Part shown: positions 1 through 56,203 of the stretch, one piece after another
Numbering within the stretch: position 1 is the stretch's first letter
How the letters are laid out: each line of letters begins with the position of its first letter
Source of the DNA: a virus
Taxonomy: Duplodnaviria > Heunggongvirae > Uroviricota > Caudoviricetes
Length of the DNA: 56,203 nucleotides
Direction: 5' to 3' (one strand)
IMG/VR virus record: IMGVR_UViG_2778260992_000008
Span: 1 to 56,203 of that record
Made by a program: the position numbers and the translations under genes
Notes under the pieces: model-generated
What the model was told of the DNA's origin: nothing
The model's input: only the letters and a program-made list of their open reading frames with translations
Databases searched by the model: none

Positions 1-234
1 TTACGTTTTATCAGTATCAGAAAGCAAGCCTACTGACTTAAAGAACTGCATTACATCTTGATAACGATATACAGGGCGCGACGTAGTTGATAATTCGTGA
101 AGCGGTTCAGGAAATGGGGTACCTGCCGCTTCCCATTTCATTTTCCATACTCTAAAGGTTGTCCTACTTATTCCGCCAAGCATTTCCCTGATCCGTGCCG
201 TAGTTAATAATAATGTCGCGGTTTTATCCATCAC
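1..234 (-). CDS. AlpA/Xis-family small DNA-binding protein (candidate excisionase or regulator)
   Basis: 77-aa ORF; HTH-like segment LLLTTARIREMLGGISRTTFRVW; last gene of the minus-strand arm. Confidence 0.45.
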   Translation of the reverse strand: MMDKTATLLLTTARIREMLGGISRTTFRVWKMKWEAAGTPFPEPLHELSTTSRPVYRYQDVMQFFKSVGLLSDTDKT

Positions 235-884
235 TCATCCCCGGTATATTTAGTTAGCGGGATATCCCCATTAATAATAAATTTTGCCATACCGCGATAA
301 TCACGCGAGTAGTCATTGTCGTGACCGAAATCAATTTCACTTGCCGCATCGAATCCGATAACGACGTTTGCCAGCGCGAACGCAATTTGTGCCAACGCTT
401 TTTCGCGCGGGTCAACGTGAATCCGGTAAGTGTATTGCGTCCATGCAATCGGTGTTTCTGCCTTACGCTCAAGTTTGCTTTGAGCAATGGCCCACTTGTC
501 ACCGATGAAACGGAACATAACCGTGTCGATTACGCAGCCGCTGGCTAAACCGTGACAATCAAGCCACACGCCGCACGGTGGTTTCTCCCCTACAATCCAT
601 TCCGTTTTCTCCGGTTTCGGATCACAGTCGTGGCGTTCGTCTTCGATCAGTTCATCAATAATTTCGCTTTCTTTATTCATGCCGTCATCATCCGTTTCAG
701 AGTAACGCACAAAGCGCCACGTATTAGCCATCAGCGTATAAGATTCACCGCCTACCTTAGATCCGGCGTAATACTCCGTCCCGAAATCGTAATAACTTAA
801 AAACGTAGTTACTTCAAAAGACGGAATATCGCCACGGAAGCGGTGAACCATTTTACCTATTGCAAAAGGGGTTTTCTTTGTCAT
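231..884 (-). CDS. hypothetical phage protein (217 aa)
   Basis: Long ORF whose stop overlaps the downstream gene start by 4 nt; no motif recognised. Confidence 0.45.
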   Translation of the reverse strand: MTKKTPFAIGKMVHRFRGDIPSFEVTTFLSYYDFGTEYYAGSKVGGESYTLMANTWRFVRYSETDDDGMNKESEIIDELIEDERHDCDPKPEKTEWIVGEKPPCGVWLDCHGLASGCVIDTVMFRFIGDKWAIAQSKLERKAETPIAWTQYTYRIHVDPREKALAQIAFALANVVIGFDAASEIDFGHDNDYSRDYRGMAKFIINGDIPLTKYTGDE

Positions 885-885
885 A

Positions 886-1074
886 TTACGCCACCGTTAC
901 ATTGTCAACCTGAATAAAATATTCAGGGTGGTTTTCTATTTCGTGCTGAAAGTGCGCGTGACACAATCGCCACTCCCGCGCCTGGTTGTGAAAGTAATAA
1001 ACGCATTCGCCATCAACCTTATACAAAATTCCGGTAGGTCTAGCCATATAATAACGCGCCATTATTGCCCCCAA
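886..1074 (-). CDS. hypothetical small Cys/His-containing protein
   Basis: 62-aa ORF packed between neighbouring minus-strand genes. Confidence 0.3.
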   Translation of the reverse strand: MGAIMARYYMARPTGILYKVDGECVYYFHNQAREWRLCHAHFQHEIENHPEYFIQVDNVTVA

Positions 1075-1493
1075 CGTTTTATGAATTCCTCGTTTAATTT
1101 CGTATCACCAGACCATTGAACATCATGTTCAGCACCGAACGAGTAAATCAATTCGATTAGTTCGCTGAATTCTGATTTACTCATCCGGCTTGTAGACGTT
1201 CCCAATACAACGAAGCCGGATTTATCCAGGTTAGGGACGACGCCATATTTCTTAAGCCCGGCAGTGAATACCGCTTTCCAGTCTTCCGGCGACAGCTTCT
1301 TACCGTACCAATTAACCTGATCGCTAATGTCGGTTAACAGCGCCCAAAGCAACGCATTTTGGCTTAGCGAGCGGGTTTTCTCCTGGATGGTAATTATCAG
1401 CGGGCTTTTGCTATCAGGCTGGATCTCTCTTATCTGCCTGATAGCATTTTCTTTCACTGCGTCGTTGACTATCTCAAATCTAATTTGCCTCAT
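1062..1493 (-). CDS. ninB: NinB-family recombination protein
   Basis: 143 aa; close match in order and motifs to lambda NinB (SQNALLWALLTDIS..., VVPNLDKSGFVVLGTSTSRMSKSEF...). Confidence 0.8.
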   Translation of the reverse strand: MRQIRFEIVNDAVKENAIRQIREIQPDSKSPLIITIQEKTRSLSQNALLWALLTDISDQVNWYGKKLSPEDWKAVFTAGLKKYGVVPNLDKSGFVVLGTSTSRMSKSEFSELIELIYSFGAEHDVQWSGDTKLNEEFIKRWGQ

Positions 1494-1687
1494 AATACAC
1501 CGTTGCTATTTTTCCATTGCGCCCGTGCGTACATAATCGCCTGCAAAGAAATTAGCCGCGAGCTTGTCATGAATGCGCCTTTTAAATATTTCATATCAAC
1601 CGTAACGGGCTTATCAGGATCATCGCCGCGCATGTACTCCGCGATAGTGCTTAAGTCTTCCACTGTTAAATCCAATTCCTTGTCCAT
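1490..1687 (-). CDS. hypothetical protein
   Basis: 65-aa ORF, 4-nt overlap with ninB start. Confidence 0.35.
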   Translation of the reverse strand: MDKELDLTVEDLSTIAEYMRGDDPDKPVTVDMKYLKGAFMTSSRLISLQAIMYARAQWKNSNGVL

Positions 1688-1696
1688 AATTCCCCC

Positions 1697-1903
1697 TTAC
1701 ACAATCCGCATTGTGTTTCGTAATTCCCCGCGCAGCGCCCGCAATGCATCGCGCATTGGCACAAAAACCCGGTTAAATTTTACGTGTTTATATTTACGCA
1801 TCAGTGGCGGTGTATACACCATTGCGTCGTATACTTCCCACGGATAATAAACGCGCGTATCGTCAACAAACGTTTCAACTGAATAAAAGATTACACGTCT
1901 CAT
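1697..1903 (-). CDS. hypothetical protein
   Basis: 68-aa ORF in operon context. Confidence 0.35.
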   Translation of the reverse strand: MRRVIFYSVETFVDDTRVYYPWEVYDAMVYTPPLMRKYKHVKFNRVFVPMRDALRALRGELRNTMRIV

Positions 1904-2457
1904 AATTCTAACCCCGTTTCCCCGTTAAGTTTTTCGATCTCAAATACTGGTTTATCCGGTAGTAGGCCGTTATTTTTCCGGTATTCGTTCAGGCGGCTGT
2001 CAAAGTCAAACGCGAGATCATTCGCGTGACCGAAGCGACCAGGTTTAAACAGTGAGTAAAAATTAAGGCCGTGTTTATTGGTATCTATGCAAAGCGTTTC
2101 ATCCAGCACCATTAAACGCAGCGTGCGCGAAAGGTAATTCCACGGAATGCCAGTTTCCGCGCTAATATCTCTCATTCGCTTTCTAACGTTGTAGTCAGTA
2201 AATAACGCGGCTACACGCTCGCGTCGTTGTTCGTATAAATATTTAATTCGATAGCCCAGCAAGCGGCGGCGCGGGCCAAAATATGTATACACCCGCTCAA
2301 CCAGATTAGTGTCGATCAGGTGTTTAACTGTTTCCGGCAAGCATCCGGCTTCGTCGTATTCCGCTGATAATCCTGTTTTCTGGCGTAGCTGGTGCATTGT
2401 TGCGATGCCATCAAGTTCAAGGATATTGATAATTTTTGCTTCAAGTTCAATGCTCAT
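1900..2457 (-). CDS. hypothetical protein downstream of helicase gene
   Basis: ORF 1900-2493; ATG at 2457 preceded by GAGG chosen over the upstream non-ATG start. Confidence 0.4.
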   Translation of the reverse strand: MSIELEAKIINILELDGIATMHQLRQKTGLSAEYDEAGCLPETVKHLIDTNLVERVYTYFGPRRRLLGYRIKYLYEQRRERVAALFTDYNVRKRMRDISAETGIPWNYLSRTLRLMVLDETLCIDTNKHGLNFYSLFKPGRFGHANDLAFDFDSRLNEYRKNNGLLPDKPVFEIEKLNGETGLEL

Positions 2458-2536
2458 TGTTTTTCGCCTCGTTTTAAGCGCGAAAACAGCCACCAGAAAG
2501 CGGTCAACTTTCCGGTAAGCCGTTTGCTCAAGTTAA

Positions 2537-3958
2537 TTAAAAAGATGCGTTGTTCTGGCTGTTTCGTGTGGAGAATCGACTTGCCGCCGGACGTTGTTGC
2601 ATTGACTGAATGCAAGCGGACGCCGCGCGGGCCTGGTCGCATGGGATGATGTTGCCGTTATCGTCAAACCGCTGGTAAACAGTCCCCGTTTTCCCGTGAC
2701 GGTTTTTTGAAACGATGATCTCCATATATTCGCGGGCAACCGATTGTTCGTTGTAGTAGCCGTCGCGGTAGACCATGATGATCCGGTCTGCGTCCTGTTC
2801 AAGATTACCGGAATCACGCAGATCAGAATTGTTCGGGCGCTTGTTCGGTCGTTCCTCAACGCGGCGGGATAATTGCGCCAGCGCCGCCACTGGCACGCGC
2901 AACTCTTTCGCCATCATTTTCAATGACCACGACAATTGCCCTACGGCGAGATCATGACGTTCGGCCTTAGCCAGCTTCATTAACCCGATGTAGTCAATCA
3001 TTACCATCCCCAGGTTAGGATGGTCCTGTTTCATCCGTTCGACGGTGGCGCGTATTTCCTCGACCGTTAACTGCGATGCGTCAACAATCCACACATCGAG
3101 ATCGGCAAGGGCACTCATTCCCTGGGCGACGTGCGCCCAACCTTCGTCATCCAGTTTTACCGGATTACGTAGGCAATCCGTTGATAAGTTCCCAGCGCCA
3201 GCGATAGCACGTTCAGTCATCTGATCGAGCGACATTTCAAGCGTGAACAGCAAAACGCCGACCCGTTGACCTTCGCCGCCAGGGTATGGACGTTCAGCCG
3301 CCGCGCGGGCAATTGCCAACGCTAACGCCGATTTACCAGACCCTGGGCGTCCGGCGATAAGCACCAGATCAGTAGCGTTAATGCCGCCTAACATTTCGTC
3401 GAGTGGTTCGATCCCTGTTTTGATGTTGTCAGAATTAACACCACATTCCATACGTTTGCTTAAGACTTCCGTATATTCCTGTACCGCGTCGCGCAACAGC
3501 ACCGGAATAATCTTGTCTTTCGTTGTCTTTAATTTTGAATAGCGGGAATCAAAATATTTCATCGTCTCCCTGACGGCTTCGAGCGTCCCGGTCTCCAGGT
3601 TGTAGCGGATATCGTCTATCAGTTCCAACATTTGCCGCCGCTGATATTCCTCCTGCAATAGAGCTGCGTACCCCTTAAGGTTGGCAGCAGATGGACACGA
3701 TCGCGCCGTTTGCATTAGCGGGACAAAATTTTCGTTACCGATTTCATCACCGACCATCAGCGCGTCAATAAGGTTTCTGTTTCTGGCTTGCGCCCGGATT
3801 ATCTCAAACGCTCGTTTATATAGTGGAATGGTGAAGACTTCAGGATCGAGCGTAGCAAGAACATCTTGCGCGTTAGGAGTAAGACCGCCCAACAGGAGGC
3901 CACCTATCACAGCCGCCTCCCGTTCCTGGCGTAATGAGTTTATTTGCTCAGTCACCAT
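2537..3958 (-). CDS. replicative DNA helicase, DnaB family
   Basis: 473 aa; Walker A GRPGSGKSALALAIA, DnaB-like N-terminal domain and RecA-like core motifs. Confidence 0.9.
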   Translation of the reverse strand: MVTEQINSLRQEREAAVIGGLLLGGLTPNAQDVLATLDPEVFTIPLYKRAFEIIRAQARNRNLIDALMVGDEIGNENFVPLMQTARSCPSAANLKGYAALLQEEYQRRQMLELIDDIRYNLETGTLEAVRETMKYFDSRYSKLKTTKDKIIPVLLRDAVQEYTEVLSKRMECGVNSDNIKTGIEPLDEMLGGINATDLVLIAGRPGSGKSALALAIARAAAERPYPGGEGQRVGVLLFTLEMSLDQMTERAIAGAGNLSTDCLRNPVKLDDEGWAHVAQGMSALADLDVWIVDASQLTVEEIRATVERMKQDHPNLGMVMIDYIGLMKLAKAERHDLAVGQLSWSLKMMAKELRVPVAALAQLSRRVEERPNKRPNNSDLRDSGNLEQDADRIIMVYRDGYYNEQSVAREYMEIIVSKNRHGKTGTVYQRFDDNGNIIPCDQARAASACIQSMQQRPAASRFSTRNSQNNASF

Positions 3959-3976
3959 TATGGTATTGCCTCCGGT

Positions 3977-5095
3977 TTACAAAATGGAATATTCAGGGTA
4001 ATAAACAAAGCGCCCAATTTCCCCATAATCCGGGCTGTAAATTATTACCGCTGCCAGCCGCCGCGACCGCCAGCCGCCATTTGTTGAATAAGCGTCTTTG
4101 CCCGCTAACGTGCCGTGATGTTCAACGATCCCTAACGATGTTTCTACGACAGATTGATGATGTAGGTGGCCCGTGTGAGCGTAAACCGCCGCCGACTTAC
4201 CGAAATCCTCCCGCCAGTCAGAAACGCAGGCAGCCAACAAATTTTCGGGTTTTTTGATAGTGTGCCCGTGGTGGTAAGCAAGGAATGTTTTTCCGTACTG
4301 TGTGTGGTGAACGATAGCAGGGGATACATCAACCGTCACGCGCGGTTCATCTTCATAAAAAGCCGCCAGCGCCGCACGTAGCCAAATCATCCCCGATTGG
4401 TCGTGGTTGCCGGATAATACCTGGATCTCGACATCCTTATGATTTAGTAACATCTTCCCGACCGCACGCCTGACCGACCGGATCGCCACATAAACAAGTT
4501 TTGCGTAGCGACTATCTTGATCAAGAATATGTCCGCTTGTCGGTGTAACCGGGATCATCCCATCAGAATGGAGTAGATCTCCGCCTAACAGCAAAACAGC
4601 CTTTTCAGACATTGGAGCAGCGCCTACAGCGTAGTCGAAGAAGTCATTTAGCACGCGTTCAGCGATCCCGGTGTCGTAGCTTTCGCCGCATTCCGCCCTA
4701 TGCGCAAGCGCCCCGATATGAAGATCGAATACCGGATAAAGGGCCAGGCTTTTTTGGAAATCAATCTCAGGAACTGGCACAGCCTCCGCGCGGGGTATCT
4801 CTTCCGTGAAAGCATCGCAAGCCGCTTGCATTAGCCTTTCCATTTCGTCTCGATCACGGGCCGTTTTAATCCAGCGCATAATCACATTGCCATCCTTATC
4901 AACGAGCAATGATTCACCGTTAACACCGAAGCCAGGAGCGCGACGCGTGGATATTAAACCGCGCTTCGCCAGCCGTGCGCCCAGGCGTTCGACGTTGCGT
5001 TTTGCCATTCCATATTCTTCGGCTATTTGCTTGTAAGTTTTCCCCTTATTGTATTCAGCGATCAGTTGTTCGTCGCTGATCTTTCTTTGTGACAT
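3977..5095 (-). CDS. HTH-domain protein fused to calcineurin-like metallophosphoesterase
   Basis: N-terminal HTH (KTYKQIAEEYGMAKRNVERL); phosphoesterase motifs FDLHIG, GGDLLHSDG, SGNHDQ, YHHGH, HTGHLHH; sits between replication organiser and helicase. Confidence 0.6.
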   Translation of the reverse strand: MSQRKISDEQLIAEYNKGKTYKQIAEEYGMAKRNVERLGARLAKRGLISTRRAPGFGVNGESLLVDKDGNVIMRWIKTARDRDEMERLMQAACDAFTEEIPRAEAVPVPEIDFQKSLALYPVFDLHIGALAHRAECGESYDTGIAERVLNDFFDYAVGAAPMSEKAVLLLGGDLLHSDGMIPVTPTSGHILDQDSRYAKLVYVAIRSVRRAVGKMLLNHKDVEIQVLSGNHDQSGMIWLRAALAAFYEDEPRVTVDVSPAIVHHTQYGKTFLAYHHGHTIKKPENLLAACVSDWREDFGKSAAVYAHTGHLHHQSVVETSLGIVEHHGTLAGKDAYSTNGGWRSRRLAAVIIYSPDYGEIGRFVYYPEYSIL

Positions 5096-5272
5096 AACGT
5101 TATTCCCTCCGGTTCACGGAATGAGTATTTATTCATAAATAACTATTTTTATTAACATGGATTTTCCGGTGACAAAAAAAGTCATCGGTGATAAATCAAT
5201 AACTTACGCAAATTAAAAATAACTACTTAATAAATAACTAATCGTATACATTATAGTTTACATTTTGTATAT

Positions 5273-6184
5273 TCATTGACAGCAAACAATCTCTTTATAT
5301 GTTTCTTCTACCATGTCGAAAACTTCAGGCCTGTAATAAAAAAATTCTTCGCTACCGCTAAATTTTACAGGAAAGTTAATTTTATAATTGCTAAAAGCCT
5401 TATGCATCGTTCTTTCTAATTCATATATATTTTCGGTTGGTCCATATAGCGTTTTCACGATATGCAAATCAGGAATTATAACGCCTGCTTTATGTGCGCT
5501 TCTTAATACCTGATTTCTTCGCTCGTTCTCCTTAACACTTACACCTATTTTCATTTGTGTAGGTACTTCCAGATCATCAACCATGATGTAAAGTTTTCCG
5601 TGATCGTGGGATAAAAAACCGCGTTTACCGCATTTCGGGCAACCGTGCCCGCATTTAAGGTGACTAGGCTTTGCTAACCACTTGTGATTACAAACTTTAC
5701 AGCGACACAATACCTTCTTCGCATCTCCGGTAATTTTCCCTAAAACTTCAACATCATGATTAGCCTTAACAATATTTGCAACTTGTTCTTTGTGTGTTAA
5801 TGTTGCTTTTAATCTCGCGCATTTCGGGCAACCGTGCCCGCATTTAAGGGCATTAGGTATAGACGACCATTCATGTCTACAAACCTTGCATCGACATAAC
5901 ACTTTCGTTTTGTCTCCTGTTATTTCTCCTGTAACTTCAACATCAGGATTAACCTTAGCAATGGCTACAACCTGTTCTTCGTGTGTTAACTTCGCATTTC
6001 CAGCGCATTTTGGACAACCCTGACCTCGCTTGAGGTTGCAAGGTGTAGGCGACCATTCATGTCTACAAACCTTGCATCTACATGTGACTTTTGTTTTATT
6101 GCCAGTAATTTCCCCGATCACTTCAACATCAGGATTGACGTCAGCAATAACTGCAACCTGTTCTTCGTGTGTTAACTTTCTCAT
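5273..6184 (-). CDS. triple zinc-ribbon repeat protein with C-terminal T5orf172/GIY-YIG-like domain
   Basis: Three ~47-aa repeats (LTHEEQV..NPDVEV.GEITG.KTKV.CRCKVCRHEWS...GCPKC); C-terminal KLYIMVDD...ENIYELERTMH...SGSEEFF; AT-rich; start 6184 chosen (ORF extends to 6226). Confidence 0.55.
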   Translation of the reverse strand: MRKLTHEEQVAVIADVNPDVEVIGEITGNKTKVTCRCKVCRHEWSPTPCNLKRGQGCPKCAGNAKLTHEEQVVAIAKVNPDVEVTGEITGDKTKVLCRCKVCRHEWSSIPNALKCGHGCPKCARLKATLTHKEQVANIVKANHDVEVLGKITGDAKKVLCRCKVCNHKWLAKPSHLKCGHGCPKCGKRGFLSHDHGKLYIMVDDLEVPTQMKIGVSVKENERRNQVLRSAHKAGVIIPDLHIVKTLYGPTENIYELERTMHKAFSNYKINFPVKFSGSEEFFYYRPEVFDMVEETYKEIVCCQ

Positions 6185-6324
6185 CGATCCAACTCCACAA
6201 AACGCACCAGACGCTATACAACGCAAAATTCCACCGCGTAACCCACTTGTAAGGGTGCAGTGTCTTTTTCGCGCCAGAGACGCTATCAGGTGGCTAATTT
6301 TCGATTTTTAAGGTGACAGGGTAG

Positions 6325-6426
6325 TTATGGATTAACTAGCAGATACAAACCGCCGAACAAAGCGACATTAACAGCGATAGCCATCGCGATCGCGAAAGCC
6401 AGGGCGAACATGCGTTTACCGTTCAT
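6325..6426 (-). CDS. small hydrophobic peptide (33 aa)
   Basis: MNGKRMFALAFAIAMAIAVNVALFGGLYLLVNP; RBS AGAGAGGA 8 nt upstream; not in track (<60 aa). Confidence 0.3.
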   Translation of the reverse strand: MNGKRMFALAFAIAMAIAVNVALFGGLYLLVNP

Positions 6427-6558
6427 AGCTAAATCCTCTCTCAATCGCTCTCTAACGAGCTAATCGCAAAAAGGTAAGAAGTGTAGCACCCCATGCGATT
6501 TAGCCCGCTGGTGAGCTTGTTTTGTGGGTAATTTTGGTTCTTTAGTGATGATGGATAG

Positions 6559-7668
6559 TCAAAGAGCGCCAGCGCGTGTATCACGTAGCGTTTTTGGTTT
6601 AAGCAGGAAATCAAGTGTCGCAGTAAAGCCATTGCCGAAGTAAAAATCTGAAGCCGTGTTTTTGAACGCCTCAAAGTAAGCAATAAAGCCAGTGATGCTT
6701 TTGTCTTTCAGGTAGTCAGTGAACGCATAGATCTTGCGTTCCAAATCCCGATCCAGTTCGGCAGGTGGTAACAGGCCGTCGAATGTCTGGTTAAATGCTG
6801 ATACCACGACAGCAGCGTTAACAGTAGCTGTAACTCTTCGCCATTGTTCAGCATCAGCCAGATACCCATCAAACTTAGTTACCCGGCAAATGTTGATAGG
6901 CTTAGGTACTCCACTCCGGCTACGCCATTGCGTTAAAGCCCATTCAATTACTAATGTGATCTCATCCTCCGTATATGCCTTACGTGTTTTTGTTTCTGTC
7001 AGTAGTTCGATGAATGGCTTCGTATCACGACATTTGCATCCTGCTTTTTCGTTGTAGAAAGCTAAGCAACGGTAAGCCGCCTCGCTTATCTGAAAGTCAC
7101 CGTCCTGATTGACCGTTTTTTGTCCATTTTCGCTAATACACGAAGTGTATATATCTTTTTCTATTTCTTCTTCTACTTCTTCTTCTACTTCTAATCCATG
7201 GCTATGACATGGTTGTGCCATGGCTGCATCATGGTTGTGCCATGGTTTTTCTTTTTCTGTATCTTGTGAATTATTTACTTCCACTAAAGGATTATCTAAC
7301 TTTTTATTTTTTTTGACGTTTAGCCTTTTAATTGCTTCCCTAAATTCGCTTTTTGATGAAGCCATTGATTGATCAAGTCTTTTTGCTAACGACAAGCATC
7401 TTACAACGCCATGCGAGCAATCGAACAAGCCAACTTCGATGAAGTATCTCATCATTTCTTCTACACGTTTCGGACTTGATCCGACATTACGGGCAATAAT
7501 TCTTGCGTCGTGTTTTAGTTCGAATGTCAGATTATGTTGATCTACTTCGTAGGCTATTAACTCGATGCAGTACCAATAAAGGCCGTATCCTTCCAGACCA
7601 TAATCAAGCAAAACGTTTTGAAGTTTTTCATCGCGGTTCGCATCGCTATCATGCTTAAACCACTTCAT
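6559..7668 (-). CDS. replication initiation / replisome organiser protein
   Basis: N-terminus MKWFKHDSDANRDEKLQNVLLDYGLEGYGLYWYCIELIA resembles phage replisome-organiser N-terminal domains; strong RBS AGGAGAAAAGCAA-ATG; first gene of minus-strand arm. Confidence 0.7.
   Translation of the reverse strand: MKWFKHDSDANRDEKLQNVLLDYGLEGYGLYWYCIELIAYEVDQHNLTFELKHDARIIARNVGSSPKRVEEMMRYFIEVGLFDCSHGVVRCLSLAKRLDQSMASSKSEFREAIKRLNVKKNKKLDNPLVEVNNSQDTEKEKPWHNHDAAMAQPCHSHGLEVEEEVEEEIEKDIYTSCISENGQKTVNQDGDFQISEAAYRCLAFYNEKAGCKCRDTKPFIELLTETKTRKAYTEDEITLVIEWALTQWRSRSGVPKPINICRVTKFDGYLADAEQWRRVTATVNAAVVVSAFNQTFDGLLPPAELDRDLERKIYAFTDYLKDKSITGFIAYFEAFKNTASDFYFGNGFTATLDFLLKPKTLRDTRAGAL
7160..7330. repeat. iteron-like direct repeats plus AT-rich tract inside the replication gene (candidate origin)
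   Basis: CATGGTTGTGCCATGG at 7208-7223 and 7230-7245; CTTCTTCTACTT x2 upstream; AT-rich run 7246-7330. Confidence 0.45.
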
Positions 7669-7975
7669 TTGCTTTTCTCCTATGGTTAAAATGAACGCGC
7701 GGGCGGGTATCCCATTAGCATTAGATAGCAGTGATTGACCGCTTAACAGATCCCGCCGTTGCGTGATATTTGTTTTTCGCTTCGCAGCGACACCGGGTTT
7801 TTAAAGAGCTTTAAGGTATGCGCCTTTTTGTGCTATTCCCTTATCTTTTTTCTTGCATCCTTGCAAGTCTGGCTTTACCTTGTCTGCAAGTTTACAGAAT
7901 GGCATTTACAGGTCAAGACTTGAAAAATACATTTTGTGACTTGCATCAAACTTTTTGGGGCGATAGGGTAGCGAC

Positions 7976-8623
7976 ATGAAAACAAAATGGTATGACTTAG
8001 CAAAACAACTCATGCGGGCGCAAGGTATGAGCCAGGATTCATTGGCGGACCTGATGGGGATCACGAAAGGCGGCTTATCGCACTGGCTGAACGGTCGCCG
8101 TGAGCCAAATCTTAATGATATTGCGCGGATCATGCGGGCGCTTGGTCGTCGGCAGTTTACGGTCACACATGATGGGATGGTTATTGATGATTCACTTTCT
8201 AATACACTGCCGGGAGCGCCACCGCTCGACGTAGGGCGTTATCCGGTGATTGACTGGAAAGACGCAGGAAACTACATGGAAGAAGCAAAACGCGCATCAT
8301 TACCGCACGTTAACACTAGCGTGATTTGTTCGGATGATAGTTATTGGCTGGTTGCAAAAGGTGAATCGATGAACGCGCCGCAAGGATTGAGCATCCCGGC
8401 GGGAACGATGATACTTGTTGATCCACACGCGCCAGCTATTGACGGCAAACTGGTTATAGCCCAATTGGAGGAAGGGCAAACGCCGACGTTTAAACAGTTG
8501 ATTATTGATGGAGGTCAAAGGCTTTTACGCTCGCTTAATCCGTTGTATCCACCAATCCCGCTAAATCCTGAATCAAAAATTATTGGCGTGGTGGTGGACG
8601 CGAAGATCGTAAACCTGCCATAA
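7976..8623 (+). CDS. cI-like repressor, HTH plus S24 LexA-type peptidase domain
   Basis: N-terminal HTH (SQDSLADLMGITKGGLSHWLNGRR); C-terminal GESM Ser and FKQL Lys dyad; divergent from replication genes. Confidence 0.85.
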   Translation: MKTKWYDLAKQLMRAQGMSQDSLADLMGITKGGLSHWLNGRREPNLNDIARIMRALGRRQFTVTHDGMVIDDSLSNTLPGAPPLDVGRYPVIDWKDAGNYMEEAKRASLPHVNTSVICSDDSYWLVAKGESMNAPQGLSIPAGTMILVDPHAPAIDGKLVIAQLEEGQTPTFKQLIIDGGQRLLRSLNPLYPPIPLNPESKIIGVVVDAKIVNLP

Positions 8624-8628
8624 ACATT

Positions 8629-8653
8629 AGCCGCCGGATGGCGGCTTTTCTTT
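8629..8653 (+). terminator. rho-independent terminator after repressor gene
   Basis: AGCCGCC-GGAT-GGCGGCT hairpin followed by TTTCTTT. Confidence 0.55.
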
Positions 8654-8732
8654 GCCCGGAAAACACCAAAACGTAAACCGAAAACGGGTTTTATCATTTG
8701 AATATCAATGAGATAGAAAATATTTTAAAAAA

Positions 8733-8775
8733 GTATACAAAATGGATTGACTCGACATATCACAGGGCGTATATT
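8733..8775 (+). promoter_or_regulatory. sigma70-like early promoter with upstream ACAAAATGG element
   Basis: TTGACT (8747-8752), 17-nt spacer, TATATT (8770-8775); GTATACAAAATGGA immediately upstream. Confidence 0.55.
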
Positions 8776-9098
8776 GCGAATCAAAGGAAGGAAGCAGGAA
8801 ACAAAAAGCACCTTCCAGGCACTTTAAAAATCAGGCTTAACACCTTGTCAACCGTGGAGTAACTCCCCGATGTGGGACCGAAAGCGGCACTGATAACAAG
8901 GCGCATGGGGTGTTTAAAGCGTTACATCCCCCACGAAACCGCACGCAAGGCGACGAGTCAGATCACTTGGATTGAGTGGTGTCACACCGGAAACGGCGAT
9001 GATTGCGGGATTAGTTGAACGATGTTAAGCCATTCTCTTTAACAATCTGGTCGCTACTGAAATGTAGCAAACATGATTTTAACTAAGGAGAAAAGATT

Positions 9099-9389
9099 AT
9101 GAATGCGAAGATCATTTACGGTAACTGTGAGAGCAAATTAAATGCACGGAAGCGCCGCCGGATGAAGCGGGCAGCCGAACAAGACGAAGGCCCGCACATA
9201 CAGAAGATTGATAAAGTGGAAAAAGCTATTCGCTTTGCAAATGAGGAAAGATGCAAATCAAATAGCGTTAAAGAACGTCGCAAGGGCGCGACAAAATGGT
9301 ATCAGGAAAATGAAAGCGGCAACTACTTCCACGCAACGCAGCCGCGCCAGCTTGGGGAGATCCCGTTAGATAAAGTTCGATACCATTAA
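9099..9389 (+). CDS. hypothetical basic protein (96 aa)
   Basis: Strong RBS AAGGAGAAAAGATT-ATG; first ORF after a ~320-nt leader. Confidence 0.5.
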   Translation: MNAKIIYGNCESKLNARKRRRMKRAAEQDEGPHIQKIDKVEKAIRFANEERCKSNSVKERRKGATKWYQENESGNYFHATQPRQLGEIPLDKVRYH

Positions 9390-9419
9390 TACAAAATGTA
9401 TACAATCGGAGGTGACATT

Positions 9420-9539
9420 ATGGTTATTCAGGCGCTTCAATTCAAACTGGCAGTAGCGGAAATGCTTCACGATGCCGAAATGTGGAGCGCCGCGAATAAA
9501 GCCTTATACGTAGTGTTAACAGCGAAGGAGATTAAATAG
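9420..9539 (+). CDS. small hypothetical protein (39 aa)
   Basis: RBS GGAGGTGA; stop overlaps the GTG start of erf. Confidence 0.3.
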   Translation: MVIQALQFKLAVAEMLHDAEMWSAANKALYVVLTAKEIK

Positions 9540-10174
9540 TGAAAACAGAGTTACACAAAAAGCTGTGGACGATTCAGCAAACGCTGAACGCGCCGAAAAA
9601 TCAGCGTAATAATTTTGGCGGGTATAATTACAGGTCGGCGGAGGATATTCTAGAGGCGGTTAAACCACTGCTTCAAAATATCACGCTGACTGTAAGTGAT
9701 GAAATTGTCCTGATCGGCAATCGCTATTATGTGAAAGCAACTGCAACATTAAGCGACGGTGAAGACGTAATAGCGGTAACTGCTTACGCCAGGGAGGAAG
9801 AAAGCAAGAAGGGTATGGATGCAAGCCAGCTAACAGGAGCGACATCAAGTTACGCGCGAAAATATGCTTTGAACGGCTTATTCTGCATTGATGACGCAAA
9901 AGATCCTGATACTGATGCTTACGCGAAACAGACAAATCAACAGCCGCGACAGCAGAAAAACCCGCCAAAACAACAGCAGCAGAAATCGCCGCCAAATCCT
10001 GATGAAGTATTAGCACGTTTCTGTGATGCAGCAGCAAAAGCGCCGGACGCTAACAAGCTGCGTGAAATATTTGGCAAATGTTGGAAATTACTACCGGAAG
10101 GATCGGAACATCGAATCAAGGCAAAAGATGTTTATGACATCCGGGTCGCAGAACTTAACGGGGAGATGGGTTAA
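9539..10174 (+). CDS. erf: Erf-family ssDNA annealing recombinase
   Basis: LNAPKNQ.N.FG.Y.YRS.EDILE..KPLL and IVLIGNRYYVKATAT...GATSSYARKYALNGLF match P22 Erf; GTG start. Confidence 0.8.
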   Translation: MKTELHKKLWTIQQTLNAPKNQRNNFGGYNYRSAEDILEAVKPLLQNITLTVSDEIVLIGNRYYVKATATLSDGEDVIAVTAYAREEESKKGMDASQLTGATSSYARKYALNGLFCIDDAKDPDTDAYAKQTNQQPRQQKNPPKQQQQKSPPNPDEVLARFCDAAAKAPDANKLREIFGKCWKLLPEGSEHRIKAKDVYDIRVAELNGEMG

Positions 10175-10590
10175 TGAGTTTAAATTCAATTACGCTGGGC
10201 GGGAATATCGGAAATGACATGGAAGTCCGCTACACGCAAAGCGGCAAAGCGATCGGTAGCTTCCCGTTAGCTGTAACGAATGGCTACGGCGATAATAAGC
10301 GGACAATGTGGATCACTTGTCTGGTATTTGGTGAGCGTGCGGAAAAATTAGCGCCGCATATCCGCAAGGGTGGAAAAATAGTGGTAAGCGGTCGCCTGGA
10401 TGTTCGGCAGTTTGACCGGAACGATGGCACGAAGGGGACGGCGGTCGAAGTGGCGGTTAATGAGTTCGAATTCATGAACGTTAACCAACAAGGCCAGCAG
10501 CAAGGCCAGCAGCAGAAAGCGCCGCCGCAGCAGCAGAATAATAACGGGAATAATCCGCCGATGGACTTCGACGACGATATTCCTTTTTAG
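10174..10590 (+). CDS. ssb: single-stranded DNA-binding protein
   Basis: OB-fold N-terminus, Gln/Gly-rich linker, canonical acidic tail PPMDFDDDIPF. Confidence 0.85.
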   Translation: MSLNSITLGGNIGNDMEVRYTQSGKAIGSFPLAVTNGYGDNKRTMWITCLVFGERAEKLAPHIRKGGKIVVSGRLDVRQFDRNDGTKGTAVEVAVNEFEFMNVNQQGQQQGQQQKAPPQQQNNNGNNPPMDFDDDIPF

Positions 10591-10597
10591 AATCAAT

Positions 10598-10885
10598 GTG
10601 TTAGCGATGAGTGATTATCTAAAACCGCCACCGCCACCACGAACAAAAGAGCAAGTATTAAAAGAAGCCCGTGATCAAATCGATCATGGGCTTTTTTTAT
10701 GCGGCACGGCAGCGGATCGGATGGCGAAAAGATTTAGTGACCTGTACGCAAAGCAAATATGGTTCGACAACTGGCAGGCAAGTTTTTACCCACTGCAAAG
10801 AAAACCGGATATGCATTGGCCTGAATATGTCGATCCACGTATGCGCAAATATCGCGGTCGTATGGGCCAGGTTATTAATGATTAA
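10598..10885 (+). CDS. hypothetical protein (Pro-rich N-terminus)
   Basis: ORF in track; non-ATG track start, in-frame ATG at 10607. Confidence 0.3.
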   Translation: MLAMSDYLKPPPPPRTKEQVLKEARDQIDHGLFLCGTAADRMAKRFSDLYAKQIWFDNWQASFYPLQRKPDMHWPEYVDPRMRKYRGRMGQVIND

Positions 10886-10898
10886 TGAGGTGTTAATC

Positions 10899-11150
10899 AT
10901 GACAGCTACAACATTAAGCGAAAATAACGGCAGAGGTTTTCAGAGGACTGCGGAAAGTCTTGATGATAGTGACGTATTTGTTGATTTCGGCGGCGGTAGC
11001 TATGAATTCGAAACATCGGCTGGATGGGTAGATAAATGGCCTTTCCCAACGCGCCAGGAATTAAGCGAACGTAAATCATTTGGCGAAGATGCCGAACGCC
11101 TGGCGAATAATAAATGGCTTGATAAATTCATTACGGAGGGTGGCAAATGA
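10899..11150 (+). CDS. hypothetical protein (83 aa)
   Basis: ATG 10899 with RBS GAGGTG; in frame inside track ORF 10671-11150. Confidence 0.4.
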   Translation: MTATTLSENNGRGFQRTAESLDDSDVFVDFGGGSYEFETSAGWVDKWPFPTRQELSERKSFGEDAERLANNKWLDKFITEGGK

Positions 11151-11260
11151 ATCTCGCAAAAATTGCCGCATTGCTTGCGGCTGTAGCGGTGGCGGTGCTG
11201 TATCTCAGCGTATCGCTTTATATTACGGTGGCGATCATCAAACTGATTACTAATATGTGA
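11147..11260 (+). CDS. small hydrophobic peptide (37 aa)
   Basis: MNLAKIAALLAAVAVAVLYLSVSLYITVAIIKLITNM; ATGA overlap with upstream stop. Confidence 0.3.
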   Translation: MNLAKIAALLAAVAVAVLYLSVSLYITVAIIKLITNM

Positions 11261-11268
11261 GGCTAATT

Positions 11269-11388
11269 ATGAAAGTCGGTAAGGATATTGTAACGGTTGC
11301 GCTTTGCGTTATTTGTTTCCTGTTTACGGTTGTGTTTTGCGGAGCACTGGCGGCGGTGATTGGCTTTATTGGTAAAGGGTGGATGTGA
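11269..11388 (+). CDS. small hydrophobic peptide (39 aa)
   Basis: MKVGKDIVTVALCVICFLFTVVFCGALAAVIGFIGKGWM; RBS GTGAGG. Confidence 0.3.
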   Translation: MKVGKDIVTVALCVICFLFTVVFCGALAAVIGFIGKGWM

Positions 11389-11675
11389 TGATGTTATGGG
11401 ATGCAAAGGCGGGTGATCTCGTTGTCTTGCCCGCATATCGTAGTGACCCTGGCCTGGTCGTGCTAAGTAAACCGGAAGATCAGAACGGGATTGTTGAACG
11501 TCCGGTGCTCGTAAAATACCTCGACGGGACACTAATCAAGCCGCGTTATTTTGATGCGGTCCAGCTTAAAGCGCGTAACGTGAAGTTTAAGCCGTTCCGC
11601 GATTACGCCAACAGATACTGGCGGCACTTGTTTGCCGGACTGAACGGAATGTTCGGGGTATTCTATGAATATTAA
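11388..11675 (+). CDS. hypothetical protein
   Basis: ORF in track; ATG 11388 overlaps upstream stop. Confidence 0.4.
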   Translation: MMLWDAKAGDLVVLPAYRSDPGLVVLSKPEDQNGIVERPVLVKYLDGTLIKPRYFDAVQLKARNVKFKPFRDYANRYWRHLFAGLNGMFGVFYEY

Positions 11676-11850
11676 GAAAGTGAAACACTTGAAAGGCGGT
11701 GAGCGAATAAGGGCGTGGTACGGCTACGAATTCACCGTGACGGCCTTCGATCTGCTGGCTGGCGGTGAGGTGGCTATTTACGATGAAGAATATCAGGAGG
11801 TGGGCCGCTGGCACCTGGAACAATATGTCGAGGTGTTAAATGAAAATTAA
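11665..11850 (+). CDS. hypothetical protein
   Basis: 61-aa ORF, overlapping tandem arrangement. Confidence 0.35.
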   Translation: MNIKKVKHLKGGERIRAWYGYEFTVTAFDLLAGGEVAIYDEEYQEVGRWHLEQYVEVLNEN

Positions 11851-12172
11851 ATTCCATAAAGCATATGATAGCGCGACAAATAAGCTATCACTATTTATCG
11901 AATTCGAACGCCGGATCGTGGTTGTACCTTATTCGCGGCGCTTCAATGACGCTGGCGGGCGGCGACAATTCGCGATCGATATGCTGTTACGCGGCTGCGG
12001 CCTTATGCGCCCGCTATCTGATTTGAAACGAATGATGCCTGGATCGTTCGGTCAGATTGATGAAATAGAAATAAGCCCGGAAGAACTGAAACGGGAGCGT
12101 GATTTATTCCTTTCAAGCGAAGGTATCCCGTTTAATTCAGAAACTGAAATGCGCTGGCATCACCCGTTATAA
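11840..12172 (+). CDS. hypothetical protein
   Basis: 110-aa ORF, overlapping tandem arrangement. Confidence 0.4.
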   Translation: MKIKFHKAYDSATNKLSLFIEFERRIVVVPYSRRFNDAGGRRQFAIDMLLRGCGLMRPLSDLKRMMPGSFGQIDEIEISPEELKRERDLFLSSEGIPFNSETEMRWHHPL

Positions 12173-12183
12173 GGATAAATATC

Positions 12184-12804
12184 ATGAACGACATCAAAAC
12201 AGCTTATTCACTTGGCAGCGAAGGCATGTTAATTACTCGCTACACAGAGGACGCAAGTTTTCACGAAGTGGAAACGAAGGACTATCACGAAGTCATTAAA
12301 GATATGGATGCAGGCGCGTATGACGGCGATTTAAACCTGGCCCTGCAAATTGCTGATCTTGTAATGGATGCGTCGATCCGCGATTACGTGTCTTTAAGCG
12401 CGGAAGAGAAAACATCGGTAGCGCGTTACGTATTCTGCCTCACTTTCGTAAAACGCATGGAAGAGGATTTCGGACGCGTGCCAGTACCGGAAGAACTGGA
12501 CCCGCTCGCATATGGTAGCGCGGTGATTGTCCCACTGGGGGACGGGGTGATGGGTAGCGCTTCGTTGCATACAGTCCGCGAACTGATGCGCACTATCCTT
12601 GAGGCTGGCGTGCTTCAGAAAGCGGTTGAAGATGGACACATCGAGAAAAACGCAAAAGAATTTATGCCGCTTATTTATGGCGAGATGGTCGGTAATGACA
12701 TGCGGGCTAATGATTTTGGCGTCCAGGCGGTGGCCTCAGTGCTGAATGAAGCGCGGAAACGTGCACAGCCAATGCCTCACCCGGAAAAACGTGTACTTCA
12801 TTAA
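12184..12804 (+). CDS. hypothetical protein (206 aa)
   Basis: ORF in track with upstream purine-rich RBS; no motif recognised. Confidence 0.5.
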   Translation: MNDIKTAYSLGSEGMLITRYTEDASFHEVETKDYHEVIKDMDAGAYDGDLNLALQIADLVMDASIRDYVSLSAEEKTSVARYVFCLTFVKRMEEDFGRVPVPEELDPLAYGSAVIVPLGDGVMGSASLHTVRELMRTILEAGVLQKAVEDGHIEKNAKEFMPLIYGEMVGNDMRANDFGVQAVASVLNEARKRAQPMPHPEKRVLH

Positions 12805-12807
12805 TCG

Positions 12808-12823
12808 TGTGACATCGTTCACA
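12808..12823. promoter_or_regulatory. perfect CRP-type palindrome TGTGA-N6-TCACA
   Basis: TGTGACATCGTTCACA; lies ~18 nt upstream of a candidate -35 (TTGTCC 12841-12846). Confidence 0.4.
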
Positions 12824-12903
12824 TAAATATACATTTTGTATTGTCCCGCTGTATCCGTTTTGTAAACTGAAGTTAGAAGGTATACAGAACGGAGGGCGGG
12901 AAG

Positions 12904-13086
12904 ATGACAAACTTTGAACGTAACCACAAAAGCAAAGTAAACCCGCATTTCATCATTGAGCGCACGTTAGGCGGACTATTCGCGATCCTGGTCCCGGCGG
13001 CGGCTGTAATGCTCGTTTACATGGTCATCGACCTGATCATTAAAGCCTTTAATAACGGGATCTGTATGTACGCGGTTTGCTATTAA
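12904..13086 (+). CDS. small membrane protein (60 aa)
   Basis: RBS GGAGGG; hydrophobic core LGGLFAILVPAAAVMLVYMVIDLII. Confidence 0.4.
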   Translation: MTNFERNHKSKVNPHFIIERTLGGLFAILVPAAAVMLVYMVIDLIIKAFNNGICMYAVCY

Positions 13087-13097
13087 CGGGGTGCGAT

Positions 13098-13316
13098 ATG
13101 GAACGGGAAATCATGCTGTATTGTGTCGAAGGTGGCGTAGGTCCGGGCGCTTACGTCGCCGGGCGGAAATATCCAGCAAACGAAGTGCTAAGCCATGAAC
13201 AATGGCGGGAGGACGCTTATCACGTAACTGTATGGGGCGCGGACGTCCAGGGCGTCGAGATGATCGGCATCGAGATGTATTTAGGGCGCTTCGATTACGC
13301 GGTTATGGAGGCTTAA
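13098..13316 (+). CDS. hypothetical protein
   Basis: ATG 13098 with RBS GGGGTG; inside track ORF 13077-13316. Confidence 0.4.
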   Translation: MEREIMLYCVEGGVGPGAYVAGRKYPANEVLSHEQWREDAYHVTVWGADVQGVEMIGIEMYLGRFDYAVMEA

Positions 13317-13318
13317 TC

Positions 13319-13417
13319 ATGTGGCTGATTGATTTAATCCTGGCTTGCTGGTTGATTGTTCTGGTTGGTTTTGTCGGGTATTTCGCTTGGGAAGAGGGAA
13401 AACACAATGGACGCTGA
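13319..13417 (+). CDS. small hydrophobic peptide (32 aa)
   Basis: MWLIDLILACWLIVLVGFVGYFAWEEGKHNGR. Confidence 0.3.
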   Translation: MWLIDLILACWLIVLVGFVGYFAWEEGKHNGR

Positions 13418-13496
13418 AATGATCTTTATGGCTTGTTGCTGTGGGATCGTCGCGGTTGGTCTGTTTCTCCGCTGGGTGATTGAAAAATATTTATGA
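13407..13496 (+). CDS. small Cys-containing hydrophobic peptide (29 aa)
   Basis: MDAEMIFMACCCGIVAVGLFLRWVIEKYL; RBS AGAGGG; overlaps the previous mini-ORF. Confidence 0.25.
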   Translation: MDAEMIFMACCCGIVAVGLFLRWVIEKYL

Positions 13497-13504
13497 GGCT
13501 GAAT

Positions 13505-13699
13505 ATGAAAAAGGTTGGCATCTATACATTGCCGGATAACGCTGAATTGGCCGGGATTGGTTTTCTCGGCTGTTATTACTACAACAGTGTAGGCGATATT
13601 TATCGTGTGCGTTTTGTTAATGGTGTGCAGTATTTTTGCAGATTACCAGACGTTACATTGATCGACCTTATCCGGGAGGTATCGTTACATGCGGTTTAA
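13505..13699 (+). CDS. hypothetical protein
   Basis: ATG 13505 preceded by GAGG; inside track ORF 13493-13699. Confidence 0.4.
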   Translation: MKKVGIYTLPDNAELAGIGFLGCYYYNSVGDIYRVRFVNGVQYFCRLPDVTLIDLIREVSLHAV

Positions 13700-13892
13700 A
13701 CATTACAGAGAATGGAAAATTCCAGAAGCAGCAACAAAGGCCGCACCTGGTAATTTTTCGGGCGTTTATTTTTATATGGATGGCAAATGGTATTTCGGCA
13801 GCAGGCCGGATCACTATTATCAAGAAATGTGTAAGCCTCACGTATGGGATATTAAAGAACGCGTGAAAGGCGGGGTAATTGAGGACGTTTAA
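13689..13892 (+). CDS. hypothetical protein
   Basis: 67-aa ORF, overlapping tandem arrangement. Confidence 0.4.
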   Translation: MRFKHYREWKIPEAATKAAPGNFSGVYFYMDGKWYFGSRPDHYYQEMCKPHVWDIKERVKGGVIEDV

Positions 13893-14114
13893 ATGTTAAG
13901 AGAAGTGTTTCACTTTTTTGGGGCGTGGCTTTTAGCCGCGCTTTTATTTTTCCTGGCGTGCGCCGTTGTTATTGCCGTCCTGATCGTCGGCGCAATGTTT
14001 ATCACATGGTCGCTTCCTGATGTTCAGTCGTGGGCGGAATTGCTTTTGGGTATACGCGTGCTATTCGCTTTTAGTGTTTTCGTGGGTTTTTTCTGGGTGG
14101 CCTCGACTTATTGA
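13893..14114 (+). CDS. small integral membrane protein
   Basis: 73 aa with two long hydrophobic segments. Confidence 0.45.
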   Translation: MLREVFHFFGAWLLAALLFFLACAVVIAVLIVGAMFITWSLPDVQSWAELLLGIRVLFAFSVFVGFFWVASTY

Positions 14115-14133
14115 GATGATCCGTGGTGATTAT

Positions 14134-14367
14134 ATGGCTTTATTCAACCTGTCAGAGCCGCAATTCAACGCCGTAAAAACTGCCGCACGCGCGGCGCTTT
14201 CTGCCTGCAAAGCAGAGGTAGAAAGAAACGGATATAGCGATAAAGCCACGCGGCTGATATTAGATAAGCATTATCGCAAGGTCGCCCCGCTAATCAGTAT
14301 TGAGCGTTTTGTGTGGTTGGTGGGATATCTGAATAACCGCTGGGGAGCAGATCAGGATTATTTCTAA
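14134..14367 (+). CDS. hypothetical protein
   Basis: ATG 14134 with RBS GGTGA (alternative ATG 14116); inside track ORF 14020-14367. Confidence 0.4.
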   Translation: MALFNLSEPQFNAVKTAARAALSACKAEVERNGYSDKATRLILDKHYRKVAPLISIERFVWLVGYLNNRWGADQDYF

Positions 14368-14376
14368 GGGGGCGTA

Positions 14377-14915
14377 ATGAAAAATGATTACGGCGGAAGC
14401 CATACGCCAAAAGAAATAAAGGACTTATGGCAAACGCCAAAACCCGTTTTTAGAGGAATGGATCGTGAATTCGAATTCGTCGCGGATGTGGCGGCAAACA
14501 AGGCAAACGCATTAGTTCCGCGATATATAACCGAAGAGATGGACACACTCCATTATCCGTGGGGAGCGGTAGCAATGCCTGGTGAGTATGTCTGGCTTAA
14601 TCCGCCATATTCGAATCCGGGCCATTCGTAGATAAGGCAGCGATGGAACATCACCGAAATCATATTGGCTGTGTAATGTTGTTGCCCGCTGATATCTCTG
14701 TTAACTGGTTTATGAACGGCCTGGAGACGGCAAGCGAATGTCGCTTAATCACGCGCGGGCGGCTGGCGTTTATTAATGCTGCGACGGGTAAGTCAGCAAG
14801 CGGAAACAATAAAGGGAGCTTGTTCTTGATCTGGCATCCACGGTGCAAACATGAATGTATTTTCACGCAGATAACACGTAAAGAGCTATACGCAAGAGGT
14901 GCAAATAATGACTAA
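14377..14915 (+). pseudogene. phage Dam-type DNA N6-adenine methyltransferase, reading frame disrupted
   Basis: ORF 14377-14631 has WQTP...WLNPPYS then stops; downstream frame 14643-14915 carries the VMLLPADIS...WF segment; a 1-nt frame change near 14610-14630 would join them. Confidence 0.55.
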
Positions 14916-15408
14916 GGCAACAGATTTATTGAGACTTGCGGCGGAAACCATAGAGCAAAGAGGTAAGCAAAACGGATACGACAAAAAAGAGGAAAAATCA
15001 GCGCCAAAAATAGCCGCTATTTACAACGCTAAGAAGGGGGCAAATTTAACCCCGCTTGATGTATGGGATCTACTAATTTGTCTCAAGGAGGCGCGATTAG
15101 AAGCTATTTTGAGCAATAATAGCAATCCGACAGACACGCTAATTGATTTGATTAGCTACAACGCGCTAAAAGCAGAACAAATATTAACGGAGCGGGAGGA
15201 AGAACAAAGAAAGAAACAGGCTGTTTTTGAAATGCCGCTGAATAGTGGATTTATAAAAGATGAAGCTATAACCAGTTGTAAGGGATTGCCGCCTTCTATG
15301 CTTAACCCTCAATGTGGTTGCATTTCAACTCGACTTGATTTGAAGTTTGATAGAGCTGAAGCTATTCGTGATAAGAGGTACGATCCAAATGAAAAGGGTG
15401 GTAATTGA
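14908..15408 (+). CDS. hypothetical protein (166 aa)
   Basis: ATG 14908 with RBS AAGAGGTG; no motif recognised. Confidence 0.45.
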   Translation: MTKATDLLRLAAETIEQRGKQNGYDKKEEKSAPKIAAIYNAKKGANLTPLDVWDLLICLKEARLEAILSNNSNPTDTLIDLISYNALKAEQILTEREEEQRKKQAVFEMPLNSGFIKDEAITSCKGLPPSMLNPQCGCISTRLDLKFDRAEAIRDKRYDPNEKGGN

Positions 15409-15892
15409 CAGGTTATTAGCCTGCGTTTATGTCGCCGTTTTCGTGATCATCAATCTTATTGTTAACCATTGCGGCCCGTGGGTAATTCCGATCACCACGG
15501 TAGCCGCCGTGTGTGTCAATATGATGATCCGTGACTTCCTGTTATATGACGGCGGCCTGAAATGGTCGGCTACCACATGCGCCATAGCTGGCGCGATCAC
15601 GGTGCTGATAAATTACGATGCCGGAATGGTGGCGATTGCGTCATTCGTCGCGGTTGTTTCCGGTGCGCTTATTTCTGGCGGTGTTTACCGGGTATTACCT
15701 GGTGACTTTGATTCTAAACGCTGGCCTGCAAATATAGCGTCCGCCATTGGTGATGCGTTAATTTTCCCCACGCTATCGTTTATGGCGTTTATGCCTGAAA
15801 TATCAGCTATGCAATTCATCTCAAAAATGGCGGCGGTAACGGTGATAACTATCATCATGCGCCGCTATTTCACGTTTGAGGGTAGGGAATGA
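15389..15892 (+). CDS. polytopic membrane protein, YhhQ/VUT-like (possible queuosine-precursor transporter)
   Basis: Several hydrophobic helices; resemblance to YhhQ-family segments judged by eye only. Confidence 0.4.
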   Translation: MKRVVIDRLLACVYVAVFVIINLIVNHCGPWVIPITTVAAVCVNMMIRDFLLYDGGLKWSATTCAIAGAITVLINYDAGMVAIASFVAVVSGALISGGVYRVLPGDFDSKRWPANIASAIGDALIFPTLSFMAFMPEISAMQFISKMAAVTVITIIMRRYFTFEGRE

Positions 15893-16677
15893 GCAGGGCT
15901 AAACATTGGTTAAATAAACAGCTTAGAAATTGGGTGGTGTGGTCGCTGTACGACGGCAGCGGGTACGCTGTTAAAGATTGGGCGGACGCTGGTTATAAAT
16001 GTTATTGCTTTAACTATGACGGCGCTAATCACGGCGATTATGACGGGGTAAAAATAATTCATCCAAATATTGAATATGTCAACGTCTGGATTGATAGCCA
16101 TTTCCTGGTAATGTTCTCCCCTGAATTGTCTGTATATCCAGATCCTGACATTATCCTGGGCTTTCCTCCGTGTGATGATCTTGCTGTGTCCGGCGCTCGT
16201 TGGTTCGCTGATAAGCGGAAGAAAGATCCTTACTTTCAGCAGAAAGCAGCGTACAACGCAAAACTGGTAGAAACGCTGGCGAGTATGTATAACGTCCCGT
16301 GGATGGTGGAAAATCCTGTGGGCGCACTGTCAACGTTATGGCGTAAACCTGATTTTATTTTCAATCCGTGCGCTTACGGTGGCTACCTGCCGGAAGATGA
16401 CAAGCATCCTGCTTTCCCGGAATACATCGCTGCCCGTGACGCCTACACGAAGAAAACTTGTATTTGGTGTGGAAATGGATTTAAGCAGCCGCTATTCCGG
16501 CCTGTATCGATGCCGGATGAATGGGAAGACAGTAAACAGCACGCTAAGTTAGGAGGAAAATCGAAACGCACTAAGATGATCCGCTCACTAACGCCGCGCG
16601 GCTTTGCCCGTGCTGTATTCCTGGCTAACGACCGGGCTATCACGCGGACGACGCTTAACCGTGTTTTACCGGATTGA
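15889..16677 (+). CDS. DNA C5-cytosine methyltransferase-like protein with atypical motif IV
   Basis: Motif I-like LYDGSGY; motif IV-like GFPPCDD (canonical PCQ); motif VI-like MVENPVG; only 262 aa. Confidence 0.45.
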   Translation: MSRAKHWLNKQLRNWVVWSLYDGSGYAVKDWADAGYKCYCFNYDGANHGDYDGVKIIHPNIEYVNVWIDSHFLVMFSPELSVYPDPDIILGFPPCDDLAVSGARWFADKRKKDPYFQQKAAYNAKLVETLASMYNVPWMVENPVGALSTLWRKPDFIFNPCAYGGYLPEDDKHPAFPEYIAARDAYTKKTCIWCGNGFKQPLFRPVSMPDEWEDSKQHAKLGGKSKRTKMIRSLTPRGFARAVFLANDRAITRTTLNRVLPD

Positions 16678-16699
16678 TGTTTACAAAATGGCGTCATTG

Positions 16700-16715
16700 T
16701 GTGATGAAGGTCACA
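16700..16715. promoter_or_regulatory. perfect CRP-type palindrome TGTGA-N6-TCACA
   Basis: TGTGATGAAGGTCACA, ~18 nt upstream of candidate -35 TTGTTC (16733-16738) and -10 TATACT (16755-16760). Confidence 0.4.
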
Positions 16716-16840
16716 TAATGGCGCTTTTTACTTTGTTCGGGTGTATCCATTTTGTATACTGCAATCAAACGAAATGCTCTTTAAAAATCCGGCCCCGCTG
16801 AAATGCGGAAACACATCACCTAACAGAATGAGATCAAATT

Positions 16841-17017
16841 ATGAACGATGACAGGTATGCGTGGCATGACGACTACGAGCGCGAATGCGTAATGCGGGCA
16901 ATGTGCAATTTGTGTAACCCCGACAAAGGAGACTGTAACGAGTGCAACAAATGCGTAGATCATTGGCTAAGGGCCGGAGCCGCCGCAAAGCCGAACGAAA
17001 TAGAAAATCGAAAATAA
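16841..17017 (+). CDS. small Cys-rich protein, NinF-like by position
   Basis: 58 aa with eight Cys (CNLCNPDKGDCNECNKC); immediately upstream of ninG; weak RBS. Confidence 0.35.
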   Translation: MNDDRYAWHDDYERECVMRAMCNLCNPDKGDCNECNKCVDHWLRAGAAAKPNEIENRK

Positions 17018-17031
17018 TTGGGGTGATCTTT

Positions 17032-17646
17032 ATGCAAAATCCCAAAAAACCCATAAGACGCCGTTGCAAGTGCTGCGGCGTTTTTTTTGAGCCTAAATAT
17101 CATAATCAAACGTGGTGCAGCGATGAATGTCTGGAAGAACTGAAGTTTGACCAGCTATGCCGCGACCGTGAAAAGGCTATGAAGGCGATGGAACGGAAGA
17201 AACGCCGCGATAGCCAGCGTGATGAACGCAACAGGAAGCGGAAACAGTTAAATCCGCGCAGTTATTGGTTAAAGCAGGCGCAAAACGTGTTTAACGCATA
17301 TATTCGCGAACGTGACGCAGGACAGCCGTGTATATCTTGCGGGACTTATTATTACGAACAATGCGGAATCGATGCGGGACACTGGCGCACAGTAGCGGCA
17401 GCCGGACACCTTCGCTTTAACGAGGATAACGTAAACCTACAATGCCGACATTGCAATCAGGTATTAGACGGCAATGTTGAGTTATACAGAATAAATTTAA
17501 TAAAAAAAATAGGATTAGAAAGGGTTGAGGCATTAGAAAATAATAACGAGACTCACAAATGGACGATCGAAGAATGCAAAGAAATAATAAATATATATCA
17601 GCGTAAATTAGACACATTAAGGAAGGAGAGAGCGCAATGCGCATGA
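17032..17646 (+). CDS. ninG: NinG/Rap-family recombination protein
   Basis: WLKQAQNVFNAYIRERD...CISCG...GH...LRFNEDNVNLQCRHCN...GN match lambda NinG; start 17032 with RBS GGGGTGA. Confidence 0.75.
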   Translation: MQNPKKPIRRRCKCCGVFFEPKYHNQTWCSDECLEELKFDQLCRDREKAMKAMERKKRRDSQRDERNRKRKQLNPRSYWLKQAQNVFNAYIRERDAGQPCISCGTYYYEQCGIDAGHWRTVAAAGHLRFNEDNVNLQCRHCNQVLDGNVELYRINLIKKIGLERVEALENNNETHKWTIEECKEIINIYQRKLDTLRKERAQCA

Positions 17647-17661
17647 TTGGGAGTGTATTGC

Positions 17662-18138
17662 ATGATGAATTGGCACGAATGGTTTTGTTACGATGGTATT
17701 AACCTGATATGGAAAAAGTCACGCGGTAGAATGAAAGCAGGGAGTATTGCTGGGTGTCCAAATGATACTGGTCGCATACGCGTTAGGCTTTTTGGTAGAT
17801 GGTATAAAGCGCACCGTATTATATGGGAAATGCACAACGGCCCTATCCCGGAAGGATACGAGATAGACCATTTAGATCATGACCCTAGCAATAACAGGCT
17901 TAATAATTTTAGATTGGTATTAGGTAAGGAGAACGCGAAGAATAGACCAAAAAATAAAAATAATACCAGCGGGTATACTGGTATCTCATGGGACAAAGGA
18001 AGGGGTAAATGGTCGGTAACGATAATGGTTAATTATAAAACCATTCATCTAGGTAGATTTGATAATTTAGAGGACGCAATAAAGGCAAGACAAGAAGCTG
18101 AAATTAAATACGGTTTTCATCCAAATCACGGTAAGTAA
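17662..18138 (+). CDS. HNH endonuclease with AP2 DNA-binding domain
   Basis: HRIIWEMHNGPIPEGYEIDHLDHDPSNNRLNN then GYTGISWDKGRGKWSV...HLGRFDNLEDAIKARQEAE; AT-rich insertion between ninG and rusA. Confidence 0.75.
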   Translation: MMNWHEWFCYDGINLIWKKSRGRMKAGSIAGCPNDTGRIRVRLFGRWYKAHRIIWEMHNGPIPEGYEIDHLDHDPSNNRLNNFRLVLGKENAKNRPKNKNNTSGYTGISWDKGRGKWSVTIMVNYKTIHLGRFDNLEDAIKARQEAEIKYGFHPNHGK

Positions 18139-18151
18139 GGAGAAAGGTAGC

Positions 18152-18571
18152 ATGAATGAATATTCTTTTAGTCTGCCTTACCCGCCGTCGAATAACCGAT
18201 ATTACCGACATTCACGCGGTTTTCACTATATCAGCAAGGTTGGAAAAGAATACAGGGAACAGGTAAGAGACATCATCGAGCTATTAAATTTAAATATTAA
18301 CCTACCTTGCCGACTGGCAATTGCCATTTACGCCGCGCCGCCGGATAACCGGATCAGAGATCTGGACAATATCCCTAAATGCCTTTTTGACAGCCTTACT
18401 TATGCCGGATTCTGGAAGGATGACGGGCAAATCGACTCAATAAAAATTGTTCGCTGCCGGAAGGTAAAAGGCGGACGCTTGTTTATTAAGATACGCGAGC
18501 GCGGCGACCTGCTACCGGATATTGACGAATACGCGACGAATATGTGGGGTGACAATGAAAAACGAAATTAA
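18152..18571 (+). CDS. rusA: RusA-family Holliday junction resolvase
   Basis: PPSNNRYY...RDLDNIPKCLFDSLTYAGFWKDDGQI typical of RusA. Confidence 0.75.
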   Translation: MNEYSFSLPYPPSNNRYYRHSRGFHYISKVGKEYREQVRDIIELLNLNINLPCRLAIAIYAAPPDNRIRDLDNIPKCLFDSLTYAGFWKDDGQIDSIKIVRCRKVKGGRLFIKIRERGDLLPDIDEYATNMWGDNEKRN

Positions 18572-18737
18572 AGATCTGCAAATTGATATTCAGCGTGATG
18601 AGCATGATTTAGAAACTGTCAGACAAATCCAGGCTTTTCACATGCGCGAATTGCTCGCATTAAAAGAGCTTGAGAGAAAGTTAGTCCAGGCTATTTCTGA
18701 TCGTAAACAACTGGCGGCGCGTTACGGGGGTAAATAA
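18555..18737 (+). CDS. hypothetical coiled-coil protein (60 aa)
   Basis: ATG 18555 with RBS GGGGTGA; inside track ORF 18522-18737. Confidence 0.4.
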   Translation: MKNEIKDLQIDIQRDEHDLETVRQIQAFHMRELLALKELERKLVQAISDRKQLAARYGGK

Positions 18738-19459
18738 TGAATTTAGAATCCATTCTAAAATTCCACTTCCCCAAATCGCCGCGATTATCAGACGAAAGCC
18801 GGGGCACGTCACCGGATGCGCTTAATACAACGGATGCGCTAACCGCTGCTGGTATGGCGCAATCGCGCGTAGAGCTTGGATATAGCGCTTTTTTAGGAAA
18901 GATGGAACTATCGCAAGCCGAAAAACACAGGGCCGTAGTTTTGCTTACAGAGCGTTTAAGAGCTATGGCAAAAGATTACGAATACGTGATGGAATTAAAT
19001 GAAGAACAACGCAATGATCTTATTATTCTTGTTGCCGTTTTCGCGTTTCGGGATTATTGCCAAAGCGCCGCGACGGAAAAAACTTGTATGGAGTGCGGCG
19101 GATATAAATTTACGTTTGACGACTACGGAGAAAAACACCTTTGCAAAAAATGCAAGGGGCATGGGAAAGTTCGCAATCATTGTAAACAATGCAAGGGGCG
19201 TGGCGAAGTACCGGATAAAGCAGCCAGCGAAGCGGCGGAAATGCCAGTTTTCAAAACGTGCCAGCACTGCGGCGGGCGCGGGTACTCGCGTTTCCCGGTA
19301 GATCTTGTCCGCCAGGCGGTTAATCAGCTTGTTTTCCCGGTAAGCCGATCAACCTGGTGGAAAAAATACCGGGTTTTCTATGAAGACGCCATAGCGGAGC
19401 TATTCAAAGAAGAGGCCCGCGCGGAAAGTGAAATCAAACGAGTGACACGGGGTGATTAA
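18737..19459 (+). CDS. DnaJ-type zinc-finger protein (CxxCxGxG x4), possible late regulator
   Basis: CMECGGYK, CKKCKGHG, CKQCKGRG, CQHCGGRG; downstream of nin/rusA where lambdoid phages often place Q. Confidence 0.4.
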   Translation: MNLESILKFHFPKSPRLSDESRGTSPDALNTTDALTAAGMAQSRVELGYSAFLGKMELSQAEKHRAVVLLTERLRAMAKDYEYVMELNEEQRNDLIILVAVFAFRDYCQSAATEKTCMECGGYKFTFDDYGEKHLCKKCKGHGKVRNHCKQCKGRGEVPDKAASEAAEMPVFKTCQHCGGRGYSRFPVDLVRQAVNQLVFPVSRSTWWKKYRVFYEDAIAELFKEEARAESEIKRVTRGD

Positions 19460-19659
19460 TGGATAAGCTGGAAATAAACGATCAGTTTGTCGTTCTCTTG
19501 TTTGAAGATAAAACAGGCGGCGCATGGTGTAAGAAAGTCACTGGTGCGGAAGCGCGTTTAATATTGGGTATGGCAAGCGCGTTAAATGAAGGCGAATTGC
19601 CTGCCATCCCTATTAAGCCTGTCAAAATTTACAAGCGGGGTGACGATGATGAAGCCTAA
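19459..19659 (+). CDS. hypothetical protein
   Basis: 66-aa ORF, ATGA-type junction with upstream gene. Confidence 0.35.
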   Translation: MDKLEINDQFVVLLFEDKTGGAWCKKVTGAEARLILGMASALNEGELPAIPIKPVKIYKRGDDDEA

Positions 19660-19918
19660 ATTAAAAGAACATCTATTTGCAAAGCTGGTTAATGACCTGA
19701 CATTATCCGCGCGGTTGTGCCGTGATACACAACAATTAAGGGCGTGGATAGCAAGGGATTTAAAAAAATATATTGAGCCTGGCGGGCCAGGTGGCGAAAT
19801 CACGATGGACGAAGCCATCAAGCGCCGGACGGCTGAATGGTCAGTGAGTAACACCGGATTAACCGGATACATTGAAGGATATAACGACTGTTTACAGGAT
19901 CATAATGATGACAAATAA
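19646..19918 (+). CDS. hypothetical protein
   Basis: ATG 19646 with RBS GGGGTGA; inside track ORF 19586-19918. Confidence 0.4.
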   Translation: MMKPKLKEHLFAKLVNDLTLSARLCRDTQQLRAWIARDLKKYIEPGGPGGEITMDEAIKRRTAEWSVSNTGLTGYIEGYNDCLQDHNDDK

Positions 19919-20207
19919 ACACTTACATTTAAATTTAAAAGGGGAATACTTTCACGCTATCCGGGCGGGAAAGAAAGTGGAGGAATACAGGCTTTATAAT
20001 GACTACTGGCGGAAACGCCTGGAAGGGCGGGAATACACAAGATTAATCATCAAATGGGGATACCCGGCTAACGACGAGAAGGAACGAATACTTATTCTTC
20101 CTTATATGGGATACACAATCAAGACAATTCAGCATCCTTTATTTGGCGACGATCCTGTTAAAGTTTTTGCTATCAAATGCGATATTTATTGGCAATATAG
20201 GTTTTAG
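19905..20207 (+). CDS. hypothetical protein
   Basis: ATG 19905 with RBS AGGA; inside track ORF 19872-20207. Confidence 0.35.
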   Translation: MMTNKHLHLNLKGEYFHAIRAGKKVEEYRLYNDYWRKRLEGREYTRLIIKWGYPANDEKERILILPYMGYTIKTIQHPLFGDDPVKVFAIKCDIYWQYRF

Positions 20208-20210
20208 AAT

Positions 20211-20423
20211 ATGAAAAGTAACCGCAAGCGCCTTGTAAGGGCATACGACAAAGCATTAAAGGCTTTTGATGATCTGCGACACAATAAACGCCAGCGCCGT
20301 AAATGGGCGCGAATGCTTGTTAGTGAGTGGCATGATGAGGATTTTTTCCTTGAGGCCAGACACATGACGCAGGATGACGCCGACTTATTAGCTGATGATA
20401 ACGTTTACTATATGATGTGGTGA
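20211..20423 (+). CDS. hypothetical protein
   Basis: 70-aa ORF in tandem array. Confidence 0.35.
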   Translation: MKSNRKRLVRAYDKALKAFDDLRHNKRQRRKWARMLVSEWHDEDFFLEARHMTQDDADLLADDNVYYMMW

Positions 20424-20427
20424 TAAT

Positions 20428-20793
20428 ATGCAAATAATCATTGATTATCTTTGCCATGCTGCAAATACGCTTTTCGGTTTCTATCAACAGCCGTTTCTCA
20501 GAGAATGGGATAACATGTTGAACGATATCCTCGACAAAGGATTAATAATGGAAGTCGGGGAACTAACAATCAAATTTAATTACGAAGGCGAAGAATATGA
20601 TATATGGGTAGGTAACAGATGGTATGCATACGCTCATATTTATTCAATTGGCGGTAAATACATTAAACGAAGTCAAGAATTCAGACCACGCTTCCGCACA
20701 ATGCGCCGCCTGCATGATCTGCATATGAAGTTATTCGAAGATCAGGAAGCACGGGAATTATTCAAAATTTACGGGGATAAATCATGGAGCTAA
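20428..20793 (+). CDS. hypothetical protein
   Basis: 121-aa ORF in tandem array. Confidence 0.4.
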   Translation: MQIIIDYLCHAANTLFGFYQQPFLREWDNMLNDILDKGLIMEVGELTIKFNYEGEEYDIWVGNRWYAYAHIYSIGGKYIKRSQEFRPRFRTMRRLHDLHMKLFEDQEARELFKIYGDKSWS

Positions 20794-21014
20794 AAATCTG
20801 GCAGGCTATCGACGTAGTTGATAACGAATTATCTATGTTCGCCACTGACGGAAAGCGCGTGGTGATCGCTACATGGACGCGTAACCATGATGATATCGCT
20901 TTTCGTCGCAAGGCTGCGGAGTGGCTTTTCTCTGATGGCGGCTACACGATGAACATCGCACAGCTTGCCAGAATGAAGGATGAAAAGCTGGTAGACAGCT
21001 ACACAACTGCATAG
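20784..21014 (+). CDS. hypothetical protein
   Basis: 76-aa ORF overlapping upstream gene end. Confidence 0.35.
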   Translation: MELKIWQAIDVVDNELSMFATDGKRVVIATWTRNHDDIAFRRKAAEWLFSDGGYTMNIAQLARMKDEKLVDSYTTA

Positions 21015-21024
21015 CGGGGGAAAT

Positions 21025-21258
21025 ATGCGTATCTATGAGCACAAGCGGGATAAAACCCGCTTTTTTGTTCGTGCTGGCGTGGCGTACCAGTATCACGACT
21101 GCGGATATATTGAGGCGCTTGCTTACGATCTGGACTTCGAACAAGAAAAAGAATGGTTCGATTTCAAAATTTACCGGAAGCGGAAACCAACGCGCGACGA
21201 GCGCCACGCTATCCGCGATTTTCTAATCAGCATTGACCGCTGGGAGGCAGAGGAATGA
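21025..21258 (+). CDS. hypothetical protein
   Basis: 77-aa ORF in tandem array. Confidence 0.35.
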   Translation: MRIYEHKRDKTRFFVRAGVAYQYHDCGYIEALAYDLDFEQEKEWFDFKIYRKRKPTRDERHAIRDFLISIDRWEAEE

Positions 21259-21548
21259 AAGCAAAGAAAGCAGCAGATCAGAAAGCGTTAGTTATCGCAA
21301 CAACGGATGTATCGTTATTCACGAAGGGAGAAGAAATAGATCTTAAATTGCTTTTTGGCATGTTTGAGCCACACGAAAGGCCGTGGTTTGTTCATGAAGA
21401 TAAACAAGGCAATATGCGCGTTGTAGTGCCGGACAGAAACAGCGACATATTTTTTGCTATTCCAGACCCGTTACATGACGAGGAAATGCTGGCGGTATTG
21501 TTGATCGCTGATGCTGTTACTTACAAGGGAAAGAAATATGAAAGTTAA
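21255..21548 (+). CDS. hypothetical protein
   Basis: 97-aa ORF, 4-nt overlap with upstream gene. Confidence 0.35.
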   Translation: MKAKKAADQKALVIATTDVSLFTKGEEIDLKLLFGMFEPHERPWFVHEDKQGNMRVVVPDRNSDIFFAIPDPLHDEEMLAVLLIADAVTYKGKKYES

Positions 21549-21765
21549 ATTCTTGCACGATCACGGCTACCCGTCATTAAAACGCGTAGTAGGGGAAGTG
21601 GTAGACGTTGTTCACTCTGATGATGTGACCTGCGTCATTTTGGGTAAAGACCTTATTGCTCACGGTGCTGATCAGAATTATATCAATCCGGCGTGGTCGT
21701 ACACGTTCAGTCTTGGGGACTTTGTAGGCGATAAGGGGCGCGGGCTGCAAGTAGTCGAGGGTTAA
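21538..21765 (+). CDS. hypothetical protein
   Basis: ATG 21538 with RBS AGGGA; begins MKVKF like two other array members. Confidence 0.35.
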   Translation: MKVKFLHDHGYPSLKRVVGEVVDVVHSDDVTCVILGKDLIAHGADQNYINPAWSYTFSLGDFVGDKGRGLQVVEG

Positions 21766-21769
21766 TATC

Positions 21770-21985
21770 ATGGATGTTTACGAAGATTTATACCTTCAAA
21801 CAAATACCCGCACTTTTTATTTTTTGAAAAACGGCGTCGTATATCGCAGCGATGATGGGGTAATAATGAAGGAGTGGTTATTTAAACGCAAAGACCTGAT
21901 TGATGACCTGGTTTTTGCCGGGATATTCCGTAAACGTCCGGCTAACCTGGAAGAAGAAATGTTGATCGATGAGGTATTAAAATGA
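21770..21985 (+). CDS. hypothetical protein
   Basis: 71-aa ORF in tandem array. Confidence 0.35.
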   Translation: MDVYEDLYLQTNTRTFYFLKNGVVYRSDDGVIMKEWLFKRKDLIDDLVFAGIFRKRPANLEEEMLIDEVLK

Positions 21986-22233
21986 AAGTGAAAGTGAATT
22001 ATTTCAGGGCAAAAGACAAGGCAACAGGGAAGCGTGTAGCCGTCCTGGTTAATGAGGCCAATTACATGTTTATCCTTCAGCCGTGGTGCATAGCTGATTA
22101 TAACGATGATTATCGACGTCATGCTGCGCGGCGGGCGGTTGGCATGAAAGGCTGGCAACCGCGCGACATGCTTAATTATTGCGATTGGAACCTGATAGCA
22201 AAATATACGGTCGATTATAAAGGGGTTTTCTGA
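21982..22233 (+). CDS. hypothetical protein
   Basis: 83-aa ORF, 4-nt overlap; begins MKVKV. Confidence 0.35.
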   Translation: MKVKVNYFRAKDKATGKRVAVLVNEANYMFILQPWCIADYNDDYRRHAARRAVGMKGWQPRDMLNYCDWNLIAKYTVDYKGVF

Positions 22234-22517
22234 TGGAAAGCTATTTTGATCGGATGTTTTGCCGCACAACTTGTAACGAATACAAATTCACTACGGGCCA
22301 GGCTTACAAAATTCACAGGCTGCGCAATGCGACCACTGATCCGATGGTGTTTATCATGGACGACAACGAAGGCGCGTTTTACCAGGTATTCTACTGCGGT
22401 GATCTTGATTATGCACTGGTGAAAAATATCACCGGACAATGGCTTGCGCAGTTTTCCAGATACCCGGCTGATGTTGACACGAAAAATTATTTAAAGGTGG
22501 CTGATAATGCAAGTTAA
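22233..22517 (+). CDS. hypothetical protein
   Basis: 94-aa ORF, 1-nt overlap with upstream gene. Confidence 0.35.
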   Translation: MESYFDRMFCRTTCNEYKFTTGQAYKIHRLRNATTDPMVFIMDDNEGAFYQVFYCGDLDYALVKNITGQWLAQFSRYPADVDTKNYLKVADNAS

Positions 22518-22719
22518 GTGTTCATATTCAAGCAATGACAGTGTTTTCACTCTTGGGCGTGTTTATGACGTTCATATCGTTTATGGCAATGAAGCACACA
22601 GAGTGAGTGATTGCCTTGCCTTGATTGATAATCATGATGAAATTTGGATATTCAGGCCAACTTATCGGGGTGGCGAAATATCCGGTATTGATTTTTCCGC
22701 CAGCTTCGAGCGTTATTAA
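22507..22719 (+). CDS. hypothetical protein
   Basis: 70-aa ORF; begins MQVKC. Confidence 0.35.
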   Translation: MQVKCSYSSNDSVFTLGRVYDVHIVYGNEAHRVSDCLALIDNHDEIWIFRPTYRGGEISGIDFSASFERY

Positions 22720-22728
22720 GGGGGCGAC

Positions 22729-22944
22729 ATGATTTTAACGTGTCACGGATCTGATCTTGATTGTTTCGAAGACGGTTGCCAGTACGAAGCGGAAAAGCCA
22801 GGTGGATTACCAAAAAACCCGTTTTTAGTCGTTACGGACACTTACGGGCACTTATGGTATGCAGCGCCCAGCAAGGCGCGCGGCTGGTGGTTGATTCAGA
22901 ATGAAGATCGCGCGGTTGTGGTGGCCTTTAGGCAGGATGAATAA
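22729..22944 (+). CDS. hypothetical protein
   Basis: RBS AAGGGGG; 71-aa ORF. Confidence 0.4.
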   Translation: MILTCHGSDLDCFEDGCQYEAEKPGGLPKNPFLVVTDTYGHLWYAAPSKARGWWLIQNEDRAVVVAFRQDE

Positions 22945-22968
22945 AACGTGATCTACCCCGCAAAGTTT

Positions 22969-23008
22969 ACAAAATGGCATTGTTCAGGCAGTGCCATTTT
23001 GTTATAAA
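22969..23008 (+). promoter_or_regulatory. inverted repeat ACAAAATGGCA/TGCCATTTTGT overlapping a sigma70-like promoter
   Basis: 11-nt arms at 22969-22979 and 22992-23002; TTGTTC (22980-22985), 17-nt spacer, TATAAA (23003-23008). Confidence 0.5.
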
Positions 23009-23043
23009 GAAGCTGAAGAGAGAATGATGCGGAGGGTAGAAAA

Positions 23044-23316
23044 ATGAAACGCTGGATTAACGAAGAAACAGAGTCCCGCTTCAATGCAATTTGGGATCTG
23101 ATTGAAAAAGAGGACGGCGTTTCTAGTCCCTACCTGAACAATCTTGAGTTCCACTATGTAGAAGCGATGAACGCAGAGCATGACCACGAAGGCGGTGCTG
23201 ATGAATTCGCTAAAAAATACGGCTTCGATGATGCAAACCATATGATTAACAACGTGGTGATGCAGGCAGAGGAAGACTACGAATGCAAATCACTTGAATT
23301 CGCACGCATGGCATAA
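23044..23316 (+). CDS. hypothetical acidic protein
   Basis: RBS GGAGGG; 90-aa ORF. Confidence 0.4.
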   Translation: MKRWINEETESRFNAIWDLIEKEDGVSSPYLNNLEFHYVEAMNAEHDHEGGADEFAKKYGFDDANHMINNVVMQAEEDYECKSLEFARMA

Positions 23317-23326
23317 GGGGGAAAAC

Positions 23327-23467
23327 ATGAACGCTAACGATAAATATCCGGCCTGGGTCTTTGAACTATACGCCCGCTATTTTGAAGAACTGGCACCAGG
23401 GGAAGAAGCATTGAGCATTGACGAATACGCGGAGTGTTTAGGATTTAAAGGGGGCAAAGAAGAATAA
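23327..23467 (+). CDS. small hypothetical protein (46 aa)
   Basis: RBS AAGGGGGAAAAC-ATG; not in track (<60 aa). Confidence 0.35.
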   Translation: MNANDKYPAWVFELYARYFEELAPGEEALSIDEYAECLGFKGGKEE

Positions 23468-23479
23468 ACACGGGGCCGG

Positions 23480-23761
23480 ATGGCCCCCATAAGGAGTGAA
23501 GCAGTGGTTGTTATCAGACTATGGCGCGGTAATAGCAAGTTAGACGGCGAATACAGCCGCGTTGTTGAAGTCGTCAATCTTAAACGGTTTTACGAACTGG
23601 CATACAGCGAAAAACGGGAGAGTGTTTATTTGGACGAATCAATCCCAACGTGGCGCAAGGTAGCAGGTTTGCAGTCGCTGGTTAAACATGGGTTTTGGAC
23701 TGACCATAACACCCTGGAAGATGCAGAACTGGTAAAAACATTCTATGTGGAAGGAGAATAA
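23480..23761 (+). CDS. hypothetical protein
   Basis: 93-aa ORF in tandem array. Confidence 0.35.
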   Translation: MAPIRSEAVVVIRLWRGNSKLDGEYSRVVEVVNLKRFYELAYSEKRESVYLDESIPTWRKVAGLQSLVKHGFWTDHNTLEDAELVKTFYVEGE

Positions 23762-23764
23762 ACA

Positions 23765-24085
23765 ATGGCTAAATTCATCATCATTAAAGTTATGCGCGGC
23801 ACTTTCCCGAACGACGAAAAAGCGTATGGCCCGTTCGCAGGCAAGCCGGGCGCTATCTTCCATGTTGAAACTGAGGAAGGGAAAGCGACATACATTCCGG
23901 TAAGCGAGCCGCCATTCGAAGTGGCACATCTGGAAGAACCGAACAGGATTAAAGCGTTTGTTTGCCTGTCACTGATGATGGGTAACGTGCTCGATAATCC
24001 GGTTGATCTTGAAAACGGGGAACAAGTAGCAGAGTTCCGCATGACTCCAAACGAAGATGGAAACGCAGAAATTGAACGTTTATAA
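23765..24085 (+). CDS. hypothetical protein
   Basis: 106-aa ORF; RBS GGAAGGAG upstream. Confidence 0.4.
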   Translation: MAKFIIIKVMRGTFPNDEKAYGPFAGKPGAIFHVETEEGKATYIPVSEPPFEVAHLEEPNRIKAFVCLSLMMGNVLDNPVDLENGEQVAEFRMTPNEDGNAEIERL

Positions 24086-24308
24086 AATCCGCTGCAAAGG
24101 CAGTTATGACGGATTCACCACGGGGAGCGAATACTTGGGCCATATTGGGTATGGCCCTTTCGGCAACCTGGGGATGAATACGATCGACGATGACGGCGAC
24201 GAGCGAACGTTGGATCTTGATTCTGATGACTTCGAATACATTCCGCCAGTTACCCACTACGCCGTTGATTGTTTCCTGGACGAACAAGAAGACGAGGACG
24301 ACGACTAA
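24057..24308 (+). CDS. hypothetical acidic protein
   Basis: 83-aa ORF with strongly acidic C-terminus. Confidence 0.35.
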   Translation: METQKLNVYKIRCKGSYDGFTTGSEYLGHIGYGPFGNLGMNTIDDDGDERTLDLDSDDFEYIPPVTHYAVDCFLDEQEDEDDD

Positions 24309-24439
24309 TGGACGAATGGTATCAAAATTTACTTATTCTATTCCTTGCTGAAAATTGGGCCTTATTCGAACGCTTTTGTGAACAGCACGGCGAAGACCCT
24401 GAGGATATTTATCACGATCTTGGGGGTGAGGATGATTGA
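24308..24439 (+). CDS. small hypothetical protein (43 aa)
   Basis: ATG overlaps upstream stop (TAATG). Confidence 0.25.
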   Translation: MDEWYQNLLILFLAENWALFERFCEQHGEDPEDIYHDLGGEDD

Positions 24440-24632
24440 GTGTCTTATAGCTGTGATTGTTCTCATTTATATCGCTGGCGCTGGCCTGATGGCTTGTTTT
24501 ATCAAATATAACGATCTCGACCCTAGAAGTTTTGAGATTATTTTCTGGCCTGTAGTGGTGTTTATCGCTTACGTCGAGGCCACGCACGCACAGATCAAAA
24601 GAGCTATTAAGGAGCGTAAAAATGGGAAATAG
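24432..24632 (+). CDS. small membrane protein
   Basis: ATG 24432 with RBS GGGGGTGAGG; two hydrophobic helices. Confidence 0.4.
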   Translation: MIECLIAVIVLIYIAGAGLMACFIKYNDLDPRSFEIIFWPVVVFIAYVEATHAQIKRAIKERKNGK

Positions 24633-24819
24633 CGACCATGAATATGATGGCGTTTATCAGTCATTGGCTACGCGAGCTTATTACCGCCTCGAAGGTGAAC
24701 ACGTTTTGATGCGACTTGGTAGTCTTGATCGGTGGCATGAGCCATTTTTACCTATGACAGCGAAAGAAGTTATCACGATGGTTAATCACAGATACTGGCG
24801 CAAGGTTGGTGATTTGTAA
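24622..24819 (+). CDS. hypothetical protein
   Basis: 65-aa ORF, last gene before terminator. Confidence 0.35.
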   Translation: MGNSDHEYDGVYQSLATRAYYRLEGEHVLMRLGSLDRWHEPFLPMTAKEVITMVNHRYWRKVGDL

Positions 24820-24882
24820 CCATAATCGCGCATAAAAAACAAATAGATTAAAATATTTCCTAACAATGCGAAATTGTATTCA

Positions 24883-24905
24883 CCCGGCATCGCGCCGGGT
24901 TTTTT
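24883..24905 (+). terminator. rho-independent terminator upstream of lysis cassette
   Basis: CCCGGC-ATCGC-GCCGGG hairpin followed by TTTTTT. Confidence 0.6.
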
Positions 24906-24925
24906 GCTTTGTTGGAGGTAAATCT

Positions 24926-25126
24926 ATGTTCGACAAAATACGGGAGGCGTGCGCGTATGTGACCGGGGCCGTAACTGCTTTTTTCGGCGCGATAACCATC
25001 AATGACGTTGCCGTCTTTGTGGGTATCTTATCAACCATAGGCACATTTGCCGTTAATTATTACTTCAAATCACAGGAGAACAAGCGAGCGCAAGAGGAAC
25101 ACGACGCGCGAATGGGGAATAAGTAA
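24926..25126 (+). CDS. holin (66 aa)
   Basis: RBS GGAGG; two hydrophobic helices and charged C-terminus; directly precedes endolysin. Confidence 0.5.
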
Positions 25127-25127
25127 C

Positions 25128-25619
25128 ATGATTAGCCAATCGCTGAAGAATAAAATTATTGCTGCGGCGGCTGGTGGGGCGATCGCTATTGCGGCGGTGA
25201 TGGTTAAACCATTAGAGGGCGTGGAGTACGATCCCTATCGTGATGTTATCGGTGTATGGACCGTTTGTTATGGTCACACCGGAAAAGACATCATGCTGGG
25301 TAAGACTTACACGCAATCAGAATGCGATGCTTTGTTAAACAAAGATCTCCACAAAACCGCAAAAGCGATTGACCCATATATTAAAGTCGAAATATCAGAT
25401 TTTACCCGCGCGGCGCTTTATTCATTCGCCTATAACGTAGGCGCTACCAACTTCAAAACATCAACCTTATTAAAACTACTCAACGATGGCAAGAAATCCG
25501 AAGCGTGCGCCCAGCTTAAACGCTGGATATATGCTGGTGGTCAAAAATGGCAAGGTTTAATCAACCGCCGTGATGTTGAATATGCCGTTTGTGAATGGGG
25601 GGAAACGTGGACAAGATAA
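25128..25619 (+). CDS. SAR endolysin, T4-type lysozyme family
   Basis: N-terminal signal-arrest-release helix [17 protein letters not shown] followed by [23 protein letters not shown] catalytic region. Confidence 0.75.
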
Positions 25620-26077
25620 AGGCGTTAATCATCGCCGTGATTGTTTGCATTGTTGCCGGACTCACCGCCGCGCTTTGTTACTACCAGTCAACCATAAACA
25701 CGCTACAGACTGAACTAACGACAACTCAAGGCGCATTAAAAACGGCAAGTAACACTATCCAGCAAATGAAGGATCGAAACGCCGAACTGTCAAAACTTGA
25801 TAAGAGGTATCACGATGAAATTAAAGCTATCAGGTCCGATATTGCCGATCTGCGCAGCGGTATTGATAGCGGCGCTATCAGGTTGCACGTCAACGCAATA
25901 CCCGTGCGAGTGCCCGACACCACCGGAACCGCCAGCAGCATTGATGGAGCCGCCTGTAGACTCACTTCCGACGCTGAATCGGCTTATCTATCCCTCAGAG
26001 AACAACTAAAAGAGAAAGACGCGAAGATTACCGGATTACAGAGCTACATCAAAACGCAGTGCTTACGCAAAGAATAA
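25595..26077 (+). CDS. i-spanin (Rz-like)
   Basis: N-terminal TM helix then coiled-coil periplasmic region; overlaps endolysin end (GTG at 25607 is an alternative start). Confidence 0.6.
25815..26009 (+). CDS. o-spanin (Rz1-like lipoprotein) nested in +1 frame of i-spanin
   Basis: Lipobox LSGC after signal [20 protein letters not shown]; Pro-rich mature part. Confidence 0.6.
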   Translation: MKLKLSGPILPICAAVLIAALSGCTSTQYPCECPTPPEPPAALMEPPVDSLPTLNRLIYPSENN

Positions 26078-26345
26078 CAGCGCGTGGACGTGTCGCCGTT
26101 TCCGCCAGCCAGCCATAACCGGGTCAATCCTTCCCGCGAGCGACGGCGGAATAGTCAAAAACACGTAATGCCGGATCATCCATCCCATTAACAGGTCGGC
26201 GCTACCTGGGCAGAAGAAAGTGCCATTCACCAATTTTATAAAATTCTGGAAACGGTACTGATGAAGCGCCGTTTTCAGTGTTTTATGTCATTCCTGCCGC
26301 TGTATAAACAGGAAGTAAAAGTAAACCAGACAGGAGATTATTCTG

Positions 26346-26888
26346 ATGGCTAAGGGTAAAGGCTTGAAATTGCCTCATTTCAAAGTACCGCTCTTTGAGC
26401 ATACAACAGTCTTCTTTTGCCCGACCCGCGAAATCTTCTATGAATTTTGCGAGCGTGCACATATTCCAATCGAACCTGATTTCGAACTGGCTGGCGGCCT
26501 GACTTTAACCTGTACAGGTGAGAACGGCGGCAATTTCTATGTTGTAGCTGTATTCGATCATGAGATGGGTACGCTAGTTCATGAATGCGCCCATAGTACA
26601 TTCCATGTATTAAGTGACGTGGGCGTACTGGCGACCACTGACGCAACTCATCCGGCGAATGAAACCTACGCCTACATGATTGGGCGCATGTTTGACACTT
26701 TCTTCCCGATCCTGGCTGAATCAAACGAAGCGGAAGTGGCAGCACAACAGGCGGCGGAAGTGGTAGAGCAAGCGTTAGAACAGGCAGAACAGCCGAAGGA
26801 AGAAGAAAAACCCGCGAAGAAAGGGAAACGTAAGCCGAAGGCAAAAGAAGCGCTTGTACCGCGCGTAATGAGCTTTAGACGGGGGTGA
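26346..26888 (+). CDS. hypothetical protein with HExxH motif and Lys/Glu-rich tail
   Basis: RBS CAGGAG; LVHECAHSTFH; C-terminus EEKPAKKGKRKPKAKE. Confidence 0.45.
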   Translation: MAKGKGLKLPHFKVPLFEHTTVFFCPTREIFYEFCERAHIPIEPDFELAGGLTLTCTGENGGNFYVVAVFDHEMGTLVHECAHSTFHVLSDVGVLATTDATHPANETYAYMIGRMFDTFFPILAESNEAEVAAQQAAEVVEQALEQAEQPKEEEKPAKKGKRKPKAKEALVPRVMSFRRG

Positions 26889-26890
26889 TC

Positions 26891-26962
26891 ATGGGCGACT
26901 TTCTGTTACTAATAGTTTTGTTATTTACTGGCCTTGCATTGCTCGATGTTATAACGAGGTAA
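26891..26962 (+). CDS. mini-ORF 1 of 7, single-helix hydrophobic peptide (23 aa)
   Basis: MGDFLLLIVLLFTGLALLDVITR; RBS GGGGGTGA. Confidence 0.35.
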   Translation: MGDFLLLIVLLFTGLALLDVITR

Positions 26963-26965
26963 CAT

Positions 26966-27061
26966 ATGGATGAGTGCATCATTGCCGGATTAATCGGAAT
27001 ATCTGTATTTCTGGTGGGCTTTGTTATTGCCGTGCTGATAACAGTAAAGAGTAAATTATGA
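26966..27061 (+). CDS. mini-ORF 2 of 7, hydrophobic peptide (31 aa)
   Basis: MDECIIAGLIGISVFLVGFVIAVLITVKSKL; RBS GAGGTAA. Confidence 0.35.
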   Translation: MDECIIAGLIGISVFLVGFVIAVLITVKSKL

Positions 27062-27132
27062 ACGCTTACGATCTCATCTGGTTGTTGGTGCTCATCGTAG
27101 GTATTGGCGTGAATATCTATAGATTATGGTGA
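27058..27132 (+). CDS. mini-ORF 3 of 7, hydrophobic peptide (24 aa)
   Basis: MNAYDLIWLLVLIVGIGVNIYRLW; ATGA overlap with mini-ORF 2. Confidence 0.35.
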   Translation: MNAYDLIWLLVLIVGIGVNIYRLW

Positions 27133-27136
27133 CGCA

Positions 27137-27211
27137 ATGGAGTTTTACGAAATTATAGCATGTGTAGCCTTTGCCTTTGTCCTGTATTTCTGGTGGAAGA
27201 ATGTTGTATAG
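27137..27211 (+). CDS. mini-ORF 4 of 7, hydrophobic peptide (24 aa)
   Basis: MEFYEIIACVAFAFVLYFWWKNVV; RBS GGTGA. Confidence 0.35.
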   Translation: MEFYEIIACVAFAFVLYFWWKNVV

Positions 27212-27219
27212 GTGAAAGC

Positions 27220-27300
27220 ATGAACGCATACGAAATGCTATTGCTGGTGGCTGTTATTGCAGTTATTGCCGTTGATTTTTATCGAGGGTTAAAAAGATGA
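27220..27300 (+). CDS. mini-ORF 5 of 7, hydrophobic peptide (26 aa)
   Basis: MNAYEMLLLVAVIAVIAVDFYRGLKR; RBS AGGTGA; paralog of mini-ORF 3. Confidence 0.35.
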   Translation: MNAYEMLLLVAVIAVIAVDFYRGLKR

Positions 27301-27365
27301 GAGAGTCAGATTTTATCTATATGGTTTTAGCTATTGTCTTTATCGCCCTGGCTTTCGCAATTTAG
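27297..27365 (+). CDS. mini-ORF 6 of 7, hydrophobic peptide (22 aa)
   Basis: MRESDFIYMVLAIVFIALAFAI; ATGA overlap with mini-ORF 5. Confidence 0.3.
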   Translation: MRESDFIYMVLAIVFIALAFAI

Positions 27366-27377
27366 CAGGAATAAGCA

Positions 27378-27461
27378 ATGAAAGAGCTATTCGACTGGTT
27401 GGAAGTATTAACATACTGCGCAAGTTTTGTAGCTTGCGTATATATCATCAATAGATATTGA
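27378..27461 (+). CDS. mini-ORF 7 of 7, hydrophobic peptide (27 aa)
   Basis: MKELFDWLEVLTYCASFVACVYIINRY; RBS AGGA. Confidence 0.35.
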   Translation: MKELFDWLEVLTYCASFVACVYIINRY

Positions 27462-27472
27462 GAGGTGACATT

Positions 27473-27958
27473 ATGGCCCGCACTAAAAAGGCAAAGGCTG
27501 ACGATAAAAAGCCAGCCGCTAAAAAGGTGGGCCGTCCGCATGGATATACCGAAGAGAAAGCATTAGAGATCTGCGAACTGGTAGCGGATGGTCAGAGTAT
27601 TAACAAAATATCGAAAATGCCTGGGATGCCGAACCGTTCAACGATTCTCAAATGGTTTCGGGACGTGCCGGAGTTTTCCACCATGTACGCGCGAGCAAAG
27701 GAAATAGGCTTTGAAGTATTGGCAGATGAAATCATCGATCTGGCTGATGCCGAAGTAAACACGGATAAAGACCAGTTGCGCCGCCATCAACTGATGATTG
27801 ATACCCGTAAATGGCTACTGGCAAAACTGCAACCGCGCAAATATGGTGAGCGCGTCACACAGGAGATCGTTGGTAACAAGGAGGAAGCGCCCGTCCAGAT
27901 TGAAGTCACGAAAGAAGAGATCGCCCGCATCGTCCAGGAAGTAGAAGATGAGGTGTGA
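27473..27958 (+). CDS. terminase small subunit
   Basis: RBS GAGAGGTGA; basic N-terminus with HTH (GQSINKISKMPGMPNRSTILKWF); directly upstream of large terminase. Confidence 0.6.
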   Translation: MARTKKAKADDKKPAAKKVGRPHGYTEEKALEICELVADGQSINKISKMPGMPNRSTILKWFRDVPEFSTMYARAKEIGFEVLADEIIDLADAEVNTDKDQLRRHQLMIDTRKWLLAKLQPRKYGERVTQEIVGNKEEAPVQIEVTKEEIARIVQEVEDEV

Positions 27959-27960
27959 TT

Positions 27961-29433
27961 ATGTTGACCATCAAAGAAAAGGTTATTCAGTCAAAATGCG
28001 AAAAAGATGGCCTGTTCTTCAACCGTTATTTCTACAAGCAGGCAAACGGTACGAAGATGTTAATATCAGGCCATCAAGTAGCCATCCATGATGCGCTACA
28101 ACGTGTTATTAATGGTGAAATTACCCGCCTCATCATTAACATCCCCCCAGGGTATGGTAAAACCGCGATCGCAACAATCAATATGATGGCGCGGTCCCTC
28201 GCAATAAGTCCCCGCACACGATTTCTTCACGTTTCCTATTCCGACAACCTTGCGTTACTCAATTCCTCGACAGTCAGAAACATGATTTGCTCGCAGGAGT
28301 ACCAGAAATTATGGCCCATGAAGATCCGTAATGACGCCAATTCTAAATCAATGTGGTGGACAGAACATGGCGGCGGGGTATATGCCGCATCATCACACGG
28401 TCAGATTACGGGTTTTCGTGCTGGTTACATGGAGCCAGGCTTTAACGGCGCGATGATTATCGACGACCCATTAAAGCCCGCTGACGCTTACTCTGATGTG
28501 ATGCGGGATAAAGTTAACACCAACTACAACGATACGCTTGCTTCACGTCTGGCTGTGCAAACAACGCCAGTCATCGTCATTATGCAGCGCATCCACTACG
28601 ATGATTTGTCCGGCTACCTGTTACGTGGCGGTAGTGGTGAGAAATGGCATCACCTTTGCCTGCCAGTGAAGATCGACAACAGTCTTGACTATTGGGATCT
28701 GTACCCGGAAAACGAATTCGCTATTCCTGTTCCTCACAACCTGCCGGACGGCTGGCTATGGTTGCATAAGCATAGTGATAAAGATGAATCAACTCTTAAA
28801 TCACATCGCCGAACATTCGAAGCTCAATATATGCAGCGTCCGCGCAAGTTCGATCAAGAGGGCGCATTGTGGTCGGAAGCAATGATAACCGCCGCGCACA
28901 GAATGCAGATAACGCAGGACAGGATCCGCACGGTGATAGCAATCGACCCGGCAACAACATCATCGGAAGCGTCGGACGAAACCGGGATCGTGGCGTGTTC
29001 CGCTTATGGTGGCGGCAAGTGCGCTCAGTATTCTGTAGACGGTGACTACTCAGGCCGCATGTCTCCTAACGAATGGGCGCAAGCCTCAATGAACGCTTAC
29101 AACATCCATGAAGCTGACGCGATAGTTATCGAAACCAACCAGGGCGGCGAAATGGCAGAGGCCACGCTACGTAACGCCGGATTCAAAGGCCGCATTGTTA
29201 AGGTGCACGCAAGCAAGGGTAAATTCGCCCGCGCCGAGCCAATATCAGCACTGTATGCACAAGGAAGGGTGGCCCACACAGGCAGCCTGTACATGCTGGA
29301 AAATCAAATGATGGAATACGTGCCAGCTACCGCCAAAAAATCCCCGGACCGACTCGACGCTATGGTGTGGGGCATCACTGAATTGAGTCAGCCTCAAGCT
29401 ATGGGCCTTATGTTACCGAAGCGCCTACGCTGA
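27961..29433 (+). CDS. terminase large subunit
   Basis: Walker A-like PPGYGKT, ATPase core and C-terminal nuclease-like region (IVIETNQGGEM); start ATG 27961 after GAGGTG. Confidence 0.85.
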   Translation: MLTIKEKVIQSKCEKDGLFFNRYFYKQANGTKMLISGHQVAIHDALQRVINGEITRLIINIPPGYGKTAIATINMMARSLAISPRTRFLHVSYSDNLALLNSSTVRNMICSQEYQKLWPMKIRNDANSKSMWWTEHGGGVYAASSHGQITGFRAGYMEPGFNGAMIIDDPLKPADAYSDVMRDKVNTNYNDTLASRLAVQTTPVIVIMQRIHYDDLSGYLLRGGSGEKWHHLCLPVKIDNSLDYWDLYPENEFAIPVPHNLPDGWLWLHKHSDKDESTLKSHRRTFEAQYMQRPRKFDQEGALWSEAMITAAHRMQITQDRIRTVIAIDPATTSSEASDETGIVACSAYGGGKCAQYSVDGDYSGRMSPNEWAQASMNAYNIHEADAIVIETNQGGEMAEATLRNAGFKGRIVKVHASKGKFARAEPISALYAQGRVAHTGSLYMLENQMMEYVPATAKKSPDRLDAMVWGITELSQPQAMGLMLPKRLR

Positions 29434-29517
29434 TTTTGAAATCTGCCTCACAATCCCTCACGAATTTTTCTATTTTTCGCGTAGCGACGCGTAAACGTGT
29501 ATTCAGGAGTAAACATT

Positions 29518-30891
29518 ATGCCTTCAAACCTTGAACTGGCGGTCAATGCTGCATTATCACAACGTCATGCGGCAATGGTCCGCTATGCTGCCGCTAACCC
29601 ATTCTCAATGGGTATTGATGCGAAACGTAACGCAGCATGGAGTGAATACGGATTCAAAGAAGAAATCACCTACACCGATTTATATAAGCTGTATCGTCGC
29701 GGTGGTATCGCTCACGGGGCCATCGAAAAGATAATTACCACTTGCTGGCGCACATCCCCGGTTATCATCGAGGGGACGGAAGATGAACGCGCCGAAAAGG
29801 AAACGCCCTGGGAAAAGGCGATTAAAAAGCAATTTGATAATCGTTTTTGGCGCACTATCTCAGAATGCGACCGTCGCCGCCTCATCGGTCGTTATGCCGG
29901 ACTATTAATCCACGTCAAAGATAACCAACCGTGGGATAAGCCCGTAACTAAGGGAACAGCGATCGAGAAGTTTACGCCTGTGTGGGCTGGCGCACTGACG
30001 CCGAAAGACTTCGAAGAGGATCCAGATAAACCGAACTATGGTCTGCCGACCTGGTGGGAGTACAAAGAACGCATCAACGGGAAGACCGTAGACCGGAAGA
30101 TCCACGCGGACCGGGTTTTCATCTTCGGTGACTATTCTGAAGACGCCATAGCCTTTCTTGAGCCGTCCTATAACGCCTTCGTTTCACTGGAGAAGGTGGA
30201 AGGGGGTAGCGGTGAGTCATTCCTTAAAAACGCAGCGCGTCAACTGGCTATCTCATTCGATAAGGAAATTGATTTTCGGTCCCTGGCTGCGACCTACGAT
30301 TGCGACGTTACGGAACTGCGCGAGAAGTTCAACGAGGCCACCGCTGAAATTAACAAGGGCAATGACGTGATGATGGCGTTACAAGGCGCTACCGTAAGCC
30401 CATTGGTCACAGCAGTAGCCGATCCCTCGGCAACCTATGACGTCAACCTGCAAACCGCCGCCGCTGGTATTGATATTCCTACTCGCATCCTCGTTGGGAA
30501 CCAGCAAGGTGAGCGCGCATCAACCGAAGATCTCCGCTACTTCAATAATCGCTGTATGACTCGACGCGAGGAAATCGGCGGTGAACTGGAAGACCTTTTC
30601 CGCAAACTGGCAGATCTTCGTCTGATTGCAATGCCTGCCGATATATCAGTGATATGGGACGACCTTAACGCCATGACTAAGGCCGAAATGCTGGAAGCGG
30701 CCCATAAGATGGCGCAAATCAATCAGGCGTGTTTAGCCACCGGGGAGCAAATATTCGACGGTGAAGAAATCCGCGAAGCTGCCGGATATGAAGGCCCGAC
30801 GCAGGAAGTGGAGCTGGAAGAAGAGGAAGACGAGGATGAAGATAAAGAAAATAATCAAAAAGATACCGCCGTCCGCAATAATGCCAAATAA
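29518..30891 (+). CDS. portal protein
   Basis: ~460-aa protein directly after terminase with acidic C-terminus; start ATG 29518 after AGGAG. Confidence 0.6.
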   Translation: MPSNLELAVNAALSQRHAAMVRYAAANPFSMGIDAKRNAAWSEYGFKEEITYTDLYKLYRRGGIAHGAIEKIITTCWRTSPVIIEGTEDERAEKETPWEKAIKKQFDNRFWRTISECDRRRLIGRYAGLLIHVKDNQPWDKPVTKGTAIEKFTPVWAGALTPKDFEEDPDKPNYGLPTWWEYKERINGKTVDRKIHADRVFIFGDYSEDAIAFLEPSYNAFVSLEKVEGGSGESFLKNAARQLAISFDKEIDFRSLAATYDCDVTELREKFNEATAEINKGNDVMMALQGATVSPLVTAVADPSATYDVNLQTAAAGIDIPTRILVGNQQGERASTEDLRYFNNRCMTRREEIGGELEDLFRKLADLRLIAMPADISVIWDDLNAMTKAEMLEAAHKMAQINQACLATGEQIFDGEEIREAAGYEGPTQEVELEEEEDEDEDKENNQKDTAVRNNAK

Positions 30892-31777
30892 CACCGAAGA
30901 CCCGACCATGACAGGTAAGTTACGGTCGGGGGCTGATAAGCGGTTTAAAGCGTGCTTAAAGAAAGTGGCGCAACCTTATATCGACATCCTGGACAAGATA
31001 CCCGCGCAAAAGTCACTGAATAAGAAATACACCTTTCAGATATACATGGATGAACTGCAAACATTGCTTGATGATGCTGGTCGAATGATTGATGAGATAT
31101 TCGAGCTATCTGATCCTGATTCATTCTGGTTTTGGCAAAACTATGTGAAGGCCGCTTATCAGCGCGGGACATCTCAAGAACACGCTAACCTGGCTAACCA
31201 GTCGGTCACATATGCCAGGGCTTATCCTGAAGTAGCGGACGTGTTAGCCAGTACACCTTATCGCACCAGGCTTGCACTGGTCCGCACCCGTGTCTTTGAA
31301 GAAATGCGCGGCCTCACTGCGCAGATCAAAAAGGATATGGCCCGCCGATTAACCGAAGGAATGGCCCGTGGTTTAAATCCGCTTGAAATAGCCCGCACGC
31401 TGGAGCAGGAAACAAAATTGCCGCTATACAGGTGCAAACGTATTGCCCGAACGGAAATATGCACAGCGTTGCGCACGGCGCGTATGGATGAGGCCGAAGC
31501 GGCGATAGAAGAATTCAATCTGCGCACTAAGCAATTGCATATTTCGGCATTATCACCAACAACCAGGCTATCACACGCGCGGCGGCACGGGAACACCTAC
31601 ACCATAGACGAGCAAAGGAAGTGGTGGAGTGAATCGCCCAACTCGATTAACTGCAAATGCACCACGATTACCGTATTGGTGGATGAAAACGGTAAGATAT
31701 TAAACAAACGAATCGAACAACGGGCGCAAGAAAATTACAAGGTGGCGCACGCTAAATATGGTAATGATTGGGAGTAA
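30881..31777 (+). CDS. head morphogenesis protein, Mu F / SPP1 gp7-like
   Basis: KRIARTEICTALRTARMDEA motif; ATG 30881 overlaps portal stop. Confidence 0.6.
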   Translation: MPNNTEDPTMTGKLRSGADKRFKACLKKVAQPYIDILDKIPAQKSLNKKYTFQIYMDELQTLLDDAGRMIDEIFELSDPDSFWFWQNYVKAAYQRGTSQEHANLANQSVTYARAYPEVADVLASTPYRTRLALVRTRVFEEMRGLTAQIKKDMARRLTEGMARGLNPLEIARTLEQETKLPLYRCKRIARTEICTALRTARMDEAEAAIEEFNLRTKQLHISALSPTTRLSHARRHGNTYTIDEQRKWWSESPNSINCKCTTITVLVDENGKILNKRIEQRAQENYKVAHAKYGNDWE

Positions 31778-33051
31778 AGACCGTGAATAAAGAATTAATT
31801 CAGGTTAATACCAAATTAACCGCTAATACCATCCGCCGGGAAACATACAACGGGCGGGAACATATTGTCGTCCCGTCCTACACATTACCCTTTAACATCG
31901 TTATGAATCGGGAATATTACCCGGAAGCTGAAATTATCGCTAATTACCAGTCACTGGAGGGCACACTCGCCCCGCTTGGTCATCCTACCGTAGACGGTAA
32001 ATTTGTTTCCGCATTTAGCCCGGAGGGATTAAACACGGGTTTTTGTGGAGCATGGAATAGAAACGTGGAATTACGCGGCAATCGTGTTTATGTGGAAAAA
32101 TGGGTGGACGTGGAAACCGCCAGCCATTCAGAGCAGGGCCGGGAATTATTAACCCGACTGGAAGCGCTGGAGAAAGGCGAAAGCAAGGATCCGATCTGGT
32201 CTTCCGTCGCTGTATATCGTCAACGTATGCCAGCTACTGAAGAGATGAAAGCCCAGGGTGCGGATCACGTAGTGAAAATTATGTCAATTGACCATGACGC
32301 TATTTTACTGCATGAACCGCCCGCCGCATCACCAGAGCAGGGCGTTGGCCTGATGGTTAACACCGACCAGGCGAAACCGTTAATGACGGTGGCGATGAAA
32401 GAAAATAGCTATCGCACCCTTGAAAAACAATTAACCGACGCGGCGCGGGAATTGTTCCCTGATGCCGATTATGTGTATGTGGTGGACTTCACTGATAAAG
32501 AAGTGACGATCGCTACTAATACTGAAAGTGCTCAAGTTTGCGCATATGAAAAACAGGCTGATAAAATTATTCTCAATAATGGCGAACTGCAAACTAACGA
32601 GGATTCCAAATCCTGGTTCGCTCAATTCGCTGAACATCTATCTGATTTATTCATCCTGAAAGAAAAAATCCAGGCCAATAAGAAAGAGGAAACCGACATG
32701 CCTTTGACCAAAGAAGAACGCGCCGATCTGGTAAAAGAAATTAACGAAGGTTTAGCCGCTAATATCGCTAATGCAGTAGCTGAAGCATTAAAACCAGTAC
32801 AGGCAAGCGTAGAAGAATTGCAGACCAACCAGAAAGCAATTAAAGAAGAAATTGCAGCAAACGCAGATAAAGAAGTCGAAGCAAAACGCGCCGCAGTAGC
32901 AAAAGTCCACGGCGAAATTGTTGCTAATGATTTGGGTCGTGAAGCATTAGAAGAAATGTTTAAAAACCTGGGCAAAGCCGCGCCGCTGGCAACCAATGCC
33001 GCCGAAGAAGGCAAAAAAGGCGAAGTGCCAGACTTTAACACTTATTTCTAA
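31768..33051 (+). CDS. capsid scaffolding protein (possibly with N-terminal protease-like domain)
   Basis: 427 aa; C-terminal half Ala/Glu/Lys-rich; positioned between MuF-like and capsid genes. Confidence 0.45.
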   Translation: MGVKTVNKELIQVNTKLTANTIRRETYNGREHIVVPSYTLPFNIVMNREYYPEAEIIANYQSLEGTLAPLGHPTVDGKFVSAFSPEGLNTGFCGAWNRNVELRGNRVYVEKWVDVETASHSEQGRELLTRLEALEKGESKDPIWSSVAVYRQRMPATEEMKAQGADHVVKIMSIDHDAILLHEPPAASPEQGVGLMVNTDQAKPLMTVAMKENSYRTLEKQLTDAARELFPDADYVYVVDFTDKEVTIATNTESAQVCAYEKQADKIILNNGELQTNEDSKSWFAQFAEHLSDLFILKEKIQANKKEETDMPLTKEERADLVKEINEGLAANIANAVAEALKPVQASVEELQTNQKAIKEEIAANADKEVEAKRAAVAKVHGEIVANDLGREALEEMFKNLGKAAPLATNAAEEGKKGEVPDFNTYF

Positions 33052-33067
33052 TTAAGAGGGGATCACA

Positions 33068-33439
33068 ATGTTTCGTTTTCGTCGTGTAAATATTGACGGT
33101 AAATCTATTACCGAAACCTACGCAGCAGGCGAGGAAGTTTTGCCGGGTAAACTGGTTTCCCTGGTTGATGGCGTGTTTATGAACGCTACCGACGCAACAG
33201 GTCGCCTGTATATCGTTAACCCTGCATATCATGAAGGTAAGGGTATTGGCGATGCTATCGCAGCAGGTGAAACCGTTGTAGCTGACTACGTGGAAGAAGG
33301 GCGTGAATTCGCCATGCGTCTTGATGCTGGTAAATACGTGAAAGACCAGGCTATCAAGCTGGGCGATGTAACCGTCGCATTCTGCCAGGAAAACGTCACC
33401 TTAGAAGACGTTGATTTTGTCCGCGTCCGCGTCGCTTAA
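33068..33439 (+). CDS. head structural/decoration-like protein
   Basis: 123-aa ORF with RBS AGAGGGG immediately upstream of major capsid gene. Confidence 0.35.
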   Translation: MFRFRRVNIDGKSITETYAAGEEVLPGKLVSLVDGVFMNATDATGRLYIVNPAYHEGKGIGDAIAAGETVVADYVEEGREFAMRLDAGKYVKDQAIKLGDVTVAFCQENVTLEDVDFVRVRVA

Positions 33440-33457
33440 TTTTAGAAGGGGAAAAAC

Positions 33458-34507
33458 ATGTACTTTACCAAAGAAAATTTAGCCGCTAATAGCCGCCTTC
33501 AGGCACATTGGGCTGAACTGTGGGCGCAACGTAACATTTACAACAACCAGCACAACGCCATGATTGCAGCCAATAAGGCAAACATGACCACTGAAATGCT
33601 GGCATGTAACGCCGTTGGCGGCTTCGAGAAGGAATTCTGGAAAGAAATTGATAACCAGATCATCGAACTGAACACCGAAGAGATCGGTATCGAGATCGTA
33701 AACGACTTGATGGCTGTACAAACCGTGCTACCTATCGGTAAAACTCTGAAAATGTATAGCGTCGCTGGCGATATCAACGATGAAGTGGTCATGTCTATGG
33801 ACGGTCAAGTTCCGCATGGCTTCGACCACACTGAATACGGTAGCGATGGCGACCCGATCCCGATGTTCGCAGCGGGTTACGGTGTTAACTGGCGTCACGC
33901 CGCTGGCCTGAATACCGTAGGTATCGACCTTGCACTGGACAGCCAGCGCCTGAAACTGAAAAAATTCAACAAAGCACGCGTAGATTTCTACCTGAACGGG
34001 AATGAACGCATGGTTGTTGACGGTCATAAAGCAATGGGTCTGAAAAACCACAAAAACACCCAACAACTAACCCTGACCATTGACCTGACTACCGCAGGCT
34101 TTGAAGAAATTATCGATTTCTTCACCGTTGGCGAGTTCGGCGTACTGGCACGCAATAACTTTGTTGCTAAGTATGATCGTCTGTGGGTATCCCCTGAAAT
34201 TATGGCTAACCTGGCCCGTCCGCACATCGTTAACGGCGCGATCGTTGGTAGTGTCCTGGATATCATCAAACCGTTTGCTCCGGTTGGTGAAATTACCCAA
34301 ACCTTCGCCCTGAAAGGCAACGAAATCCTGGGTTATCAACGTCGCAAAGATGTAGTCACCCCACTGATTGGTATGACTACTGGTGTTGTGCCGCTGCCGC
34401 GCATGATGCCGACCGACAACTACAACTTCCGCATTATGTCGGCTGAAGGTTTACAAATCACTTCCGACATGCTGGGCCGTTCCGGTGTCGTTTACGGTCA
34501 CGATTAA
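33458..34507 (+). CDS. major capsid protein
   Basis: 349 aa; RBS AGAAGGGGAAAAAC-ATG; followed by a strong terminator. Confidence 0.6.
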   Translation: MYFTKENLAANSRLQAHWAELWAQRNIYNNQHNAMIAANKANMTTEMLACNAVGGFEKEFWKEIDNQIIELNTEEIGIEIVNDLMAVQTVLPIGKTLKMYSVAGDINDEVVMSMDGQVPHGFDHTEYGSDGDPIPMFAAGYGVNWRHAAGLNTVGIDLALDSQRLKLKKFNKARVDFYLNGNERMVVDGHKAMGLKNHKNTQQLTLTIDLTTAGFEEIIDFFTVGEFGVLARNNFVAKYDRLWVSPEIMANLARPHIVNGAIVGSVLDIIKPFAPVGEITQTFALKGNEILGYQRRKDVVTPLIGMTTGVVPLPRMMPTDNYNFRIMSAEGLQITSDMLGRSGVVYGHD

Positions 34508-34527
34508 TCTAAATGTTTCCTGTAACT

Positions 34528-34555
34528 CCCCGGCGCGATGCCGGGGATTTTTTTT
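34528..34555 (+). terminator. rho-independent terminator after major capsid gene
   Basis: CCCCGGC-GCGAT-GCCGGGG hairpin followed by T8. Confidence 0.7.
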
Positions 34556-34573
34556 GTATGTGGAGCAAGCAAA

Positions 34574-34960
34574 ATGGTTACTACTGAACAGGCGCGGGAC
34601 TATCTCGACAGCCAGGGGATAGAGTTACCCGACATCATTCTGGATTTGATGGTGGAGCAAGCAAATAGCGTTAATGAATGTCTTGATGCTAACTATCCGG
34701 CCTCCACTGCAACGCTAATACAACTTTATCTGATCGGCCTGTTAGGACTCACGCAGGCGAATAAATATATTTCCTCACAGACAGGTCCGAACGGTGCAAA
34801 CCAGTCCTACCGCTATGTCGATTTCAACAAGAAACTGAAAGCGGCGCGGACGTTGCTTTATTCCGTTGATAAGCACCATTGCACGGCTGAACTGATTCCG
34901 GCAGATCCTGAAGCCACCGCGCACGCCGGGATCTGGATTGGTAAAAGCGGGAGGTTGTAA
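34574..34960 (+). CDS. head-tail connector/adaptor protein
   Basis: Position after capsid gene; ATG 34574 with RBS TGGAG. Confidence 0.4.
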   Translation: MVTTEQARDYLDSQGIELPDIILDLMVEQANSVNECLDANYPASTATLIQLYLIGLLGLTQANKYISSQTGPNGANQSYRYVDFNKKLKAARTLLYSVDKHHCTAELIPADPEATAHAGIWIGKSGRL

Positions 34961-34962
34961 CC

Positions 34963-35148
34963 ATGTGGAACGACCTAACGTTACCGGATCCGGTATTACC
35001 GAAGCCATTTACCCGTGTGTGGGTGAAGACTGACACCGGGCGACAGGTTGCCGCCTATCTCAATGATACTGGTCAATGGGTAATTCTTTGCCCGCGCGTG
35101 GCGAAAACCCATCCAAAAATCATCAAGTGGAGTTACGGTTATGAGTAA
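34963..35148 (+). CDS. hypothetical small protein
   Basis: 61-aa ORF in head-tail joining block. Confidence 0.35.
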   Translation: MWNDLTLPDPVLPKPFTRVWVKTDTGRQVAAYLNDTGQWVILCPRVAKTHPKIIKWSYGYE

Positions 35149-35527
35149 GATTGCCCGATTCAGTTACAAGGCATTAGCCACTATTTACCCCGTAACGTAT
35201 GACGACTGGAACAATTCGAAGGTATACGGGCAACCTTACCTGATTGATTGCGCCTGGACGGCGACGGAAGGTAAAGACGAAGACGAGCGCGGGAGTGAAA
35301 CCGATGTTAGTTACGTCATATTTACCGAACTGCTTTACAACCTGCAACCAGTGGAGCGCCCCCGGAAAGGGTGGATGATTGCCCCAGGTGATACCACGGC
35401 TTTTTCTGATCCGCTTGAGGCTGGCGCGAATGAGATCTCCGGTGTGGTTGAATGGGACATGAGCATGTTTAACGACACGCCGGATTATAAAATCATTACA
35501 GGTAATAGCGTGCAAAGTAAATATTAA
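35141..35527 (+). CDS. head-tail joining / head closure protein
   Basis: 128-aa ORF by position; overlapping starts. Confidence 0.35.
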   Translation: MSKIARFSYKALATIYPVTYDDWNNSKVYGQPYLIDCAWTATEGKDEDERGSETDVSYVIFTELLYNLQPVERPRKGWMIAPGDTTAFSDPLEAGANEISGVVEWDMSMFNDTPDYKIITGNSVQSKY

Positions 35528-35538
35528 AGGGGTTTTCT

Positions 35539-35973
35539 ATGCCTATTAAGGGTGTTAAGCGTGTACGCGAGCGTATAAAGCAAGAATTAAAAGAGATAGC
35601 CGATAAGAAGACCGCCAGTGTTTTATGGCGTGTTGGCATGATTGGCGGCGGATATGCGGCATTATTAACGCCAGTGGACACCAGTTTTCTAATTAATAGC
35701 CAATATCAGGAAATTGATAACACGCCAACCGGAATGCAATTGCGCCTGGGATATACGGCACGCTATGCGGAATGGGTGCATGATATGCCGGGTAAATTAA
35801 AAGGCCAACCGCGCGAAAACTTCGGGCGCACTAGTGACGGGGTGGAGTTCGGCGGCGGCACGGGGAATGGTGAATATTGGGATCCAAACGCGGAGCCGGA
35901 ATTCTTGCGCAAAGGTATTGACGAAAACTTAGGAGAAATTACGCGAGAGATTGAGCGAGGTTATCAAATATGA
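35539..35973 (+). CDS. HK97 gp10-like tail component
   Basis: GYAALLTPVDTSFL...YAEWVHDMPG...GEYWDPNAEPEFLRKG resembles HK97 gp10 family. Confidence 0.5.
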   Translation: MPIKGVKRVRERIKQELKEIADKKTASVLWRVGMIGGGYAALLTPVDTSFLINSQYQEIDNTPTGMQLRLGYTARYAEWVHDMPGKLKGQPRENFGRTSDGVEFGGGTGNGEYWDPNAEPEFLRKGIDENLGEITREIERGYQI

Positions 35974-36356
35974 AACGCAGCGAAGTCTACGACAATATAA
36001 GAGATTGGATTCAATCCCACGGCTATGATGAAGGTTATATCTTACAGGCCCGTTTCTGGAATGAGCGACCGGATACAAACAATGATCGTTATATCGTGAT
36101 CCAGCAAAACGGCGGCGCGGCGGGGGAAGAAGCTATCACCCGCGATTATTTCCGCATCCTGGTTATTTCCTCTCGCAATGATAAAAATATCAGTGAAGTG
36201 GAAGATCTTGCCGATGCTATCCGGCAAAGTATGTTAACTGAATTTAAAACTGATAAAATTGTTCACATGAAACCAACTGGCGCTATTCCGGCGATCATGA
36301 CGAAGGAAGGGCGCTATATATTCACAGTAGCTTTCCAAGCCATAATATCTAGATAA
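35970..36356 (+). CDS. tail completion / terminator-like protein
   Basis: 128-aa ORF immediately upstream of major tail gene. Confidence 0.35.
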   Translation: MKRSEVYDNIRDWIQSHGYDEGYILQARFWNERPDTNNDRYIVIQQNGGAAGEEAITRDYFRILVISSRNDKNISEVEDLADAIRQSMLTEFKTDKIVHMKPTGAIPAIMTKEGRYIFTVAFQAIISR

Positions 36357-36369
36357 GAGGTAAAAGAAT

Positions 36370-36876
36370 ATGTCTACAACTTGCCAGAAAGGCGCATTCA
36401 CAGGGCGCGACGTCGCGGTGTTTTACGCTATTGCTTGCCCTAACGCGAAGCCAGCGGATGAAGATTATTTAGAGCTTGGCATGATGCGTGCTAAAACGCT
36501 TTCCGTCGAATGGGAAACCGCAGACGCCACCGCTGACAAATCCGCTGATTACACCAAAGAATCACTGGTAACTTACAAATCTGTTTCTTTCTCCGGTGAT
36601 GGCGTATCCCGTACCGAAGAAATCTATAATCAGAAGGCATTGAAACGCCATACCATCAATCCAGGTGAAGCCACTGGCGGACAGCCTTATGTATGGTTGA
36701 AAATTGTTTCCCCGATGGACGTAACAGAGGGACCATTCCTTTGCACCAACTTTGAAGAAGACGATCCACACGATGACGTTTGCACCTGGTCGATCGAATG
36801 TTCCAGCGCCGGACAAGTCACCTCCGATGACCTCCCGGCGGAAGAAGTCGCCGAAGACGGAGTTCCTACTGAATAA
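36370..36876 (+). CDS. major tail protein
   Basis: 168 aa; RBS AGAGGTAAAAGAAT-ATG; followed by terminator and chaperone/tape-measure genes. Confidence 0.55.
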   Translation: MSTTCQKGAFTGRDVAVFYAIACPNAKPADEDYLELGMMRAKTLSVEWETADATADKSADYTKESLVTYKSVSFSGDGVSRTEEIYNQKALKRHTINPGEATGGQPYVWLKIVSPMDVTEGPFLCTNFEEDDPHDDVCTWSIECSSAGQVTSDDLPAEEVAEDGVPTE

Positions 36877-36884
36877 CATTTAAT

Positions 36885-36909
36885 GGGGCCATCCGGCCCC
36901 TTTTCTTTT
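36885..36909 (+). terminator. rho-independent terminator/attenuator after major tail gene
   Basis: GGGGCC-ATCC-GGCCCC hairpin followed by TTTTCTTTT. Confidence 0.6.
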
Positions 36910-36915
36910 AGGGTG

Positions 36916-37602
36916 ATGATTATGATTCATGTTCGTACCGGACAATTTGAAATTAAGGTTGATGGTCACGCATATATATTTAATCCATCCTTTGCAGCTA
37001 TGGCGCGAATCGGTGATGATTCCGAACTGGTGCGCTACTTTGCCATTGTTCATGGTGGAAGGTATCCGAAAATCTTCCCTATCGATCCAGACCTTCGCAA
37101 ACGGGTTTTAGCGCGGTGTTATGGTGAACTGGTGCAGACGGCTATTCACATTCTGAAATCATGCGCAGAAAGCGAAATAGGGCCGCTGGTGGGCGAGTGT
37201 AGATTTACTCCGGCGGGCAAATTACGGTTGCGCCCTGGCTTGCTGCCAACTCAGGACGTCATCACGCTGGCGCAACATTGCATGTACCACGGTTTAATCG
37301 GTGACATCCCCGGTAACAAACAACAAACTGATAAGCAGGAAGGGGAATATAAATCAACGTTCGATGTTCTTGATTACGTTTATTCCGCCGTTGCTCATCT
37401 TGGACTATCTGAATCAGAGGCGTGGGCCATGACCATGACCGGATATAGGGCCGCTGTACGCGCTAAAACGCCGCCAGAAGCGAAAAACGAGAAAAGACGA
37501 CCAGATGCCGCCATAGATAAAAAGGCTTATGACGATGGGATGCAGGCCGCAAGAAAGGCACTGGAAAGAATGAAAAAATTAAAACAGAAAAAAGCCCGGT
37601 AG
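36916..37602 (+). CDS. tail assembly chaperone (putative)
   Basis: Position between major tail and tape-measure genes; ATG 36916 (track ORF begins 36883 inside the hairpin). Confidence 0.4.
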   Translation: MIMIHVRTGQFEIKVDGHAYIFNPSFAAMARIGDDSELVRYFAIVHGGRYPKIFPIDPDLRKRVLARCYGELVQTAIHILKSCAESEIGPLVGECRFTPAGKLRLRPGLLPTQDVITLAQHCMYHGLIGDIPGNKQQTDKQEGEYKSTFDVLDYVYSAVAHLGLSESEAWAMTMTGYRAAVRAKTPPEAKNEKRRPDAAIDKKAYDDGMQAARKALERMKKLKQKKAR

Positions 37603-37614
37603 TTCCGGGCTTTT
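37593..37614. terminator. bidirectional hairpin terminator
   Basis: AGCCCGG-TAGTT-CCGGGCT with T-runs on both strands; sits between convergent genes. Confidence 0.55.
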
Positions 37615-37616
37615 GT

Positions 37617-38228
37617 TTAGTTCCAGTGGCAAGCATTTTTCACTTTGTTGATATGTTTTTCTAAGCCTTCGATGTTGAATGTTGCTTTTTCGATATAGCC
37701 CGCTTCCGGCAATGTTTCGATAATGAATTGTTTCTCGTTAAGCATTTTTTTAATCATCGGGATGGCTTTTTTGCCGTTCCATAATCCCAGGGCTTTATAG
37801 TTAGTTGCCCGTTGCCATTCTGCTTTCACCGCTTTATGTTCCCCGATCCGGTAGGTAACTTGGGTGGTATCGCCAGCATCCGCAATCATGTTATGCCAGG
37901 CTACAAACATTTTTGTTGTATTGGCTTTGCATTCGATAACTAATACCGGTTTATTTTTCTCTTTTGCTTTCAGTGCCGGGAAATCATCAAGCTGACCGTT
38001 AAATTTTACCGCTTTGACATGTAGCTGTACATTGGGTGTATCGTGCATATCGTCCTTACCTTCCCACACGGCCCACTGTTTCCCAATGTTATCCCGTTCC
38101 ATTTCTTGATGTTTTTCAGCTATTTCTTTTTCAAATTGTTTAATATTTTCAAGGCTTTTTGCTTGTTGTTCGCAACCAACCAGCCCAACCAGCGCCGCCA
38201 TTATTGCCACTTTCGCTAACCGTTTCAT
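37617..38228 (-). CDS. lipoprotein (accessory gene, opposite strand, inside tail module)
   Basis: Signal peptide plus lipobox MKRLAKVAIMAALVGLVGC; ATG 38228 with GGGG RBS; own promoter and terminator. Confidence 0.6.
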   Translation of the reverse strand: MKRLAKVAIMAALVGLVGCEQQAKSLENIKQFEKEIAEKHQEMERDNIGKQWAVWEGKDDMHDTPNVQLHVKAVKFNGQLDDFPALKAKEKNKPVLVIECKANTTKMFVAWHNMIADAGDTTQVTYRIGEHKAVKAEWQRATNYKALGLWNGKKAIPMIKKMLNEKQFIIETLPEAGYIEKATFNIEGLEKHINKVKNACHWN

Positions 38229-38276
38229 AAAACACCCCGTTTGCCTTGAATTACTAACCACTTCCTATAGCTTCTT

Positions 38277-38316
38277 TATACAAAATGGAGTCGTTAAAGC
38301 AAATCCATTTTGTATA
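38277..38316. promoter_or_regulatory. perfect inverted repeat TATACAAAATGGA-N14-TCCATTTTGTATA with divergent promoter elements
   Basis: 13-nt arms at 38277-38289 and 38304-38316; TATAAA-like hexamers at both ends, one per strand. Confidence 0.55.
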
Positions 38317-38354
38317 AAATAGTTACACAGATCACAAAAACGGAGATCAACGCT

Positions 38355-41237
38355 ATGGCTAAAAATGTAGGCGCGATTGAATACACGGTCGACGCCAAAA
38401 CCGGGTCGCTACTGGTTGCACAGAAAGAAGTAGACAAAGCAACCGGAGCGATGGAAAAAGACCTGCAACGGGTAGACACCGCCGCTGATAAGGTGAGTAA
38501 ATCCCTGGCTGGCTTATCCACGGTCGCCCGTGCGGTTGGCGCGGCACTGGTGACAAGAAAGATCATTGACTACGCCAACGCCTGGCAAGAAGTAAACAAT
38601 AAGCTGGTTAACTCCGTCCGGTCAAATGAATCACTGGAAGAAGTTACAAACCGGGTTTTTAAAGCCGCACAGAAATCAATGTCACCACTGGACGCCACCG
38701 CCGCGCTTTACTCCAAATTGGAACGCGCAACGCGTGACAGTGGACTAAGCGGGCGTGACCTGGCAAGCATCGTGGAAACGATTAACAAATCCTTTCAGGT
38801 GTCCGGTGCATCCGCAAGCGAAATGGAAGGCGGGATCAGACAATTGGCCCAGGCTTTGGGGTCTGGTGAATTGCGCGGCGATGAATTTAATAGCGTAATG
38901 GAGAACGCGCCACGCCTGGCGGAAGGTATCGCAAAATCAATGGGCGTATCCAGTACCGCATTACGTGAAATGGCGAAGGATGGCAAGATCACGAAAGATA
39001 TAATTATCGCAGCGGTCCGGGCGATGAAGTCCGAAGTCGATAAAGAATTCAGCAATATGGCGATCACCATGTCGGACGCCTTCACCGTCGCCACCAACAA
39101 CGCGACTAAGTATTTCGGTGAAAACTCCGTGATCCGTAGCGGGATTAACGCGTTTAACAGCACGCTGATTACCCTATCTGAAAACCTGGACGTTGTAACC
39201 GCCTCAGCCATCGCGCTTGGTGCTGTAATGGGTGGTCGGGCGTTGGGTGGCATTATCCAGGCAACGGCGGAAAACATCCGGCTGGCAGCCGCCAACCAGA
39301 AAGCAGCACAGGCCGCCGCGCAGCAGGCAGCAGCAGAAGCCAACCTGGCACGCCAGCAGCTACACACAGCCGCCGCCGGACTTAAAGCAGCATTGCAGGC
39401 AGAAGGGGAGGCCCGCGCCCACTACCAGGCCGCGCAGGGTACAAACGCCCACACCGCCGCGCTTGCTCGTCTCCGTGTAGCGCAAGCGCAAACCGCCGCC
39501 GCTTACACGGCTATGCGCACCGCTGCCACCACGGCTAACGCGGCAATCGTTGCTTCCGGTACAGCAGCAAAAGCCGCCAGTATCGGGATGCGGATCTTTA
39601 ATGGCGCGTTAGGGTTACTTGGTGGCCCCGCTGGCGCAATCATGACCGCCGCTATTTGCTTGGGTACGCTTATCCTTAACATGGAAAGCACCGAAGAGAA
39701 AGCCGCCAACGCAAAAGCCAAAATCGACGAATTGGCTATGTCGTTCGACGATATGAGCAAAAATGAACTGGAAGCGGCCTTAATTGAGATAAACAAACAA
39801 CTCAAAGACATTGAGGAAAACGCCCGGAAGGCAAAAGCCGAACTGGATCGTATGGTGAAAAACCGCGCTATCCTGGAAAAATTAGCACAGAGTGAGGATC
39901 CAGAAATTGCCGGGCCTGCAAAGGCGGCGTTAGGCATTGCCGATGACAATATGAAAACCTTAGAGGGTAAGGTTGACACAGCTAATAAAAACCTTGAAAA
40001 AGCCAACGAGAAAGCCGACGAAGCAAAAGCCCGCATTAATGGTACATACGTTCCGCCGAAACCTACCGGAACAGGAAGCGGCAGCGGTGGCAGCGGTGGC
40101 AAGGACGGGAAGGGCAAGAAACCGAAAAAATCTGATTGGGATAAGTTAGGCGATGAAGGCTTAAATATTTCCGACCAGTACAACAAAGACGCCGCCGCAA
40201 TGCGTAAACTTGGCGAAGAACAAAAAGCCCTGGATGCAGCGTACAAGCAAGGGAAGATCACTTATCTGGAATATACAGCCGCGAAGGAGGGCGCAAGCAA
40301 GGCACTGGCTGACACGCTGAAACAGTTACGCGAGGAAGAACAGCAAGCCAAATGGGACAGCCTTGTCTCTGATGAAGACAAGAAAAAAGGCCAGGTAGAC
40401 CCTATTCAGCAGTTGCAAAATGAATGGACTATCAGAAAGCAAATGCTCACTGATTTAGGCGCTACACAGGCCCAATTAAAAATGGAAGAGTTAGCCTATG
40501 AACAACAGCTAACCGCGCTCAAATGGGAACAATGGCAGGCACAAAGCGACACTAACGCGCTTATTGGTGATTGCGTCAACGGTTTAACAAGCGGCATGGG
40601 TAACGCCATTACCGGATTAGTCAATGGCACGCAATCCCTTAGCGAGATGTTTGCTAACCTGGGTAGTAACATCCTCGGCACGGTAGGTAACCGCTTATCT
40701 CAGATTGCAGCAAACTGGATAGCCGATCAGATCATGATGGAAAGCCAGAGCAAGGCAGCGCAAGCCAGTACCACGGCGGGCGCGGTAGCGGCGCAAGGTC
40801 AGATCGCAGCGGCAGCGGCCCCGGCAGCGGCGGCAACGGCGGCTTCAACTGGCGGTAGCTGGGCGGCGGCTGGTGCGGCGGCATTATCTGCGATCATGAC
40901 GCTGGCGACATCCATTTTTGGCGGCGGGCGTTATCATGGGGGTAGCGTAACTGGTGGCAACCTATACCGCGTGGGTGAGCATAACAAGCCAGAATTATTT
41001 CAGGCCACTAACGGGCGGCAATACATGATCCCCGGCGAAAACGGTCGCGTGGTAAGCAATAGCGCGATGGGTGGCGGCGGCATCAATATGCCTGTTAACA
41101 TCACAGTAAACACGACAAATGGTTTTGGCGAAGAAGACAGCAAGCGCCTACAACAGACAATCGAGAATACGGCAATGGGGATTATCAGGCGCGAAAGCCA
41201 ACGCCCTGGAGGCATGATCCAACCGCGCAAAAAATAA
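38355..41237 (+). CDS. tail tape measure protein
   Basis: ~960 aa, Ala-rich coiled-coil with Gly-rich C-terminal segment; ATG 38355 with RBS GGAG. Confidence 0.85.
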   Translation: MAKNVGAIEYTVDAKTGSLLVAQKEVDKATGAMEKDLQRVDTAADKVSKSLAGLSTVARAVGAALVTRKIIDYANAWQEVNNKLVNSVRSNESLEEVTNRVFKAAQKSMSPLDATAALYSKLERATRDSGLSGRDLASIVETINKSFQVSGASASEMEGGIRQLAQALGSGELRGDEFNSVMENAPRLAEGIAKSMGVSSTALREMAKDGKITKDIIIAAVRAMKSEVDKEFSNMAITMSDAFTVATNNATKYFGENSVIRSGINAFNSTLITLSENLDVVTASAIALGAVMGGRALGGIIQATAENIRLAAANQKAAQAAAQQAAAEANLARQQLHTAAAGLKAALQAEGEARAHYQAAQGTNAHTAALARLRVAQAQTAAAYTAMRTAATTANAAIVASGTAAKAASIGMRIFNGALGLLGGPAGAIMTAAICLGTLILNMESTEEKAANAKAKIDELAMSFDDMSKNELEAALIEINKQLKDIEENARKAKAELDRMVKNRAILEKLAQSEDPEIAGPAKAALGIADDNMKTLEGKVDTANKNLEKANEKADEAKARINGTYVPPKPTGTGSGSGGSGGKDGKGKKPKKSDWDKLGDEGLNISDQYNKDAAAMRKLGEEQKALDAAYKQGKITYLEYTAAKEGASKALADTLKQLREEEQQAKWDSLVSDEDKKKGQVDPIQQLQNEWTIRKQMLTDLGATQAQLKMEELAYEQQLTALKWEQWQAQSDTNALIGDCVNGLTSGMGNAITGLVNGTQSLSEMFANLGSNILGTVGNRLSQIAANWIADQIMMESQSKAAQASTTAGAVAAQGQIAAAAAPAAAATAASTGGSWAAAGAAALSAIMTLATSIFGGGRYHGGSVTGGNLYRVGEHNKPELFQATNGRQYMIPGENGRVVSNSAMGGGGINMPVNITVNTTNGFGEEDSKRLQQTIENTAMGIIRRESQRPGGMIQPRKK

Positions 41238-41242
41238 AATAA

Positions 41243-41270
41243 CCCCCGGCGAAAGCTGGGGGTTTTCTTT
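41243..41270. terminator. bidirectional hairpin terminator after tape measure gene
   Basis: CCCCCGGC-GAAA-GCTGGGGG followed by TTTTCTTT; T-rich on the opposite strand too. Confidence 0.6.
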
Positions 41271-41448
41271 ATTCAACTTCGTCATTTTTAAATTCGTTGT
41301 TTACATAAAGCTGTAATGCGCTTATCAGTTCGGCGGCTTGCTTTTTGTCTATGACGATTAATTCGCAGTCACTTTCAAGCCATAATCTTTCGTCATATTC
41401 AATGCTAAGATTAATCCGCCGACAACCTTCCGTTTCATGAATAATCAT
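41269..41448 (-). CDS. small acidic protein (59 aa)
   Basis: MIIHETEGCRRINLSIEYDERLWLESDCELIVIDKKQAAELISALQLYVNNEFKNDEVE; RBS GGGGGAAATA; ends at the bidirectional terminator. Confidence 0.35.
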   Translation of the reverse strand: MIIHETEGCRRINLSIEYDERLWLESDCELIVIDKKQAAELISALQLYVNNEFKNDEVE

Positions 41449-41539
41449 TATTTCCCCCTATAATCGACCATTCCGCGCAATATATCCCCTTCCGAAAATT
41501 ACCAACCAAATATTCCAGATCTCCCGCCATGTAAATTTA

Positions 41540-41689
41540 TCATCTTCCATATCTCACCCCATCGCGCTTATAAGGCTTGTTATCAGCAAACGGGATTAAC
41601 GCATCGTTTGCCACCTGGCGATTAAACCAATCTTTCAGGACAACCAGGGAAAACCGGATGCCGTAGCTATGTAATTCGTGCCATTTCAT
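41540..41689 (-). CDS. small hypothetical protein (49 aa)
   Basis: ATG overlaps stop of upstream 84-aa gene (ATGA). Confidence 0.25.
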   Translation of the reverse strand: MKWHELHSYGIRFSLVVLKDWFNRQVANDALIPFADNKPYKRDGVRYGR

Positions 41690-41940
41690 TTATGACACCC
41701 CCGCACGCCGCATAATTCATTGTATTTATGATGCTCAACAATCAACCAAACTTTTAGATCCTGGCTGTAAAGCCGCCAATCAGGGTTGATATCGAATTTA
41801 AAACCATAACCATCTCGTAACTTTTTGGGGTGGGCTTCTTTATTTAGGAAAGCATTTAATAAAGCCTTACCCTTTTTGATGATCCGGTCCTGCGCGTTTT
41901 TTTGTGCTTTCAAATTTTTATCAATCGCTACCAGTTTCAT
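41686..41940 (-). CDS. hypothetical basic protein (84 aa)
   Basis: ORF in track; second gene of a tightly packed minus-strand cassette. Confidence 0.45.
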   Translation of the reverse strand: MKLVAIDKNLKAQKNAQDRIIKKGKALLNAFLNKEAHPKKLRDGYGFKFDINPDWRLYSQDLKVWLIVEHHKYNELCGVRGCHK

Positions 41941-41958
41941 AGCCCACCCCCATCATCC

Positions 41959-42126
41959 TTAGTTGACCGCTTTCAGGTAAAAATCCCGGTATTCGTTTTC
42001 CTTCACGTTCATGTAGAATTGGCCCATTTTAAATGCATCGTCGAAGCCTTTAACGATCGCCACTTCCACTTGTTCGAATGCGTCGTTAAGCATCACGACC
42101 GCGTAGTGTTTATCGTTGCGTTTCAT
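41959..42126 (-). CDS. small hypothetical protein (55 aa)
   Basis: ATG 42126 preceded by AAGGAGG; track ORF 41959-42201 begins further upstream. Confidence 0.4.
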   Translation of the reverse strand: MKRNDKHYAVVMLNDAFEQVEVAIVKGFDDAFKMGQFYMNVKENEYRDFYLKAVN

Positions 42127-42295
42127 CTTGGGCCTCCTTTGTTGGTACTGCTTTTCTTCTTGCTTTCTGTATACATCTTGTTGCGTCCTGTGTGAAGCCA
42201 TTTTGTAAACTGGTTATAATTCTTGTGATGAAGTTCTCATTTTTCGCGTAGAAGCGCGTAAAGATGTACACAAAATGTAACTTATAGGGGGAATT

Positions 42296-42649
42296 ATGCC
42301 GGAAGTGTTTACCTGGACGCCGCAGCGTAGCTACAGCGTAACCAGGGAGCCGAACGTTTCAGTTATTAAGCTGGGTGATGGTTATGAACAAAGGCAGACA
42401 AAAGGGATTAACCCTTTGCTTGATAGCTATAGCCTTGTCTTTAAGGGTACAAGCGCCGGATGCGGTGACGCTGGCAATCCAGCGATCCAGGCGGAGGCGT
42501 TTTTACGGGCGCGCGGCGCGGTCGAGGCGTTTTACTGGACGCCATCAATGGATGGGGAGCAAAGGCTTTTTGTCTGCCGAAAATGGAACATGACAAAGGA
42601 TGGCCCTGTGTTCACGCTAACCGCGACGTTTGAGCAAGTGATGAATTAA
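42296..42649 (+). CDS. minor tail protein M (lambda gpM-like)
   Basis: GDGYEQRQ...YSLVFKG...EAFLRARGAVEAFYWTP...FTLTATFEQVMN parallels lambda M. Confidence 0.8.
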   Translation: MPEVFTWTPQRSYSVTREPNVSVIKLGDGYEQRQTKGINPLLDSYSLVFKGTSAGCGDAGNPAIQAEAFLRARGAVEAFYWTPSMDGEQRLFVCRKWNMTKDGPVFTLTATFEQVMN

Positions 42650-42659
42650 AGGGGGCAAT

Positions 42660-42845
42660 ATGTACGGGATGTGCGTTAAGACTGGCGATGAATCATTTAC
42701 GCTATTCGAAGACTATCAGATCGATAATCTCACGGTGATGAGTGATAAAGGGGATATCTGGTATTTGCATGACTACGGCGACGGGTATGTGGGATGCAGA
42801 TCTTACGAAGGGAAGGAATATTTATTCTTGATTGAGGGCGTTTAA
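42660..42845 (+). CDS. hypothetical small protein
   Basis: 61-aa ORF with RBS AAGGGGG. Confidence 0.4.
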   Translation: MYGMCVKTGDESFTLFEDYQIDNLTVMSDKGDIWYLHDYGDGYVGCRSYEGKEYLFLIEGV

Positions 42846-42846
42846 T

Positions 42847-42933
42847 ATGCTGGTTGATGGCTTAGTAATGGTATTTATTATCGCGGTAAGTATGGCTATT
42901 TTTTACGAAATCGATAGTCGGAACGACAAATAA
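42847..42933 (+). CDS. small hydrophobic peptide (28 aa)
   Basis: MLVDGLVMVFIIAVSMAIFYEIDSRNDK; ends just before terminator. Confidence 0.3.
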   Translation: MLVDGLVMVFIIAVSMAIFYEIDSRNDK

Positions 42934-42940
42934 AATAACA

Positions 42941-42961
42941 CCCCGCCGAAGCGGGGTTTTT
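42941..42961. terminator. bidirectional hairpin terminator
   Basis: CCCCGC-CGAA-GCGGGG followed by TTTTTCG; between convergent plus and minus genes. Confidence 0.6.
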
Positions 42962-42965
42962 CGTG

Positions 42966-43103
42966 TTAGAAGTTCATGTGCATCAAGCCCATTGGGTGAG
43001 CGTGCGCCATGTTCTCAGCTATTGCGCACCAATCCCAATCCGCAGCGTGCACGCCAAATACTATCAAGCCCATTGCGATTAGCGCTAAAACTTCGATTTT
43101 CAT
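42966..43103 (-). CDS. small secreted His/Met-rich peptide (45 aa)
   Basis: MKIEVLALIAMGLIVFGVHA signal-like N-terminus then ADWDWCAIAENMAHAHPMGLMHMNF; RBS GGGGTGAACC. Confidence 0.35.
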   Translation of the reverse strand: MKIEVLALIAMGLIVFGVHAADWDWCAIAENMAHAHPMGLMHMNF

Positions 43104-43114
43104 GGTTCACCCCA

Positions 43115-43186
43115 TTAATTCAGAAAGGCATAAACGATGGCAATCGCGCCAGCCACTACCAAAACATTTTCGATTACTTCATCCAT
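43115..43186 (-). CDS. small hydrophobic peptide (23 aa)
   Basis: MDEVIENVLVVAGAIAIVYAFLN; RBS GGCGGTGA. Confidence 0.3.
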   Translation of the reverse strand: MDEVIENVLVVAGAIAIVYAFLN

Positions 43187-43195
43187 AATCACCGC

Positions 43196-43444
43196 CTATA
43201 AGTTATCACGCAGATAATTAACGCCCTTGTCAGTGACGAATGAATGATTAACCTGGTTTTCATCCGTCATAATAATGAATAACTTTTCCTGTAAGTATTT
43301 TGCTTTTGGGTACAGCGTTAAACAGACCTGATACAGTATCCCGCGCTCAATCAGCAAATCAATAAATTCGTGCTCATGATAACCGATGAGACGGGCGGCC
43401 TGTTTCAACGTGTACACATAATCACCGTGATTGCGCCGCCCCAT
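43196..43444 (-). CDS. hypothetical protein (82 aa), possibly DNA-binding
   Basis: ORF in track; YTLKQAARLIGYHEHEFIDLLIERGIL has HTH-like character. Confidence 0.4.
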   Translation of the reverse strand: MGRRNHGDYVYTLKQAARLIGYHEHEFIDLLIERGILYQVCLTLYPKAKYLQEKLFIIMTDENQVNHSFVTDKGVNYLRDNL

Positions 43445-43452
43445 GTTGCCGC

Positions 43453-43806
43453 CTATTTATCAAAGCAACTTAAATTATCGATACAGAAGTCTTTAGCAGC
43501 ATTTTCGTATTCGCGTTTTGCTTCAGGATCGTCAGCCGGGAAGCCTTTTGCGTGGATTTCACCAGGGCAAGACTGATCCATAGAGTCTGCAAATTCAACA
43601 TTGACGTTAAAGTTAATATCTTTCGGGTTCATATCTTCCACCTTCTCGGCTATTTGTACCGGAGTTATTTTGAATTCCCTGGCGCGCCCGAAGAAGCGAA
43701 CAAGTTTTTCTCCTTCCTCGACTGCCATTTCGTAACTGTCATGTAAGCCGTAACCTTCCCAATCCTTACTGCCTGCCATCCATACATCGAGACGGTATTT
43801 TTGCAT
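43453..43806 (-). CDS. hypothetical acidic protein (117 aa)
   Basis: ATG 43806 four nt after upstream stop; track ORF extends to 43860. Confidence 0.4.
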   Translation of the reverse strand: MQKYRLDVWMAGSKDWEGYGLHDSYEMAVEEGEKLVRFFGRAREFKITPVQIAEKVEDMNPKDINFNVNVEFADSMDQSCPGEIHAKGFPADDPEAKREYENAAKDFCIDNLSCFDK

Positions 43807-43807
43807 T

Positions 43808-43975
43808 TTACTGATCCCCGCTTTTAATCGGTTTAATCCGGTAGCCCAGGACGCGATCATCTTTTTCCGATAGGTCGAGGGCCGTTTCTAGGGCGTCGCC
43901 AGGGTTATCGAATTCAGCCTCGATATCACGCCCGTTACTCATGAATAAGGTCAGTCGCCATAGTTTATCGTTCAT
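43808..43975 (-). CDS. small hypothetical acidic protein (55 aa)
   Basis: MNDKLWRLTLFMSNGRDIEAEFDNPGDALETALDLSEKDDRVLGYRIKPIKSGDQ; RBS AAGGGCGCGGG; first gene downstream of minus-strand promoter. Confidence 0.35.
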   Translation of the reverse strand: MNDKLWRLTLFMSNGRDIEAEFDNPGDALETALDLSEKDDRVLGYRIKPIKSGDQ

Positions 43976-44023
43976 CCCGCGCCCTTTTGTGCCATTTTGT
44001 TAACTGTGCTTCCGTTTGAGTAA

Positions 44024-44061
44024 AATATACATATTGTACAAACCGCGATCAATCCATTTTG
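44024..44061 (-). promoter_or_regulatory. sigma70-like promoter for minus-strand cassette, with upstream CAAAATGGA element
   Basis: On minus strand: CCAAAATGGA-TTGATC-N17-TATATT; same layout as the promoter at 8733-8775. Confidence 0.5.
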
Positions 44062-44106
44062 GTATGATTTGGCGTGACGCAGATCACAAAATCAGAAGGT
44101 GAGAAA

Positions 44107-44811
44107 ATGCGCAATATACCGACAGAGATGATTATTGATTCCGTGGACGCTGGCGTGGGCGCGGTGATTGACTTGTTCGAATTGGACTTGTCGCCCCTGG
44201 GTGGGGAAGTTATCCGCTTCCATTCTGGCACGAATGGTTATTACGGTGATGTAATTTGGAAAGGGATTGCATACAACAGCTACCCGATCGAGGTTAGCGG
44301 CTTTGAGATGAAAAACGAGGGCGTTTATTCGCGGCCCCAAATGGCGGTCGCCAATATGGGCGGCCTTGTTACCGGAATGAACAACGATTACAACGACCTG
44401 GTAGGAATGAAGGTAACGCGCCGCCAGGTGGCGGTAAAGTACCTGGACGCTGTTAACTTCCCTAACGGCAATCCCGATGCAGATCCATCTATCGAGGCCG
44501 TATCGGTTTACGTTGTCGAGGCAATGAGCGAAGAAACCGCCGACCAGGTGCAATATGAACTGGCAACGCCGATTGATGCAGATAAGGCCATCATCCCAGG
44601 GCGCACCATCCTTGCGGACGTTTGCCAATGGCAATACAAAGGCGATGGATGCGGCTACGCTGGCGGGCCAGTTGCCACCGACAAAGACACACCGACCAAT
44701 GACCCGACGCTGGACAAATGCAGCCACCGCCTAAGCGGTTGTCGCTTGCGTTTCCCGCGCCCAAATCCGCTACCGATTTCGTGCTTTCCTGGTTCGGGTA
44801 AGGTGAGCTAA
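44107..44811 (+). CDS. minor tail protein L (lambda gpL-like)
   Basis: GFE.NG....RP...V.N..G.VTGM and CQWQYKGDGCGYAG match lambda L; ATG 44107 with RBS AAGGTGAG. Confidence 0.85.
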   Translation: MRNIPTEMIIDSVDAGVGAVIDLFELDLSPLGGEVIRFHSGTNGYYGDVIWKGIAYNSYPIEVSGFEMKNEGVYSRPQMAVANMGGLVTGMNNDYNDLVGMKVTRRQVAVKYLDAVNFPNGNPDADPSIEAVSVYVVEAMSEETADQVQYELATPIDADKAIIPGRTILADVCQWQYKGDGCGYAGGPVATDKDTPTNDPTLDKCSHRLSGCRLRFPRPNPLPISCFPGSGKVS

Positions 44812-44813
44812 TT

Positions 44814-45545
44814 ATGGCGCTTGAAGATGAAATGTTTTGCTATGCCGCCGCTCGACCGTTTGAGGAAGTTTGCGGACTGGTGATAAATAACGAGCGTTTT
44901 TATCCGTGCAAGAACGTGTCTGAAACGCCGTGTAACAGTTTCAAGATTTCGCCGGACGATTACATCAAAGCGGACGGAATGGGCGCTATAACCGCCGTTT
45001 TCCACTCTCACGTTGATGATATTCCGGTATTGTCGGCACTGGATCGACAACAGCAGGTTATTTCCGGGCTACCGTGGTTTTTATATTCCGATGGCAAGAT
45101 CAGAAAATTCCGTCCGGTGGCGCACCTGTTAGGCCGAAAGTTCATACACGGAACGACTGACTGTTACACGCTTTTCCGGGACGCTTATCACCTTTGCGGT
45201 GTGGATCTGCCGGACTTCGAGCGCCTTGATGGGTGGTGGCTACGTGGTGAAAACCTGTATTTAAAAAACTTGCCTTTAAACGGGTTTTTCCAGGTTGACG
45301 CGCAAAACATCCAGCCGGGCGACGTGATCATCAGGCAACCATTTAAAGGCGCGGATCCGTGTCATGCGATGGTTTACCTGGGGAATAACACGGTTTTGCA
45401 TCATGACCATGCCGGACTATTGAGCCGCCGCGAGCAAATGCGGCCCGCGTATGTTCGACAAACGCATTCAATATGGAGATCTGACAAATGCTCAAATTTA
45501 GATTTACGGGCAATCTTCGAAGATATTACAGCAAAGTGTGTTTAA
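44814..45545 (+). CDS. tail tip assembly protein K (JAMM/MPN plus NlpC/P60-like domains)
   Basis: FHSHVDD metal-binding motif; C-terminal Cys/His region (TTDCYTLFRDAYH...); lambda K position. Confidence 0.8.
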   Translation: MALEDEMFCYAAARPFEEVCGLVINNERFYPCKNVSETPCNSFKISPDDYIKADGMGAITAVFHSHVDDIPVLSALDRQQQVISGLPWFLYSDGKIRKFRPVAHLLGRKFIHGTTDCYTLFRDAYHLCGVDLPDFERLDGWWLRGENLYLKNLPLNGFFQVDAQNIQPGDVIIRQPFKGADPCHAMVYLGNNTVLHHDHAGLLSRREQMRPAYVRQTHSIWRSDKCSNLDLRAIFEDITAKCV

Positions 45546-46018
45546 ACGTTGATACGCCCGCGCAAGGGCTTCGCTTATTGACCGCACAGAATAAGGAATT
45601 TAAGCGAGCGTTTTTAAGTACACCATTGCGCTTACGAATTGCCGGGAGGGATTACAACGAAGAAACCGCACCCGCCGCCGTTAATAACAAATATCCAGAC
45701 GGAACAACCATCATTATTGCCCCGGTGGTTGAAGGTGGTTTAACCGGGATCGGGTTAGCTGGTTGGATCTTAATTGGGATTTCAGTAGTTAGCGTGGCGT
45801 TTTCTATTTTCATGTCACTGAACATGAAAACGAAAACATCAGCCGAAAGCGCACAGGATAACAGCATAACGAATAACACTTACACCAGTGTAGAAAACAG
45901 AGTAGGCCAGGGCCGACCTGTTCCGATCTTATTGGGTGAAATGAAAATAGGTTCGAATGTTGGTTCTTTGGGTATTGACACAACCAATAATAAAGACGCC
46001 TTAGACGTTGTAAGTTAA
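45488..46018 (+). CDS. tail assembly protein I (lambda gpI-like)
   Basis: Overlaps K end as in lambda; hydrophobic middle segment; PILLGEMKIGSNV like lambda YGEMRVGS. Confidence 0.7.
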   Translation: MLKFRFTGNLRRYYSKVCLNVDTPAQGLRLLTAQNKEFKRAFLSTPLRLRIAGRDYNEETAPAAVNNKYPDGTTIIIAPVVEGGLTGIGLAGWILIGISVVSVAFSIFMSLNMKTKTSAESAQDNSITNNTYTSVENRVGQGRPVPILLGEMKIGSNVGSLGIDTTNNKDALDVVS

Positions 46019-46030
46019 TAGGGGGTTACT

Positions 46031-49000
46031 ATGGGCGGCGGTGGTGGTAAAACAAAAACACCTGAATTATTGAATGATAACTTATATCATAAACAGTTTT
46101 ATCGCGTGCTGGATATATTAAGCGAAGGACCGATTTATGGTCCCGTTAATACGACCGCGCCGTTAAACTGCGTGATGTTGAATGATACACCTATAACCGA
46201 TGAAGTGGGAAATACCAGTATTCCGGGCGTTAGTGTCGCCTGGCGGCCTGGTACGCTCGACCAATCCCCGATTAATGGTTTTAATGCCATCGAATCGACG
46301 GTAATGGTTAACGCAAAAGTAACGCATGACACCCCACTGGTTAGGACGGTATCAGACCCGAACGTGACGCGCGTCCGGTTAAATATTGGCGTGGACTCAC
46401 TAGTGGAAAGCGACAGTGAATCTAATCAGCACAATACAACGGTTATAATGGCGATCGACGTTAAGCCTTCGTCATCGTCTACCTGGTCGGCGGTTAAAGC
46501 CGTTTCTATCACTGGTAAAATTAGCGGCGAATATCTGGAATCACACATCATTGACGCGCCAAGTGAAAGCCCGTTTGATATTCGCGTCCGGCGCGTCACC
46601 GCTGACAGTGTAAGCGACTTATTGCAGAATGATACCCGCTGGAATAGCTACAGTGAGATCATCGACGATAACCTGGCTTACCCTTACACAGCCGTAGCAG
46701 GTGCGGTAATTGACCATGACCAGTACGCTGACACACCCACCCGCACTTATCATCTGCGCGGCCTGATTGTTGATGTACCGGATAACTACGACCCGGAAAC
46801 GCGTACTTATTCCGGTTTATGGCTGGGTGGCTTTAAAAAGGCGTACACCAATAACCCCGCGTGGTTGTTCCGCTACCTGATCAAAAACGACCGTTTCGGC
46901 CTTGCTCGACAGGCTGGTTATATTGATGTTGACGATGGCGCTTTATACACGCTTTCACAATATTGCGATCAGTTGGTTGATGATGGCTACGGCGGAAAAG
47001 AGCCACGCCTTACCCTTAACGCCTATATCACCGAACAAAAAAGCGCCCGTGATTTACTGGATAACATCGCCGGAATGTTCCGTGGCATCGCATTATGGGA
47101 CGGGCAGCGCCTTACCGTGATGATTGATGCGCCGCAAGACCCGATTGCAACCATCACAAACGCAAACGTCGTTGATGGCGCTTTCACCCGTTCAAGCATC
47201 GCCCGTGCCGAACGTTACAACGCGGTTGTTGTGTCCTGGACCGACCCGGAAAACGGCTGGGAGCAAACAAAAGAGTATGTATCAGATGATGAACTGATCG
47301 CCCGTGACGGTTACAACGAAACCACGCTGGAGGCGTTCGGATGCACATCACGCGGGCAAGCATACCGCGCGGGCAAATGGCTGATAGAAACAGCAAAACG
47401 CGAGCCGTCAAAATTCACGTTTAAAATGGCCCGTGACGCGATTCACTTTACGCCAGGGGATATCATCGAGATCCTCGACAATAACCGCGCGGGCGCTCGT
47501 TTAGGCGGTCGTATCGTGGCGAACAATGGCAAGGTGATAACGGTCGATAAGGTTGATTCAGAATACATTACCGCAGGTGACACCATCAGCTTACTCGATA
47601 GCGATGGCAAATTTAAAAAGCACCAGATTACCGGGGTGAATGGAAATGAGATCACCTTAGCGGCGGCCCCGGCATGGATACGCAACGGGACCGTTTTCGC
47701 TGTATCCACTGAAGCAGCAAAACCCGTTTTGTGTCGGATCACCAGTGTAGCCGAAACTGAAAATAACAGCGTGTACACCATCGAGGCCGCGCAGCACGAC
47801 CCAAATAAACAGGCGGTAGTCGATGAAGGCACAATCTTCGAAATCAGCAGCGACACGCTAAATCACTTCCGCGTGCCGAACATCGAAAATTTGAAAGTGG
47901 TAAACGTTGGATCAGAGACAGTTCAATGCCGCGCCACCTGGGAGACACAGACAACAACGCGTAGCCTGACTTTTGAGATCCGCATATACAACGCAGACGG
48001 GCGCGTGGTGGCAAGCTACGAAACGCAGAATTACCGATATGAATTTTTCGGCCTTGAATGCGGGAATTACTCGTTGGGCGTGCGCGGGCGTAATGATGCT
48101 GGCATGAAGGGTGCGGAAACGCTGGTAGATCTCATCGTTGGAGCGCCAGCCGCGCCGACTGGTGTTAATTGGGTGCCAGGTGTTTTCCAGGCAACCGTCT
48201 ACCCGATCAACAGCACCACACTAACGACCGATACCACTTACGAATTTTATTATGCCGGGGAAAACCAGATCACTGACTTCAGCCAGGTAACAACATCAGC
48301 GCAATTCACCGGGCGCGGGTATCAATGGACCTTCGGCGGGATGGCAACGGGGCACACGTATTACGTTTACGTGCGCACAAAAAACGCTTTCGGTGTATCT
48401 GACTTTATCGAAGCCAGCGGTAAACCTTCCGAAAACTTCGAAGAAATCACGGATGCCGTGCTGAATGAAGTTATGGAAGGCGAACAATTCCAGAACATGA
48501 TCAAGGACTCCATAGACGAAGTAACAGGCGGTTTAATGGGTGACGTGGAAGAACTGAAACAAACCACGGTAGACATTGACCAGGCTGTTACCGATCTGAA
48601 GGAATCAACCGCCGATCTGGAAGAACGTGTAAAAAACAATGAGGACGGAATTGGGGAGCACGAAAGCCAGATTAACGAAATCAGCGTAGAATTGACGGAG
48701 CAGGAAAACGAGCTAATGCAGACCCGCGCCAGCCTGCAAAACGCAGCCATTGCGCTTATGAATAACTCATTAGCCAACACCAGCACCCGCACCACGTTAA
48801 CGGCGCAATATAAGAGCCAGAAAGCGGAAACGAAAGCAGAAATTGAGCGCATTGATTCAGTTATTGCTACAGAGAAGGAGGCGACCGCGCAGGCGCTTAC
48901 CACGCTTGAAAGCAAGGTGAATGACGAAATCAGCGCCAACTTAACCGAAATGCAGCAGACGATCGCAACGCTGGAGGAATCGACAAGCCAATCAATCGAA

Positions 49001-50005
49001 AAACTGGAAAGCCAGGTAAACGAGGATATCCAGGCCAGCTTAACGGAGATTAACCAGACAATCACCAATCTGGAATCATCCACGGCTGAATCCATTAATA
49101 ACCTTGAAGCGAAAGTAGACGGCGATATCTCATCAGCGATCAGCAGTATGGATCAGGCATTAGCTACGCATGAACAAGCCAACGCTACACAGTTTGCCAG
49201 CCTGCAATCTCAGATTGATGAGAATGAAGCGGCAATCACTGAAACTAATCAGACGATTGCAACCAATGAGCAAGCGACCGCGCAGAAGCTGGAGCAATTG
49301 CAAGCCCAAATCGATGATGATGTGTCGGCAGCCATTACCGAAATGCAAACGGCACTTGCTACCCACGAAAAGGCCAACGCTACACAGTTTGCGGAGATTA
49401 GCGCATCACTGGAAGCAAACGAAGCAACGATCACGGAGTGGGGCGAAGCGTTTACATCTTACAAGGAATCAACCGCCACGCAGATCGAAAGCATCACGGC
49501 CTCAATCGACGGGCAATCGGTATCAATCGAAGAAAACAAAACCGCAATTGCCGGTATTGAAACAGATATGTCGGCAACGTGGAGCATTAAGATCGCTACT
49601 GACAATAACGGCATGAAGTATGCGTCCGGGATTTCGTTAGGTATGACCGGATCAGGAAGTAGCACACAATCACAATGCATTTTCCTTGTTGACCGCTTTG
49701 TGCTAATGACGGCGGCAAACGGCACATATACGACACCTTTCTATGTTACAAACGGTGCAATGTATGTGCGCGAAGCGTTTATTAAAGACGCATCAATCAC
49801 TAACGCGAAAATTGGATCTTACATCCAGTCCAATAACTATGTTTCCGGTAGCACTGGCTGGAAGCTGGATAAATCCGGTACATTCGAAAACTATGGCGCG
49901 GTGAGTGGTGAAGGCGCAATGAAATTAACAAATACCACTATTTCAGTAAAAGACGGTAACGGCGTTTTACGCGTCCAAATTGGGCGGATTACCGGATCAT
50001 GGTAG
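46031..50005 (+). CDS. host specificity / central tail fibre protein J
   Basis: 1324 aa; conserved gpJ N-terminal region; quasi-repetitive coiled-coil region ~48500-49500. Confidence 0.85.
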   Translation: MGGGGGKTKTPELLNDNLYHKQFYRVLDILSEGPIYGPVNTTAPLNCVMLNDTPITDEVGNTSIPGVSVAWRPGTLDQSPINGFNAIESTVMVNAKVTHDTPLVRTVSDPNVTRVRLNIGVDSLVESDSESNQHNTTVIMAIDVKPSSSSTWSAVKAVSITGKISGEYLESHIIDAPSESPFDIRVRRVTADSVSDLLQNDTRWNSYSEIIDDNLAYPYTAVAGAVIDHDQYADTPTRTYHLRGLIVDVPDNYDPETRTYSGLWLGGFKKAYTNNPAWLFRYLIKNDRFGLARQAGYIDVDDGALYTLSQYCDQLVDDGYGGKEPRLTLNAYITEQKSARDLLDNIAGMFRGIALWDGQRLTVMIDAPQDPIATITNANVVDGAFTRSSIARAERYNAVVVSWTDPENGWEQTKEYVSDDELIARDGYNETTLEAFGCTSRGQAYRAGKWLIETAKREPSKFTFKMARDAIHFTPGDIIEILDNNRAGARLGGRIVANNGKVITVDKVDSEYITAGDTISLLDSDGKFKKHQITGVNGNEITLAAAPAWIRNGTVFAVSTEAAKPVLCRITSVAETENNSVYTIEAAQHDPNKQAVVDEGTIFEISSDTLNHFRVPNIENLKVVNVGSETVQCRATWETQTTTRSLTFEIRIYNADGRVVASYETQNYRYEFFGLECGNYSLGVRGRNDAGMKGAETLVDLIVGAPAAPTGVNWVPGVFQATVYPINSTTLTTDTTYEFYYAGENQITDFSQVTTSAQFTGRGYQWTFGGMATGHTYYVYVRTKNAFGVSDFIEASGKPSENFEEITDAVLNEVMEGEQFQNMIKDSIDEVTGGLMGDVEELKQTTVDIDQAVTDLKESTADLEERVKNNEDGIGEHESQINEISVELTEQENELMQTRASLQNAAIALMNNSLANTSTRTTLTAQYKSQKAETKAEIERIDSVIATEKEATAQALTTLESKVNDEISANLTEMQQTIATLEESTSQSIEKLESQVNEDIQASLTEINQTITNLESSTAESINNLEAKVDGDISSAISSMDQALATHEQANATQFASLQSQIDENEAAITETNQTIATNEQATAQKLEQLQAQIDDDVSAAITEMQTALATHEKANATQFAEISASLEANEATITEWGEAFTSYKESTATQIESITASIDGQSVSIEENKTAIAGIETDMSATWSIKIATDNNGMKYASGISLGMTGSGSSTQSQCIFLVDRFVLMTAANGTYTTPFYVTNGAMYVREAFIKDASITNAKIGSYIQSNNYVSGSTGWKLDKSGTFENYGAVSGEGAMKLTNTTISVKDGNGVLRVQIGRITGSW

Positions 50006-50011
50006 AATTAA

Positions 50012-50040
50012 GGGGCCGACTTGTTCGGCCTCAGTTTTAT
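50012..50040 (+). terminator. weak hairpin terminator after J
   Basis: GGCCGA-CTTGT-TCGGCC followed by TCAGTTTTA. Confidence 0.35.
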
Positions 50041-50055
50041 TAAGGAGGTGCAATT

Positions 50056-50367
50056 ATGGCTACTTTCGGCGTAGCAACCTGGGACGCCAGCGGCAAAGCT
50101 AACAACTACGGGATCAAACCTTCAGTCGTGGTTGGTTATATTTCCCTATCCTCCGGGCAAGTATCCGGCACGTATACTTTTACAGTGCCGACCGGATGTA
50201 AATTATCCTACGGTATGACACTTGATTATGGCACAACGTCAACGACGCGCAGAAAGATCACTATTTCGGGTGGTACTGTTTCCATTTCCTCAGCAGGAAA
50301 CACGGTAGGCGCTAATATATGGCCCGCGTCACAGTGTGAAATTGTTATATTTGCGGAGGTGGCTTAA
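50056..50367 (+). CDS. hypothetical tail-associated protein (MATFG paralog 1)
   Basis: 103 aa; RBS AAGGAGGTG; begins MATFGVATWDASG. Confidence 0.45.
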   Translation: MATFGVATWDASGKANNYGIKPSVVVGYISLSSGQVSGTYTFTVPTGCKLSYGMTLDYGTTSTTRRKITISGGTVSISSAGNTVGANIWPASQCEIVIFAEVA

Positions 50368-50960
50368 TGGCAACCTTCGGAGCTTATTTGAGATTAAGTA
50401 ACGGGAATATTTTCGTTACACCGGAAGCGACGCCGCTTTGCTTATATAAACGGGTGGCATTAACATCATCGAATCAAACCGTCGCCGTGCCACCCGGAAA
50501 ACCCGTGATGGTATTTGTGAAAAGCACTACCGCCGCCGCTGTATTAGCTTATAGAAATAGTTCATCGACTTTACTGATCGGTGCTGGTTCGGGGTATGCG
50601 TATATTTTCAGTATTTTCCCGCCATCGCTGCCGAAATGGGGAATGGCTATCTGGAACGCTTCCGGGGAACTGGTGCTAACTAATGAATCAAGAATATTAA
50701 CAGACCTTGTAACCGTGGGGACAGCAGGATCAAGTGGCGGGATTTATATAGACCAGACGTTATCCGGTTCTTATGCTATTTGCCCCCAATTGTTAGGGGC
50801 GCTCGTTGGACAGGGTAGTGCCTCCATTTATGCGGCGGCTTATTACAACGGAAGCACGACCAGAATTTACGGTATCCAGGCGGGTAGCGTATATGCACCA
50901 ACTGGCTATATCAACCACGGGAACGCTATCACCGCCATTAAAACCGACGCCTATGATTAA
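50367..50960 (+). CDS. hypothetical tail-associated protein (MATFG paralog 2)
   Basis: 197 aa; ATGA overlap; begins MATFGAYL and shares WNASGE with paralog 1. Confidence 0.45.
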   Translation: MATFGAYLRLSNGNIFVTPEATPLCLYKRVALTSSNQTVAVPPGKPVMVFVKSTTAAAVLAYRNSSSTLLIGAGSGYAYIFSIFPPSLPKWGMAIWNASGELVLTNESRILTDLVTVGTAGSSGGIYIDQTLSGSYAICPQLLGALVGQGSASIYAAAYYNGSTTRIYGIQAGSVYAPTGYINHGNAITAIKTDAYD

Positions 50961-51196
50961 TTCAGTTCCGGGCAATCCGTTTTCTTGAAGTGGTCAACGC
51001 TTACCCATTGAAAATTAAACGGATACCCGGCCTTAACCATTTTATGACCGCCAACATCCGCGACACCGAAGACTGCAACCGCATATTCATTACCGCCAGT
51101 TTGATAAATTGCCGTGCATTCACGTTTAGGCATGTCAGCGCAACCAACCAGACCAGCAACCATTGCAACGATAGCGATATTTTTTAAGCCTTTCAT
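50957..51196 (-). CDS. Cor-like lipoprotein (candidate superinfection exclusion)
   Basis: Signal plus lipobox MKGLKNIAIVAMVAGLVGC; ATG 51196 with RBS GGAGGG; between J and side tail fibre, where cor sits in lambdoid phages. Confidence 0.45.
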   Translation of the reverse strand: MKGLKNIAIVAMVAGLVGCADMPKRECTAIYQTGGNEYAVAVFGVADVGGHKMVKAGYPFNFQWVSVDHFKKTDCPELN

Positions 51197-51355
51197 TGTC
51201 TTACCCTCCGTTGTTTCGTTGGTTGTAGTATCCACAAACTGTATTTTCTCAACATTGATATAAATCAACAAATACATTTTGTATAAACCAAAAATGTAAC
51301 ATAGATCACAAAATGGTAGAATTATTCCGTTAATTAACATAATGGAGTCATTGCA

Positions 51356-54300
51356 ATGATCTACACCATTGGAAATATTGCCGTATCCGGTAACACGCTG
51401 ACCGGGACGGGCACAAATTTTAAAGCACCCTTATCTATGATCCGCGTAGGGTGCACCGTTATTGTAAAAAGCGACCCTATCCAGATCTTTTCCATCACTG
51501 AAATTGTCAGTGAAACGGAATTATCTGTGACCCCGGCAGCATCACCGGATATTCCGGCGGGTACTGCTTACAGTATTTTATTGTGTGATTCGATCTCAGT
51601 TGATGGGCTGGCGCAAGACGTAGCGGAAGCATTACGGTATTTTACCGGGCAAGAGTCAGAGATCTATGCTGCCGTTGAATACTGGAAAAATTATGGTGAT
51701 GCCGCGCAGGTGGAAGCATTGTTAACCGCTATCCAGGCGGAAACAGCGCAATCAACCGCCAACGCCGCAGCCACCGCCGCAGACGTTGAAACAACCGCCG
51801 CAGCACTGAATGAAGCTGTAGCAGCAAAAGACGCAGCGGAAGCAGCAGCCGCCAACGCAGAGCAGCAGGCCGCCACCGCCACCACGCAGGCGACTACCGC
51901 TACCGAACAAGCTACCGCCGCAGCGGAAGCAGCAGCAGAAGCAAAAGATCATCGTGGCACGGCTTACATCTGGATGAATGAGGCTATCAGCCAGGCGACA
52001 ACGGCTACCGAGCAAGCGACCATCGCTACCGAAAAAGCAACGGCAGCGACCGATGCCGCCACCGCCGCACAGGAAGCACTGACGCTTACCCAGGAAGCCC
52101 GCGACACTGCCACCCAACAGGCAACCATCGCTACCGAACAGGCCACTATCGCTACTGACGCCGCCAACGCCGCCGAAACAAGCGCCGCCAACGTCGCAGC
52201 AGACGAACAAGAAATTGCAGCCAATGCAGCCGCAGCAGCAGAAGCAGCCACCGCCGCCGCATTATCAGAAGCTAATGCGAAAACTTACGCGGAGCAAGCA
52301 AAAGCACTATCAGAAGACTCATTATCCCTTATCGGCTTGGGCGCTGATCGCCGTGATTGGCCCGATTGCACGACTGATCCATCAGCCTATATTGGCTTTG
52401 TTCGTCTGGAAGAAGCCACCGCGACGGGTTTCCCGTCTATCGCTTCCGGTGAAGTCTACCTGGTAGGCTGGCTGGCACGCGGTGACGGCCTGTTCATCAA
52501 TGGTTGTTTCGTAGGTACGAATACTCGCTCGCTCTACACCTACATGTATAACAATGCCGATGGGACTTACGGCTGGACCCGTCACGCCCGGAAGGACGAA
52601 GTAAGTCGCTTTGTTCAGCGCGGCGGTGAATCGGAGGTGTACAGTGGCGATGGTCGTAAATATTTTTTCATAAACAACATGGACGGGACTTATCATTGGG
52701 GGGCTTACGATACAAGTACGGGGCAAACCGTTCCGTTACAAGTATCTTGCGGCGGTACAGGTGGGCGTAATGCCGGACAAGCCCGCACCAGCTTACAGGT
52801 GATGTACGAACAAAAAACTGACCTCGGAGATACGGATCTAAACACCCTGACTGGTGAGTATTCCGGTTTCTATCGCCAGAAAACCAACGCAAAAGCCACC
52901 ACTGAACATAATTACCCGTGCAACTATGCGGGCGCGCTTGTCGTGCTGGGGAATAGTGCTAATAGTGATTCGGGATGTACGCAAATTTATTACCCCTATA
53001 ACTATAGTGATTTGTATTATACCCGTTGGTGTAATGGTTCTGATCTTAATTGGTCCGACTGGTGCGAGCATCGCGGCTACTGGACAATCCTTAATAACAT
53101 TGGCTTAGGTGCATCACCTCGCCATTGTAATGATCTCACGGGTGATCCATTCTCTTATATTGGCTTCTTACGCCTGACTCCGGCGGGGACCACTGGCTAT
53201 CCTGACGTCGCAACAGAAGCGGGCGAGGGCGCTTTGAGTGGTTACATCTGCCGTAACGATGGTGAACCTTCATACTCCGGCTTATTTGTCGGTGCTACGA
53301 CTGGCGCGGCCTACACCTACCGCTATAGCTTAGGTGGTGGCGTTCAATGGCAAAGAATTCCGCGAGCTAATGACTTAAGCCGTTTTGTGCAAAACGACTC
53401 AACAACGCGCATGTATGGCCCGACAGGCGATCGCTTCTTTGAGATCCACACCAACGGTAATTGGGGTGTTTACAGTACCGCTGATTCCGCGTGGATACCG
53501 TTAGGTATTGCACAGGGCGGCACAGGTGCAACAGACGCAGCCACGGCCCGCACTAATTTAGGGTTAGGCACTACAAACGATGTGCAGCATCAGAATCTGA
53601 CGCTGACCCGTACAAGCGACGGGACAGATGGTTGGGTAGCTGGTGGTATGACCAAATCTAAACTTTTAGGTACTGACGGCACTGTACGCGCCGAGGGCTG
53701 GATGTATGCAGAATGCAACGCAAGTAGCCCAACGCAAATGACCTTTGCCATCCATTCAGCGACCGAAGGCTACAAATATTTGTCTTTCAATACGAAAGGC
53801 CAGATCCTGGCTGAAACGGCTATTTTCCGTTCAACCTACGTTAACCCGTTGGTTATTGAAAGCACTACCCCGACAGTCAGCTTTAACGAAACCGACCGCC
53901 CGGATGGCGCACCTTATTACAACTTTATTGCCGATGGCGGCAACTGGCGTATTCAGAAAAACGGCGACGGGTATGATGGTGAATATGTAATAAGTTATGA
54001 CTATAAACTCAACGAGATTCAAGTACCTAACTTGCTTGCTACGGCTATCCAGAAACCTTTAAACCTCGATCAGACCAAAACAAATCTGCAAATCCCTTAC
54101 ACCGGGGTGAGCCATTGGACCGACTACAACGCCCCGGAAGGCGCGGAAGCAACCAAATACTATCCGGTTATTATTTCTCAACCGTCATACTTCAACGGTG
54201 ATTTCTTTGTCGAAGTCGCTATGCGCACACGCTCAATACAGGGCGCTGAAGAACCTAACTGTAACGCCATTCACCTATGGATGCGTGATGGTGGCTGGTC

Positions 54301-56203
54301 TGATATGGGTCAAGGTTGTTTCGGTCATTATTGCGCTTACGCTTCCAACGAAGTAGCTATCCTTTGTGTGCGCGGTACTGACAAAGGCCAATATCCACAC
54401 AATGCAATCTATGTTCGCGGTGACGCTTTCCCTATTCGTCTTGCCGCCACGGTTGGCTGCACTGTAACAATACCTACAGCAGACTGGAAACCTTCAACCG
54501 CAAGCGATAGCCCGACTTATAAATGGGGTATCACTGATTCCGCCGATGGCCTTGATCTCGATACCTATGGTATCGCGGGTAACTTGCTTGATTTCACGCA
54601 TGGTAAAAGCGGTTTTTATTCTGACAAGCAATTCCGTCATGCTAATGGCGATGGCTATCTTTATAACCACATGACGGTTGGCGCTCTCAATATAACATCC
54701 ACGGAAGCGTTTAACTTCCGTGGCACGTCTAACTTTTACGGGACCGTTAATTGTGGTTATGGCTATTATTCTGTAAGCGATGATGTAACGAAATGCGCAT
54801 ACTATTCACGCCTGATTGACTCATCAGGGAACATTCTCGGACAAGGTGAATTCCGCGTAGGAGAATACGCCGCGCAAATTGTTGTACGCGATCTCACAGA
54901 TACCGCCGCGCATAAATTCTTTAACTTCAACAAAGACGGCACATTCCATGCGCCTAACGGTTGCGTTACCCACACTGGCGCGGACTGGAGCGGGCACACA
55001 TCCGATAACATAAACAAATTTAAGCCTATTGCTGGCAGCACTAACGGGCCATCAGATCCGACCGTTTTTGGTGGTTTCCATGTTAGTTTCAGCGGTAACT
55101 ATGCTACCCAATTTGCTGGGCGTTTATCCCAATTTTGGGCCAGAAGCATTGAAGCGGGAGTAGATCAAGGCTGGAAACGCTTATTGACTACAGATGACTT
55201 AAGCGCATCCACTGATTTAACAGTCAACAGCCTGACCACTACAACAGCCGTTAGATCTGGTGGTGGCGATCTGCATATTCTCGGTGATACCGCATACCGT
55301 GAAGCGATGAATTGCGGCCTTACTGGTTATGACTCCACCGGACAGAATATGAGCTGGTATCTCGGCACATATAAGAGCCAGGAATATAAAGTTTACTTCG
55401 AAGACTATTTAGGTTCCGAAGGTATCGAGCTTAACGGTGATAATGGTTCCGTTAAATTGTACACTGGCGGCCTGGCGACAGGAACACCAGCAGAGCTTAC
55501 GCTTTATGATAACCAGTGTTTATCAACTGTAAACTATACCATCAAACCCGCTTCGTCCTCATGGGATAGATATTTCACAATGGAAAATAGCGGCACAGCT
55601 TACCATAACGGCACTTATCAATTTTGGGGTAATGCTGTTTATGATGGTAGTAACATTACAGGTGATCGCTATAGTGTCTTTGAATGGAAGTTAGACACTG
55701 GTTATTTAGCCTATTTGGAACGTTCAGCCGATGGTTCTCAGAAGCTACAGGTTAACGGCGGCATACATTGCACAGCAGTTACTCAGTCCTCCGACCGTGA
55801 TTTGAAGGACAATATCGAGGTTATACCGGACGCCACCGCCGCGATCCGCAAGATGAACGGCTATACCTACACTCTGAAAGAAAACGGCCTACCTTACGCC
55901 GGGATTATCGCACAGGAAGCAATGGAGGCCATCCCGGAAGCGGTAGGATCTTTCATGTGGGAAGGTGAAGAACTGGAAGGCCCGACACAGGACGGTCGCG
56001 AACTACGCGAAACGGCACGTTACCTCAATGTTGACTATGCCGCCGTGACTGGTTTACTTGTTCAGGTGGCACGCGAAACAGATGATCGCGTTACCGCGCT
56101 GGAAGAAGAAAACGCCAGCTTACGCGCGAACATTGCTGTTATGGATGAACGCATCACAAAACTTGAAGCACTGGTCCAGCAGTTGACCGGAAGCGAAGAA
56201 TAA
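51356..56203 (+). CDS. side tail fibre protein with C-terminal intramolecular chaperone (S74-like) domain
   Basis: 1615 aa; Ala/Thr-rich repeats ~51700-52300; duplicated ~150-aa domain; C-terminal SSDRDLKDNIEVIPDATAAIRKMNGYTYTL; stop at window end. Confidence 0.75.
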   Translation: MIYTIGNIAVSGNTLTGTGTNFKAPLSMIRVGCTVIVKSDPIQIFSITEIVSETELSVTPAASPDIPAGTAYSILLCDSISVDGLAQDVAEALRYFTGQESEIYAAVEYWKNYGDAAQVEALLTAIQAETAQSTANAAATAADVETTAAALNEAVAAKDAAEAAAANAEQQAATATTQATTATEQATAAAEAAAEAKDHRGTAYIWMNEAISQATTATEQATIATEKATAATDAATAAQEALTLTQEARDTATQQATIATEQATIATDAANAAETSAANVAADEQEIAANAAAAAEAATAAALSEANAKTYAEQAKALSEDSLSLIGLGADRRDWPDCTTDPSAYIGFVRLEEATATGFPSIASGEVYLVGWLARGDGLFINGCFVGTNTRSLYTYMYNNADGTYGWTRHARKDEVSRFVQRGGESEVYSGDGRKYFFINNMDGTYHWGAYDTSTGQTVPLQVSCGGTGGRNAGQARTSLQVMYEQKTDLGDTDLNTLTGEYSGFYRQKTNAKATTEHNYPCNYAGALVVLGNSANSDSGCTQIYYPYNYSDLYYTRWCNGSDLNWSDWCEHRGYWTILNNIGLGASPRHCNDLTGDPFSYIGFLRLTPAGTTGYPDVATEAGEGALSGYICRNDGEPSYSGLFVGATTGAAYTYRYSLGGGVQWQRIPRANDLSRFVQNDSTTRMYGPTGDRFFEIHTNGNWGVYSTADSAWIPLGIAQGGTGATDAATARTNLGLGTTNDVQHQNLTLTRTSDGTDGWVAGGMTKSKLLGTDGTVRAEGWMYAECNASSPTQMTFAIHSATEGYKYLSFNTKGQILAETAIFRSTYVNPLVIESTTPTVSFNETDRPDGAPYYNFIADGGNWRIQKNGDGYDGEYVISYDYKLNEIQVPNLLATAIQKPLNLDQTKTNLQIPYTGVSHWTDYNAPEGAEATKYYPVIISQPSYFNGDFFVEVAMRTRSIQGAEEPNCNAIHLWMRDGGWSDMGQGCFGHYCAYASNEVAILCVRGTDKGQYPHNAIYVRGDAFPIRLAATVGCTVTIPTADWKPSTASDSPTYKWGITDSADGLDLDTYGIAGNLLDFTHGKSGFYSDKQFRHANGDGYLYNHMTVGALNITSTEAFNFRGTSNFYGTVNCGYGYYSVSDDVTKCAYYSRLIDSSGNILGQGEFRVGEYAAQIVVRDLTDTAAHKFFNFNKDGTFHAPNGCVTHTGADWSGHTSDNINKFKPIAGSTNGPSDPTVFGGFHVSFSGNYATQFAGRLSQFWARSIEAGVDQGWKRLLTTDDLSASTDLTVNSLTTTTAVRSGGGDLHILGDTAYREAMNCGLTGYDSTGQNMSWYLGTYKSQEYKVYFEDYLGSEGIELNGDNGSVKLYTGGLATGTPAELTLYDNQCLSTVNYTIKPASSSWDRYFTMENSGTAYHNGTYQFWGNAVYDGSNITGDRYSVFEWKLDTGYLAYLERSADGSQKLQVNGGIHCTAVTQSSDRDLKDNIEVIPDATAAIRKMNGYTYTLKENGLPYAGIIAQEAMEAIPEAVGSFMWEGEELEGPTQDGRELRETARYLNVDYAAVTGLLVQVARETDDRVTALEEENASLRANIAVMDERITKLEALVQQLTGSEE

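What the first reader, a model, noticed from the sequence alone, without database searches (positions are those of the whole stretch)
29474..29496. Shared TTTTTCGCGTAG-N3-GCGTAAA motif upstream of portal and gene M
TTTTTCGCGTAGCGACGCGTAAACG (29474-29496) and TTTTTCGCGTAGAAGCGCGTAAAG (42240-42263) are near-identical imperfect palindromes, each about 20-30 nt before a late gene start. They may be a second class of late regulatory site.
Basis: seen in the sequence. Interest (0 to 1): 0.35.

Follow-up and report, generated by a model that had tools for sequence, protein, structure and literature searches.

The report
Conserved leader hairpin before portal and M
A 23-base sequence that can fold into a small hairpin sits just upstream of two late genes (portal and tail-tip protein M) of an mEp021-like E. 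coli phage. It is almost unchanged in every relative examined, so something probably recognises it, but what binds it and what it does are unknown.

Summary
TTTTTCGCGTAG-N3-CGCGTAAA occurs exactly twice in the window, at 29473-29495 and 42240-42262, where 0.04 matches are expected by chance. The copies lie 22 nt before the portal ATG and 33 nt before the gene M ATG.

The window is a phage of the mEpimmI group (relatives of mEp021). Both copies are present at the homologous positions in every relative examined: 3 cultured phages, 1 E. coli prophage and about 55 IMG/VR or metagenome loci. The 20 fixed bases are 98-100% identical between relatives, against 83-88% for the upstream flanks. The motif is absent from more distant portal and M homologues.

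It is not a sigma-70 promoter or an activator site. At gene M it lies 19 nt downstream of an invariant TATAAT, so it is inside the transcribed leader. It is also not a terminator, not this phage's boxB, not a Q-lambda QBE, and not any Rfam family.

It folds as a bulged 10-bp stem-loop on the sense strand. The few natural substitutions keep the pairing through G-U, and one variant has a 1-nt deletion in the loop. No compensatory double changes were seen.

Best reading (about 0.4): an RNA stem-loop in the leader that a sequence-specific factor recognises, inside a possibly duplicated leader cassette. Main rival (about 0.3): a DNA operator. The function is untested, so interest is modest.

The parts
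29473..29495 (+). Site 1 core motif, TTTTTCGCGTAG-CGA-CGCGTAAA, between the terL stop (29433) and the portal start
   Evidence: Conserved in 21 unique portal leaders with no variable core column out of 20.
29471..29499 (+). Site 1 predicted stem-loop. The stem is CGCG(U)/(A)CGCG at 29478-29491, extended by U-A pairs across a bulged U.
   Evidence: -6.5 kcal/mol, not better than shuffles (z 0.15). The structure is inferred by homology with site 2.
29449..29454 (+). CACAAT, a -10-like hexamer 18 nt upstream of site 1. It is collinear with the TATAAT of site 2 and may be a vestige of a promoter.
   Evidence: Alignment. The flank-only score is not significant (89 of 1000 shuffles reach it). Several relatives have CACAAC. 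The promoter scan makes no call here.
29505..29520 (+). Portal ribosome-binding site: AGGAG at 29505-29509 and ATG at 29518-29520. An in-frame GTG at 29497 (ATG in most relatives) directly follows the motif.
   Evidence: PGAP starts the RM9245 portal at the SD-preceded ATG.
42240..42262 (+). Site 2 core motif, TTTTTCGCGTAG-AAG-CGCGTAAA, in the leader of gene M
   Evidence: Conserved in 27 to 34 unique M leaders. Four of 20 core columns carry a rare variant.
42238..42266 (+). Site 2 predicted bulged stem-loop of 10-12 bp with loop (U)AGAA(G)
   Evidence: -11.8 kcal/mol, z -3.5, 0 of 200 shuffles as stable. The minus strand gives only -6.7. Consensus structure.
42215..42220 (+). Invariant TATAAT, the probable -10 of a promoter for gene M. 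The inferred start is near 42227-42228, which puts the motif at about +13 to +35.
   Evidence: Searches show it is invariant in all leaders. Promoter activity itself is inferred, and the scan makes no call because no -35 is present.
42198..42206 (+). CCATTTTGT, one copy of the other repeated motif of this genome, just upstream of the TATAAT
42287..42298 (+). Gene M ribosome-binding site: GGGGG at 42287-42291 and ATG at 42296-42298

Best explanation
The motif is the core of a small, sequence-specific stem-loop in the 5' leader RNA of the portal and gene M messages. Four C-G/G-C pairs are topped by a UAGNNN loop. Across a bulged U, the stem is extended by U-A and U-G pairs formed between the 5' U-run and the 3' AAA.

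The two copies may belong to a duplicated leader cassette of about 90 bp with this layout: CCATTTTGT-like box, -10-like hexamer, 18-19 nt, hairpin, ATRTA, Shine-Dalgarno. In this lineage a copy sits at the start of the head module and another at the start of the tail-tip module.

The same 20 bases are held fixed at both sites while their flanks have diverged. The most likely reason is that one trans-acting factor, probably a phage protein, recognises the hairpin and sets the stability or translation of the two messages.

Shown: the repeat, its conservation, its position inside the leader, and its ability to fold.
Inferred: that it acts as RNA, that a factor binds it, and the direction of any effect.
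For: 1. The match is exact and non-random.

2. Both copies are present in mEp021, mEp554, MagusPhagus and the RM9245 prophage, two per genome. They are also present in all 31 IMG/VR M loci and all 24 close IMG/VR portal loci, and in 20 metagenome loci that were fetched by their flanks only.

3. Core identity is 0.98-1.00. The 25 nt upstream are 0.83-0.85 identical and the N3 triplet 0.78-0.90. This is purifying selection on sequence, not only on shape.

4. The element lies in the transcribed, untranslated leader, on the sense strand at both sites. At gene M it is downstream of an invariant TATAAT.

5. RNAalifold returns a 10-pair bulged helix with 99.6% of cells paired.

6. All five distinct transitions seen at paired positions keep the pair through G-U or U-A, which works only on the + strand. 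Those at Watson-Crick pairs are C21>U, C31>U, A15>G and A40>G; the fifth is G39>A at a G-U pair. My estimate of the chance of this is about 0.05.

7. Two loci (L017, L022) carry a 1-nt deletion in the loop. A hairpin tolerates this, but it changes the spacing of DNA half-sites.

8. At site 2 the + strand folds much better than the - strand and better than shuffles.
Against: - No pair shows a compensatory double change, so the structure is not proven.
- Site 1 folds no better than shuffled sequence.
- The conserved UAG next to a free N3 fits two tandem DNA half-sites (CGCGTAG / CGCGTAA, 10-bp period) at least as neatly as it fits a loop.
- The distance to the -10-like hexamer is the same at both sites (18-19 nt), while the distance to the SD differs (9 versus 24 nt). 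This hints at a promoter-proximal or DNA-level role.
- No binding protein was identified. The ORFs tried have no Pfam domain.
- There are no expression data.
Confidence: 0.4

Rival explanations
1. It is a DNA operator. A dimeric or tandem-binding protein, from the phage or the host, recognises the double-stranded site either as an inverted repeat (TTTWCGCG-N6-CGCGWAAA) or as two direct CGCGTAR half-sites one helical turn apart. Because the site lies at about +13 to +35 of the M promoter and inside the terL-portal gap, the bound protein would act as a repressor or roadblock.
For: - Twenty fixed bases and a free 3-bp spacer are typical of a protein-DNA site.
- The spacing to the -10-like hexamer is the same at both sites.
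- The core sequence is identical at two sites whose flanks have diverged.
- No compensatory changes were seen.
Against: - The only indel seen changes the half-site spacing.
- All transitions seen at Watson-Crick-paired positions are of the kind that preserves an RNA pair.
- There are only two copies, and none in the immunity region, so the binder would not be the prophage repressor.
- No candidate DNA-binding protein was found.
- The site does not fit the NagC/Mlc geometry.
Confidence: 0.3
2. It is a transcription-elongation signal in the nascent RNA or the non-template strand. This could be a nut-like site (a pyrimidine-rich boxA-like stretch, TTCTCATTT or TTCTATTT, followed by a hairpin), or a promoter-proximal pause site with a -10-like (C/T)ATTTT at about +11. 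Such a site would load or tune an antitermination factor.
For: - The layout resembles this phage's own nutR1 and nutR2, which have a boxA, then a few nt, then a 4-5 bp hairpin with a 6-nt loop.
- Site 2 lies just downstream of a promoter.
- Intrinsic terminators follow both units, for example at 41241-41264 and 42928-42961.
- The phage is Nus-dependent and has an N-like and a Q-like protein (PMC11893012).
Against: - The loops UAGAAG and UAGCAA differ from the UGAAAU loops of the phage's boxB.
- The boxA-like stretch varies among relatives: TCTCA, TATCA, TCTTA, TCTAA.
- The Q here belongs to the Q-lambda family (PF03589). Its binding element lies upstream of the pause element, not downstream.
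- Site 1 has no recognisable promoter.
Confidence: 0.1
3. It is a purely structural RNA hairpin that needs no specific binder. It would act as a 5' stabiliser after RNase E cuts in the U-rich stretch just upstream, uncoupling portal and M message levels from the upstream RNA.
For: - The AU-rich single-stranded run UUCUAUUUUU or UCUCAUUUUU is immediately followed by a GC-clamped stem.
- The position is between cistrons that are needed in different amounts.
Against: - A stability hairpin does not need the same 20 bases at two sites, or an invariant UAG in the loop. Such hairpins normally drift and covary.
- The stem is short and, at site 1, weak.
Confidence: 0.1
4. It is a late promoter or activator-binding site.
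For: It lies upstream of two late genes and is conserved.
Against: - No -35/-10 pair is found at or after the motif.
- At site 1 the SD begins 9 nt after the motif, leaving no room for a -10 and a leader.
- At site 2 the motif lies downstream of the conserved TATAAT.
Confidence: 0.05
5. It has no function of its own. It would be a remnant of a duplicated cassette or recombination joint, kept alike by gene conversion.
For: - The two sites align collinearly over about 90 bp.
- The N3 types swap between sites: L002 site 2 has CAA and L094 site 1 has AAG.
- Inserts occur next to both sites: an HNH gene in L185 and a 70-bp insert in L084.
Against: - The core is far better conserved than the rest of the cassette in every genome.
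- Gene conversion would homogenise the flanks as well.
- Mosaic breakpoints do not fall at the motif.
Confidence: 0.05

Closest known systems
RNA operator hairpins of phages: lambda/P22 boxB bound by N, the Mu com-mom hairpin bound by Com, and the MS2 coat-protein operator
   Same: A short sense-strand stem-loop in an mRNA leader, with fixed stem and loop bases, placed near a start site. More than one copy per genome shares a single recogniser, as nutL and nutR do.
   Different: - The loop and stem sequences are unrelated to this phage's own boxB (UGAAAU loops).
- No binding protein is known.
- No effect on termination or translation has been shown.
Stoperators of mycobacteriophage L5 and scattered C1 operators of P1 (from my own knowledge of those systems)
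   Same: Short conserved sites in intergenic gaps inside operons, downstream of promoters, in one orientation relative to transcription.
   Different: - Those sites occur in tens of copies and match the immunity operators.
- Here there are only two copies and none in the immunity region.
PeSL cassettes (promoter-early plus stem-loop) of T4-type phages (from my own knowledge)
   Same: A repeated intergenic cassette that joins a promoter-like element to a stem-loop, found at module borders next to variable inserts.
   Different: - There are only two copies, in a temperate siphovirus.
- The hairpin lies downstream of the -10 rather than upstream.
- No sign of cassette-mediated shuffling was seen.
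Q-lambda qut site (Q-binding element plus sigma-dependent pause element)
   Same: A promoter-proximal element in a late transcription unit of a phage that encodes a Q-lambda-family protein. A -10-like (C/T)ATTTT lies at about +11.
   Different: The Q-binding element lies upstream of the pause element, whereas this motif lies downstream of it. Site 1 has no promoter.

Membership tests
Sigma-70 promoter or activator site | -35 and -10 hexamers 16-18 bp apart, with room for a start site and leader before the SD | tested here: not met
   The scans find none at either site. The SD starts 9 nt after site 1. Site 2 lies downstream of the invariant TATAAT.
Intrinsic terminator | GC-rich hairpin followed by a U-run on the transcribed strand | tested here: not met
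   The T-run precedes the stem and AAA follows it on the + strand. On the - strand the stem is followed by A5. The scans make no call here.
Lambda-type nut site | boxB hairpin with the loop recognised by the phage's N-like protein | tested here: not met
   This phage's boxB sites are GCUAC-UGAAAU-GUAGC and CCGC-UGAAAU-GCGG. The motif loops are UAGCGA, UAGCAA or UAGAAG.
Lambda-type nut site | Conserved boxA (GCUCUUUA-like) a few nt upstream of boxB | tested here: inconclusive
   TTCTCATTT and TTCTATTT resemble TTCTCTTTA of nutR1, but they vary among relatives.
Q-lambda qut site | Q-binding element upstream of a sigma-dependent pause element at a late promoter | tested here: not met
   The motif lies downstream of the -10-like element. 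Geometry taken from 10.1101/651190. The Q family was identified.
Stoperator or scattered repressor operator | Many copies across the genome that match the operators of the immunity region | tested here: not met
   There are two copies only, and none between 7600 and 9100.
Structured RNA element (generic) | Helix supported by compensatory base changes | tested here: inconclusive
   No pair changes on both sides. Five one-sided changes all keep pairing, and 99.6% of cells are paired.
Any Rfam family | Match to a curated covariance model | tested here: not met
   There is no hit at gathering score in the window. The E<=10 search of the two regions returns only one unrelated hit, snR35 at E 0.33.
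NagC/Mlc operator (host) | TT and AA at positions -6,-5 and +5,+6 around the dyad | tested here: not met
   The motif has CGCG at those positions. Geometry taken from PMC4288165.
RfaH ops site | GGCGGTAG core in the non-template strand (consensus recalled from memory) | tested here: not met
   The motif reads TCGCGTAG and lacks the GG before TAG. The consensus itself was not checked here.
Upstream ORF or terL read-through extension | Conserved start codon and reading frame | tested here: not met
   The frames end in ...FFA* at the motif's TAG. However, start codons are missing in relatives, and 1-nt indels occur upstream.

The most novel reading that the evidence does not exclude
The hairpin is the RNA target of a still unidentified phage protein. 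The only lead is weak: the 70-residue basic ORF at 20211-20423 has an arginine-rich stretch. Through two identical operators, this protein would jointly control synthesis of the two assembly initiators, the portal for heads and gpM for tail tips. That would be a dedicated post-transcriptional or nut-like late control layer, in addition to N-like and Q-like antitermination.
Probability: 0.15. Interest if true: 0.55.

Novelty: new member of a known kind. Interest (0 to 1): 0.3.

Why it matters
mEpimmI phages are a recently described group of gut coliphages (PMC11893012). The paper says they are common in the gut; here only 35 of 5,426 complete E. coli genomes carry the gene M leader module. Their late gene control has not been studied, and the paper describes only the N-like system and its nut sites.

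A 20-base element held fixed at two sites is a concrete handle. It can be used as bait to find its binder, and mutated to test whether head and tail-tip initiator genes are co-regulated after transcription starts.

If it turns out to be an ordinary leader hairpin or operator, it still improves annotation of these prophages, for example the portal start and an internal promoter for gene M.

Tried and rejected
- Promoter or terminator: the scans find nothing at either site.
- Rfam: no family matches.
- Further or diverged copies: a covariance model finds none in the window. It also finds none in 98 loci of more distant portal or M relatives. Portals at 51-63% identity follow terL without the motif, usually after a short spacer. 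M homologues at 70-75% identity lack it.
- Exact-pattern scan of IMG/VR: 77 of 81 hits are the two known sites. Two of the other four (L120, L183) are those same sites with slightly different flanks. The remaining two (L140, L184) have unrelated flanks and look like chance.
- Metagenome scan anchored on the flanks only: no new core variants.
- Antisense partner: no complementary stretch of 11 nt or more elsewhere in the window.
- CGCG avoidance or methylation idea: CGCG is not depleted, with 356 seen against 378 expected.
- Trans-factor hunt: Pfam gives nothing for 20 ORFs between Q and terS. The neighbouring reverse-strand genes are a ParE-like toxin module, an antirepressor fragment and ORFs of unknown function. 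They vary among relatives while the motif does not.
- Host factors: the NagC/Mlc geometry does not fit. PurR, CpxR, RfaH ops and sigma-28, -54 and -E consensus sequences, recalled from memory, do not fit either. These were not tested further.
- uORF or terL read-through peptide (...FFA*): rejected because start codons are missing and indels occur.
- Literature: the motif is not mentioned in the mEpimmI paper, and the sequence strings return only unrelated papers.

Full report
**What the window is.** A 3-kb stretch around site 1 is 82-85% identical to seven E. coli phages: MagusPhagus, mEp021, mEp010, mEp013, mEp044, mEp515 and mEp554. These belong to the mEpimmI group, described as Nus-dependent, non-lambdoid temperate siphoviruses (PMC11893012). 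ORF 29518-30891 is a portal (PF06381) and ORF 42296-42649 is a lambda gpM-type minor tail protein (PF05939). terL ends at 29433.

**The observation.** TTTTTCGCGTAG-N3-CGCGTAAA is present at 29473-29495 and 42240-42262, both on the + strand. No other match exists on either strand at up to 3 mismatches. Shuffles give 0.04 matches on average. The first coordinate in the finding is one base too high. The motif ends 22 nt before the portal ATG and 33 nt before the M ATG.

It is an imperfect palindrome with arms TTT(T)CGCG and CGCG(T)AAA. It is equally a direct repeat of CGCGTAR with a 10-bp period. CGCG itself is not unusual in this genome.

**Conservation.**
- Cultured phages and a prophage: mEp021 has both copies at the homologous places. 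So do mEp554, MagusPhagus and a prophage of E. coli RM9245. Each has exactly two copies in the 29-43 kb examined.
- Loci fetched through the M protein: all 31 mEpimmI-type loci carry the motif about 55 nt before M.
- Loci fetched through the portal protein: all 24 close relatives carry it.
- Metagenome scan anchored only on the flanks: 20 more M leaders, all with the intact motif.
- Numbers: the 20 specified bases are 0.98 (M) and 1.00 (portal) identical on average between unique sequences. The 25 nt upstream are 0.83-0.85 identical and the N3 triplet 0.78-0.90.
- Variants outside N3: C>T at the first C of either CGCG, A>G in TAG, loss of one T of the T-run, and a 1-nt deletion in N3.
- Limits of distribution: an exact-pattern scan of IMG/VR gives 81 matches. 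Of these, 77 were classed automatically as the two known sites, two more are those same sites with slightly different flanks, and two look like chance. Prophages with portals 51-63% identical, in about 40 other species, lack the motif; in most of them the portal follows terL after a short spacer. M homologues at 70-75% identity lack it too.

The element is therefore a lineage-specific addition under strong purifying selection.

**Context.** Between the tape-measure gene and M lie a strong terminator (41241-41264) and reverse-strand genes. These include a ParE-like toxin with a small upstream partner. M therefore needs its own promoter or antiterminated read-through.

An invariant TATAAT (42215-42220) lies 19 nt upstream of the motif and is preceded by CCATTTTGT. 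A start about 7 nt after the TATAAT would put the motif at roughly +13 to +35. This step is inferred, because the promoter scan finds no -35.

At site 1 no promoter is called. A CACAAT lies 18 nt upstream, and the two regions align collinearly over about 90 bp. The flanks alone are not significantly similar: 89 of 1000 shuffles reach the upstream score and 49 of 1000 the downstream score. I therefore treat a duplicated leader cassette as likely but unproven.

**RNA or DNA.** Folding gives a stem of four G-C pairs, a 4-6 nt loop, a bulged U, and 3-7 further U-A or U-G pairs.
- Site 2: -11.8 kcal/mol, z -3.5. Its minus strand gives -6.7.
- Site 1: -6.5 kcal/mol, no better than shuffles.

On 26 unique M leaders, RNAalifold returns a 10-pair helix with 99.6% of cells paired. 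No pair changes on both sides.

Five distinct transitions at paired positions all keep the pair, through G-U or U-A on the + strand. One transversion breaks a pair. Eleven of the 20 paired positions would tolerate a transition, so five out of five has a chance of about 0.05 (my own estimate). The loop deletion in L017 and L022 suits a hairpin and shifts the DNA half-site spacing.

Against the RNA reading:
- UAG in the loop is fixed while the next three bases are free. This is exactly what two tandem DNA half-sites, CGCGTAG and CGCGTAA, would give.
- The distance to the -10-like hexamer is the same at both sites, while the distance to the SD is not.

The evidence leans to RNA but does not decide.

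**What it is not.**
- It is not a terminator, because the U-run is on the wrong side of the stem.
- It is not a promoter.
- It is not an Rfam family.
- It is not this phage's boxB. nutR1 at about 9033-9070 and nutR2 at about 16775-16805 have UGAAAU loops.
- It is not a Q-lambda-type Q-binding element. The Q here is PF03589, and that element lies upstream of the pause element.
- It is not a NagC/Mlc site.
- It is not a translated uORF or terL extension.
- It is not paired with an antisense sequence elsewhere in the window.

**Mechanism.** The strongest inference is that one sequence-specific factor recognises both copies. Two sites with diverged flanks keep the same 20 bases in every genome.

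I rate a leader RNA stem-loop operator controlling message stability or translation at about 0.4. A DNA operator or roadblock is at about 0.3. A nut-like or pause element is at 0.1, and a purely structural stabiliser hairpin at 0.1. A promoter/activator site and a functionless remnant are at 0.05 each.

No binder was found. ORFs between Q and the lysis genes have no Pfam domains. A basic 70-aa ORF with an arginine-rich stretch (20211-20423) is only a lead.

**Novelty.** The mEpimmI paper describes the repressor, the integrases, the N-like Gp17 and three nut sites, but nothing on late control or on this motif. Sequence-string searches of the literature find nothing relevant. The element is undescribed, but it is of a familiar kind: a conserved cis element in a leader. 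It is a useful experimental handle of modest interest.

Noticed in passing
window 3979, 7982, 8737, 9291, 16683, 16747, 22969, 22994, 38280, 38305, 42198, 43992, 51308: CCATTTTGT/ACAAAATGG occurs 13 times exactly, and 36 times at up to 1 mismatch against 22 expected. It forms inverted pairs, ACAAAATGG-N16-CCATTTTGT, at 22968-23002 and 38279-38313. It abuts -10-like TATAAA, TATACT or TATAAT boxes before nutR2, the tape-measure gene, M, L and the fibre gene. It also sits next to the -35 of the rightward early promoter. It is probably the site of one DNA-binding protein, or a special promoter class, that controls many scattered units. It is not described in PMC11893012.
   Followed up: partly
window 38330-38345, 44078-44090, 51300-51315: A shared leader box, (C/T)AGATCACAAAA, lies upstream of the tape-measure, L and fibre genes (repeat family D11).
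   Followed up: no
window 41686-41940 (-) and 41959-42126 (-): A ParE-like toxin (PF24732) with a 55-aa upstream partner is inserted in reverse orientation between the tape-measure gene and M. A likely promoter, TTCACA-N17-TATACA, lies on the minus strand at about 42167-42195. This insert varies among relatives.
   Followed up: partly
window 37617-38261 (-): A reverse-strand ORF with a VasI/TagO-like type VI secretion domain (PF11319) lies inside the tail gene cluster.
   Followed up: no
window 41232-41265 and 42928-42961: Two paralogous strong terminators, AAATAAAATAAC-hairpin-TTT, follow the tape-measure gene and the M operon. They are 79% identical.
   Followed up: no
L185 (IMGVR_UViG_2695420423_000006), minus strand around 4500: An HNH endonuclease gene is inserted between the motif-bearing leader and gene M and takes over the leader.
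   Followed up: partly
L084 1853-1920 (also L095, L097): A palindrome-rich insert of about 70 bp (TTGATTATTATCAA, CTTCGAAAAATTTTCGAAG) lies between the terL stop and the site 1 module.
   Followed up: no
window 29497-29520; L001 21498-21524: An in-frame ATG (GTG in the window) directly follows the motif, 7 codons before the SD-preceded portal ATG. In mEp021 the second ATG is ATA, and GenBank starts the portal at the upstream ATG. The true portal start, or two isoforms, is an open question.
   Followed up: partly
L263 1601-2974 and many proteins: RefSeq names these PF06381 portal proteins 'anti-CBASS protein Acb1 family protein', which looks like a naming error that has spread.
   Followed up: no
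whole window: GATC (285 seen against 192 expected) and CCWGG (152 against 67) are over-represented. This fits the two phage-encoded DNA methyltransferases.
   Followed up: no
window 20211-20423 (+): A 70-aa ORF downstream of Q has a basic N-terminal half with an arginine-rich stretch (RHNKRQRRKWAR). It could bind nucleic acid. It has no Pfam match.
   Followed up: partly
window 42277-42286: GTAACTTATA, just before the M Shine-Dalgarno, is conserved and resembles the T7 gene 10 'epsilon' translational enhancer TTAACTTTA. The resemblance is from memory.
   Followed up: no
window 9033-9070 and 16775-16805: nutR1 has boxA TTCTCTTTAACAA and boxB GCTAC-TGAAAT-GTAGC. nutR2 has boxA TGCTCTTTAAAAA and boxB CCGC-TGAAAT-GCGG. 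Both match the sites reported for mEp021.
   Followed up: partly

What the first reader, a model, noticed from the sequence alone, without database searches (positions are those of the whole stretch)
34528..50040. Late region cut into separate transcription units by hairpin terminators
Canonical hairpin plus T-run terminators follow the major capsid gene (34528), the major tail gene (36885), the tail chaperone gene (37593), the tape measure gene (41243), the gene M block (42941) and J (50012). Each is followed by a promoter-like region carrying the recurrent motifs. In lambda the late genes form one long antiterminated operon, so this layout differs.
Basis: partly seen in the sequence, partly recalled or inferred. 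Interest (0 to 1): 0.4.

Follow-up and report, generated by a model that had tools for sequence, protein, structure and literature searches.

The report
Terminator hairpins punctuating a phage late operon
Six real, conserved terminator hairpins sit among this coliphage's head and tail genes, but they probably do not split the region into independent units. Three leave no room for a new promoter, three mark where backward-facing accessory gene cassettes sit between tail genes, and the phage carries lambda's own read-through (Q) protein, so the layout is largely ordinary and already annotated in relatives.

Summary
The window is a relative (about 80-91% nt identity) of the mEp021/mEpimmI coliphages. 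All six hairpin + T-run sites exist at the stated coordinates. They lie 0-19 nt after stop codons and are far commoner than in shuffled sequence. They are conserved at the same junctions in 10 related genomes, with loop variation, one compensatory stem change and hairpin replacement. GenBank records of mEp021 and mEp010 already annotate them as terminators.

After the capsid, tail-tube and J genes the next gene starts 15-26 nt later, so there is no room for a promoter and no motif. Downstream genes there need read-through. The other three hairpins are bidirectional terminators shared by a late gene and a convergent reverse-strand, low-GC, mosaic accessory block (VasI-like lipoprotein, ParE-like, KilAC-like; a fourth block is Cor). 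The recurrent motifs lie 0.7-1.2 kb further on, in conserved control regions where the + strand genes resume.

The phage encodes a lambda-family Q antiterminator, an N-like protein and three nut sites. Lambda itself has hairpins after E, J and lom. The best reading is a Q-antiterminated late operon carrying attenuator hairpins and reverse-oriented morons, perhaps with internal booster promoters.

The parts
18737..19459 (+). Q-type late antiterminator gene (240 aa), directly after the NinG and RusA-like genes
   Evidence: phrog_127, E = 1.4e-78. Pfam PF03589 Antiterm, 102.6 bits against a cut-off of 26.7. 33.6% identity over 99% of its length to lambda (DE3) Q, and 32.8% to the P22 antiterminator. 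The mEp021 homologue gp37 is annotated 'putative late gene regulator Q'.
24835..24876 (+). Conserved about 45-nt non-coding block before the holin gene. Candidate late promoter/qut-like element: TAAAAT (24849-54), 7 nt, AACAAT (24862-67).
   Evidence: Nearly invariant in 5 phages, while the coding sequence just upstream is unalignable. Its geometry resembles lambda PR': TAAATT, 6 nt, AACGAT. This is an inference, not a demonstration.
24882..24900 (+). Hairpin + T6 immediately upstream of the holin gene (ATG 24927), in a tR'-like position
   Evidence: z = -2.8. The equivalent site is annotated TERM_5 in mEp021, T9 in mEp010 and T10 in mEp013.
34527..34547 (+). Hairpin a after the major capsid gene. 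8-bp stem, T8 tail, next gene ATG at 34574.
   Evidence: z = -3.5. The stem is invariant in 11 genomes and the loop varies G/A. Annotated TERM_7 in mEp021 and T11 in mEp010. The gap to the next gene is 26 nt.
36885..36900 (+). Hairpin b after the major tail tube gene. GGGGCC/GGCCCC stem, next gene ATG at 36916/36922.
   Evidence: z = -1.7. The stem is invariant while there are five different loops in 11 genomes. Annotated TERM_8 and T12. The gap is 15 nt.
37590..37614 (.). Bidirectional terminator c between the DUF6246 gene (its stop codon lies in the loop) and the convergent reverse lipoprotein gene
   Evidence: z = -4.8 on +, -5.1 on -. One double compensatory stem change in L010, GCCAGG/CCTGGC. 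Annotated TERM_9 and T13/T14.
37617..38228 (-). Reverse block 1: VasI/TagO-like lipoprotein gene, GC 0.417
   Evidence: phrog_1848, Pfam PF11319 VasI, GC content. Relatives carry different genes in this slot.
38273..38339 (.). Control region R1: inverted pair TTTATACAAAATGG-N16-CCATTTTGTATAAA, then GTTACACAGATCACA. Upstream of the tape measure ATG (38355) and of the reverse lipoprotein ATG (38228).
   Evidence: (D13). The motif is invariant in 11 genomes while the flanks drift.
41241..41264 (.). Bidirectional terminator d after the tape measure gene
   Evidence: z = -4.7 / -3.7. About four unrelated hairpin sequences occupy the same junction in relatives. Annotated TERM_10 and T15.
41269..42201 (-). 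Reverse block 2: 4-5 small genes including a ParE-like toxin-domain protein (41686-41940), GC 0.417
   Evidence: (PF24732). Gene content is mosaic among relatives.
42163..42290 (.). Control region R2: CCATTTTGTAAAC (42198), invariant TATAAT (42220), TGTGATGAAGTTCTCA palindrome (42224), and a facing reverse-strand motif (42276). Upstream of M (ATG 42296).
42940..42957 (.). Bidirectional terminator e after M and two small ORFs
   Evidence: z = -1.9 / -3.1. Two sequence types occur in relatives. Annotated TERM_11/12 and T17.
42966..43975 (-). Reverse block 3: 5-6 small genes including a KilAC/ANT-domain protein (43196-43444), GC 0.451
   Evidence: (PF03374).
43991..44091 (.). Control region R3: CCATTTTGTTAAC, a reverse-strand variant, CCATTTTGGTATGAT (extended -10, TGGTATGAT) and CGTGACGCAGATCACA. 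Upstream of L (ATG 44107).
50012..50032 (+). Hairpin f after J. The next + gene has its SD at 50044 and ATG at 50056.
   Evidence: z = -4.1. Three sequence types occur in relatives, and it is absent where J abuts a reverse DUF6453 gene. Annotated TERM_13 and T18.
50957..51196 (-). Reverse block 4: Cor superinfection-exclusion lipoprotein gene
   Evidence: phrog_1119. RefSeq annotates homologues as 'phage exclusion lipoprotein Cor'.
51275..51322 (+). Control region R4: CATTTTGTATAAA, TGTAACATAGATCACA palindrome, and a near-invariant extended -10 (TGGTAGAAT). Upstream of the tail fibre gene (ATG 51356).

Best explanation
The lysis, head and tail region is most likely a lambda-type late operon. 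RNA polymerase would be made terminator-resistant by the phage's Q protein, probably at a conserved promoter/terminator module just upstream of the holin gene, and to some extent by the N-like protein loaded at nutR1/nutR2.

The six hairpins are genuine intrinsic terminators lying inside that transcript, and they fall into two classes.

Class 1 (a, b, f; after the major capsid, major tail tube and J genes) are in-operon attenuators or 3'-end stabilisers. They act on unmodified polymerase, which keeps the prophage silent. They may also trim or stabilise messages for the abundant capsid and tube proteins. Downstream genes are expressed by read-through.

Class 2 (c, d, e) are bidirectional terminators. 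They form the shared 3' ends of a late gene and a convergent reverse-oriented moron cassette (exclusion or defence-type genes, low GC, mosaic among relatives). They stop moron transcripts from running antisense into tail genes, and they stop stray rightward transcription in the lysogen.

Conserved control regions at the 5' side of each cassette carry the recurrent CCATTTTG + -10-like motif in both orientations. These probably hold the moron promoter and a regulated + strand promoter that can boost or re-start the tape measure, M, L-J and fibre genes.

Shown: the hairpins, their conservation, the gene content, the presence of Q, N-like and nut sites, and the spacing constraints. Inferred: Q action at the pre-holin block, read-through, and promoter activity of the motifs.
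For: Hairpins are real, non-random and sit next to stop codons.

They are conserved at the same junctions in 11 genomes. Stems stay invariant while loops vary (b). There is one double compensatory change (c). Different hairpins replace each other at the same place (d, f).

Gaps of 26, 15 and 23 nt to the next gene after a, b and f leave no space for a promoter.

A lambda-family Q protein is present. An N-like protein and exactly three nut sites are present, none in the late region. This agrees with PMC11893012.

A conserved block plus hairpin lies before the holin gene, with lambda-PR'-like spacing of a -10 and a -10-like repeat.

Lambda control: hairpin + T-run sites directly after E, J and lom, and a reverse-oriented bor, all within a known single antiterminated operon.

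The reverse blocks meet moron criteria. GC is 0.417-0.451 against 0.475-0.535 for neighbouring genes. Content is mosaic. They have their own terminators and encode accessory-type proteins.

The original moron, HK97 gene 15, sits in the same chaperone/tape-measure slot and mediates exclusion (PMC3594210). Leaky and bidirectional terminators are documented in phage operons (PMC9163698).
Against: No transcript data exist for this phage group, and the published papers do not address late transcription.

The candidate Q-utilisation site is inferred from spacing and conservation only. It has no recognisable -35. It lies 5.4 kb from Q, whereas Q is adjacent to PR' in lambda.

Hairpin a (8-bp G+C stem, T8) looks like an efficient terminator.

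Canonical extended -10 elements, conserved in most relatives, sit 30-40 nt upstream of L and of the fibre gene. An invariant TATAAT sits upstream of M. Re-initiation may therefore contribute substantially.

Read-through polymerase would meet head-on transcription from four reverse cassettes.
Confidence: 0.6

Rival explanations
1. The late region is genuinely segmented. Hairpins c, d and e, and perhaps f, are efficient stops even in lytic growth. The tape measure gene, M, L-K-I-J and the fibre gene would each be transcribed mainly from their own regulated promoters in regions R1-R4. Those regions share the CCATTTTG motif and a GTGA-N6-TCAC operator. Hairpins a and b remain attenuators.
For: Promoter-like modules are conserved exactly where + genes resume. 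TATAAT is invariant upstream of M. TGGTATGAT occurs in 8 of 11 genomes upstream of L. TGGTAGAAT occurs in 9 of 10 upstream of the fibre gene. These regions are as conserved as the essential genes they precede (0.76-0.88 identity), while the adjacent blocks are mosaic. Palindromes sit where a bound protein would occlude these promoters, which suggests regulation. Read-through would have to cross 0.6-1.0 kb of antisense cassettes.
Against: A full-length lambda-family Q and an N-like system are present. None of these promoters has a good -35, and the consensus scan did not flag them. The hexamer after CATTTTG is not conserved as a -10 at R4 and in 3 of 11 genomes at R3. Three of the six hairpins cannot start new units. 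Lambda shows that such hairpins coexist with one operon.
Confidence: 0.27
2. The hairpins work mainly in the prophage state, as insulators. They would block read-through from host, moron or leaky promoters into lysis and structural genes, and would have no quantitative role in lytic expression.
For: A hairpin sits directly before the holin gene and at both ends of cassettes expected to be expressed in lysogens. Exclusion lipoproteins of this group act when expressed alone (PMC11893012). By definition, morons carry terminators for expression from repressed prophages (PMC3594210).
Against: Hairpins a and b lie far from any cassette and directly after the two most abundant structural genes. That position fits stoichiometry or mRNA-stability roles better. 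This rival overlaps the best explanation rather than excluding it.
Confidence: 0.08
3. The hairpins are not transcriptional signals. They would be recombination or mosaic-boundary sequences, or protein-binding palindromes, that happen to look like terminators.
For: Hairpin types at d and f co-vary with the neighbouring cassette type, so they travel with modules. An identical 16-mer, GGGGCCATCCGGCCCC, occurs at 36885 (+) and 23487-23472 (-).
Against: Every hairpin has a correctly oriented T-run: on both strands where genes converge, and on one strand only where they do not. All start within 19 nt of a stop codon. Stems are kept while loops vary, and there is a compensatory change. Two independent predictors called the equivalent sites in relatives.
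Confidence: 0.05

Closest known systems
Phage lambda late operon (Q antitermination at PR'/qut, tR' before the lysis genes)
   Same: A Q protein of the same Pfam family (PF03589). A terminator lies directly upstream of the holin gene. Gene order is lysis, then head, then tail, on one strand. Hairpin + T-run sites follow the major capsid gene and J (lambda 7163 and 18920). An accessory gene follows J (lom). A reverse-oriented moron (bor) lies in the transcript path.
   Different: Q is 5.4 kb from the candidate late promoter instead of adjacent to it. Extra hairpins follow the tail tube, chaperone-position, tape measure and M genes. Three reverse-strand cassettes split G/T-position | H | M | L, which abut or overlap in lambda. 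Q-dependence here is untested.
[quoted passage not shown]
   Same: An accessory cassette in the same slot, with its own terminator and a presumed own promoter. Base composition is atypical and presence/content varies among relatives. Function is of the superinfection-exclusion type (PMC3594210).
   Different: Here the cassettes are reverse-oriented, multi-gene in two cases, and occupy four slots. Their terminators are bidirectional and shared with the upstream late gene.
P22-like 'ant moron' (immI region) inside the late operon
   Same: A variable accessory region within a Q-dependent late operon that contains antirepressor-type genes (PMC2629481). Block 3 here encodes a KilAC/ANT-domain protein.
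   Different: Different position (before the tailspike gene in P22-like phages). There is no evidence here for arc/mnt-type control.
Leaky in-operon and bidirectional terminators mapped in phage transcriptomes (LUZ7 ONT-cappable-seq; T7 inefficient terminators)
   Same: Hairpin terminators within structural operons allow partial read-through and balance expression. Bidirectional terminators sit between convergent genes (PMC9163698).
   Different: Those phages use different polymerases and regulation. No transcript mapping exists for the mEpimmI group.
mEp021 / mEpimmI phages (GenBank MH706966, PP180001-5; PMC11893012)
   Same: Same genome architecture. The equivalent hairpins are already annotated as terminators: TERM_5 and TERM_7-13 in mEp021, and T9, T11-T15, T17 and T18 in mEp010. 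The same Q, N-like protein (Gp17), nut sites and exclusion lipoproteins are present.
   Different: The window is a distinct member: about 80% nt identity to the phages and 91% to an E. coli RM9245 prophage. It has a longer tape measure gene and different cassette contents. The papers do not analyse late transcription.

Membership tests
Intrinsic (Rho-independent) terminator | Short G+C-rich hairpin | tested here: met
   All six have 6-10 bp stems with 6-7 G-C pairs and energies of -12.5 to -19.4 kcal/mol. They form the MFE and centroid structures.
Intrinsic (Rho-independent) terminator | U-rich tract immediately 3' of the hairpin on the transcribed strand | tested here: met
   At least 5 T in 8 nt within 0-2 nt of the stem for all six on the + strand. 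For c, d and e this also holds on the - strand. The tract at f is interrupted (AGTTTTATT).
Intrinsic (Rho-independent) terminator | Position at the 3' end of a gene, with structure conserved in relatives | tested here: met
   0-19 nt after stop codons. Present at the same junctions in 11 genomes, with loop variation, one compensatory change and hairpin replacement.
Intrinsic (Rho-independent) terminator | Measured termination of transcription | not testable with these tools
   No transcript data. Only predictions in GenBank records of relatives (ARNold, and a scored predictor).
Lambda-type Q-antiterminated late operon | Q-family antiterminator protein encoded upstream of the late genes | tested here: met
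   PF03589, 102.6 bits against a cut-off of 26.7. phrog_127, E = 1.4e-78. Full-length 33.6% identity to lambda Q.
Lambda-type Q-antiterminated late operon | Late promoter with a qut site (Q-binding element plus promoter-proximal -10-like pause element) followed by a terminator before the lysis genes | tested here: inconclusive
   A terminator lies directly before the holin gene (met). The conserved block has TAAAAT-7 nt-AACAAT, resembling lambda TAAATT-6 nt-AACGAT. There is no clear -35, no identified Q-binding element, and it is not adjacent to Q.
Lambda-type Q-antiterminated late operon | Late genes co-oriented in one uninterrupted transcription unit | tested here: not met
   All lysis and structural genes are on the + strand, but four reverse-strand blocks interrupt them: 37617-38228, 41269-42201, 42966-43975 and 50957-51196. 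Lambda also has reverse bor in the path, so this is a difference of degree.
Lambda-type Q-antiterminated late operon | Q-dependent read-through of downstream terminators | not testable with these tools
   Requires genetics or transcript mapping.
Moron (independent accessory transcription unit inserted in a phage operon) | Extra DNA relative to related phages, with content variable among relatives | tested here: met
   Lambda H, M and L abut with no inserts. Block contents differ among the 11 relatives, with 0.41-0.69 identity against 0.74-0.88 for flanking genes.
Moron (independent accessory transcription unit inserted in a phage operon) | Base composition different from neighbours | tested here: met
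   GC is 0.417, 0.417, 0.451 and 0.450 for the blocks, against 0.475-0.535 for adjacent structural genes.
Moron (independent accessory transcription unit inserted in a phage operon) | Own terminator | tested here: met
   Hairpins c, d and e have - strand T-runs at the 3' ends of blocks 1-3. The cor block has no good - strand terminator.
Moron (independent accessory transcription unit inserted in a phage operon) | Own promoter, with expression from the repressed prophage | tested here: inconclusive
   Conserved - strand CATTTTG + -10-like elements lie 45-65 nt upstream of the first gene of blocks 1-3. Activity is untested. Exclusion by related lipoproteins was shown only from plasmids (PMC11893012).

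The most novel reading that the evidence does not exclude
The mEpimmI-type phages may run their tail genes as a segmented, separately regulated late regulon. Under this reading, the bidirectional terminators and reverse cassettes truly break the Q-dependent transcript. The tape measure, M, L-J and fibre genes would be re-started from a dedicated promoter class (CCATTTTG + -10, often as back-to-back or face-to-face pairs). That class would be gated by a GTGA-N6-TCAC operator bound by host CRP or by a phage factor. The same module is used at early sites (12808/12832 and 16700/16748, the latter next to nutR2).
Probability: 0.2. Interest if true: 0.5.

Novelty: new member of a known kind. Interest (0 to 1): 0.27.

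Why it matters
The immediate value is corrective. Terminator-like hairpins inside a phage structural region do not by themselves imply separate transcription units, particularly when the phage carries Q/N antitermination and when lambda shows the same hairpins after E and J.

The less ordinary part is the density of reverse-oriented moron cassettes that split adjacent tail genes. Each has a conserved control region. This makes the phage group a convenient natural system for asking how an antiterminated operon tolerates head-on internal transcription units. It could also show how prophage-expressed exclusion or defence genes are insulated from lethal late genes.

It also flags a candidate late promoter/qut site and a genome-wide promoter/operator module for the mEpimmI group, whose late regulation has not been described.

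Tried and rejected
- A permissive RNAfold-based terminator scan gave hundreds of hits and was uninformative. I replaced it with a strict scan and a shuffle control.
- The sigma-70 consensus scan found fewer promoter-like sites than in shuffles (21 against 27.6 in the late region; 5 against 15.5 between Q and terminase). It did not flag R1-R4, so it neither supports nor excludes them.
- Pfam on ten small ORFs between 19872 and 24632 found no antiterminator. Q turned out to lie further upstream, at 18737.
- There is no intergenic gap directly after Q for a lambda-style PR'.
- The hairpin at 21043 lies inside an ORF and was dropped as a terminator candidate.
- The promoter-like inverted pair at 22945-23043 has no counterpart in mEp013 or mEp021, so it is unlikely to be the conserved late promoter.
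- A search for nut-like boxA/boxB sites in the late region found none convincing, only the three known early sites.
- Rfam at gathering thresholds found no family anywhere in the window.
- The mEp021 antitermination paper (Arch Virol 2023) is not held in the library.
- I considered whether the CI-type repressor binds the GTGA-N6-TCAC palindromes. The immunity region instead shows repeated CTTGCA/TGCAAG palindromes plus one such site. This is left unresolved.

Full report
**Context.** The window is a temperate siphophage genome of the mEp021/mEpimmI group. Its structural region is about 80% identical to phages mEp021, mEp010, mEp013, mEp044, mEp515, mEp554 and MagusPhagus. It is 80-91% identical to prophages in 35 complete E. 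coli genomes.
- major capsid protein, 33458-34507
- major tail protein, 36370-36876
- a DUF6246 protein in the G/T chaperone position, 36922-37602
- tape measure protein, 38355-41237
- M, 42296-42649
- L, 44107-44811
- J, 46031-50005

**Observation check.** All six hairpin + T-run sites are present at the stated positions. A strict scan required at least 6 contiguous pairs, at least 4 G-C pairs, a loop of 3-7 nt, and a T-run within 2 nt. It finds 23 sites with at least 5 G-C pairs in the window, against 3.4 +/- 1.4 in dinucleotide-preserving shuffles. The six are among the strongest on the + strand. They are the MFE and centroid structures of their local sequence, with z-scores from -1.7 (b) to -4.8 (c). 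Each starts 0-19 nt after a stop codon.

Equivalent sites are already annotated as terminators in GenBank records of relatives. In mEp021 these are TERM_7-13, with predictor scores of 81-100. In mEp010 they are the ARNold predictions T11-T15, T17 and T18. The published description of the group does not discuss them or late transcription.

**Conservation.** I compared the six junctions in 11 genomes.
- Hairpin a has an invariant stem and a G/A change in the loop.
- Hairpin b keeps the GGGGCC/GGCCCC stem while the loop takes five forms.
- Hairpin c keeps GCCCGG/CCGGGC with four different loops, and one genome carries the double compensatory change GCCAGG/CCTGGC.
- At d, about four unrelated hairpin sequences occupy the same junction. 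At f there are three.
- Hairpin f is missing only where J abuts a reverse DUF6453 gene.

A structure and position that persist while the sequence turns over argue for functional RNA hairpins rather than chance palindromes.

The six sites fall into two classes.

After a, b and f the next + strand start codon is only 26, 15 and 23 nt away. That space is filled by the T-run and the ribosome-binding site. The nearest + strand copy of the recurrent motif is 1.2-3.8 kb downstream. These three sites therefore cannot begin new transcription units. The genes after them, including the major tail gene downstream of a, must be transcribed by polymerase that passes the hairpin.

Hairpins c, d and e have T-runs on both strands. 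They sit between a late gene and a convergent reverse-strand block:
- 37617-38228: a VasI/TagO-like lipoprotein (PF11319)
- 41269-42201: small genes including a ParE-like domain protein
- 42966-43975: small genes including a KilAC/ANT-domain protein

A fourth reverse gene, Cor, lies at 50957-51196.

These blocks have lower GC than their neighbours (0.417-0.451 against 0.475-0.535). Their gene content differs among relatives while their positions are fixed. Mean pairwise identity is 0.41-0.69 for the blocks against 0.74-0.88 for the flanking genes. In lambda, H, M and L abut without inserts. The blocks thus meet the sequence-level definition of morons. The original moron, HK97 gene 15, occupies the same chaperone/tape-measure slot and mediates superinfection exclusion (PMC3594210). 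Exclusion lipoproteins of this phage group have been shown to work when expressed alone (PMC11893012).

**The recurrent motifs.** CCATTTTGT is the most over-represented 9-mer in the window, with 13 copies. It is usually followed directly by a -10-like hexamer (TATAAA, TATACT, TATGAT or TAAACT). Copies lie in the four regions where + strand genes resume:
- R1, 38273-38339
- R2, 42163-42290
- R3, 43991-44091
- R4, 51275-51322

They are oriented towards the tape measure, M, L and fibre genes. On the other strand, copies point towards the first gene of blocks 1-3.

Alignment of these regions in 10-11 genomes shows sharp footprints. The motif is nearly invariant. TATAAT upstream of M is invariant. 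TGGTATGAT upstream of L occurs in 8 of 11 genomes. TGGTAGAAT upstream of the fibre gene occurs in 9 of 10, with one TGGTAAAAT variant.

A second element, GTnAC-N5-AGATCACA, forms repeat family D13. It belongs to a set of TGTGA-N6-TCACA-type palindromes, of which there are 6 with at most 1 mismatch against 1.4 expected. They sit where a bound protein would overlap the putative start sites.

The same modules occur at early sites. One is at 12808/12832. Another is at 16700/16748, just upstream of nutR2. One copy abuts the -35 of a strong PR-like promoter at 8747-8775.

I read these as a shared promoter/operator architecture. This is inference. The elements lack good -35 hexamers, the consensus scan did not flag them, and at R4 the hexamer after CATTTTG is not conserved.

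**Antitermination machinery.** Window 18737-19459 encodes a full-length member of the lambda Q family. It hits phrog_127 at E = 1.4e-78 and PF03589 at 102.6 bits against a cut-off of 26.7. It is 33.6% identical over 99% of its length to lambda Q. The mEp021 homologue is annotated 'putative late gene regulator Q'. The gene at 9099-9389 is N-like. The window has exactly three boxA/boxB sites, at 7808 (-), 9035 and 16777, and none in the late region. This matches the published Gp17/nutL/nutR1/nutR2 system.

The Q-to-holin distance varies: 5.4 kb here, 3.3 kb in mEp013 and 2.0 kb in mEp021. A block of about 45 nt plus a strong hairpin immediately before the holin gene is nevertheless nearly invariant in five phages, although the coding sequence upstream of it is unalignable. 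The block contains TAAAAT, 7 nt, then AACAAT. Lambda PR' reads TAAATT, 6 nt, then AACGAT, the sigma-dependent pause element used by Q. This makes it a candidate late promoter/qut + tR' module, but that is not shown.

**Lambda control.** The same strict scan on lambda finds + strand hairpin + T-run sites directly after E (7163-7180; E stop at 7160), after J (18920-18935; J stop at 18903) and after lom (19612-19633). Lambda also has the reverse-oriented bor gene in the path of the late transcript. Hairpins after the capsid gene and after J are therefore compatible with a single Q-antiterminated operon.

**Conclusion.** The best-supported model (confidence about 0.6) is a lambda-type antiterminated late operon with two kinds of intrinsic terminator inside it. 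The first kind comprises in-operon attenuators or 3'-end stabilisers after the capsid, tube and J genes. The second comprises bidirectional terminators that close reverse-oriented moron cassettes and protect neighbouring tail genes from antisense transcription. Both kinds also keep late genes silent in the prophage. Leaky and bidirectional terminators of this sort are documented in phage transcriptomes (PMC9163698).

The main rival (about 0.27) is that the tail genes downstream of each cassette are expressed chiefly from the conserved internal promoters, which would make the region truly segmented. Both could be partly true. End-resolved RNA-seq of lysogens and induced cells, and a Q mutant, would decide.

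The finding is real but largely ordinary and already annotated in relatives. The less ordinary aspect is the number and placement of the reverse cassettes and their shared control modules.

Noticed in passing
window 3986(-), 5261(+), 8744(-), 9398(-), 12832(+), 16690(-), 16748(+), 22976(-), 38287(-), 38306(+), 42199(+), 51275(+); variants at 7929(+), 22990(+), 42276(-), 43993(+), 44055(+): CCATTTTGT(A) is the most over-represented 9-mer in the window. It usually precedes a -10-like hexamer. It occurs as inverted pairs with identical N16 spacing at 22966-23006 and 38273-38318. Read on the other strand (ACAAAATGG), it abuts the -35 of a strong PR-like promoter (TTGACT-17-TATATT, 8747-8775). The early copies are conserved in mEp013 and mEp021. 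It is possibly a shared promoter / UP-like architecture.
   Followed up: partly
window 7935, 12808, 16700, 42224, 44073, 51295 (and a half-site at 38322): CRP-consensus-like palindromes (TGTGA-N6-TCACA, at most 1 mismatch) occur 6 times against about 1.4 expected. They lie next to the CCATTTTG motifs in both early and late regions, positioned over the putative start sites. They could be host CRP sites or operators of a phage regulator. One of them forms the stem of the terminator hairpin at 16690-16725.
   Followed up: partly
window 24835-24900: A non-coding block before the holin gene is conserved in 5 phages. It has TAAAAT-7 nt-AACAAT followed 14 nt later by a strong terminator, resembling lambda PR' (-10 plus a -10-like pause element). 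It is a candidate qut/late promoter for a group whose late regulation is undescribed, and it lies at a variable distance (2.0-5.4 kb) from the Q gene.
   Followed up: partly
window 8744(-) and 9398(-): Two conserved motif copies point leftwards with no gene to drive. One fires towards the bidirectional terminator at 8646-8629 behind the repressor gene, which would give an RNA of about 95 nt. The other is antisense to the 3' end of the N-like gene. These are possible small or antisense RNAs in the immunity region.
   Followed up: no
window 7850-7945: Repeated CTTGCA/TGCAAG palindromes (for example CTTGCAtcctTGCAAG at 7852-7867, and CAAGACTTG at 7913-7921) lie between the leftward replication operon and the repressor gene. 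They are candidate operators of the CI-type repressor (7976-8623).
   Followed up: no
window 36885-36900 (+) and 23487-23472 (-): The 16-nt hairpin GGGGCCATCCGGCCCC after the major tail gene recurs identically on the opposite strand at 23472-23487. There it overlaps the start codon of ORF 23480-23761.
   Followed up: no
window 38355-41237; L002 versus L001 and L003-L010: The tape measure gene is about 2.9 kb here and in the RM9245 prophage, but about 2.34 kb in the other nine relatives. That predicts a noticeably longer tail.
   Followed up: no
window 37617-38228 (-) and 41686-41940 (-): A VasI/TagO-family (type VI secretion-associated) lipoprotein and a ParE-like toxin-domain protein are encoded in reverse cassettes between tail genes. 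No obvious antitoxin partner was identified for the ParE-like gene.
   Followed up: no
L011 (lambda) 7163-7180, 18920-18935, 19612-19633: Lambda itself has hairpin + T-run sites directly after E, J and lom within its Q-antiterminated late operon. This is a useful control for any claim that such hairpins define transcription units.
   Followed up: yes
window 50957-51196 (-): The Cor exclusion gene overlaps the stop codon of the convergent + strand gene (50367-50960). Unlike the other three reverse blocks, it has no good - strand terminator, so its transcript would run antisense into the post-J genes.
   Followed up: no

Follow-up and report, generated by a model that had tools for sequence, protein, structure and literature searches.

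A VasI/TagO-family lipoprotein cassette beside an inverted repeat of putative repressor operators in the tail module of an mEp021-type coliphage

A gene for a predicted lipoprotein of the VasI/TagO family was found on the minus strand, within the tail module of an mEp021-type (mEpimmI) temperate siphophage of E. coli; the window, that is, the whole stretch of DNA analysed, comprises 56,203 nucleotides. At roughly even odds, this gene is a moron neighboured by an inverted repeat whose arms are putative operators of the phage repressor, and its product would act at the envelope, so that the cell that carries the phage is protected, through superinfection exclusion or defence, from incoming phages.

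The cassette and its slot in the tail module

An earlier note on this DNA had placed a 203-aa lipoprotein with the lipobox LVGC antisense between the tail chaperone and tape measure genes, and both the open reading frame and the lipobox confirmed this. The features of the region (positions in the window) are the following:

36883-37602, plus strand: DUF6246 gene in the tail-chaperone position (PF19759, E 2.8e-53)
37590-37614, both strands: bidirectional intrinsic terminator of the DUF6246 gene (plus) and the lipoprotein gene (minus), called by a scan on both strands
37617-38228, minus strand: gene for a VasI/TagO-family lipoprotein precursor of 203 aa, stop codon at 37617-37619 (open reading frame, PF11319, phrog_1848, AF2 model and third-position bias)
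38172-38228, minus strand: signal peptide with the lipobox L-V-G-C, read from the sequence, with Cys19 as the predicted lipidated first mature residue
38233-38238, minus strand: Shine-Dalgarno-like GGGGTG, 5 nt before the ATG, read from the sequence
38275-38289, no strand assigned: left arm of the inverted repeat, a copy of an operator-like site with an outward TATAAA (38275-38280, minus strand); PWM score 26.2 bits
38290-38303, no strand assigned: spacer of 14 nt with two weak -35-like hexamers (TTTGCT at 38298-38303, minus strand), from the sequence and a geometry scan
38304-38318, no strand assigned: right arm of the inverted repeat, a copy of the operator-like site with TATAAA (38313-38318); PWM score 25.0 bits
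38329-38339, plus strand: AGATCACAAAA element in the tape measure leader (exact 11-mer)
38355-41237, plus strand: tape measure protein gene (PF20155 TMP_3, E 4e-59; phrog_1107, E 2e-193)

The lipoprotein gene lies between the DUF6246 and tape measure genes, and the flanking tail genes also include that of a Phage_tail_2 tube protein. The DUF6246 gene is a tail chaperone gene by position only; according to the annotation of mEp021, its homologue gp62 is absent from the virion proteins found by mass spectrometry. The exact 11-mer AGATCACAAAA occurs only at 38329, 44081 and 51303, and the other two copies also precede tail genes.

The full minus-strand open reading frame (37617-38261) opens with GTG and its likely start is the ATG at 38228; a start at the GTG at 38261 was considered unlikely, since both the homologues and the Shine-Dalgarno sequence favour the ATG. 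GGGGG is annotated in mEp021 as the ribosome-binding site of the gene in the equivalent slot. Because the substitutions with respect to homologues concentrate at third codon positions (46 of 72, 71 of 124 and 7 of 8), the minus-strand frame is under purifying selection. The N-terminus, MKRLAKVAIMAALVGLVGC, agrees with the lipobox rule [LVI][ASTVI][GAS]C at Cys19, and the signal peptide reads MKRLAKVAIMAALVG-LVGC. Residues G15, L16, G18 and C19 were invariant in all 11 close homologues, and the predicted mature lipoprotein has 184 aa.

A bidirectional hairpin had been proposed to end both the lipoprotein gene and the upstream chaperone gene, in agreement with the terminator called here, whose stem of 10 bp contains 6 G-C pairs and encloses a loop of 5 nt, each strand having a T-run (folding energy -17.0 and -16.0 kcal/mol). 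This terminator overlaps the DUF6246 stop codon, its other end is separated by 2 nt from the lipoprotein stop codon, and the annotation of mEp021 has a terminator, TERM_9, at the equivalent place.

The close homologues of the lipoprotein gene were all located in prophages between DUF6246 and TMP_3 genes, and the VasI version of the cassette was present in at least 5 of 5426 complete E. coli genomes. In E. coli RM9245, the prophage shows 98% identity in this region. Opposite-strand cargo is always held in this slot by the relatives and its identity varies, with different cargo in mEp021, MagusPhagus, 09-00049, E21845 and N1286; the alternatives comprise a 138-aa secreted protein, a 124-aa lipoprotein and a 100-aa protein with two transmembrane segments. 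Every cargo seen in the slot among the relatives was an envelope protein, and the 5' gene end that encodes the signal peptide is common to unrelated cargo genes. The G+C content of the lipoprotein gene was 41.7%, versus 48.2% in the DUF6246 gene and 53.5% in the tape measure gene. Among the marks by which Juhala and Hendrix recognized morons, a terminator of its own, a deviating G+C content and replacement by other cargo in close relatives were found in the cassette. A candidate promoter of its own consists of the outward TATAAA with TTTGCT 17 nt upstream, a weak match that was not called by the consensus scan. The cassette appears to be an accessory moron on the opposite strand, of a kind ordinary in prophage tail modules.

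The closest parallel in position is HK97 gene 15, the first moron described (Juhala 2000; Cumby 2012; reviewed in PMC3594210), which is also located between the chaperone gene for tail tube assembly and the tape measure gene. It likewise shows a deviating G+C content, encodes an envelope product and forms, in HK97, an independent transcription unit. Its product gp15, expressed from the prophage, blocks the genome entry of other phages (PMC3594210). Unlike the lipoprotein described here, gp15 is a small YebO-like inner-membrane protein of unrelated sequence, and the present cassette differs from gene 15 in its opposite strand and in a control region composed of operator-like sites.

Family, fold and predicted location of the lipoprotein

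The homology searches and structure prediction that the earlier note had proposed as a check were carried out and revealed a family that it had missed. Residues 31-202 of the lipoprotein matched positions 14-184 of the 184 positions of PF11319 (E 6.7e-17, 62.2 bits versus a cut-off of 26.5), and phrog_1848 was the sole PHROG family matched (E 8e-46). The wider VasI/TagO family, of which there are 1754 representatives, was reached by an exhaustive profile search; a word-indexed search with an alignment gained almost nothing. Clear homology to a tail-assembly factor, which had been named as evidence against an envelope role, did not appear in the family searches, where VasI/TagO was matched instead. 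No tail-assembly or lysis family was matched in the profile searches, and a search of PDB sequences returned no solved relative.

An AF2 model obtained with a diverse alignment of 84 sequences reached a pLDDT of 90.1, and a model obtained with only 12 close homologues (pLDDT 36) was discarded. In the model, the signal peptide and lipobox are followed by a helical tether (residues 20-46 approximately) and by a predicted IalB-like beta-sandwich, which carries two cysteines invariant across the VasI/TagO family. The homology to VasI/TagO (PF11319, TIGR03360) covers the whole beta-sandwich, including these two cysteines and the R and W residues; VasI/TagO is extracytoplasmic, as is predicted for the lipoprotein. 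The protein is probably exported and lipid-anchored, with its domain in the periplasm and a disulfide between C100 and C200. The outer membrane is its most likely location, because residue +2 is Glu and not Asp (+2 rule).

In a host-fitness or virulence factor, comparable to Lom and Bor of lambda or to IalB of Bartonella, the beta-sandwich, periplasmic or close to the surface, would affect adhesion, invasion, serum resistance or envelope robustness and not the entry of phages. The identity to IalB is only 10% and the mechanism of IalB is itself unknown. Moreover, the alternative cargoes of the slot are small envelope proteins without matches to virulence families, and a lipoprotein in the inner leaflet is not exposed at the surface by default, so that we regard this explanation as improbable.

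In RefSeq, the lipoprotein is named T6SS-associated TagO. This name misleads, as the context is that of prophage cargo. A review (PMC13584744) lists VasI/TagO among proteins of unknown function even within the T6SS. Family membership would fit a lipoprotein that modulates the type VI apparatus of the host or shields the periplasm from incoming T6SS attacks; this T6SS-related role is nonetheless very unlikely, since the score with the T6SS equivalog TIGR03360 was 52.6 bits versus a cut-off of 124.2, and the nearest relatives are all located in phage tail modules. T6SS genes were not seen in any of the genomic contexts read, which covered the close homologues and the other VasI-like phage loci. 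The lipoprotein also differs from T6SS VasI in its position outside a T6SS cluster and in its lipobox, whereas most members of the family simply bear a plain signal peptide.

Furthermore, VasI-like genes were found in other temperate phages. That of Brucella phage BiPBO1 follows the repressor gene at a distance of 9 nt, another lies inside the immunity region of a Labrenzia phage, and a third at the end of a P2-like prophage. A protein with this type of fold is also known from Serratia defence islands, where SDIC4B alone gave 10-200-fold protection from phages; its authors reported a fold common with VasI and no detectable sequence identity (bioRxiv 10.1101/2024.01.28.577318). SDIC4B and the lipoprotein resemble each other in having a VasI-type fold outside a T6SS cluster, a likeness by described fold, and they differ in location, SDIC4B belonging to chromosomal defence islands, beside BrxR, and the lipoprotein to a prophage tail module. 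The precedent is indirect, because what SDIC4B has in common with VasI is the fold and not the sequence. No family of PADLOC-DB 2.0, a 2023 library that may lack SDIC4, was matched at E<=0.01 by the lipoprotein or by seven other accessory proteins.

The inverted repeat and the operator-like sites

The region upstream of the lipoprotein gene had been described as a perfect 13-nt inverted repeat with a spacer of 14 nt. The repeat is perfect and the spacer has this length, but the arms are truly of 15 nt (38275-38289 and 38304-38318), and they reach 22 nt at 86% when extended. It is the only perfect inverted repeat of at least 13 nt (loop 3-40) in the window; first-order Markov surrogates contained 0.07 such repeats per window, and any at all in 6 of 100. 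Since the repeat is kept in the relatives irrespective of the cargo, and since in most of them a 29-codon open reading frame intervenes between repeat and cargo, it is a conserved element of the backbone and not part of the cargo. The AACGA in its spacer is invariant among the relatives. The claim that the lipoprotein gene is driven from the repeat was therefore replaced by a weaker one, that the gene is probably controlled through a backbone element with operator-like arms.

The -10-like hexamers facing both ways were found as claimed, with TATAAA pointing outward in both arms. The right arm also overlaps a better -10 on the plus side, TAAAAT (38315-38320), which extends 2 nt past the arm and would belong to a candidate promoter of the tape measure gene. 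In the geometry scan, the left arm was located at -15 of the leftward candidate promoter and at -42 to -44 of the rightward one. The -35 hexamers of these promoters match the consensus at 3 of 6 positions, and the T expected at position 6 is missing from TATAAA; the promoters are described as candidates only, because nothing in the repeat was called by the consensus scan. Their transcripts would start near 38268 (minus strand) and 38325-38327 (plus strand). If a second weak -10, TAGTAA (38251-38256), were used instead, the left arm would stand near -40, an activating geometry.

Other readings of the repeat were discarded. A terminator was rejected because no T-run follows the stem on either strand, and a nut site was also rejected, a boxA/boxB-like element being present elsewhere (approximately 9030-9070). 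A T4-type late promoter (TATAAATA-like) was rejected as well, in view of the Q-type antiterminator of the phage, in which a late sigma factor was not identified. Partial matches to Fis, IHF or DnaA sites (by eye) were set aside, because the exact site of the arms recurs beside the repressor gene of an unrelated phage (see below).

The position of the gene inside the tail module, and a repeat that would fold at -21.6 kcal/mol in read-through RNA, could also suggest an accessory of tail assembly or lysis, with the repeat as a mere RNA hairpin or processing site of the late transcript. This is highly improbable, as the gene is on the opposite strand, encodes a predicted exported lipoprotein and is swapped for unrelated cargo in relatives with the same tails, and as the gene in the slot of mEp021, that of gp63, is not annotated as encoding a virion protein. 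The single half-sites found elsewhere in the genome fit protein binding and not a hairpin.

Both arms reproduce a 13-nt site of which the phage has about 20 intergenic copies, those at the repressor gene included. With the PWM, 19 sites of at least 12 bits were detected, versus 1.85 in surrogates, and all 19 were intergenic or on a stop codon when their coordinates were read against the map of open reading frames and the mEp021 annotation. Both arms were among the top-scoring sites of the genome, the half-site recurs singly at about 15 other intergenic places, and mEp021 carries sites at matching places. Further copies of the site are at 42194-42212 and 51270-51288. Two sites lie at the promoters beside the repressor gene (7888-7906 and 7925-7943), one of them covering the divergent early promoter's -10 and the other centred at -42 of the leaderless cI promoter, an arrangement like that of the lambda OR/PRM-PR region. 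At the early rightward promoter (8747-8775), another site (8731-8749) adjoins the -35; this promoter has a site at -42 only, which is insufficient on its own to explain repression.

In an unrelated phage, KPP5665-2 of Klebsiella, the exact 12-mer ATACAAAATGGA (21.8 bits) separates the repressor gene from the cro-like gene, and the other top site of that phage is just downstream of its repressor gene. In this single cross-phage comparison, the repressor was 51% identical, with a near-identical helix-turn-helix. Because copies lie at the promoters flanking the repressor gene and recur with the shared helix-turn-helix in KPP5665-2, the 13-nt site is probably the operator of the immI (Rep021-type) CI repressor, whose operators are left undefined in the paper on the mEpimmI phages (PMC11893012). 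The many copies in short intergenic spaces throughout the genome recall the stoperators of L5-type mycobacteriophages (PMC9283540). Stoperators, however, are asymmetric and oriented, whereas the candidate sites are quasi-palindromic; an orientation bias relative to transcription, the hallmark of stoperators, was looked for among them and none was found. Also unlike stoperators, the sites fall on promoter-like hexamers where opposite-strand cassettes have their junctions.

Since each arm is a putative repressor operator, the repressor would directly switch a pair of overlapping promoters that point outward, to the lipoprotein gene on one side and to the tape measure gene on the other. As each of these promoters has two equal sites, at about -15 and -42, the gene may as likely be repressed in the lysogen as activated. 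If the operators are of equal strength, both promoters should be shut in the lysogen, which would argue against classical lysogenic conversion. The gene could then be silenced by the repressor in the lysogen and the lipoprotein made upon infection or induction, masking the receptor or the entry route, so that the infected cell would not be superinfected and the progeny would not be lost on debris, the mode of action of Llp in phage T5. This protection in the lytic phase would agree with the identity of the two arms and with a geometry that resembles lambda PR with OR1 and OR2, each outward promoter having one site over its -10 and spacer and a second one at -42. Nevertheless, the VasI-like genes of BiPBO1 and the Labrenzia phage are co-stranded with the repressor gene or directly after it, which points to expression in the lysogen; prophage expression is known for HK97 gene 15, which has the same slot, and the second weak -10 would turn the left arm into an activating site. 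Hence, we consider protection limited to the lytic phase possible but rather unlikely.

Probable role and wider meaning

The reading of the earlier note, in which an envelope protein serves superinfection exclusion or host fitness, is the best supported in our analysis. It is favoured because the same slot is held by HK97 gene 15 (PMC3594210), because all the alternative cargoes of the slot are envelope proteins, because VasI-like genes adjoin or follow repressor genes in two other temperate phages, and because SDIC4B, with its VasI-like fold, gives phage defence alone (bioRxiv 10.1101/2024.01.28.577318).

Prophage lipoproteins encoded within the structural cluster are also represented by Cor (phi80, N15 and HK022) and by the Lpp exclusion lipoproteins of the mEpimmI phages (PMC11893012), which exclude at the level of the receptor or of entry and whose signal peptide, MKGLKNIAIVAMVAGLVGC, is similar to MKRLAKVAIMAALVGLVGC. 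These proteins differ from the one described here in their mature size (about 60 aa versus 184 aa) and in their slot, next to the fibre gene. The lipoprotein belongs to phrog_1848 and PF11319 and not to the Cor family, phrog_1119, and neither TagO nor VasI is mentioned in the mEpimmI paper (PMC11893012). The phage already has a Cor exclusion lipoprotein gene at 50957-51196 (phrog_1119, E 5e-24), missed by the earlier note; its presence is a point against the exclusion reading. Llp of phage T5 is another phage lipoprotein, which shields the infected cell and the progeny by blocking the receptor. It is small, unrelated in sequence and expressed early in a strictly lytic phage, and its gene lies beside that of the receptor-binding protein.

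A broader proposal, which we hold to be tentative and rather doubtful, would combine about 20 genome-wide repressor operators at cassette junctions with a VasI/TagO fold that serves as a general periplasmic guard. If true, one or two operators would stand at every junction where an opposite-strand cassette interrupts an operon, and a single repressor would keep the sigma-70 "restart" promoters in front of tail genes silent and also switch the divergent moron promoters through the -42 geometry of its own promoter. A lambda-type PR/PRM switch would thus be copied throughout a coliphage, functionally akin to the stoperators of mycobacteriophages. If the VasI/TagO fold guards the periplasm against tail-like injection devices, this would be the first function for an orphan family of T6SS accessory proteins.

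The cassette itself is a further case of a known theme, that of envelope-protein morons in prophage tail modules, and is helpful for annotation though unsurprising. The recurrence of VasI-family genes as accessories of temperate phages, twice beside a repressor gene, together with the result obtained with SDIC4B, offers a tractable route to the function of the VasI/TagO family. Finally, a candidate operator of the immI repressor follows from the inverted repeat, and with it a testable model, in which a late operon split by opposite-strand cassettes would be silenced in lysogens.

The gene, its product and the phage

The tail-gene DNA of the window was about 75% identical to that of Enterobacteria phage mEp021 and its relatives, and the CI-type repressor encoded at 7976-8623 was 92.6% identical to the mEp021 repressor. 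These matches identify the window, at the sequence level, as a member of the mEpimmI group, the temperate Nus-dependent siphophages of E. coli (PMC11893012). A prophage of E. coli RM9245 was 98.3% identical across the lipoprotein locus. The earlier note had described a lipoprotein gene with the lipobox LVGC antisense to the tail genes, and a bidirectional hairpin ending both this gene and the upstream gene in the tail-chaperone position. Both descriptions were borne out by the reading frame, the signal peptide, the neighbouring genes and a hairpin scan:

36883-37602 (+), DUF6246 gene, downstream of the tail tube gene
37590-37614 (both strands), bidirectional intrinsic terminator, -17 and -16 kcal/mol
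37617-38261 (-), lipoprotein ORF; likely start ATG 38228, preceded by GGGGTG, giving 203 aa
38355-41237 (+), TMP_3 tape measure gene

The N-terminus of the protein, MKRLAKVAIMAALVGLVGC, was a classical signal peptide with the lipobox L-V-G-C at its end, and this lipobox was invariant in all close homologues. Substitutions between the gene and three homologues were concentrated on third codon positions (46/72, 71/124 and 7/8), which indicates that the frame is under purifying selection. Its G+C content was 41.7%, against 48-54% in the neighbouring genes. A terminator-like hairpin rich in G+C, GGGGCCATCCGGCCCC with a T-run behind it, was also seen at 36885-36900 (+), right where the DUF6246 gene begins after the tail tube gene; the mEp021 annotation has a terminator, TERM_8, at the equivalent place.

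The protein matched PF11319 (VasI) across its full length with 62.2 bits (cut-off 26.5), and its RefSeq name is TagO, a family whose function was listed as unknown in a 2026 review (PMC13584744). The NCBIfam T6SS equivalog requires 124.2 bits and the lipoprotein scored 52.6, which makes a T6SS-related role improbable. In an exhaustive profile search only five of 1754 family representatives were found at E<=1e-30, and the protein is thus assigned by sequence to a small, distinct clade of the family. Three named protein clusters comprised 35, 74 and 69 members, and at least 5 of 5426 complete E. coli genomes carried the gene. Distant VasI-family members mostly had a plain signal peptide or a membrane anchor, and few had a lipobox.

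In a confident AlphaFold model built with 84 diverse sequences (pLDDT 90.1, pTM 0.78), the signal peptide was followed by a helix that runs to about residue 46, then by a beta-sandwich of eight to nine strands and finally by a C-terminal helix. C100, R127, C200 and W202 were invariant in all 84 aligned sequences; since both cysteines are invariant and export is expected, a C100-C200 disulfide is predicted. The predicted viral structures that matched the model were uncharacterised proteins from T4-like and other phages. The lipoprotein would be exported and lipid-anchored, with Glu at residue +2 pointing to the outer membrane as its most likely location, and the helical tether would hold the compact beta-sandwich in the periplasm. 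Membrane sorting may vary among relatives, in which +2 is N, D, R or G.

An exchangeable slot and the probable role of its cargo

All close homologues that could be placed lay between the DUF6246 and tape measure genes, antisense to the tail module; a 46%-identical relative lay on the other side of DUF6246, also antisense within the tail module. The cargoes found in this slot in relatives with the same tail genes were all envelope proteins.

Cargo of the slot in relatives
mEp021 (gp63), MagusPhagus, strain 09-00049: 138-aa protein with a signal-peptidase-I signal
E21845: 138-aa protein and 100-aa protein with two hydrophobic helices
N1286: 100-aa protein alone
STEC306-308 type: VasI lipoprotein and a second, 124-aa lipoprotein

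Unrelated cargo genes shared their first codons (MKRLAK/MKRLIK...; 38205-38228 (-) in the window, compared with loci L001, L002 and L011), which places one cassette-exchange joint, as judged from the alignments, inside the signal-peptide coding region and the other at the shared terminator. A conserved 29-codon ORF, MKNVNYRPNEHERYADFIEEMLKSLKNKN, was present between the inverted repeat upstream of the cargo gene and that gene in most relatives (3899-3988 in locus L003, with equivalents in mEp021 and MagusPhagus) and was deleted in the window and in locus L006.

The same position is occupied in HK97 by gene 15, the element that was first called a "moron"; its product is an inner-membrane protein, expressed from the prophage, that stops genome entry of other phages (PMC3594210). 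VasI-like genes are accessory genes of other temperate phages too: one starts 9 nt past the repressor gene of Brucella phage BiPBO1 and is encoded on the same strand, one is part of a Labrenzia phage's immunity region, where it shares its strand with the repressor, and one is placed at the prophage end of a P2-like coliphage. Furthermore, a preprint reports that the Serratia defence-island protein SDIC4B, whose fold is VasI-like, is enough on its own to protect E. coli 10-200-fold against several phages (bioRxiv 10.1101/2024.01.28.577318). The slot, the type of alternative cargo, the repressor-linked homologues and the SDIC4B precedent together favour an envelope-level block to incoming phages as the most likely role of the lipoprotein, with a probability of about 0.5. 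A virulence or host-fitness role is unlikely, and a role in virion assembly still less likely.

The phage also encodes the exclusion lipoprotein Cor (50957-51196 (-), 79 aa, MKGLKNIAIVAMVAGLVGC..., phrog_1119 E 5e-24), on the opposite strand just upstream of the long fibre gene; the 127-aa extension of this gene by the ORF lister is probably wrong. Since Cor is already present, a second exclusion protein would have to target either another step or other phages.

A candidate operator and the proposed control of the cassettes

Upstream of the lipoprotein gene the earlier note had described a perfect 13-nt inverted repeat with an N14 spacer. The perfect match and the 14-nt spacer stood, and the arms proved to be 15 nt long (38275-38289 / 38304-38318), or 22 nt at 86% when extended. 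No other perfect inverted repeat of >=13 nt occurred in the window (0.07 in surrogates). In a six-phage alignment of the control region, the repeat and about 40 nt on each side were conserved irrespective of the cargo, and the repeat is hence assigned, from this alignment, to the phage backbone.

Each arm was one copy of a quasi-palindromic 13-nt site, ATACAAAATGKA, with about 20 copies in the window. The half-site consensus (T)ATACAAAATG(G/T)A had 13 matches against 2.9 expected, and PWM matches of >=12 bits numbered 19 against 1.85 in surrogates. Comparison of the coordinates with the ORF map and the mEp021 annotation placed every PWM match in intergenic DNA or on a stop codon, and equivalent places in mEp021 carried the operator-like site too. 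This dispersal is somewhat like that of mycobacteriophage stoperators.

Starts of the 19-nt PWM windows
1017, 3973, 5256, 7888, 7925, 8731, 9385, 12827, 12851, 16677, 16743, 22963, 22990, 38274, 38301, 42194, 42264, 43988, 44025, 51270

The apparently leaderless cI promoter (7941-7978, TTGCAT-17-TAGGGT-6-ATG, ATG at 7976) had one site centred at -42, and in the early promoter that diverges from it (TTGACC-16-TAAACT) another site covered the spacer and the -10. These sites follow the logic of lambda OR, the cI arrangement being that of lambda PRM and OR2. A third site abutted the -35 of a strong early rightward promoter, upstream of a nut-like element and an Arg-rich N-like gene. The boxA-like CTCTTTAAC and boxB-like hairpin (GCTAC TGAAAT GTAGC) at 9020-9075 (+) and the downstream Arg-rich 96-aa ORF (9099-9389 (+)) look like the reported nutL / N-like antiterminator pair of mEp021.

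The decisive comparison was with Klebsiella phage KPP5665-2, an unrelated 39-kb phage whose repressor, at 51% identity, had a nearly identical helix-turn-helix. The highest-scoring site of this phage (21.8 bits, exact ATACAAAATGGA) was in the interval that separates the repressor gene from the cro-like gene, and a further one followed shortly after the repressor gene. Over-representation, position at the repressor promoters and presence at this repressor gene suggest, with somewhat better than even odds, that the 13-nt site is the operator of the immI-type repressor family; the operators of mEpimmI phages were left undefined in PMC11893012. A strong copy (20.3 bits) was also found at 35421-35439 in KPP5665-2, with the Q gene region on one side and the holin gene on the other, near the expected position of a late promoter.

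Each arm of the inverted repeat contained an outward TATAAA, with a better TAAAAT on the tape measure side, and lay 42-44 bp upstream of the predicted start of the opposite candidate promoter. The layout "site, -35, 17 nt, -10" recurred at the early rightward promoter and at the next opposite-strand cassette promoter, whose single site (42194-42212) was also within the spacer of the minor tail gene's rightward promoter. A second, complete copy of the module, inverted, was found at 22963-23008, where an opposite-strand gene block (20869-22269) has its edge; its two sites were 27 bp apart, its flanking AAGAAGCT and AGATCAC motifs were those of the first copy, and it had no mEp021 counterpart. 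The tail module contained two more opposite-strand cassettes, and mEp021 had the same architecture (gp65-68 and gp71-74):

41269-42201 (-), cassette including a ParE-like toxin domain protein (41686-41940, PF24732 E 2e-11)
42966-43975 (-), cassette including a KilAC/ANT antirepressor-domain protein (43196-43444, PF03374 E 7e-7)

An exact 11-mer, AGATCACAAAA, occurred three times on the (+) strand (38329-38339, 44081-44091 and 51303-51313), upstream of the tape measure, L-like and fibre genes and 11-14 nt downstream of a -10-like hexamer within an operator-like site. It has a GATC and could be a leader element, a pause/Q-loading site or a Dam/SeqA site.

In the proposed model, the late operon would be broken up by opposite-strand cassettes and their bidirectional terminators, and the tail genes would be restarted after each cassette from sigma-70 promoters held shut by the repressor in the lysogen. 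The divergent cargo promoters would be wired to the same operator-like sites. The site at -42 could activate the lipoprotein promoter, as lambda CI does at PRM, but an equally strong site over this promoter's own -10 should repress it. The geometry of the sites is thus ambiguous as to lipoprotein expression in the lysogen, and expression in the lytic phase is the main rival to lysogenic expression.

A moron in the slot between the chaperone and tape measure genes and a prophage lipoprotein for exclusion are kinds of element already known. What is new is that a "T6SS" TagO protein is recognised as prophage cargo, that the slot is seen as a cassette of exchangeable envelope proteins, and that a candidate operator network is put forward.

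Follow-up and report, generated by a model that had tools for sequence, protein, structure and literature searches.

Predicted divergent-promoter modules with CRP-type palindromes at the moron junctions of an mEp021-group phage tail operon

In human faecal samples, phages of the mEp021 group (mEpimmI) reportedly match lambdoid phages in frequency; a published account of the group's genomes makes no mention of promoters, operators or late control (PMC11893012). We analyzed one such phage as a stretch of 56 203 nucleotides (IMG/VR record IMGVR_UViG_2778260992_000008; hereafter the window), in which a set of short elements recurs upstream of the genes for the tape measure protein (TMP), L and the side tail fibre (stf). 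A preliminary description had taken these for activator-dependent late promoters. The question is what the repeated elements do inside a tail operon, and which genes, on which strand, they would serve.

The recurrence itself is borne out: the same elements stand in the same order before TMP, L and stf, and all are present at the positions given earlier (Table 1). The exact 11-mer AGATCACAAAA occurs at three places only in the window, namely these three junctions; allowing up to one mismatch yields five matches against 1.18 expected, a count reached in 0 of 100 shuffles. The composite CATTTTG-N20-40-CACAAAA was found three times (0.04 expected), with CATTTTG-N20-25-AGATCACAAAA spacing at all three copies. 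Alignment with the region upstream of gene M, which had been suggested, adds a fourth, degenerate copy (CCATTTTGTAAACTGGTTATAAT followed by TGTGATGAAGTTCTCA), and all four regions are conserved and free of indels across 30-40 distinct relatives (~40 mEp021-group phages). The shared 11-mer is in part peculiar to this phage, because most relatives read AGATCACATTT at TMP, where the conserved core is GATCACA only. A good forward -35 is indeed missing: TMP offers TCGTTA (3/6 matches), and L, M and stf offer none. At TMP and M the -10-like hexamers are well conserved. Conservation is moderate at L, where variants CATGAT, TGTGAT and CGCGAT occur and TATGAT is destroyed, as CGCGAT or TGTGAT, in 3 of ~34 distinct related sequences. 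The stf TATAAA is not conserved, with relatives also reading TGTAAG, TGCGCG or TATGCG. Using CCATTTTGTA as a -35 (TTGTAA or TTGTAT) left no consistent -10 at 16-18 bp downstream at TMP, L or stf and was rejected; the separate TTGTTA-18-TAAAAT promoter upstream of L is an exception. Sequences, terminators and gene contents in Table 1 are direct observations, as are the enrichments, conservation pattern and fixed spacing given in the text. Predicted starts follow the rule of the last base of the -10 plus 7. A generic consensus scan found two promoters only, the reverse one at L and the forward one further upstream of L; the remaining promoters are hand-chosen -10 hexamers backed by conservation, and all start positions depend on that choice.

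Table 1. Features of the junction modules and of the control regions compared with them (strand left empty where none was assigned).
Feature	Position	Strand	Details
Immunity-region palindrome copy	7935-7950		TGTGA-CTTGCA-TCAAA; -60.5 of pL-like promoter, +3.5 of repressor-gene promoter
Early palindrome copy	12808-12823		perfect, TGTGA-CATCGT-TCACA; -59.5 of TTGTCC-16-TAAACT
Early palindrome copy	16700-16715		perfect, TGTGA-TGAAGG-TCACA; -59.5 of TTGTTC-16-TATACT, the promoter before nutR2
Early/late-boundary palindrome copy	22947-22962		CGTGA-TCTACC-CCGCA; -60.5 of TTGTTC-17-TGtTATAAA
Candidate Q-dependent late promoter and strong terminator	24849-24906	+	-10 TAAAAT; just before holin gene
Bidirectional terminator	37590-37614		closes preceding tail gene and reverse lipoprotein gene
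VasI-like lipoprotein moron	37617-38228	-	MKRLAKVAIMAALVGLVGC...; Pfam PF11319, E = 7.9e-17
Lipoprotein-moron reverse promoter	38275-38302	-	-35 TTGCTT 38302-38297, -10 TATAAA 38280-38275; conserved in relatives
TMP upstream elements	CCATTTTG 38305-38312; TATAAA 38313-38318; AGATCACAAAA 38329-38339
TMP forward core	38305-38318	+	CCATTTTG + TATAAA, -10-like; predicted start ~38325; only -35 candidate weak, TCGTTA
TMP CRP-type palindrome	38321-38336		AGTTA-CACAGA-TCACA; right half is AGATCACA of the preliminary description
Terminator	41241-41264	+
ParE-like toxin gene	41686-41940		in reverse cassette at gene M junction
Toxin-antitoxin-type cassette reverse promoter	42168-42196	-	TTCACA-17-TATACA; predicted start 42161; hexamers conserved in relatives
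Gene M forward core	42198-42220	+	CCATTTTG-TAAACT then TATAAT; both hexamers >=90% conserved, 39 distinct relatives
Gene M CRP-type palindrome	42224-42239		TGTGA-TGAAGT-TCTCA; left half conserved, centre variable
Terminator	42940-42957	both
Second, canonical forward promoter before L	43997-44026	+	TTGTTA-18-TAAAAT; overlaps reverse -10; consensus scan
Ant-like cassette reverse promoter	44024-44052	-	TTGATC-17-TATATT; consensus scan; invariant in relatives; predicted start 44017
L upstream elements	CCATTTTG 44054-44061; TATGAT 44063-44068; AGATCACAAAA 44081-44091
L forward core	44054-44068	+	CCATTTTG-g-TATGAT; canonical TGn extended -10
L CRP-type palindrome	44073-44088		CGTGA-CGCAGA-TCACA; alignment of relatives
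Terminator	50012-50032
Small lipoprotein moron, stf junction	50957-51196	-	MKGLKNIAIVAMVAGLVGC...
stf-junction reverse lipoprotein promoter	51227-51232	-	predicted -10 GATACT; predicted start 51220
FNR-consensus box	51255-51268		TTGAT-ATAA-ATCAA (TTGATATAAATCAA); half-sites conserved, centre variable
stf upstream elements	ACATTTTG 51274-51281; TATAAA 51282-51287; AGATCACAAAA 51303-51313
stf CRP-type palindrome	51295-51310		TGTAA-CATAGA-TCACA; minus strand = CCATTTTGTGATCT, the CCATTTTG motif fused to a half-site
stf forward extended -10	51314-51322	+	TGgTAGAAT; invariant in relatives

Judged by sequence, AGATCACAAAA forms the right-hand half of a palindrome, TGTGA-N6-TCACA, which is the consensus of the host cAMP receptor protein (CRP); what had been described as a TGTGA-like half-site plus a separate AGATCACAAAA is one 16-bp CRP-type palindrome instead. 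The CRP motif is N3-TGTGA-N6-TCACA-N3, a two-fold symmetric 22-bp site centred at -61.5 in class I and at -41.5 in class II promoters (PMC10199772). Over the 10 core positions, the L, stf and M copies carry one mismatch each and TMP carries two (its right half is perfect), while four copies in the early region have 0, 0, 1 and 3. All six window sites with at most one mismatch in these positions are intergenic and adjoin CATTTTG, as do all eight intergenic palindromes, and GTGA-N6-TCAC with up to one mismatch gives 31 matches against 15.6 expected. Among 18-39 distinct relatives per junction, half-sites are constrained, the central six bases are free and the palindrome-promoter spacing has no indels. 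The 12808 copy has a different centre, TTGCGA, in mEp021. At L, 18 distinct relatives keep GTGA and TCACA with essentially no change around centres such as CGCAGA, TGGCGA, TTGAGA, TTTAGA and CACAGA; at TMP the right half GATCACA is at least 90% conserved, the left half is weak (AGTTA or AGAGA) and the centre varies. The flank reads TCACAAAA in this phage, compared with TCACATTT in the CRP consensus, and the TMP copy of most relatives, (TC)TAGATCACATTT, matches the consensus half together with its flank, past the pentamer.

The second recurrent element is less specific. Over the whole window and both strands, CCATTTTG(T) occurs 15-19 times against 3.9 expected (four- to five-fold enrichment), at early and late intergenic sites and mostly abutting a -10-like hexamer, including those of the pL-like, nutR2-proximal and other early promoters. 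The motif varies among relatives (CCGTTTTG, CCATATTG, CCATTTCG), which suits an A/T-rich spacer or UP-like element better than a specific site. On the opposite strand the 8-mer reads CAAAATGG and occupies -37 to -44 relative to the reverse promoter, where a UP-like contact of alpha-CTD would fall. A role as half-site of the palindrome-binding protein was rejected, since the distance to the palindrome ranges from overlapping up to 18 nt and leaves no rigid composite site. Mycobacteriophage stoperators and start-associated sequences offer a likeness, a short asymmetric motif, here (C/A)CATTTTGT, in 15-19 intergenic copies; in contrast to them, the motif here faces either way with respect to genes, most copies are fused to the palindrome or to a -10 hexamer, and substitutions are tolerated in relatives.

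The genes on the reverse strand give these elements another context. The reverse cassettes encode a VasI-like lipoprotein, a ParE-like toxin, an Ant-like protein, a KilAC-like protein and small lipoproteins; they carry reverse promoters and flanking terminators, and their content varies both relative to mEp021 and among IMG/VR relatives. By these sequence features the reverse genes are typical prophage-expressed morons. In the mEp021 group, superinfection exclusion is mediated by lipoproteins of the structural cluster (PMC11893012). The tail-site palindromes are centred at -60.5 (TMP), -63.5 (L, ~2-3 bp out of phase), -70.5 (M) and -82.5 (stf) of predicted starts of conserved reverse-strand promoters, and four more lie ~-60 of early-region promoters, so the full series relative to predicted starts is -60.5, -59.5, -59.5, -60.5, -60.5, -63.5, -70.5 and -82.5, each promoter having a downstream gene. 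Six of the eight copies also sit at +3.5 to +6.5 of the -10-like hexamer of a divergent promoter, again by predicted starts. Because the predicted divergent forward and reverse starts are always 56-58 bp (~57 bp) apart, geometry cannot separate -60 of one promoter from +4 of the other in these six cases.

Each junction adds detail. At TMP, CATTTTGTATAAAATAGA is at least 90% conserved in 34 distinct relatives, and the lipoprotein-moron promoter (predicted start 38268) has CCATTTTG at the end of its 16-bp spacer. Homology to many relatives does not extend beyond the intergenic island from 38245/38254 to 38322/38336; the flanking reverse gene and tape-measure 5' end differ. The gene M palindrome lies at +5.5 or +14.5 of its two forward candidates. 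The second forward promoter before L is conserved in relatives, with variants TTGACT and TACAAT. At stf two unrelated downstream contexts keep the FNR box 22 nt away from GATACT or GATATT, and the centre of the box then falls at -41.5 of the predicted start. The site shows the FNR class II arrangement of TTGAT-N4-ATCAA near -41.5 at a promoter without a -35; the CRP-type centre is 41 bp further upstream. At the position of the stf moron, relatives carry three unrelated secreted or lipoprotein genes that abut the same control region, and three relatives lack both the reverse gene and the boxes while retaining the forward -10, kept as a TAAAAT variant in relatives without CRP- and FNR-type boxes. 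Two others (L041 and L029) keep the boxes although the reverse gene is gone. The pattern partially supports a tie between the stf boxes and the reverse gene.

How the tail genes themselves are expressed may not depend on these sites. The window encodes a Q-like protein (PF03589), and a -10 with a strong terminator precedes the lysis genes as in the pR'-qut-tR' unit of lambda Q antitermination, which can account for tail-gene expression through terminators. Differing from the tail sites, this 24849-24906 unit contains neither CCATTTTG nor GATCACA. Because it shares no motif with them, we rejected the tail sites as extra Q-loading sites, and because such a candidate motif-free Q-type promoter/terminator lies separately, read-through by antiterminated polymerase is a realistic route to the tail genes. 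None of the ten ORFs scanned encodes a late activator, the PF03589 Q-type antiterminator being the sole late regulator identified.

We hypothesize that the modules are divergent-promoter units with host CRP/FNR-type sites, in which the palindrome would act as upstream activator site for the morons, a reading whose chances we put at about even. From the sequence pattern we infer where transcription starts, which protein binds and in which direction it regulates. A module would sit wherever a reverse-strand moron cassette interrupts the tail operon of this mEp021-group phage. It would combine a conserved sigma-70 promoter on the reverse strand, having both -35 and -10 and driving the moron, a forward -10-only core ~57 bp away, start to start (CCATTTTG plus TAnnnT, which would be a genome-wide signature), and the 16-bp TGTGA-N6-TCACA palindrome that would bind CRP. 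Through the palindrome, CRP would chiefly activate the moron promoters and four early-region promoters from an upstream class I/class III position, and at stf it would act with an FNR-type regulator on the TTGAT-N4-ATCAA box at -41.5. Since the promoters stand back to back, a bound dimer covering +1 to +15 of the forward tail promoter would damp rather than activate it, and the bulk of late tail-gene expression would come from the separate Q-type promoter, reading through terminators. An extended version is tentative and rather doubtful: a bidirectional switch sensing host physiology, in 4-7 copies in the one phage genome, in which a single CRP-cAMP dimer, joined by FNR at one junction, would both switch on the accessory cassette and shut the neighbouring internal tail promoter, favour the leftward early over the repressor-gene promoter in the immunity region, and in which the modules would double as cassette-swapping joints. 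Example cassettes are an exclusion lipoprotein and a toxin-antitoxin pair.

The palindromes may be operators of a phage regulator (a Rep021-type CI, the Cro-like HTH protein first in the leftward operon, or another) which at ~+4 would silence the internal forward promoters of TMP, M, L and the repressor gene, for example in the lysogen; we regard this as possible, if improbable. CI/Cro operators, those of 434 and P22 among them, also have the look of a 16-bp palindrome whose outer bases are conserved while its centre varies, and the six copies near +4 suit a repressor. The copy between the repressor gene and the pL-like promoter differs from the others in having a conserved centre. It may overlap a CI operator or Cro site, because this centre is conserved too. 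The same repressor accompanies the L module in 35/35 complete E. coli genomes and occurs in all recovered IMG/VR relatives, and no heteroimmune relative keeping the module was found in either set; because module and repressor always co-occur, covariation cannot tell a host from a phage-encoded binder. Other observations disagree with an operator. None of these palindromes overlaps the strong pR-like promoter (TTGACT-17-TATATT, 8747-8775), and the spacer of that promoter varies among relatives; the pL-like core has a 3-mismatch version only, and the CTTGCA/TGCAAG repeats of the immunity region look like the true CI operators, so the palindrome was rejected as CI operator of the main early promoters. 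The 16700 and stf copies break the +4 rule, no gene follows two of the '+4' promoters (12819-, 22957-), and the perfect FNR box alongside speaks for host factors of the CRP/FNR family.

In the preliminary reading these would be forward, activator-dependent late tail promoters, with CCATTTTG and/or TGTGA/AGATCACAAAA binding a phage late activator in place of the missing -35. This reading retains its shared architecture and its hexamers without usable -35, which are conserved at TMP and M; most CCATTTTG copies directly adjoin the -10, and the regions lie where forward tail genes resume after terminators and could use restart promoters. Late promoters without -35 are known from P2 Ogr/P4 Delta (sites at -55), P1 Lpa (box at -22) and Mu C, and they too pair -10-like hexamers with a recurrent sequence nearby. 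Unlike there, the palindrome here lies downstream of the -10, at ~+4.5 to +6.5, where an activator cannot work and a repressor or roadblock could; nor are the elements tail-specific, late-specific or confined to one strand, since they occur at early and reverse-strand promoters too. An activator site upstream of or overlapping the -35, at late promoters only, is not the pattern seen in the window. With the stf TATAAA not conserved, the L hexamer lost in some relatives, CCATTTTG varying in a way that fits a specific site less well, and a Q-type regulator with its own motif-free unit in place of a late-activator gene among the ten ORFs, we consider this reading quite unlikely. It is very unlikely that the islands are mainly recombination joints for moron swapping with incidental or vestigial promoter- and CRP-like features: the confinement of TMP homology to the island, the three unrelated lipoprotein genes at one stf control region and the different cassette content of mEp021 would fit, but conservation is patterned (hexamers and half-sites kept, spacers variable) and not uniform as neutral hitch-hiking would give, and spacing is exactly kept. 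Swapping is, moreover, compatible with CRP-type divergent promoters and does not exclude them. A palindrome acting in RNA, as a 5'-leader hairpin for translation, stability or termination of tail transcripts, is highly improbable. It would fall in the forward leader, and the 16700 copy is the tip of a very stable, genuine terminator hairpin (dG -24.8, z -8.4), whereas the tail leaders fold like shuffles (z -0.16, +0.11, -0.21) with half-sites unpaired, a 4-5 bp stem with a 6-nt loop is marginal, and covariation is absent (the base after GTGA is T or C and its would-be partner stays A). On this shuffle-level folding, and with no Rfam family matched in the window, we rejected an RNA element at the tail sites.

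Host CRP/FNR-type divergent promoters would have familiar counterparts. E. coli class I/class III CRP promoters likewise have a 22-bp TGTGA-N6-TCACA site with one strong and one weaker half, centred near -60, -70 or -82 of a sigma-70 promoter (here predicted), with A/T-rich DNA between site and -35. The lac P1 promoter has CRP at -61.5, and ansB has tandem FNR at -41.5 plus upstream CRP, resembling the stf FNR box at -41.5 with its CRP-type site 41 bp further upstream. The putative sites here differ in lying on a phage genome, in being predicted 1-2 bp off -61.5 (L at -63.5) and in overlapping the start of a divergent promoter. Morons of temperate phages such as lambda lom and bor and those of HK97/HK022 are also accessory genes between late genes, with their own promoter, a flanking terminator and functions useful to the lysogen (exclusion lipoproteins, toxin-antitoxin), and the Fur-controlled promoter of stx1 in the late region is a precedent for host-factor control. 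What sets this phage apart is that its tail operon contains four cassettes, all reverse, and that copies of one divergent-promoter module link each of them to the tail gene that follows, with CRP and FNR as the predicted host factors. In the literature searched, nothing relevant was found on CRP control of prophage morons or exclusion genes.

For genome scanning, the case indicates that what looks like a 'late promoter consensus' can turn out to be the reverse face of divergent moron promoters. If the proposed regulation is true, the tail operon would consist of successive units split by insulated, host-controlled cassettes, not one lambda-like late transcript. Prophage cargo, including exclusion lipoproteins, would then be tied to host carbon and oxygen status via CRP and FNR, and superinfection exclusion would be predicted to depend on cAMP and anaerobiosis.

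The arrangement that the preliminary description had seen upstream of the tape measure (TMP), gene L and side tail fibre (stf) genes is real and conserved. All three sites are present as described; the pattern CATTTTG-N20-40-CACAAAA occurs three times against 0.04 expected, and AGATCACAAAA has three exact matches, or five with at most one mismatch (1.18 expected). The region upstream of gene M holds one more copy, the fourth, in which TGTGATGAAGTTCTCA comes after CCATTTTGTAAACTGGTTATAAT. Among 52 related IMG/VR loci, retrieved with the gene L protein, all four aligned upstream regions are conserved islands without indels, and at TMP homology to many relatives is limited to the island, stopping at or beside a palindrome. 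The proposed label of activator-dependent late tail promoters is not the best fit. What recurs at these places is a divergent-promoter module that has copies throughout the genome.

The window represents a temperate siphovirus that belongs to the coliphage group mEp021 (mEpimmI) and has patches of 80–86% identity to mEp013, mEp010, mEp021 and MagusPhagus; the closest prophage is in E. coli RM9245. Gene order is as in mEp021: a leftward replication operon, a LexA-family repressor, an N-like early region, a Q-like protein, lysis genes, then head and tail genes. A genome paper on the group (PMC11893012) covers the nut sites, the repressor and the exclusion lipoproteins and makes no mention of operators or of late promoters.

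The recurring elements are not confined to the tail, as CCATTTTG and CATTTTGT are present in 15 and 19 copies (3.9 expected each) on both strands from 5 kb to 51 kb, mostly intergenic. In most copies the 8-mer directly abuts a TAnnn(T/A) hexamer (e.g. TATAAA, TAAACT, TATACT, TATATT), with a TTGnnC hexamer 16–17 bp 5' of it in several. Because copies adjoin promoter hexamers on both strands genome-wide, the 8-mer is regarded as a general promoter signature of the phage. It recurs at matching places in mEp021 and varies in relatives (CCGTTTTG, CCATATTG, CCATTTCG), a tolerance that fits a specific protein's recognition site less well than an A/T-rich spacer, an extended -10 or a UP-like element.

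Together, AGATCACAAAA and the TGTGA-like half-site noted beside it form a single 16-bp palindrome, TGTGA-N6-TCACA, the CRP motif (PMC10199772). Read on the minus strand, the stf copy is CCATTTTGTGATCT; the two elements described as different are here one motif in inverted orientation. Scanning the window for the core gave 23 sites with at most two mismatches, and all six with at most one are intergenic and adjoin the CATTTTG motif. Conservation in relatives has the footprint expected of dimer binding: before L, the GTGA and TCACA ends never change, whereas the middle varies (CGCAGA, TGGCGA, TTGAGA, TTTAGA, CACAGA, others). Two perfect early copies have wholly different centres in mEp021. Most relatives carry (TC)TAGATCACATTT at TMP, continuing the CRP consensus past the pentamer; since the window's AAAA flank there is a minority variant, the exact 11-mer first noted owes part of its form to chance in this genome. 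An RNA role for the tail-site palindromes was rejected. In the early region, a 15-bp hairpin resembling a terminator (dG -24.8, z -8.4) has the perfect palindrome TGTGATGAAGGTCACA at its tip; downstream follow a promoter and then boxA and a boxB-like element. These two elements are nutR2 as published, and it appears to have a promoter of its own.

Coordinates and elements of the features discussed
Feature	Position	Elements	Remark
CTTGCA/TGCAAG repeats	7852-7950	CTTGCATCCTTGCAAG 7852-7867	more copies 7886-7891, 7940-7945
Palindromes	7935, 12808, 16700, 42224, 44073, 51295		at most one mismatch
Palindrome, TMP	38321		two mismatches
Palindrome	22947		three mismatches
LexA-family repressor	7976-8623
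pL-like promoter		TTGACC-16-TAAACT	8-mer
pR-like promoter pair	8725-8782	TTGACT 8747-8752, TATATT 8770-8775
Early promoter	12841-12868	TTGTCC-16-TAAACT	8-mer
Hairpin and nutR2 region	16690-16808
Promoter before nutR2	16733-16760	TTGTTC-16-TATACT	boxA, boxB downstream
boxA	16776-16784	GCTCTTTAA	nutR2
boxB-like	16795-16808	CCGCTGAAATGCGG	nutR2
Q-like protein	18737-19459		PF03589
Promoter	22980-23008	TTGTTC-17-TATAAA	8-mer
Candidate pR'-tR' unit	24849-24906	TAAAAT 24849-24854	terminator 24882-24906; holin start 24926
TMP reverse promoter		TTGCTT-16-TATAAA	minus; predicted, conserved; 8-mer, TTGnnC-type -35
M reverse promoter		TTCACA-17-TATACA	minus; predicted, conserved
L reverse promoter		TTGATC-17-TATATT	minus; predicted, conserved
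ParE-like cassette	41269-42126		toxin 41686-41940; likely antitoxin 41959-42126
M leader hairpin	42245-42258	CGCGTAGAAGCGCG
KilAC/Ant-like cassette	43196-43975		KilAC/Ant-like protein 43196-43444
Overlapping promoters, L	43997-44029	TTGTTA-18-TAAAAT, TTGATC-17-TATATT	forward, reverse
FNR box, stf	51255-51268	TTGATATAAATCAA
stf leader palindrome	51329-51338	GTTAATTAAC

Every tail site lies between a reverse-strand cassette of accessory genes (morons) and the following forward tail gene. Cassette products are a VasI-like lipoprotein, a ParE-like toxin with small partner ORFs, a KilAC/Ant-like protein with partners, and a small lipoprotein; a terminator closes each forward unit, two being bidirectional. 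The ParE-like and KilAC/Ant-like cassettes differ in content from those of mEp021 at corresponding junctions, and at the stf junction three mutually unrelated genes for secreted proteins or lipoproteins occur among relatives. Superinfection-exclusion proteins of the group are lipoproteins from the structural-gene cluster (PMC11893012). The reverse sigma-70 promoters at TMP, M and L are akin to the strong pR-like promoter TTGACT-17-TATATT, and in all of these CAAAATGG lies directly 5' of the -35, at -37 to -44.

With starts predicted seven bases past the -10, palindrome centres fall at -60.5 of the pL-like promoter, -59.5, -59.5 and -60.5 of three further early-region promoters, and -60.5 (TMP), -70.5 (M) and -63.5 (L) of the reverse promoters. 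The stf palindrome is centred at -82.5 of the lipoprotein gene's predicted reverse promoter, which has a perfect FNR consensus box (predicted -41.5) in place of a -35; the half-sites of the box are kept in relatives, its centre is variable, and the 22 nt from box to hexamer are retained across two unrelated downstream sequences. These predicted positions are those of class I, II and III CRP/FNR-dependent promoters. A further palindrome in the stf leader, GTTAATTAAC, is the same in every relative, even those without CRP- or FNR-type boxes, and resembles the ArcA box core.

Divergent predicted starts are 56–58 bp apart in six modules, which also places the palindromes at +3.5 to +6.5 relative to forward cores that have only a -10: those of rep, TMP, M and L, and two antisense cores that seem to have no gene. 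Geometry by itself does not separate an upstream site serving the far promoter from a +4 relation to the near one, but three lines favour the former: the adjacent FNR box at stf; the fit of the upstream-site reading to 8/8 copies, all with genes at the target promoter, against six for the +4 rule, two of them without a gene; and three stf relatives lacking reverse gene and boxes that retain the forward extended -10, TA(G/A)AAT. Against it, two relatives retain the stf boxes after losing the reverse gene. The palindrome's likeliest identity is a host CRP site that would serve the reverse-strand morons and overlap the predicted forward start.

A phage-encoded binder is possible. CI-type repressor operators share the palindromes' general form, the centre is conserved in the immunity-region copy, and module and repressor are perfectly linked, the L-junction module and Rep021-type repressor occurring in an identical set of 35 of 5426 complete E. 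coli genomes, one copy each. Speaking against CI itself, the palindrome is absent from the pR-like promoter pair, and the stretch of the immunity region that separates the pL-like promoter from the repressor gene has CTTGCA/TGCAAG repeats instead; these are the likely CI/Cro operators. The pR-like promoter stands back to back with a minus-strand CCATTTTG-TATACT core (predicted starts 57 bp apart), which would yield RNA antisense to the repressor gene. The islands may also serve as recombination joints alongside regulation, although a joint alone leaves their patterned conservation unexplained.

Tail genes are probably expressed by read-through from a candidate Q-dependent late promoter. The holin gene is directly preceded by a -10 (TAAAAT), with a strong hairpin and T-run terminator within 30 nt, both conserved in mEp021; with the Q-like protein they make up the expected pR'-tR' unit, in which none of the tail-site motifs was found. 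Antiterminated polymerase from it could pass the tail terminators, and more distant gene L relatives have a hairpin alone, with no promoter, before L. The forward cores may still fire. Their hexamers are at least 90% conserved at TMP and M, and L has an additional canonical forward promoter further 5', but these do not make up a late class of their own. At L, this promoter and the reverse one have overlapping -10 regions and predicted starts 16 bp apart, and their occupancy on DNA would be mutually exclusive. The small conserved hairpin in the M leader, with stem changes in relatives all wobble-compatible and the loop's 3' half variable, could be boxB-like or a processing signal.

The tail sites would be a new example of something already known, morons whose promoters are under host-factor control, and this reading can be tested directly. 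CI/Cro operators have so far been undescribed for the mEp021 group, and the mEp021-type family appears genetically cohesive and homoimmune.
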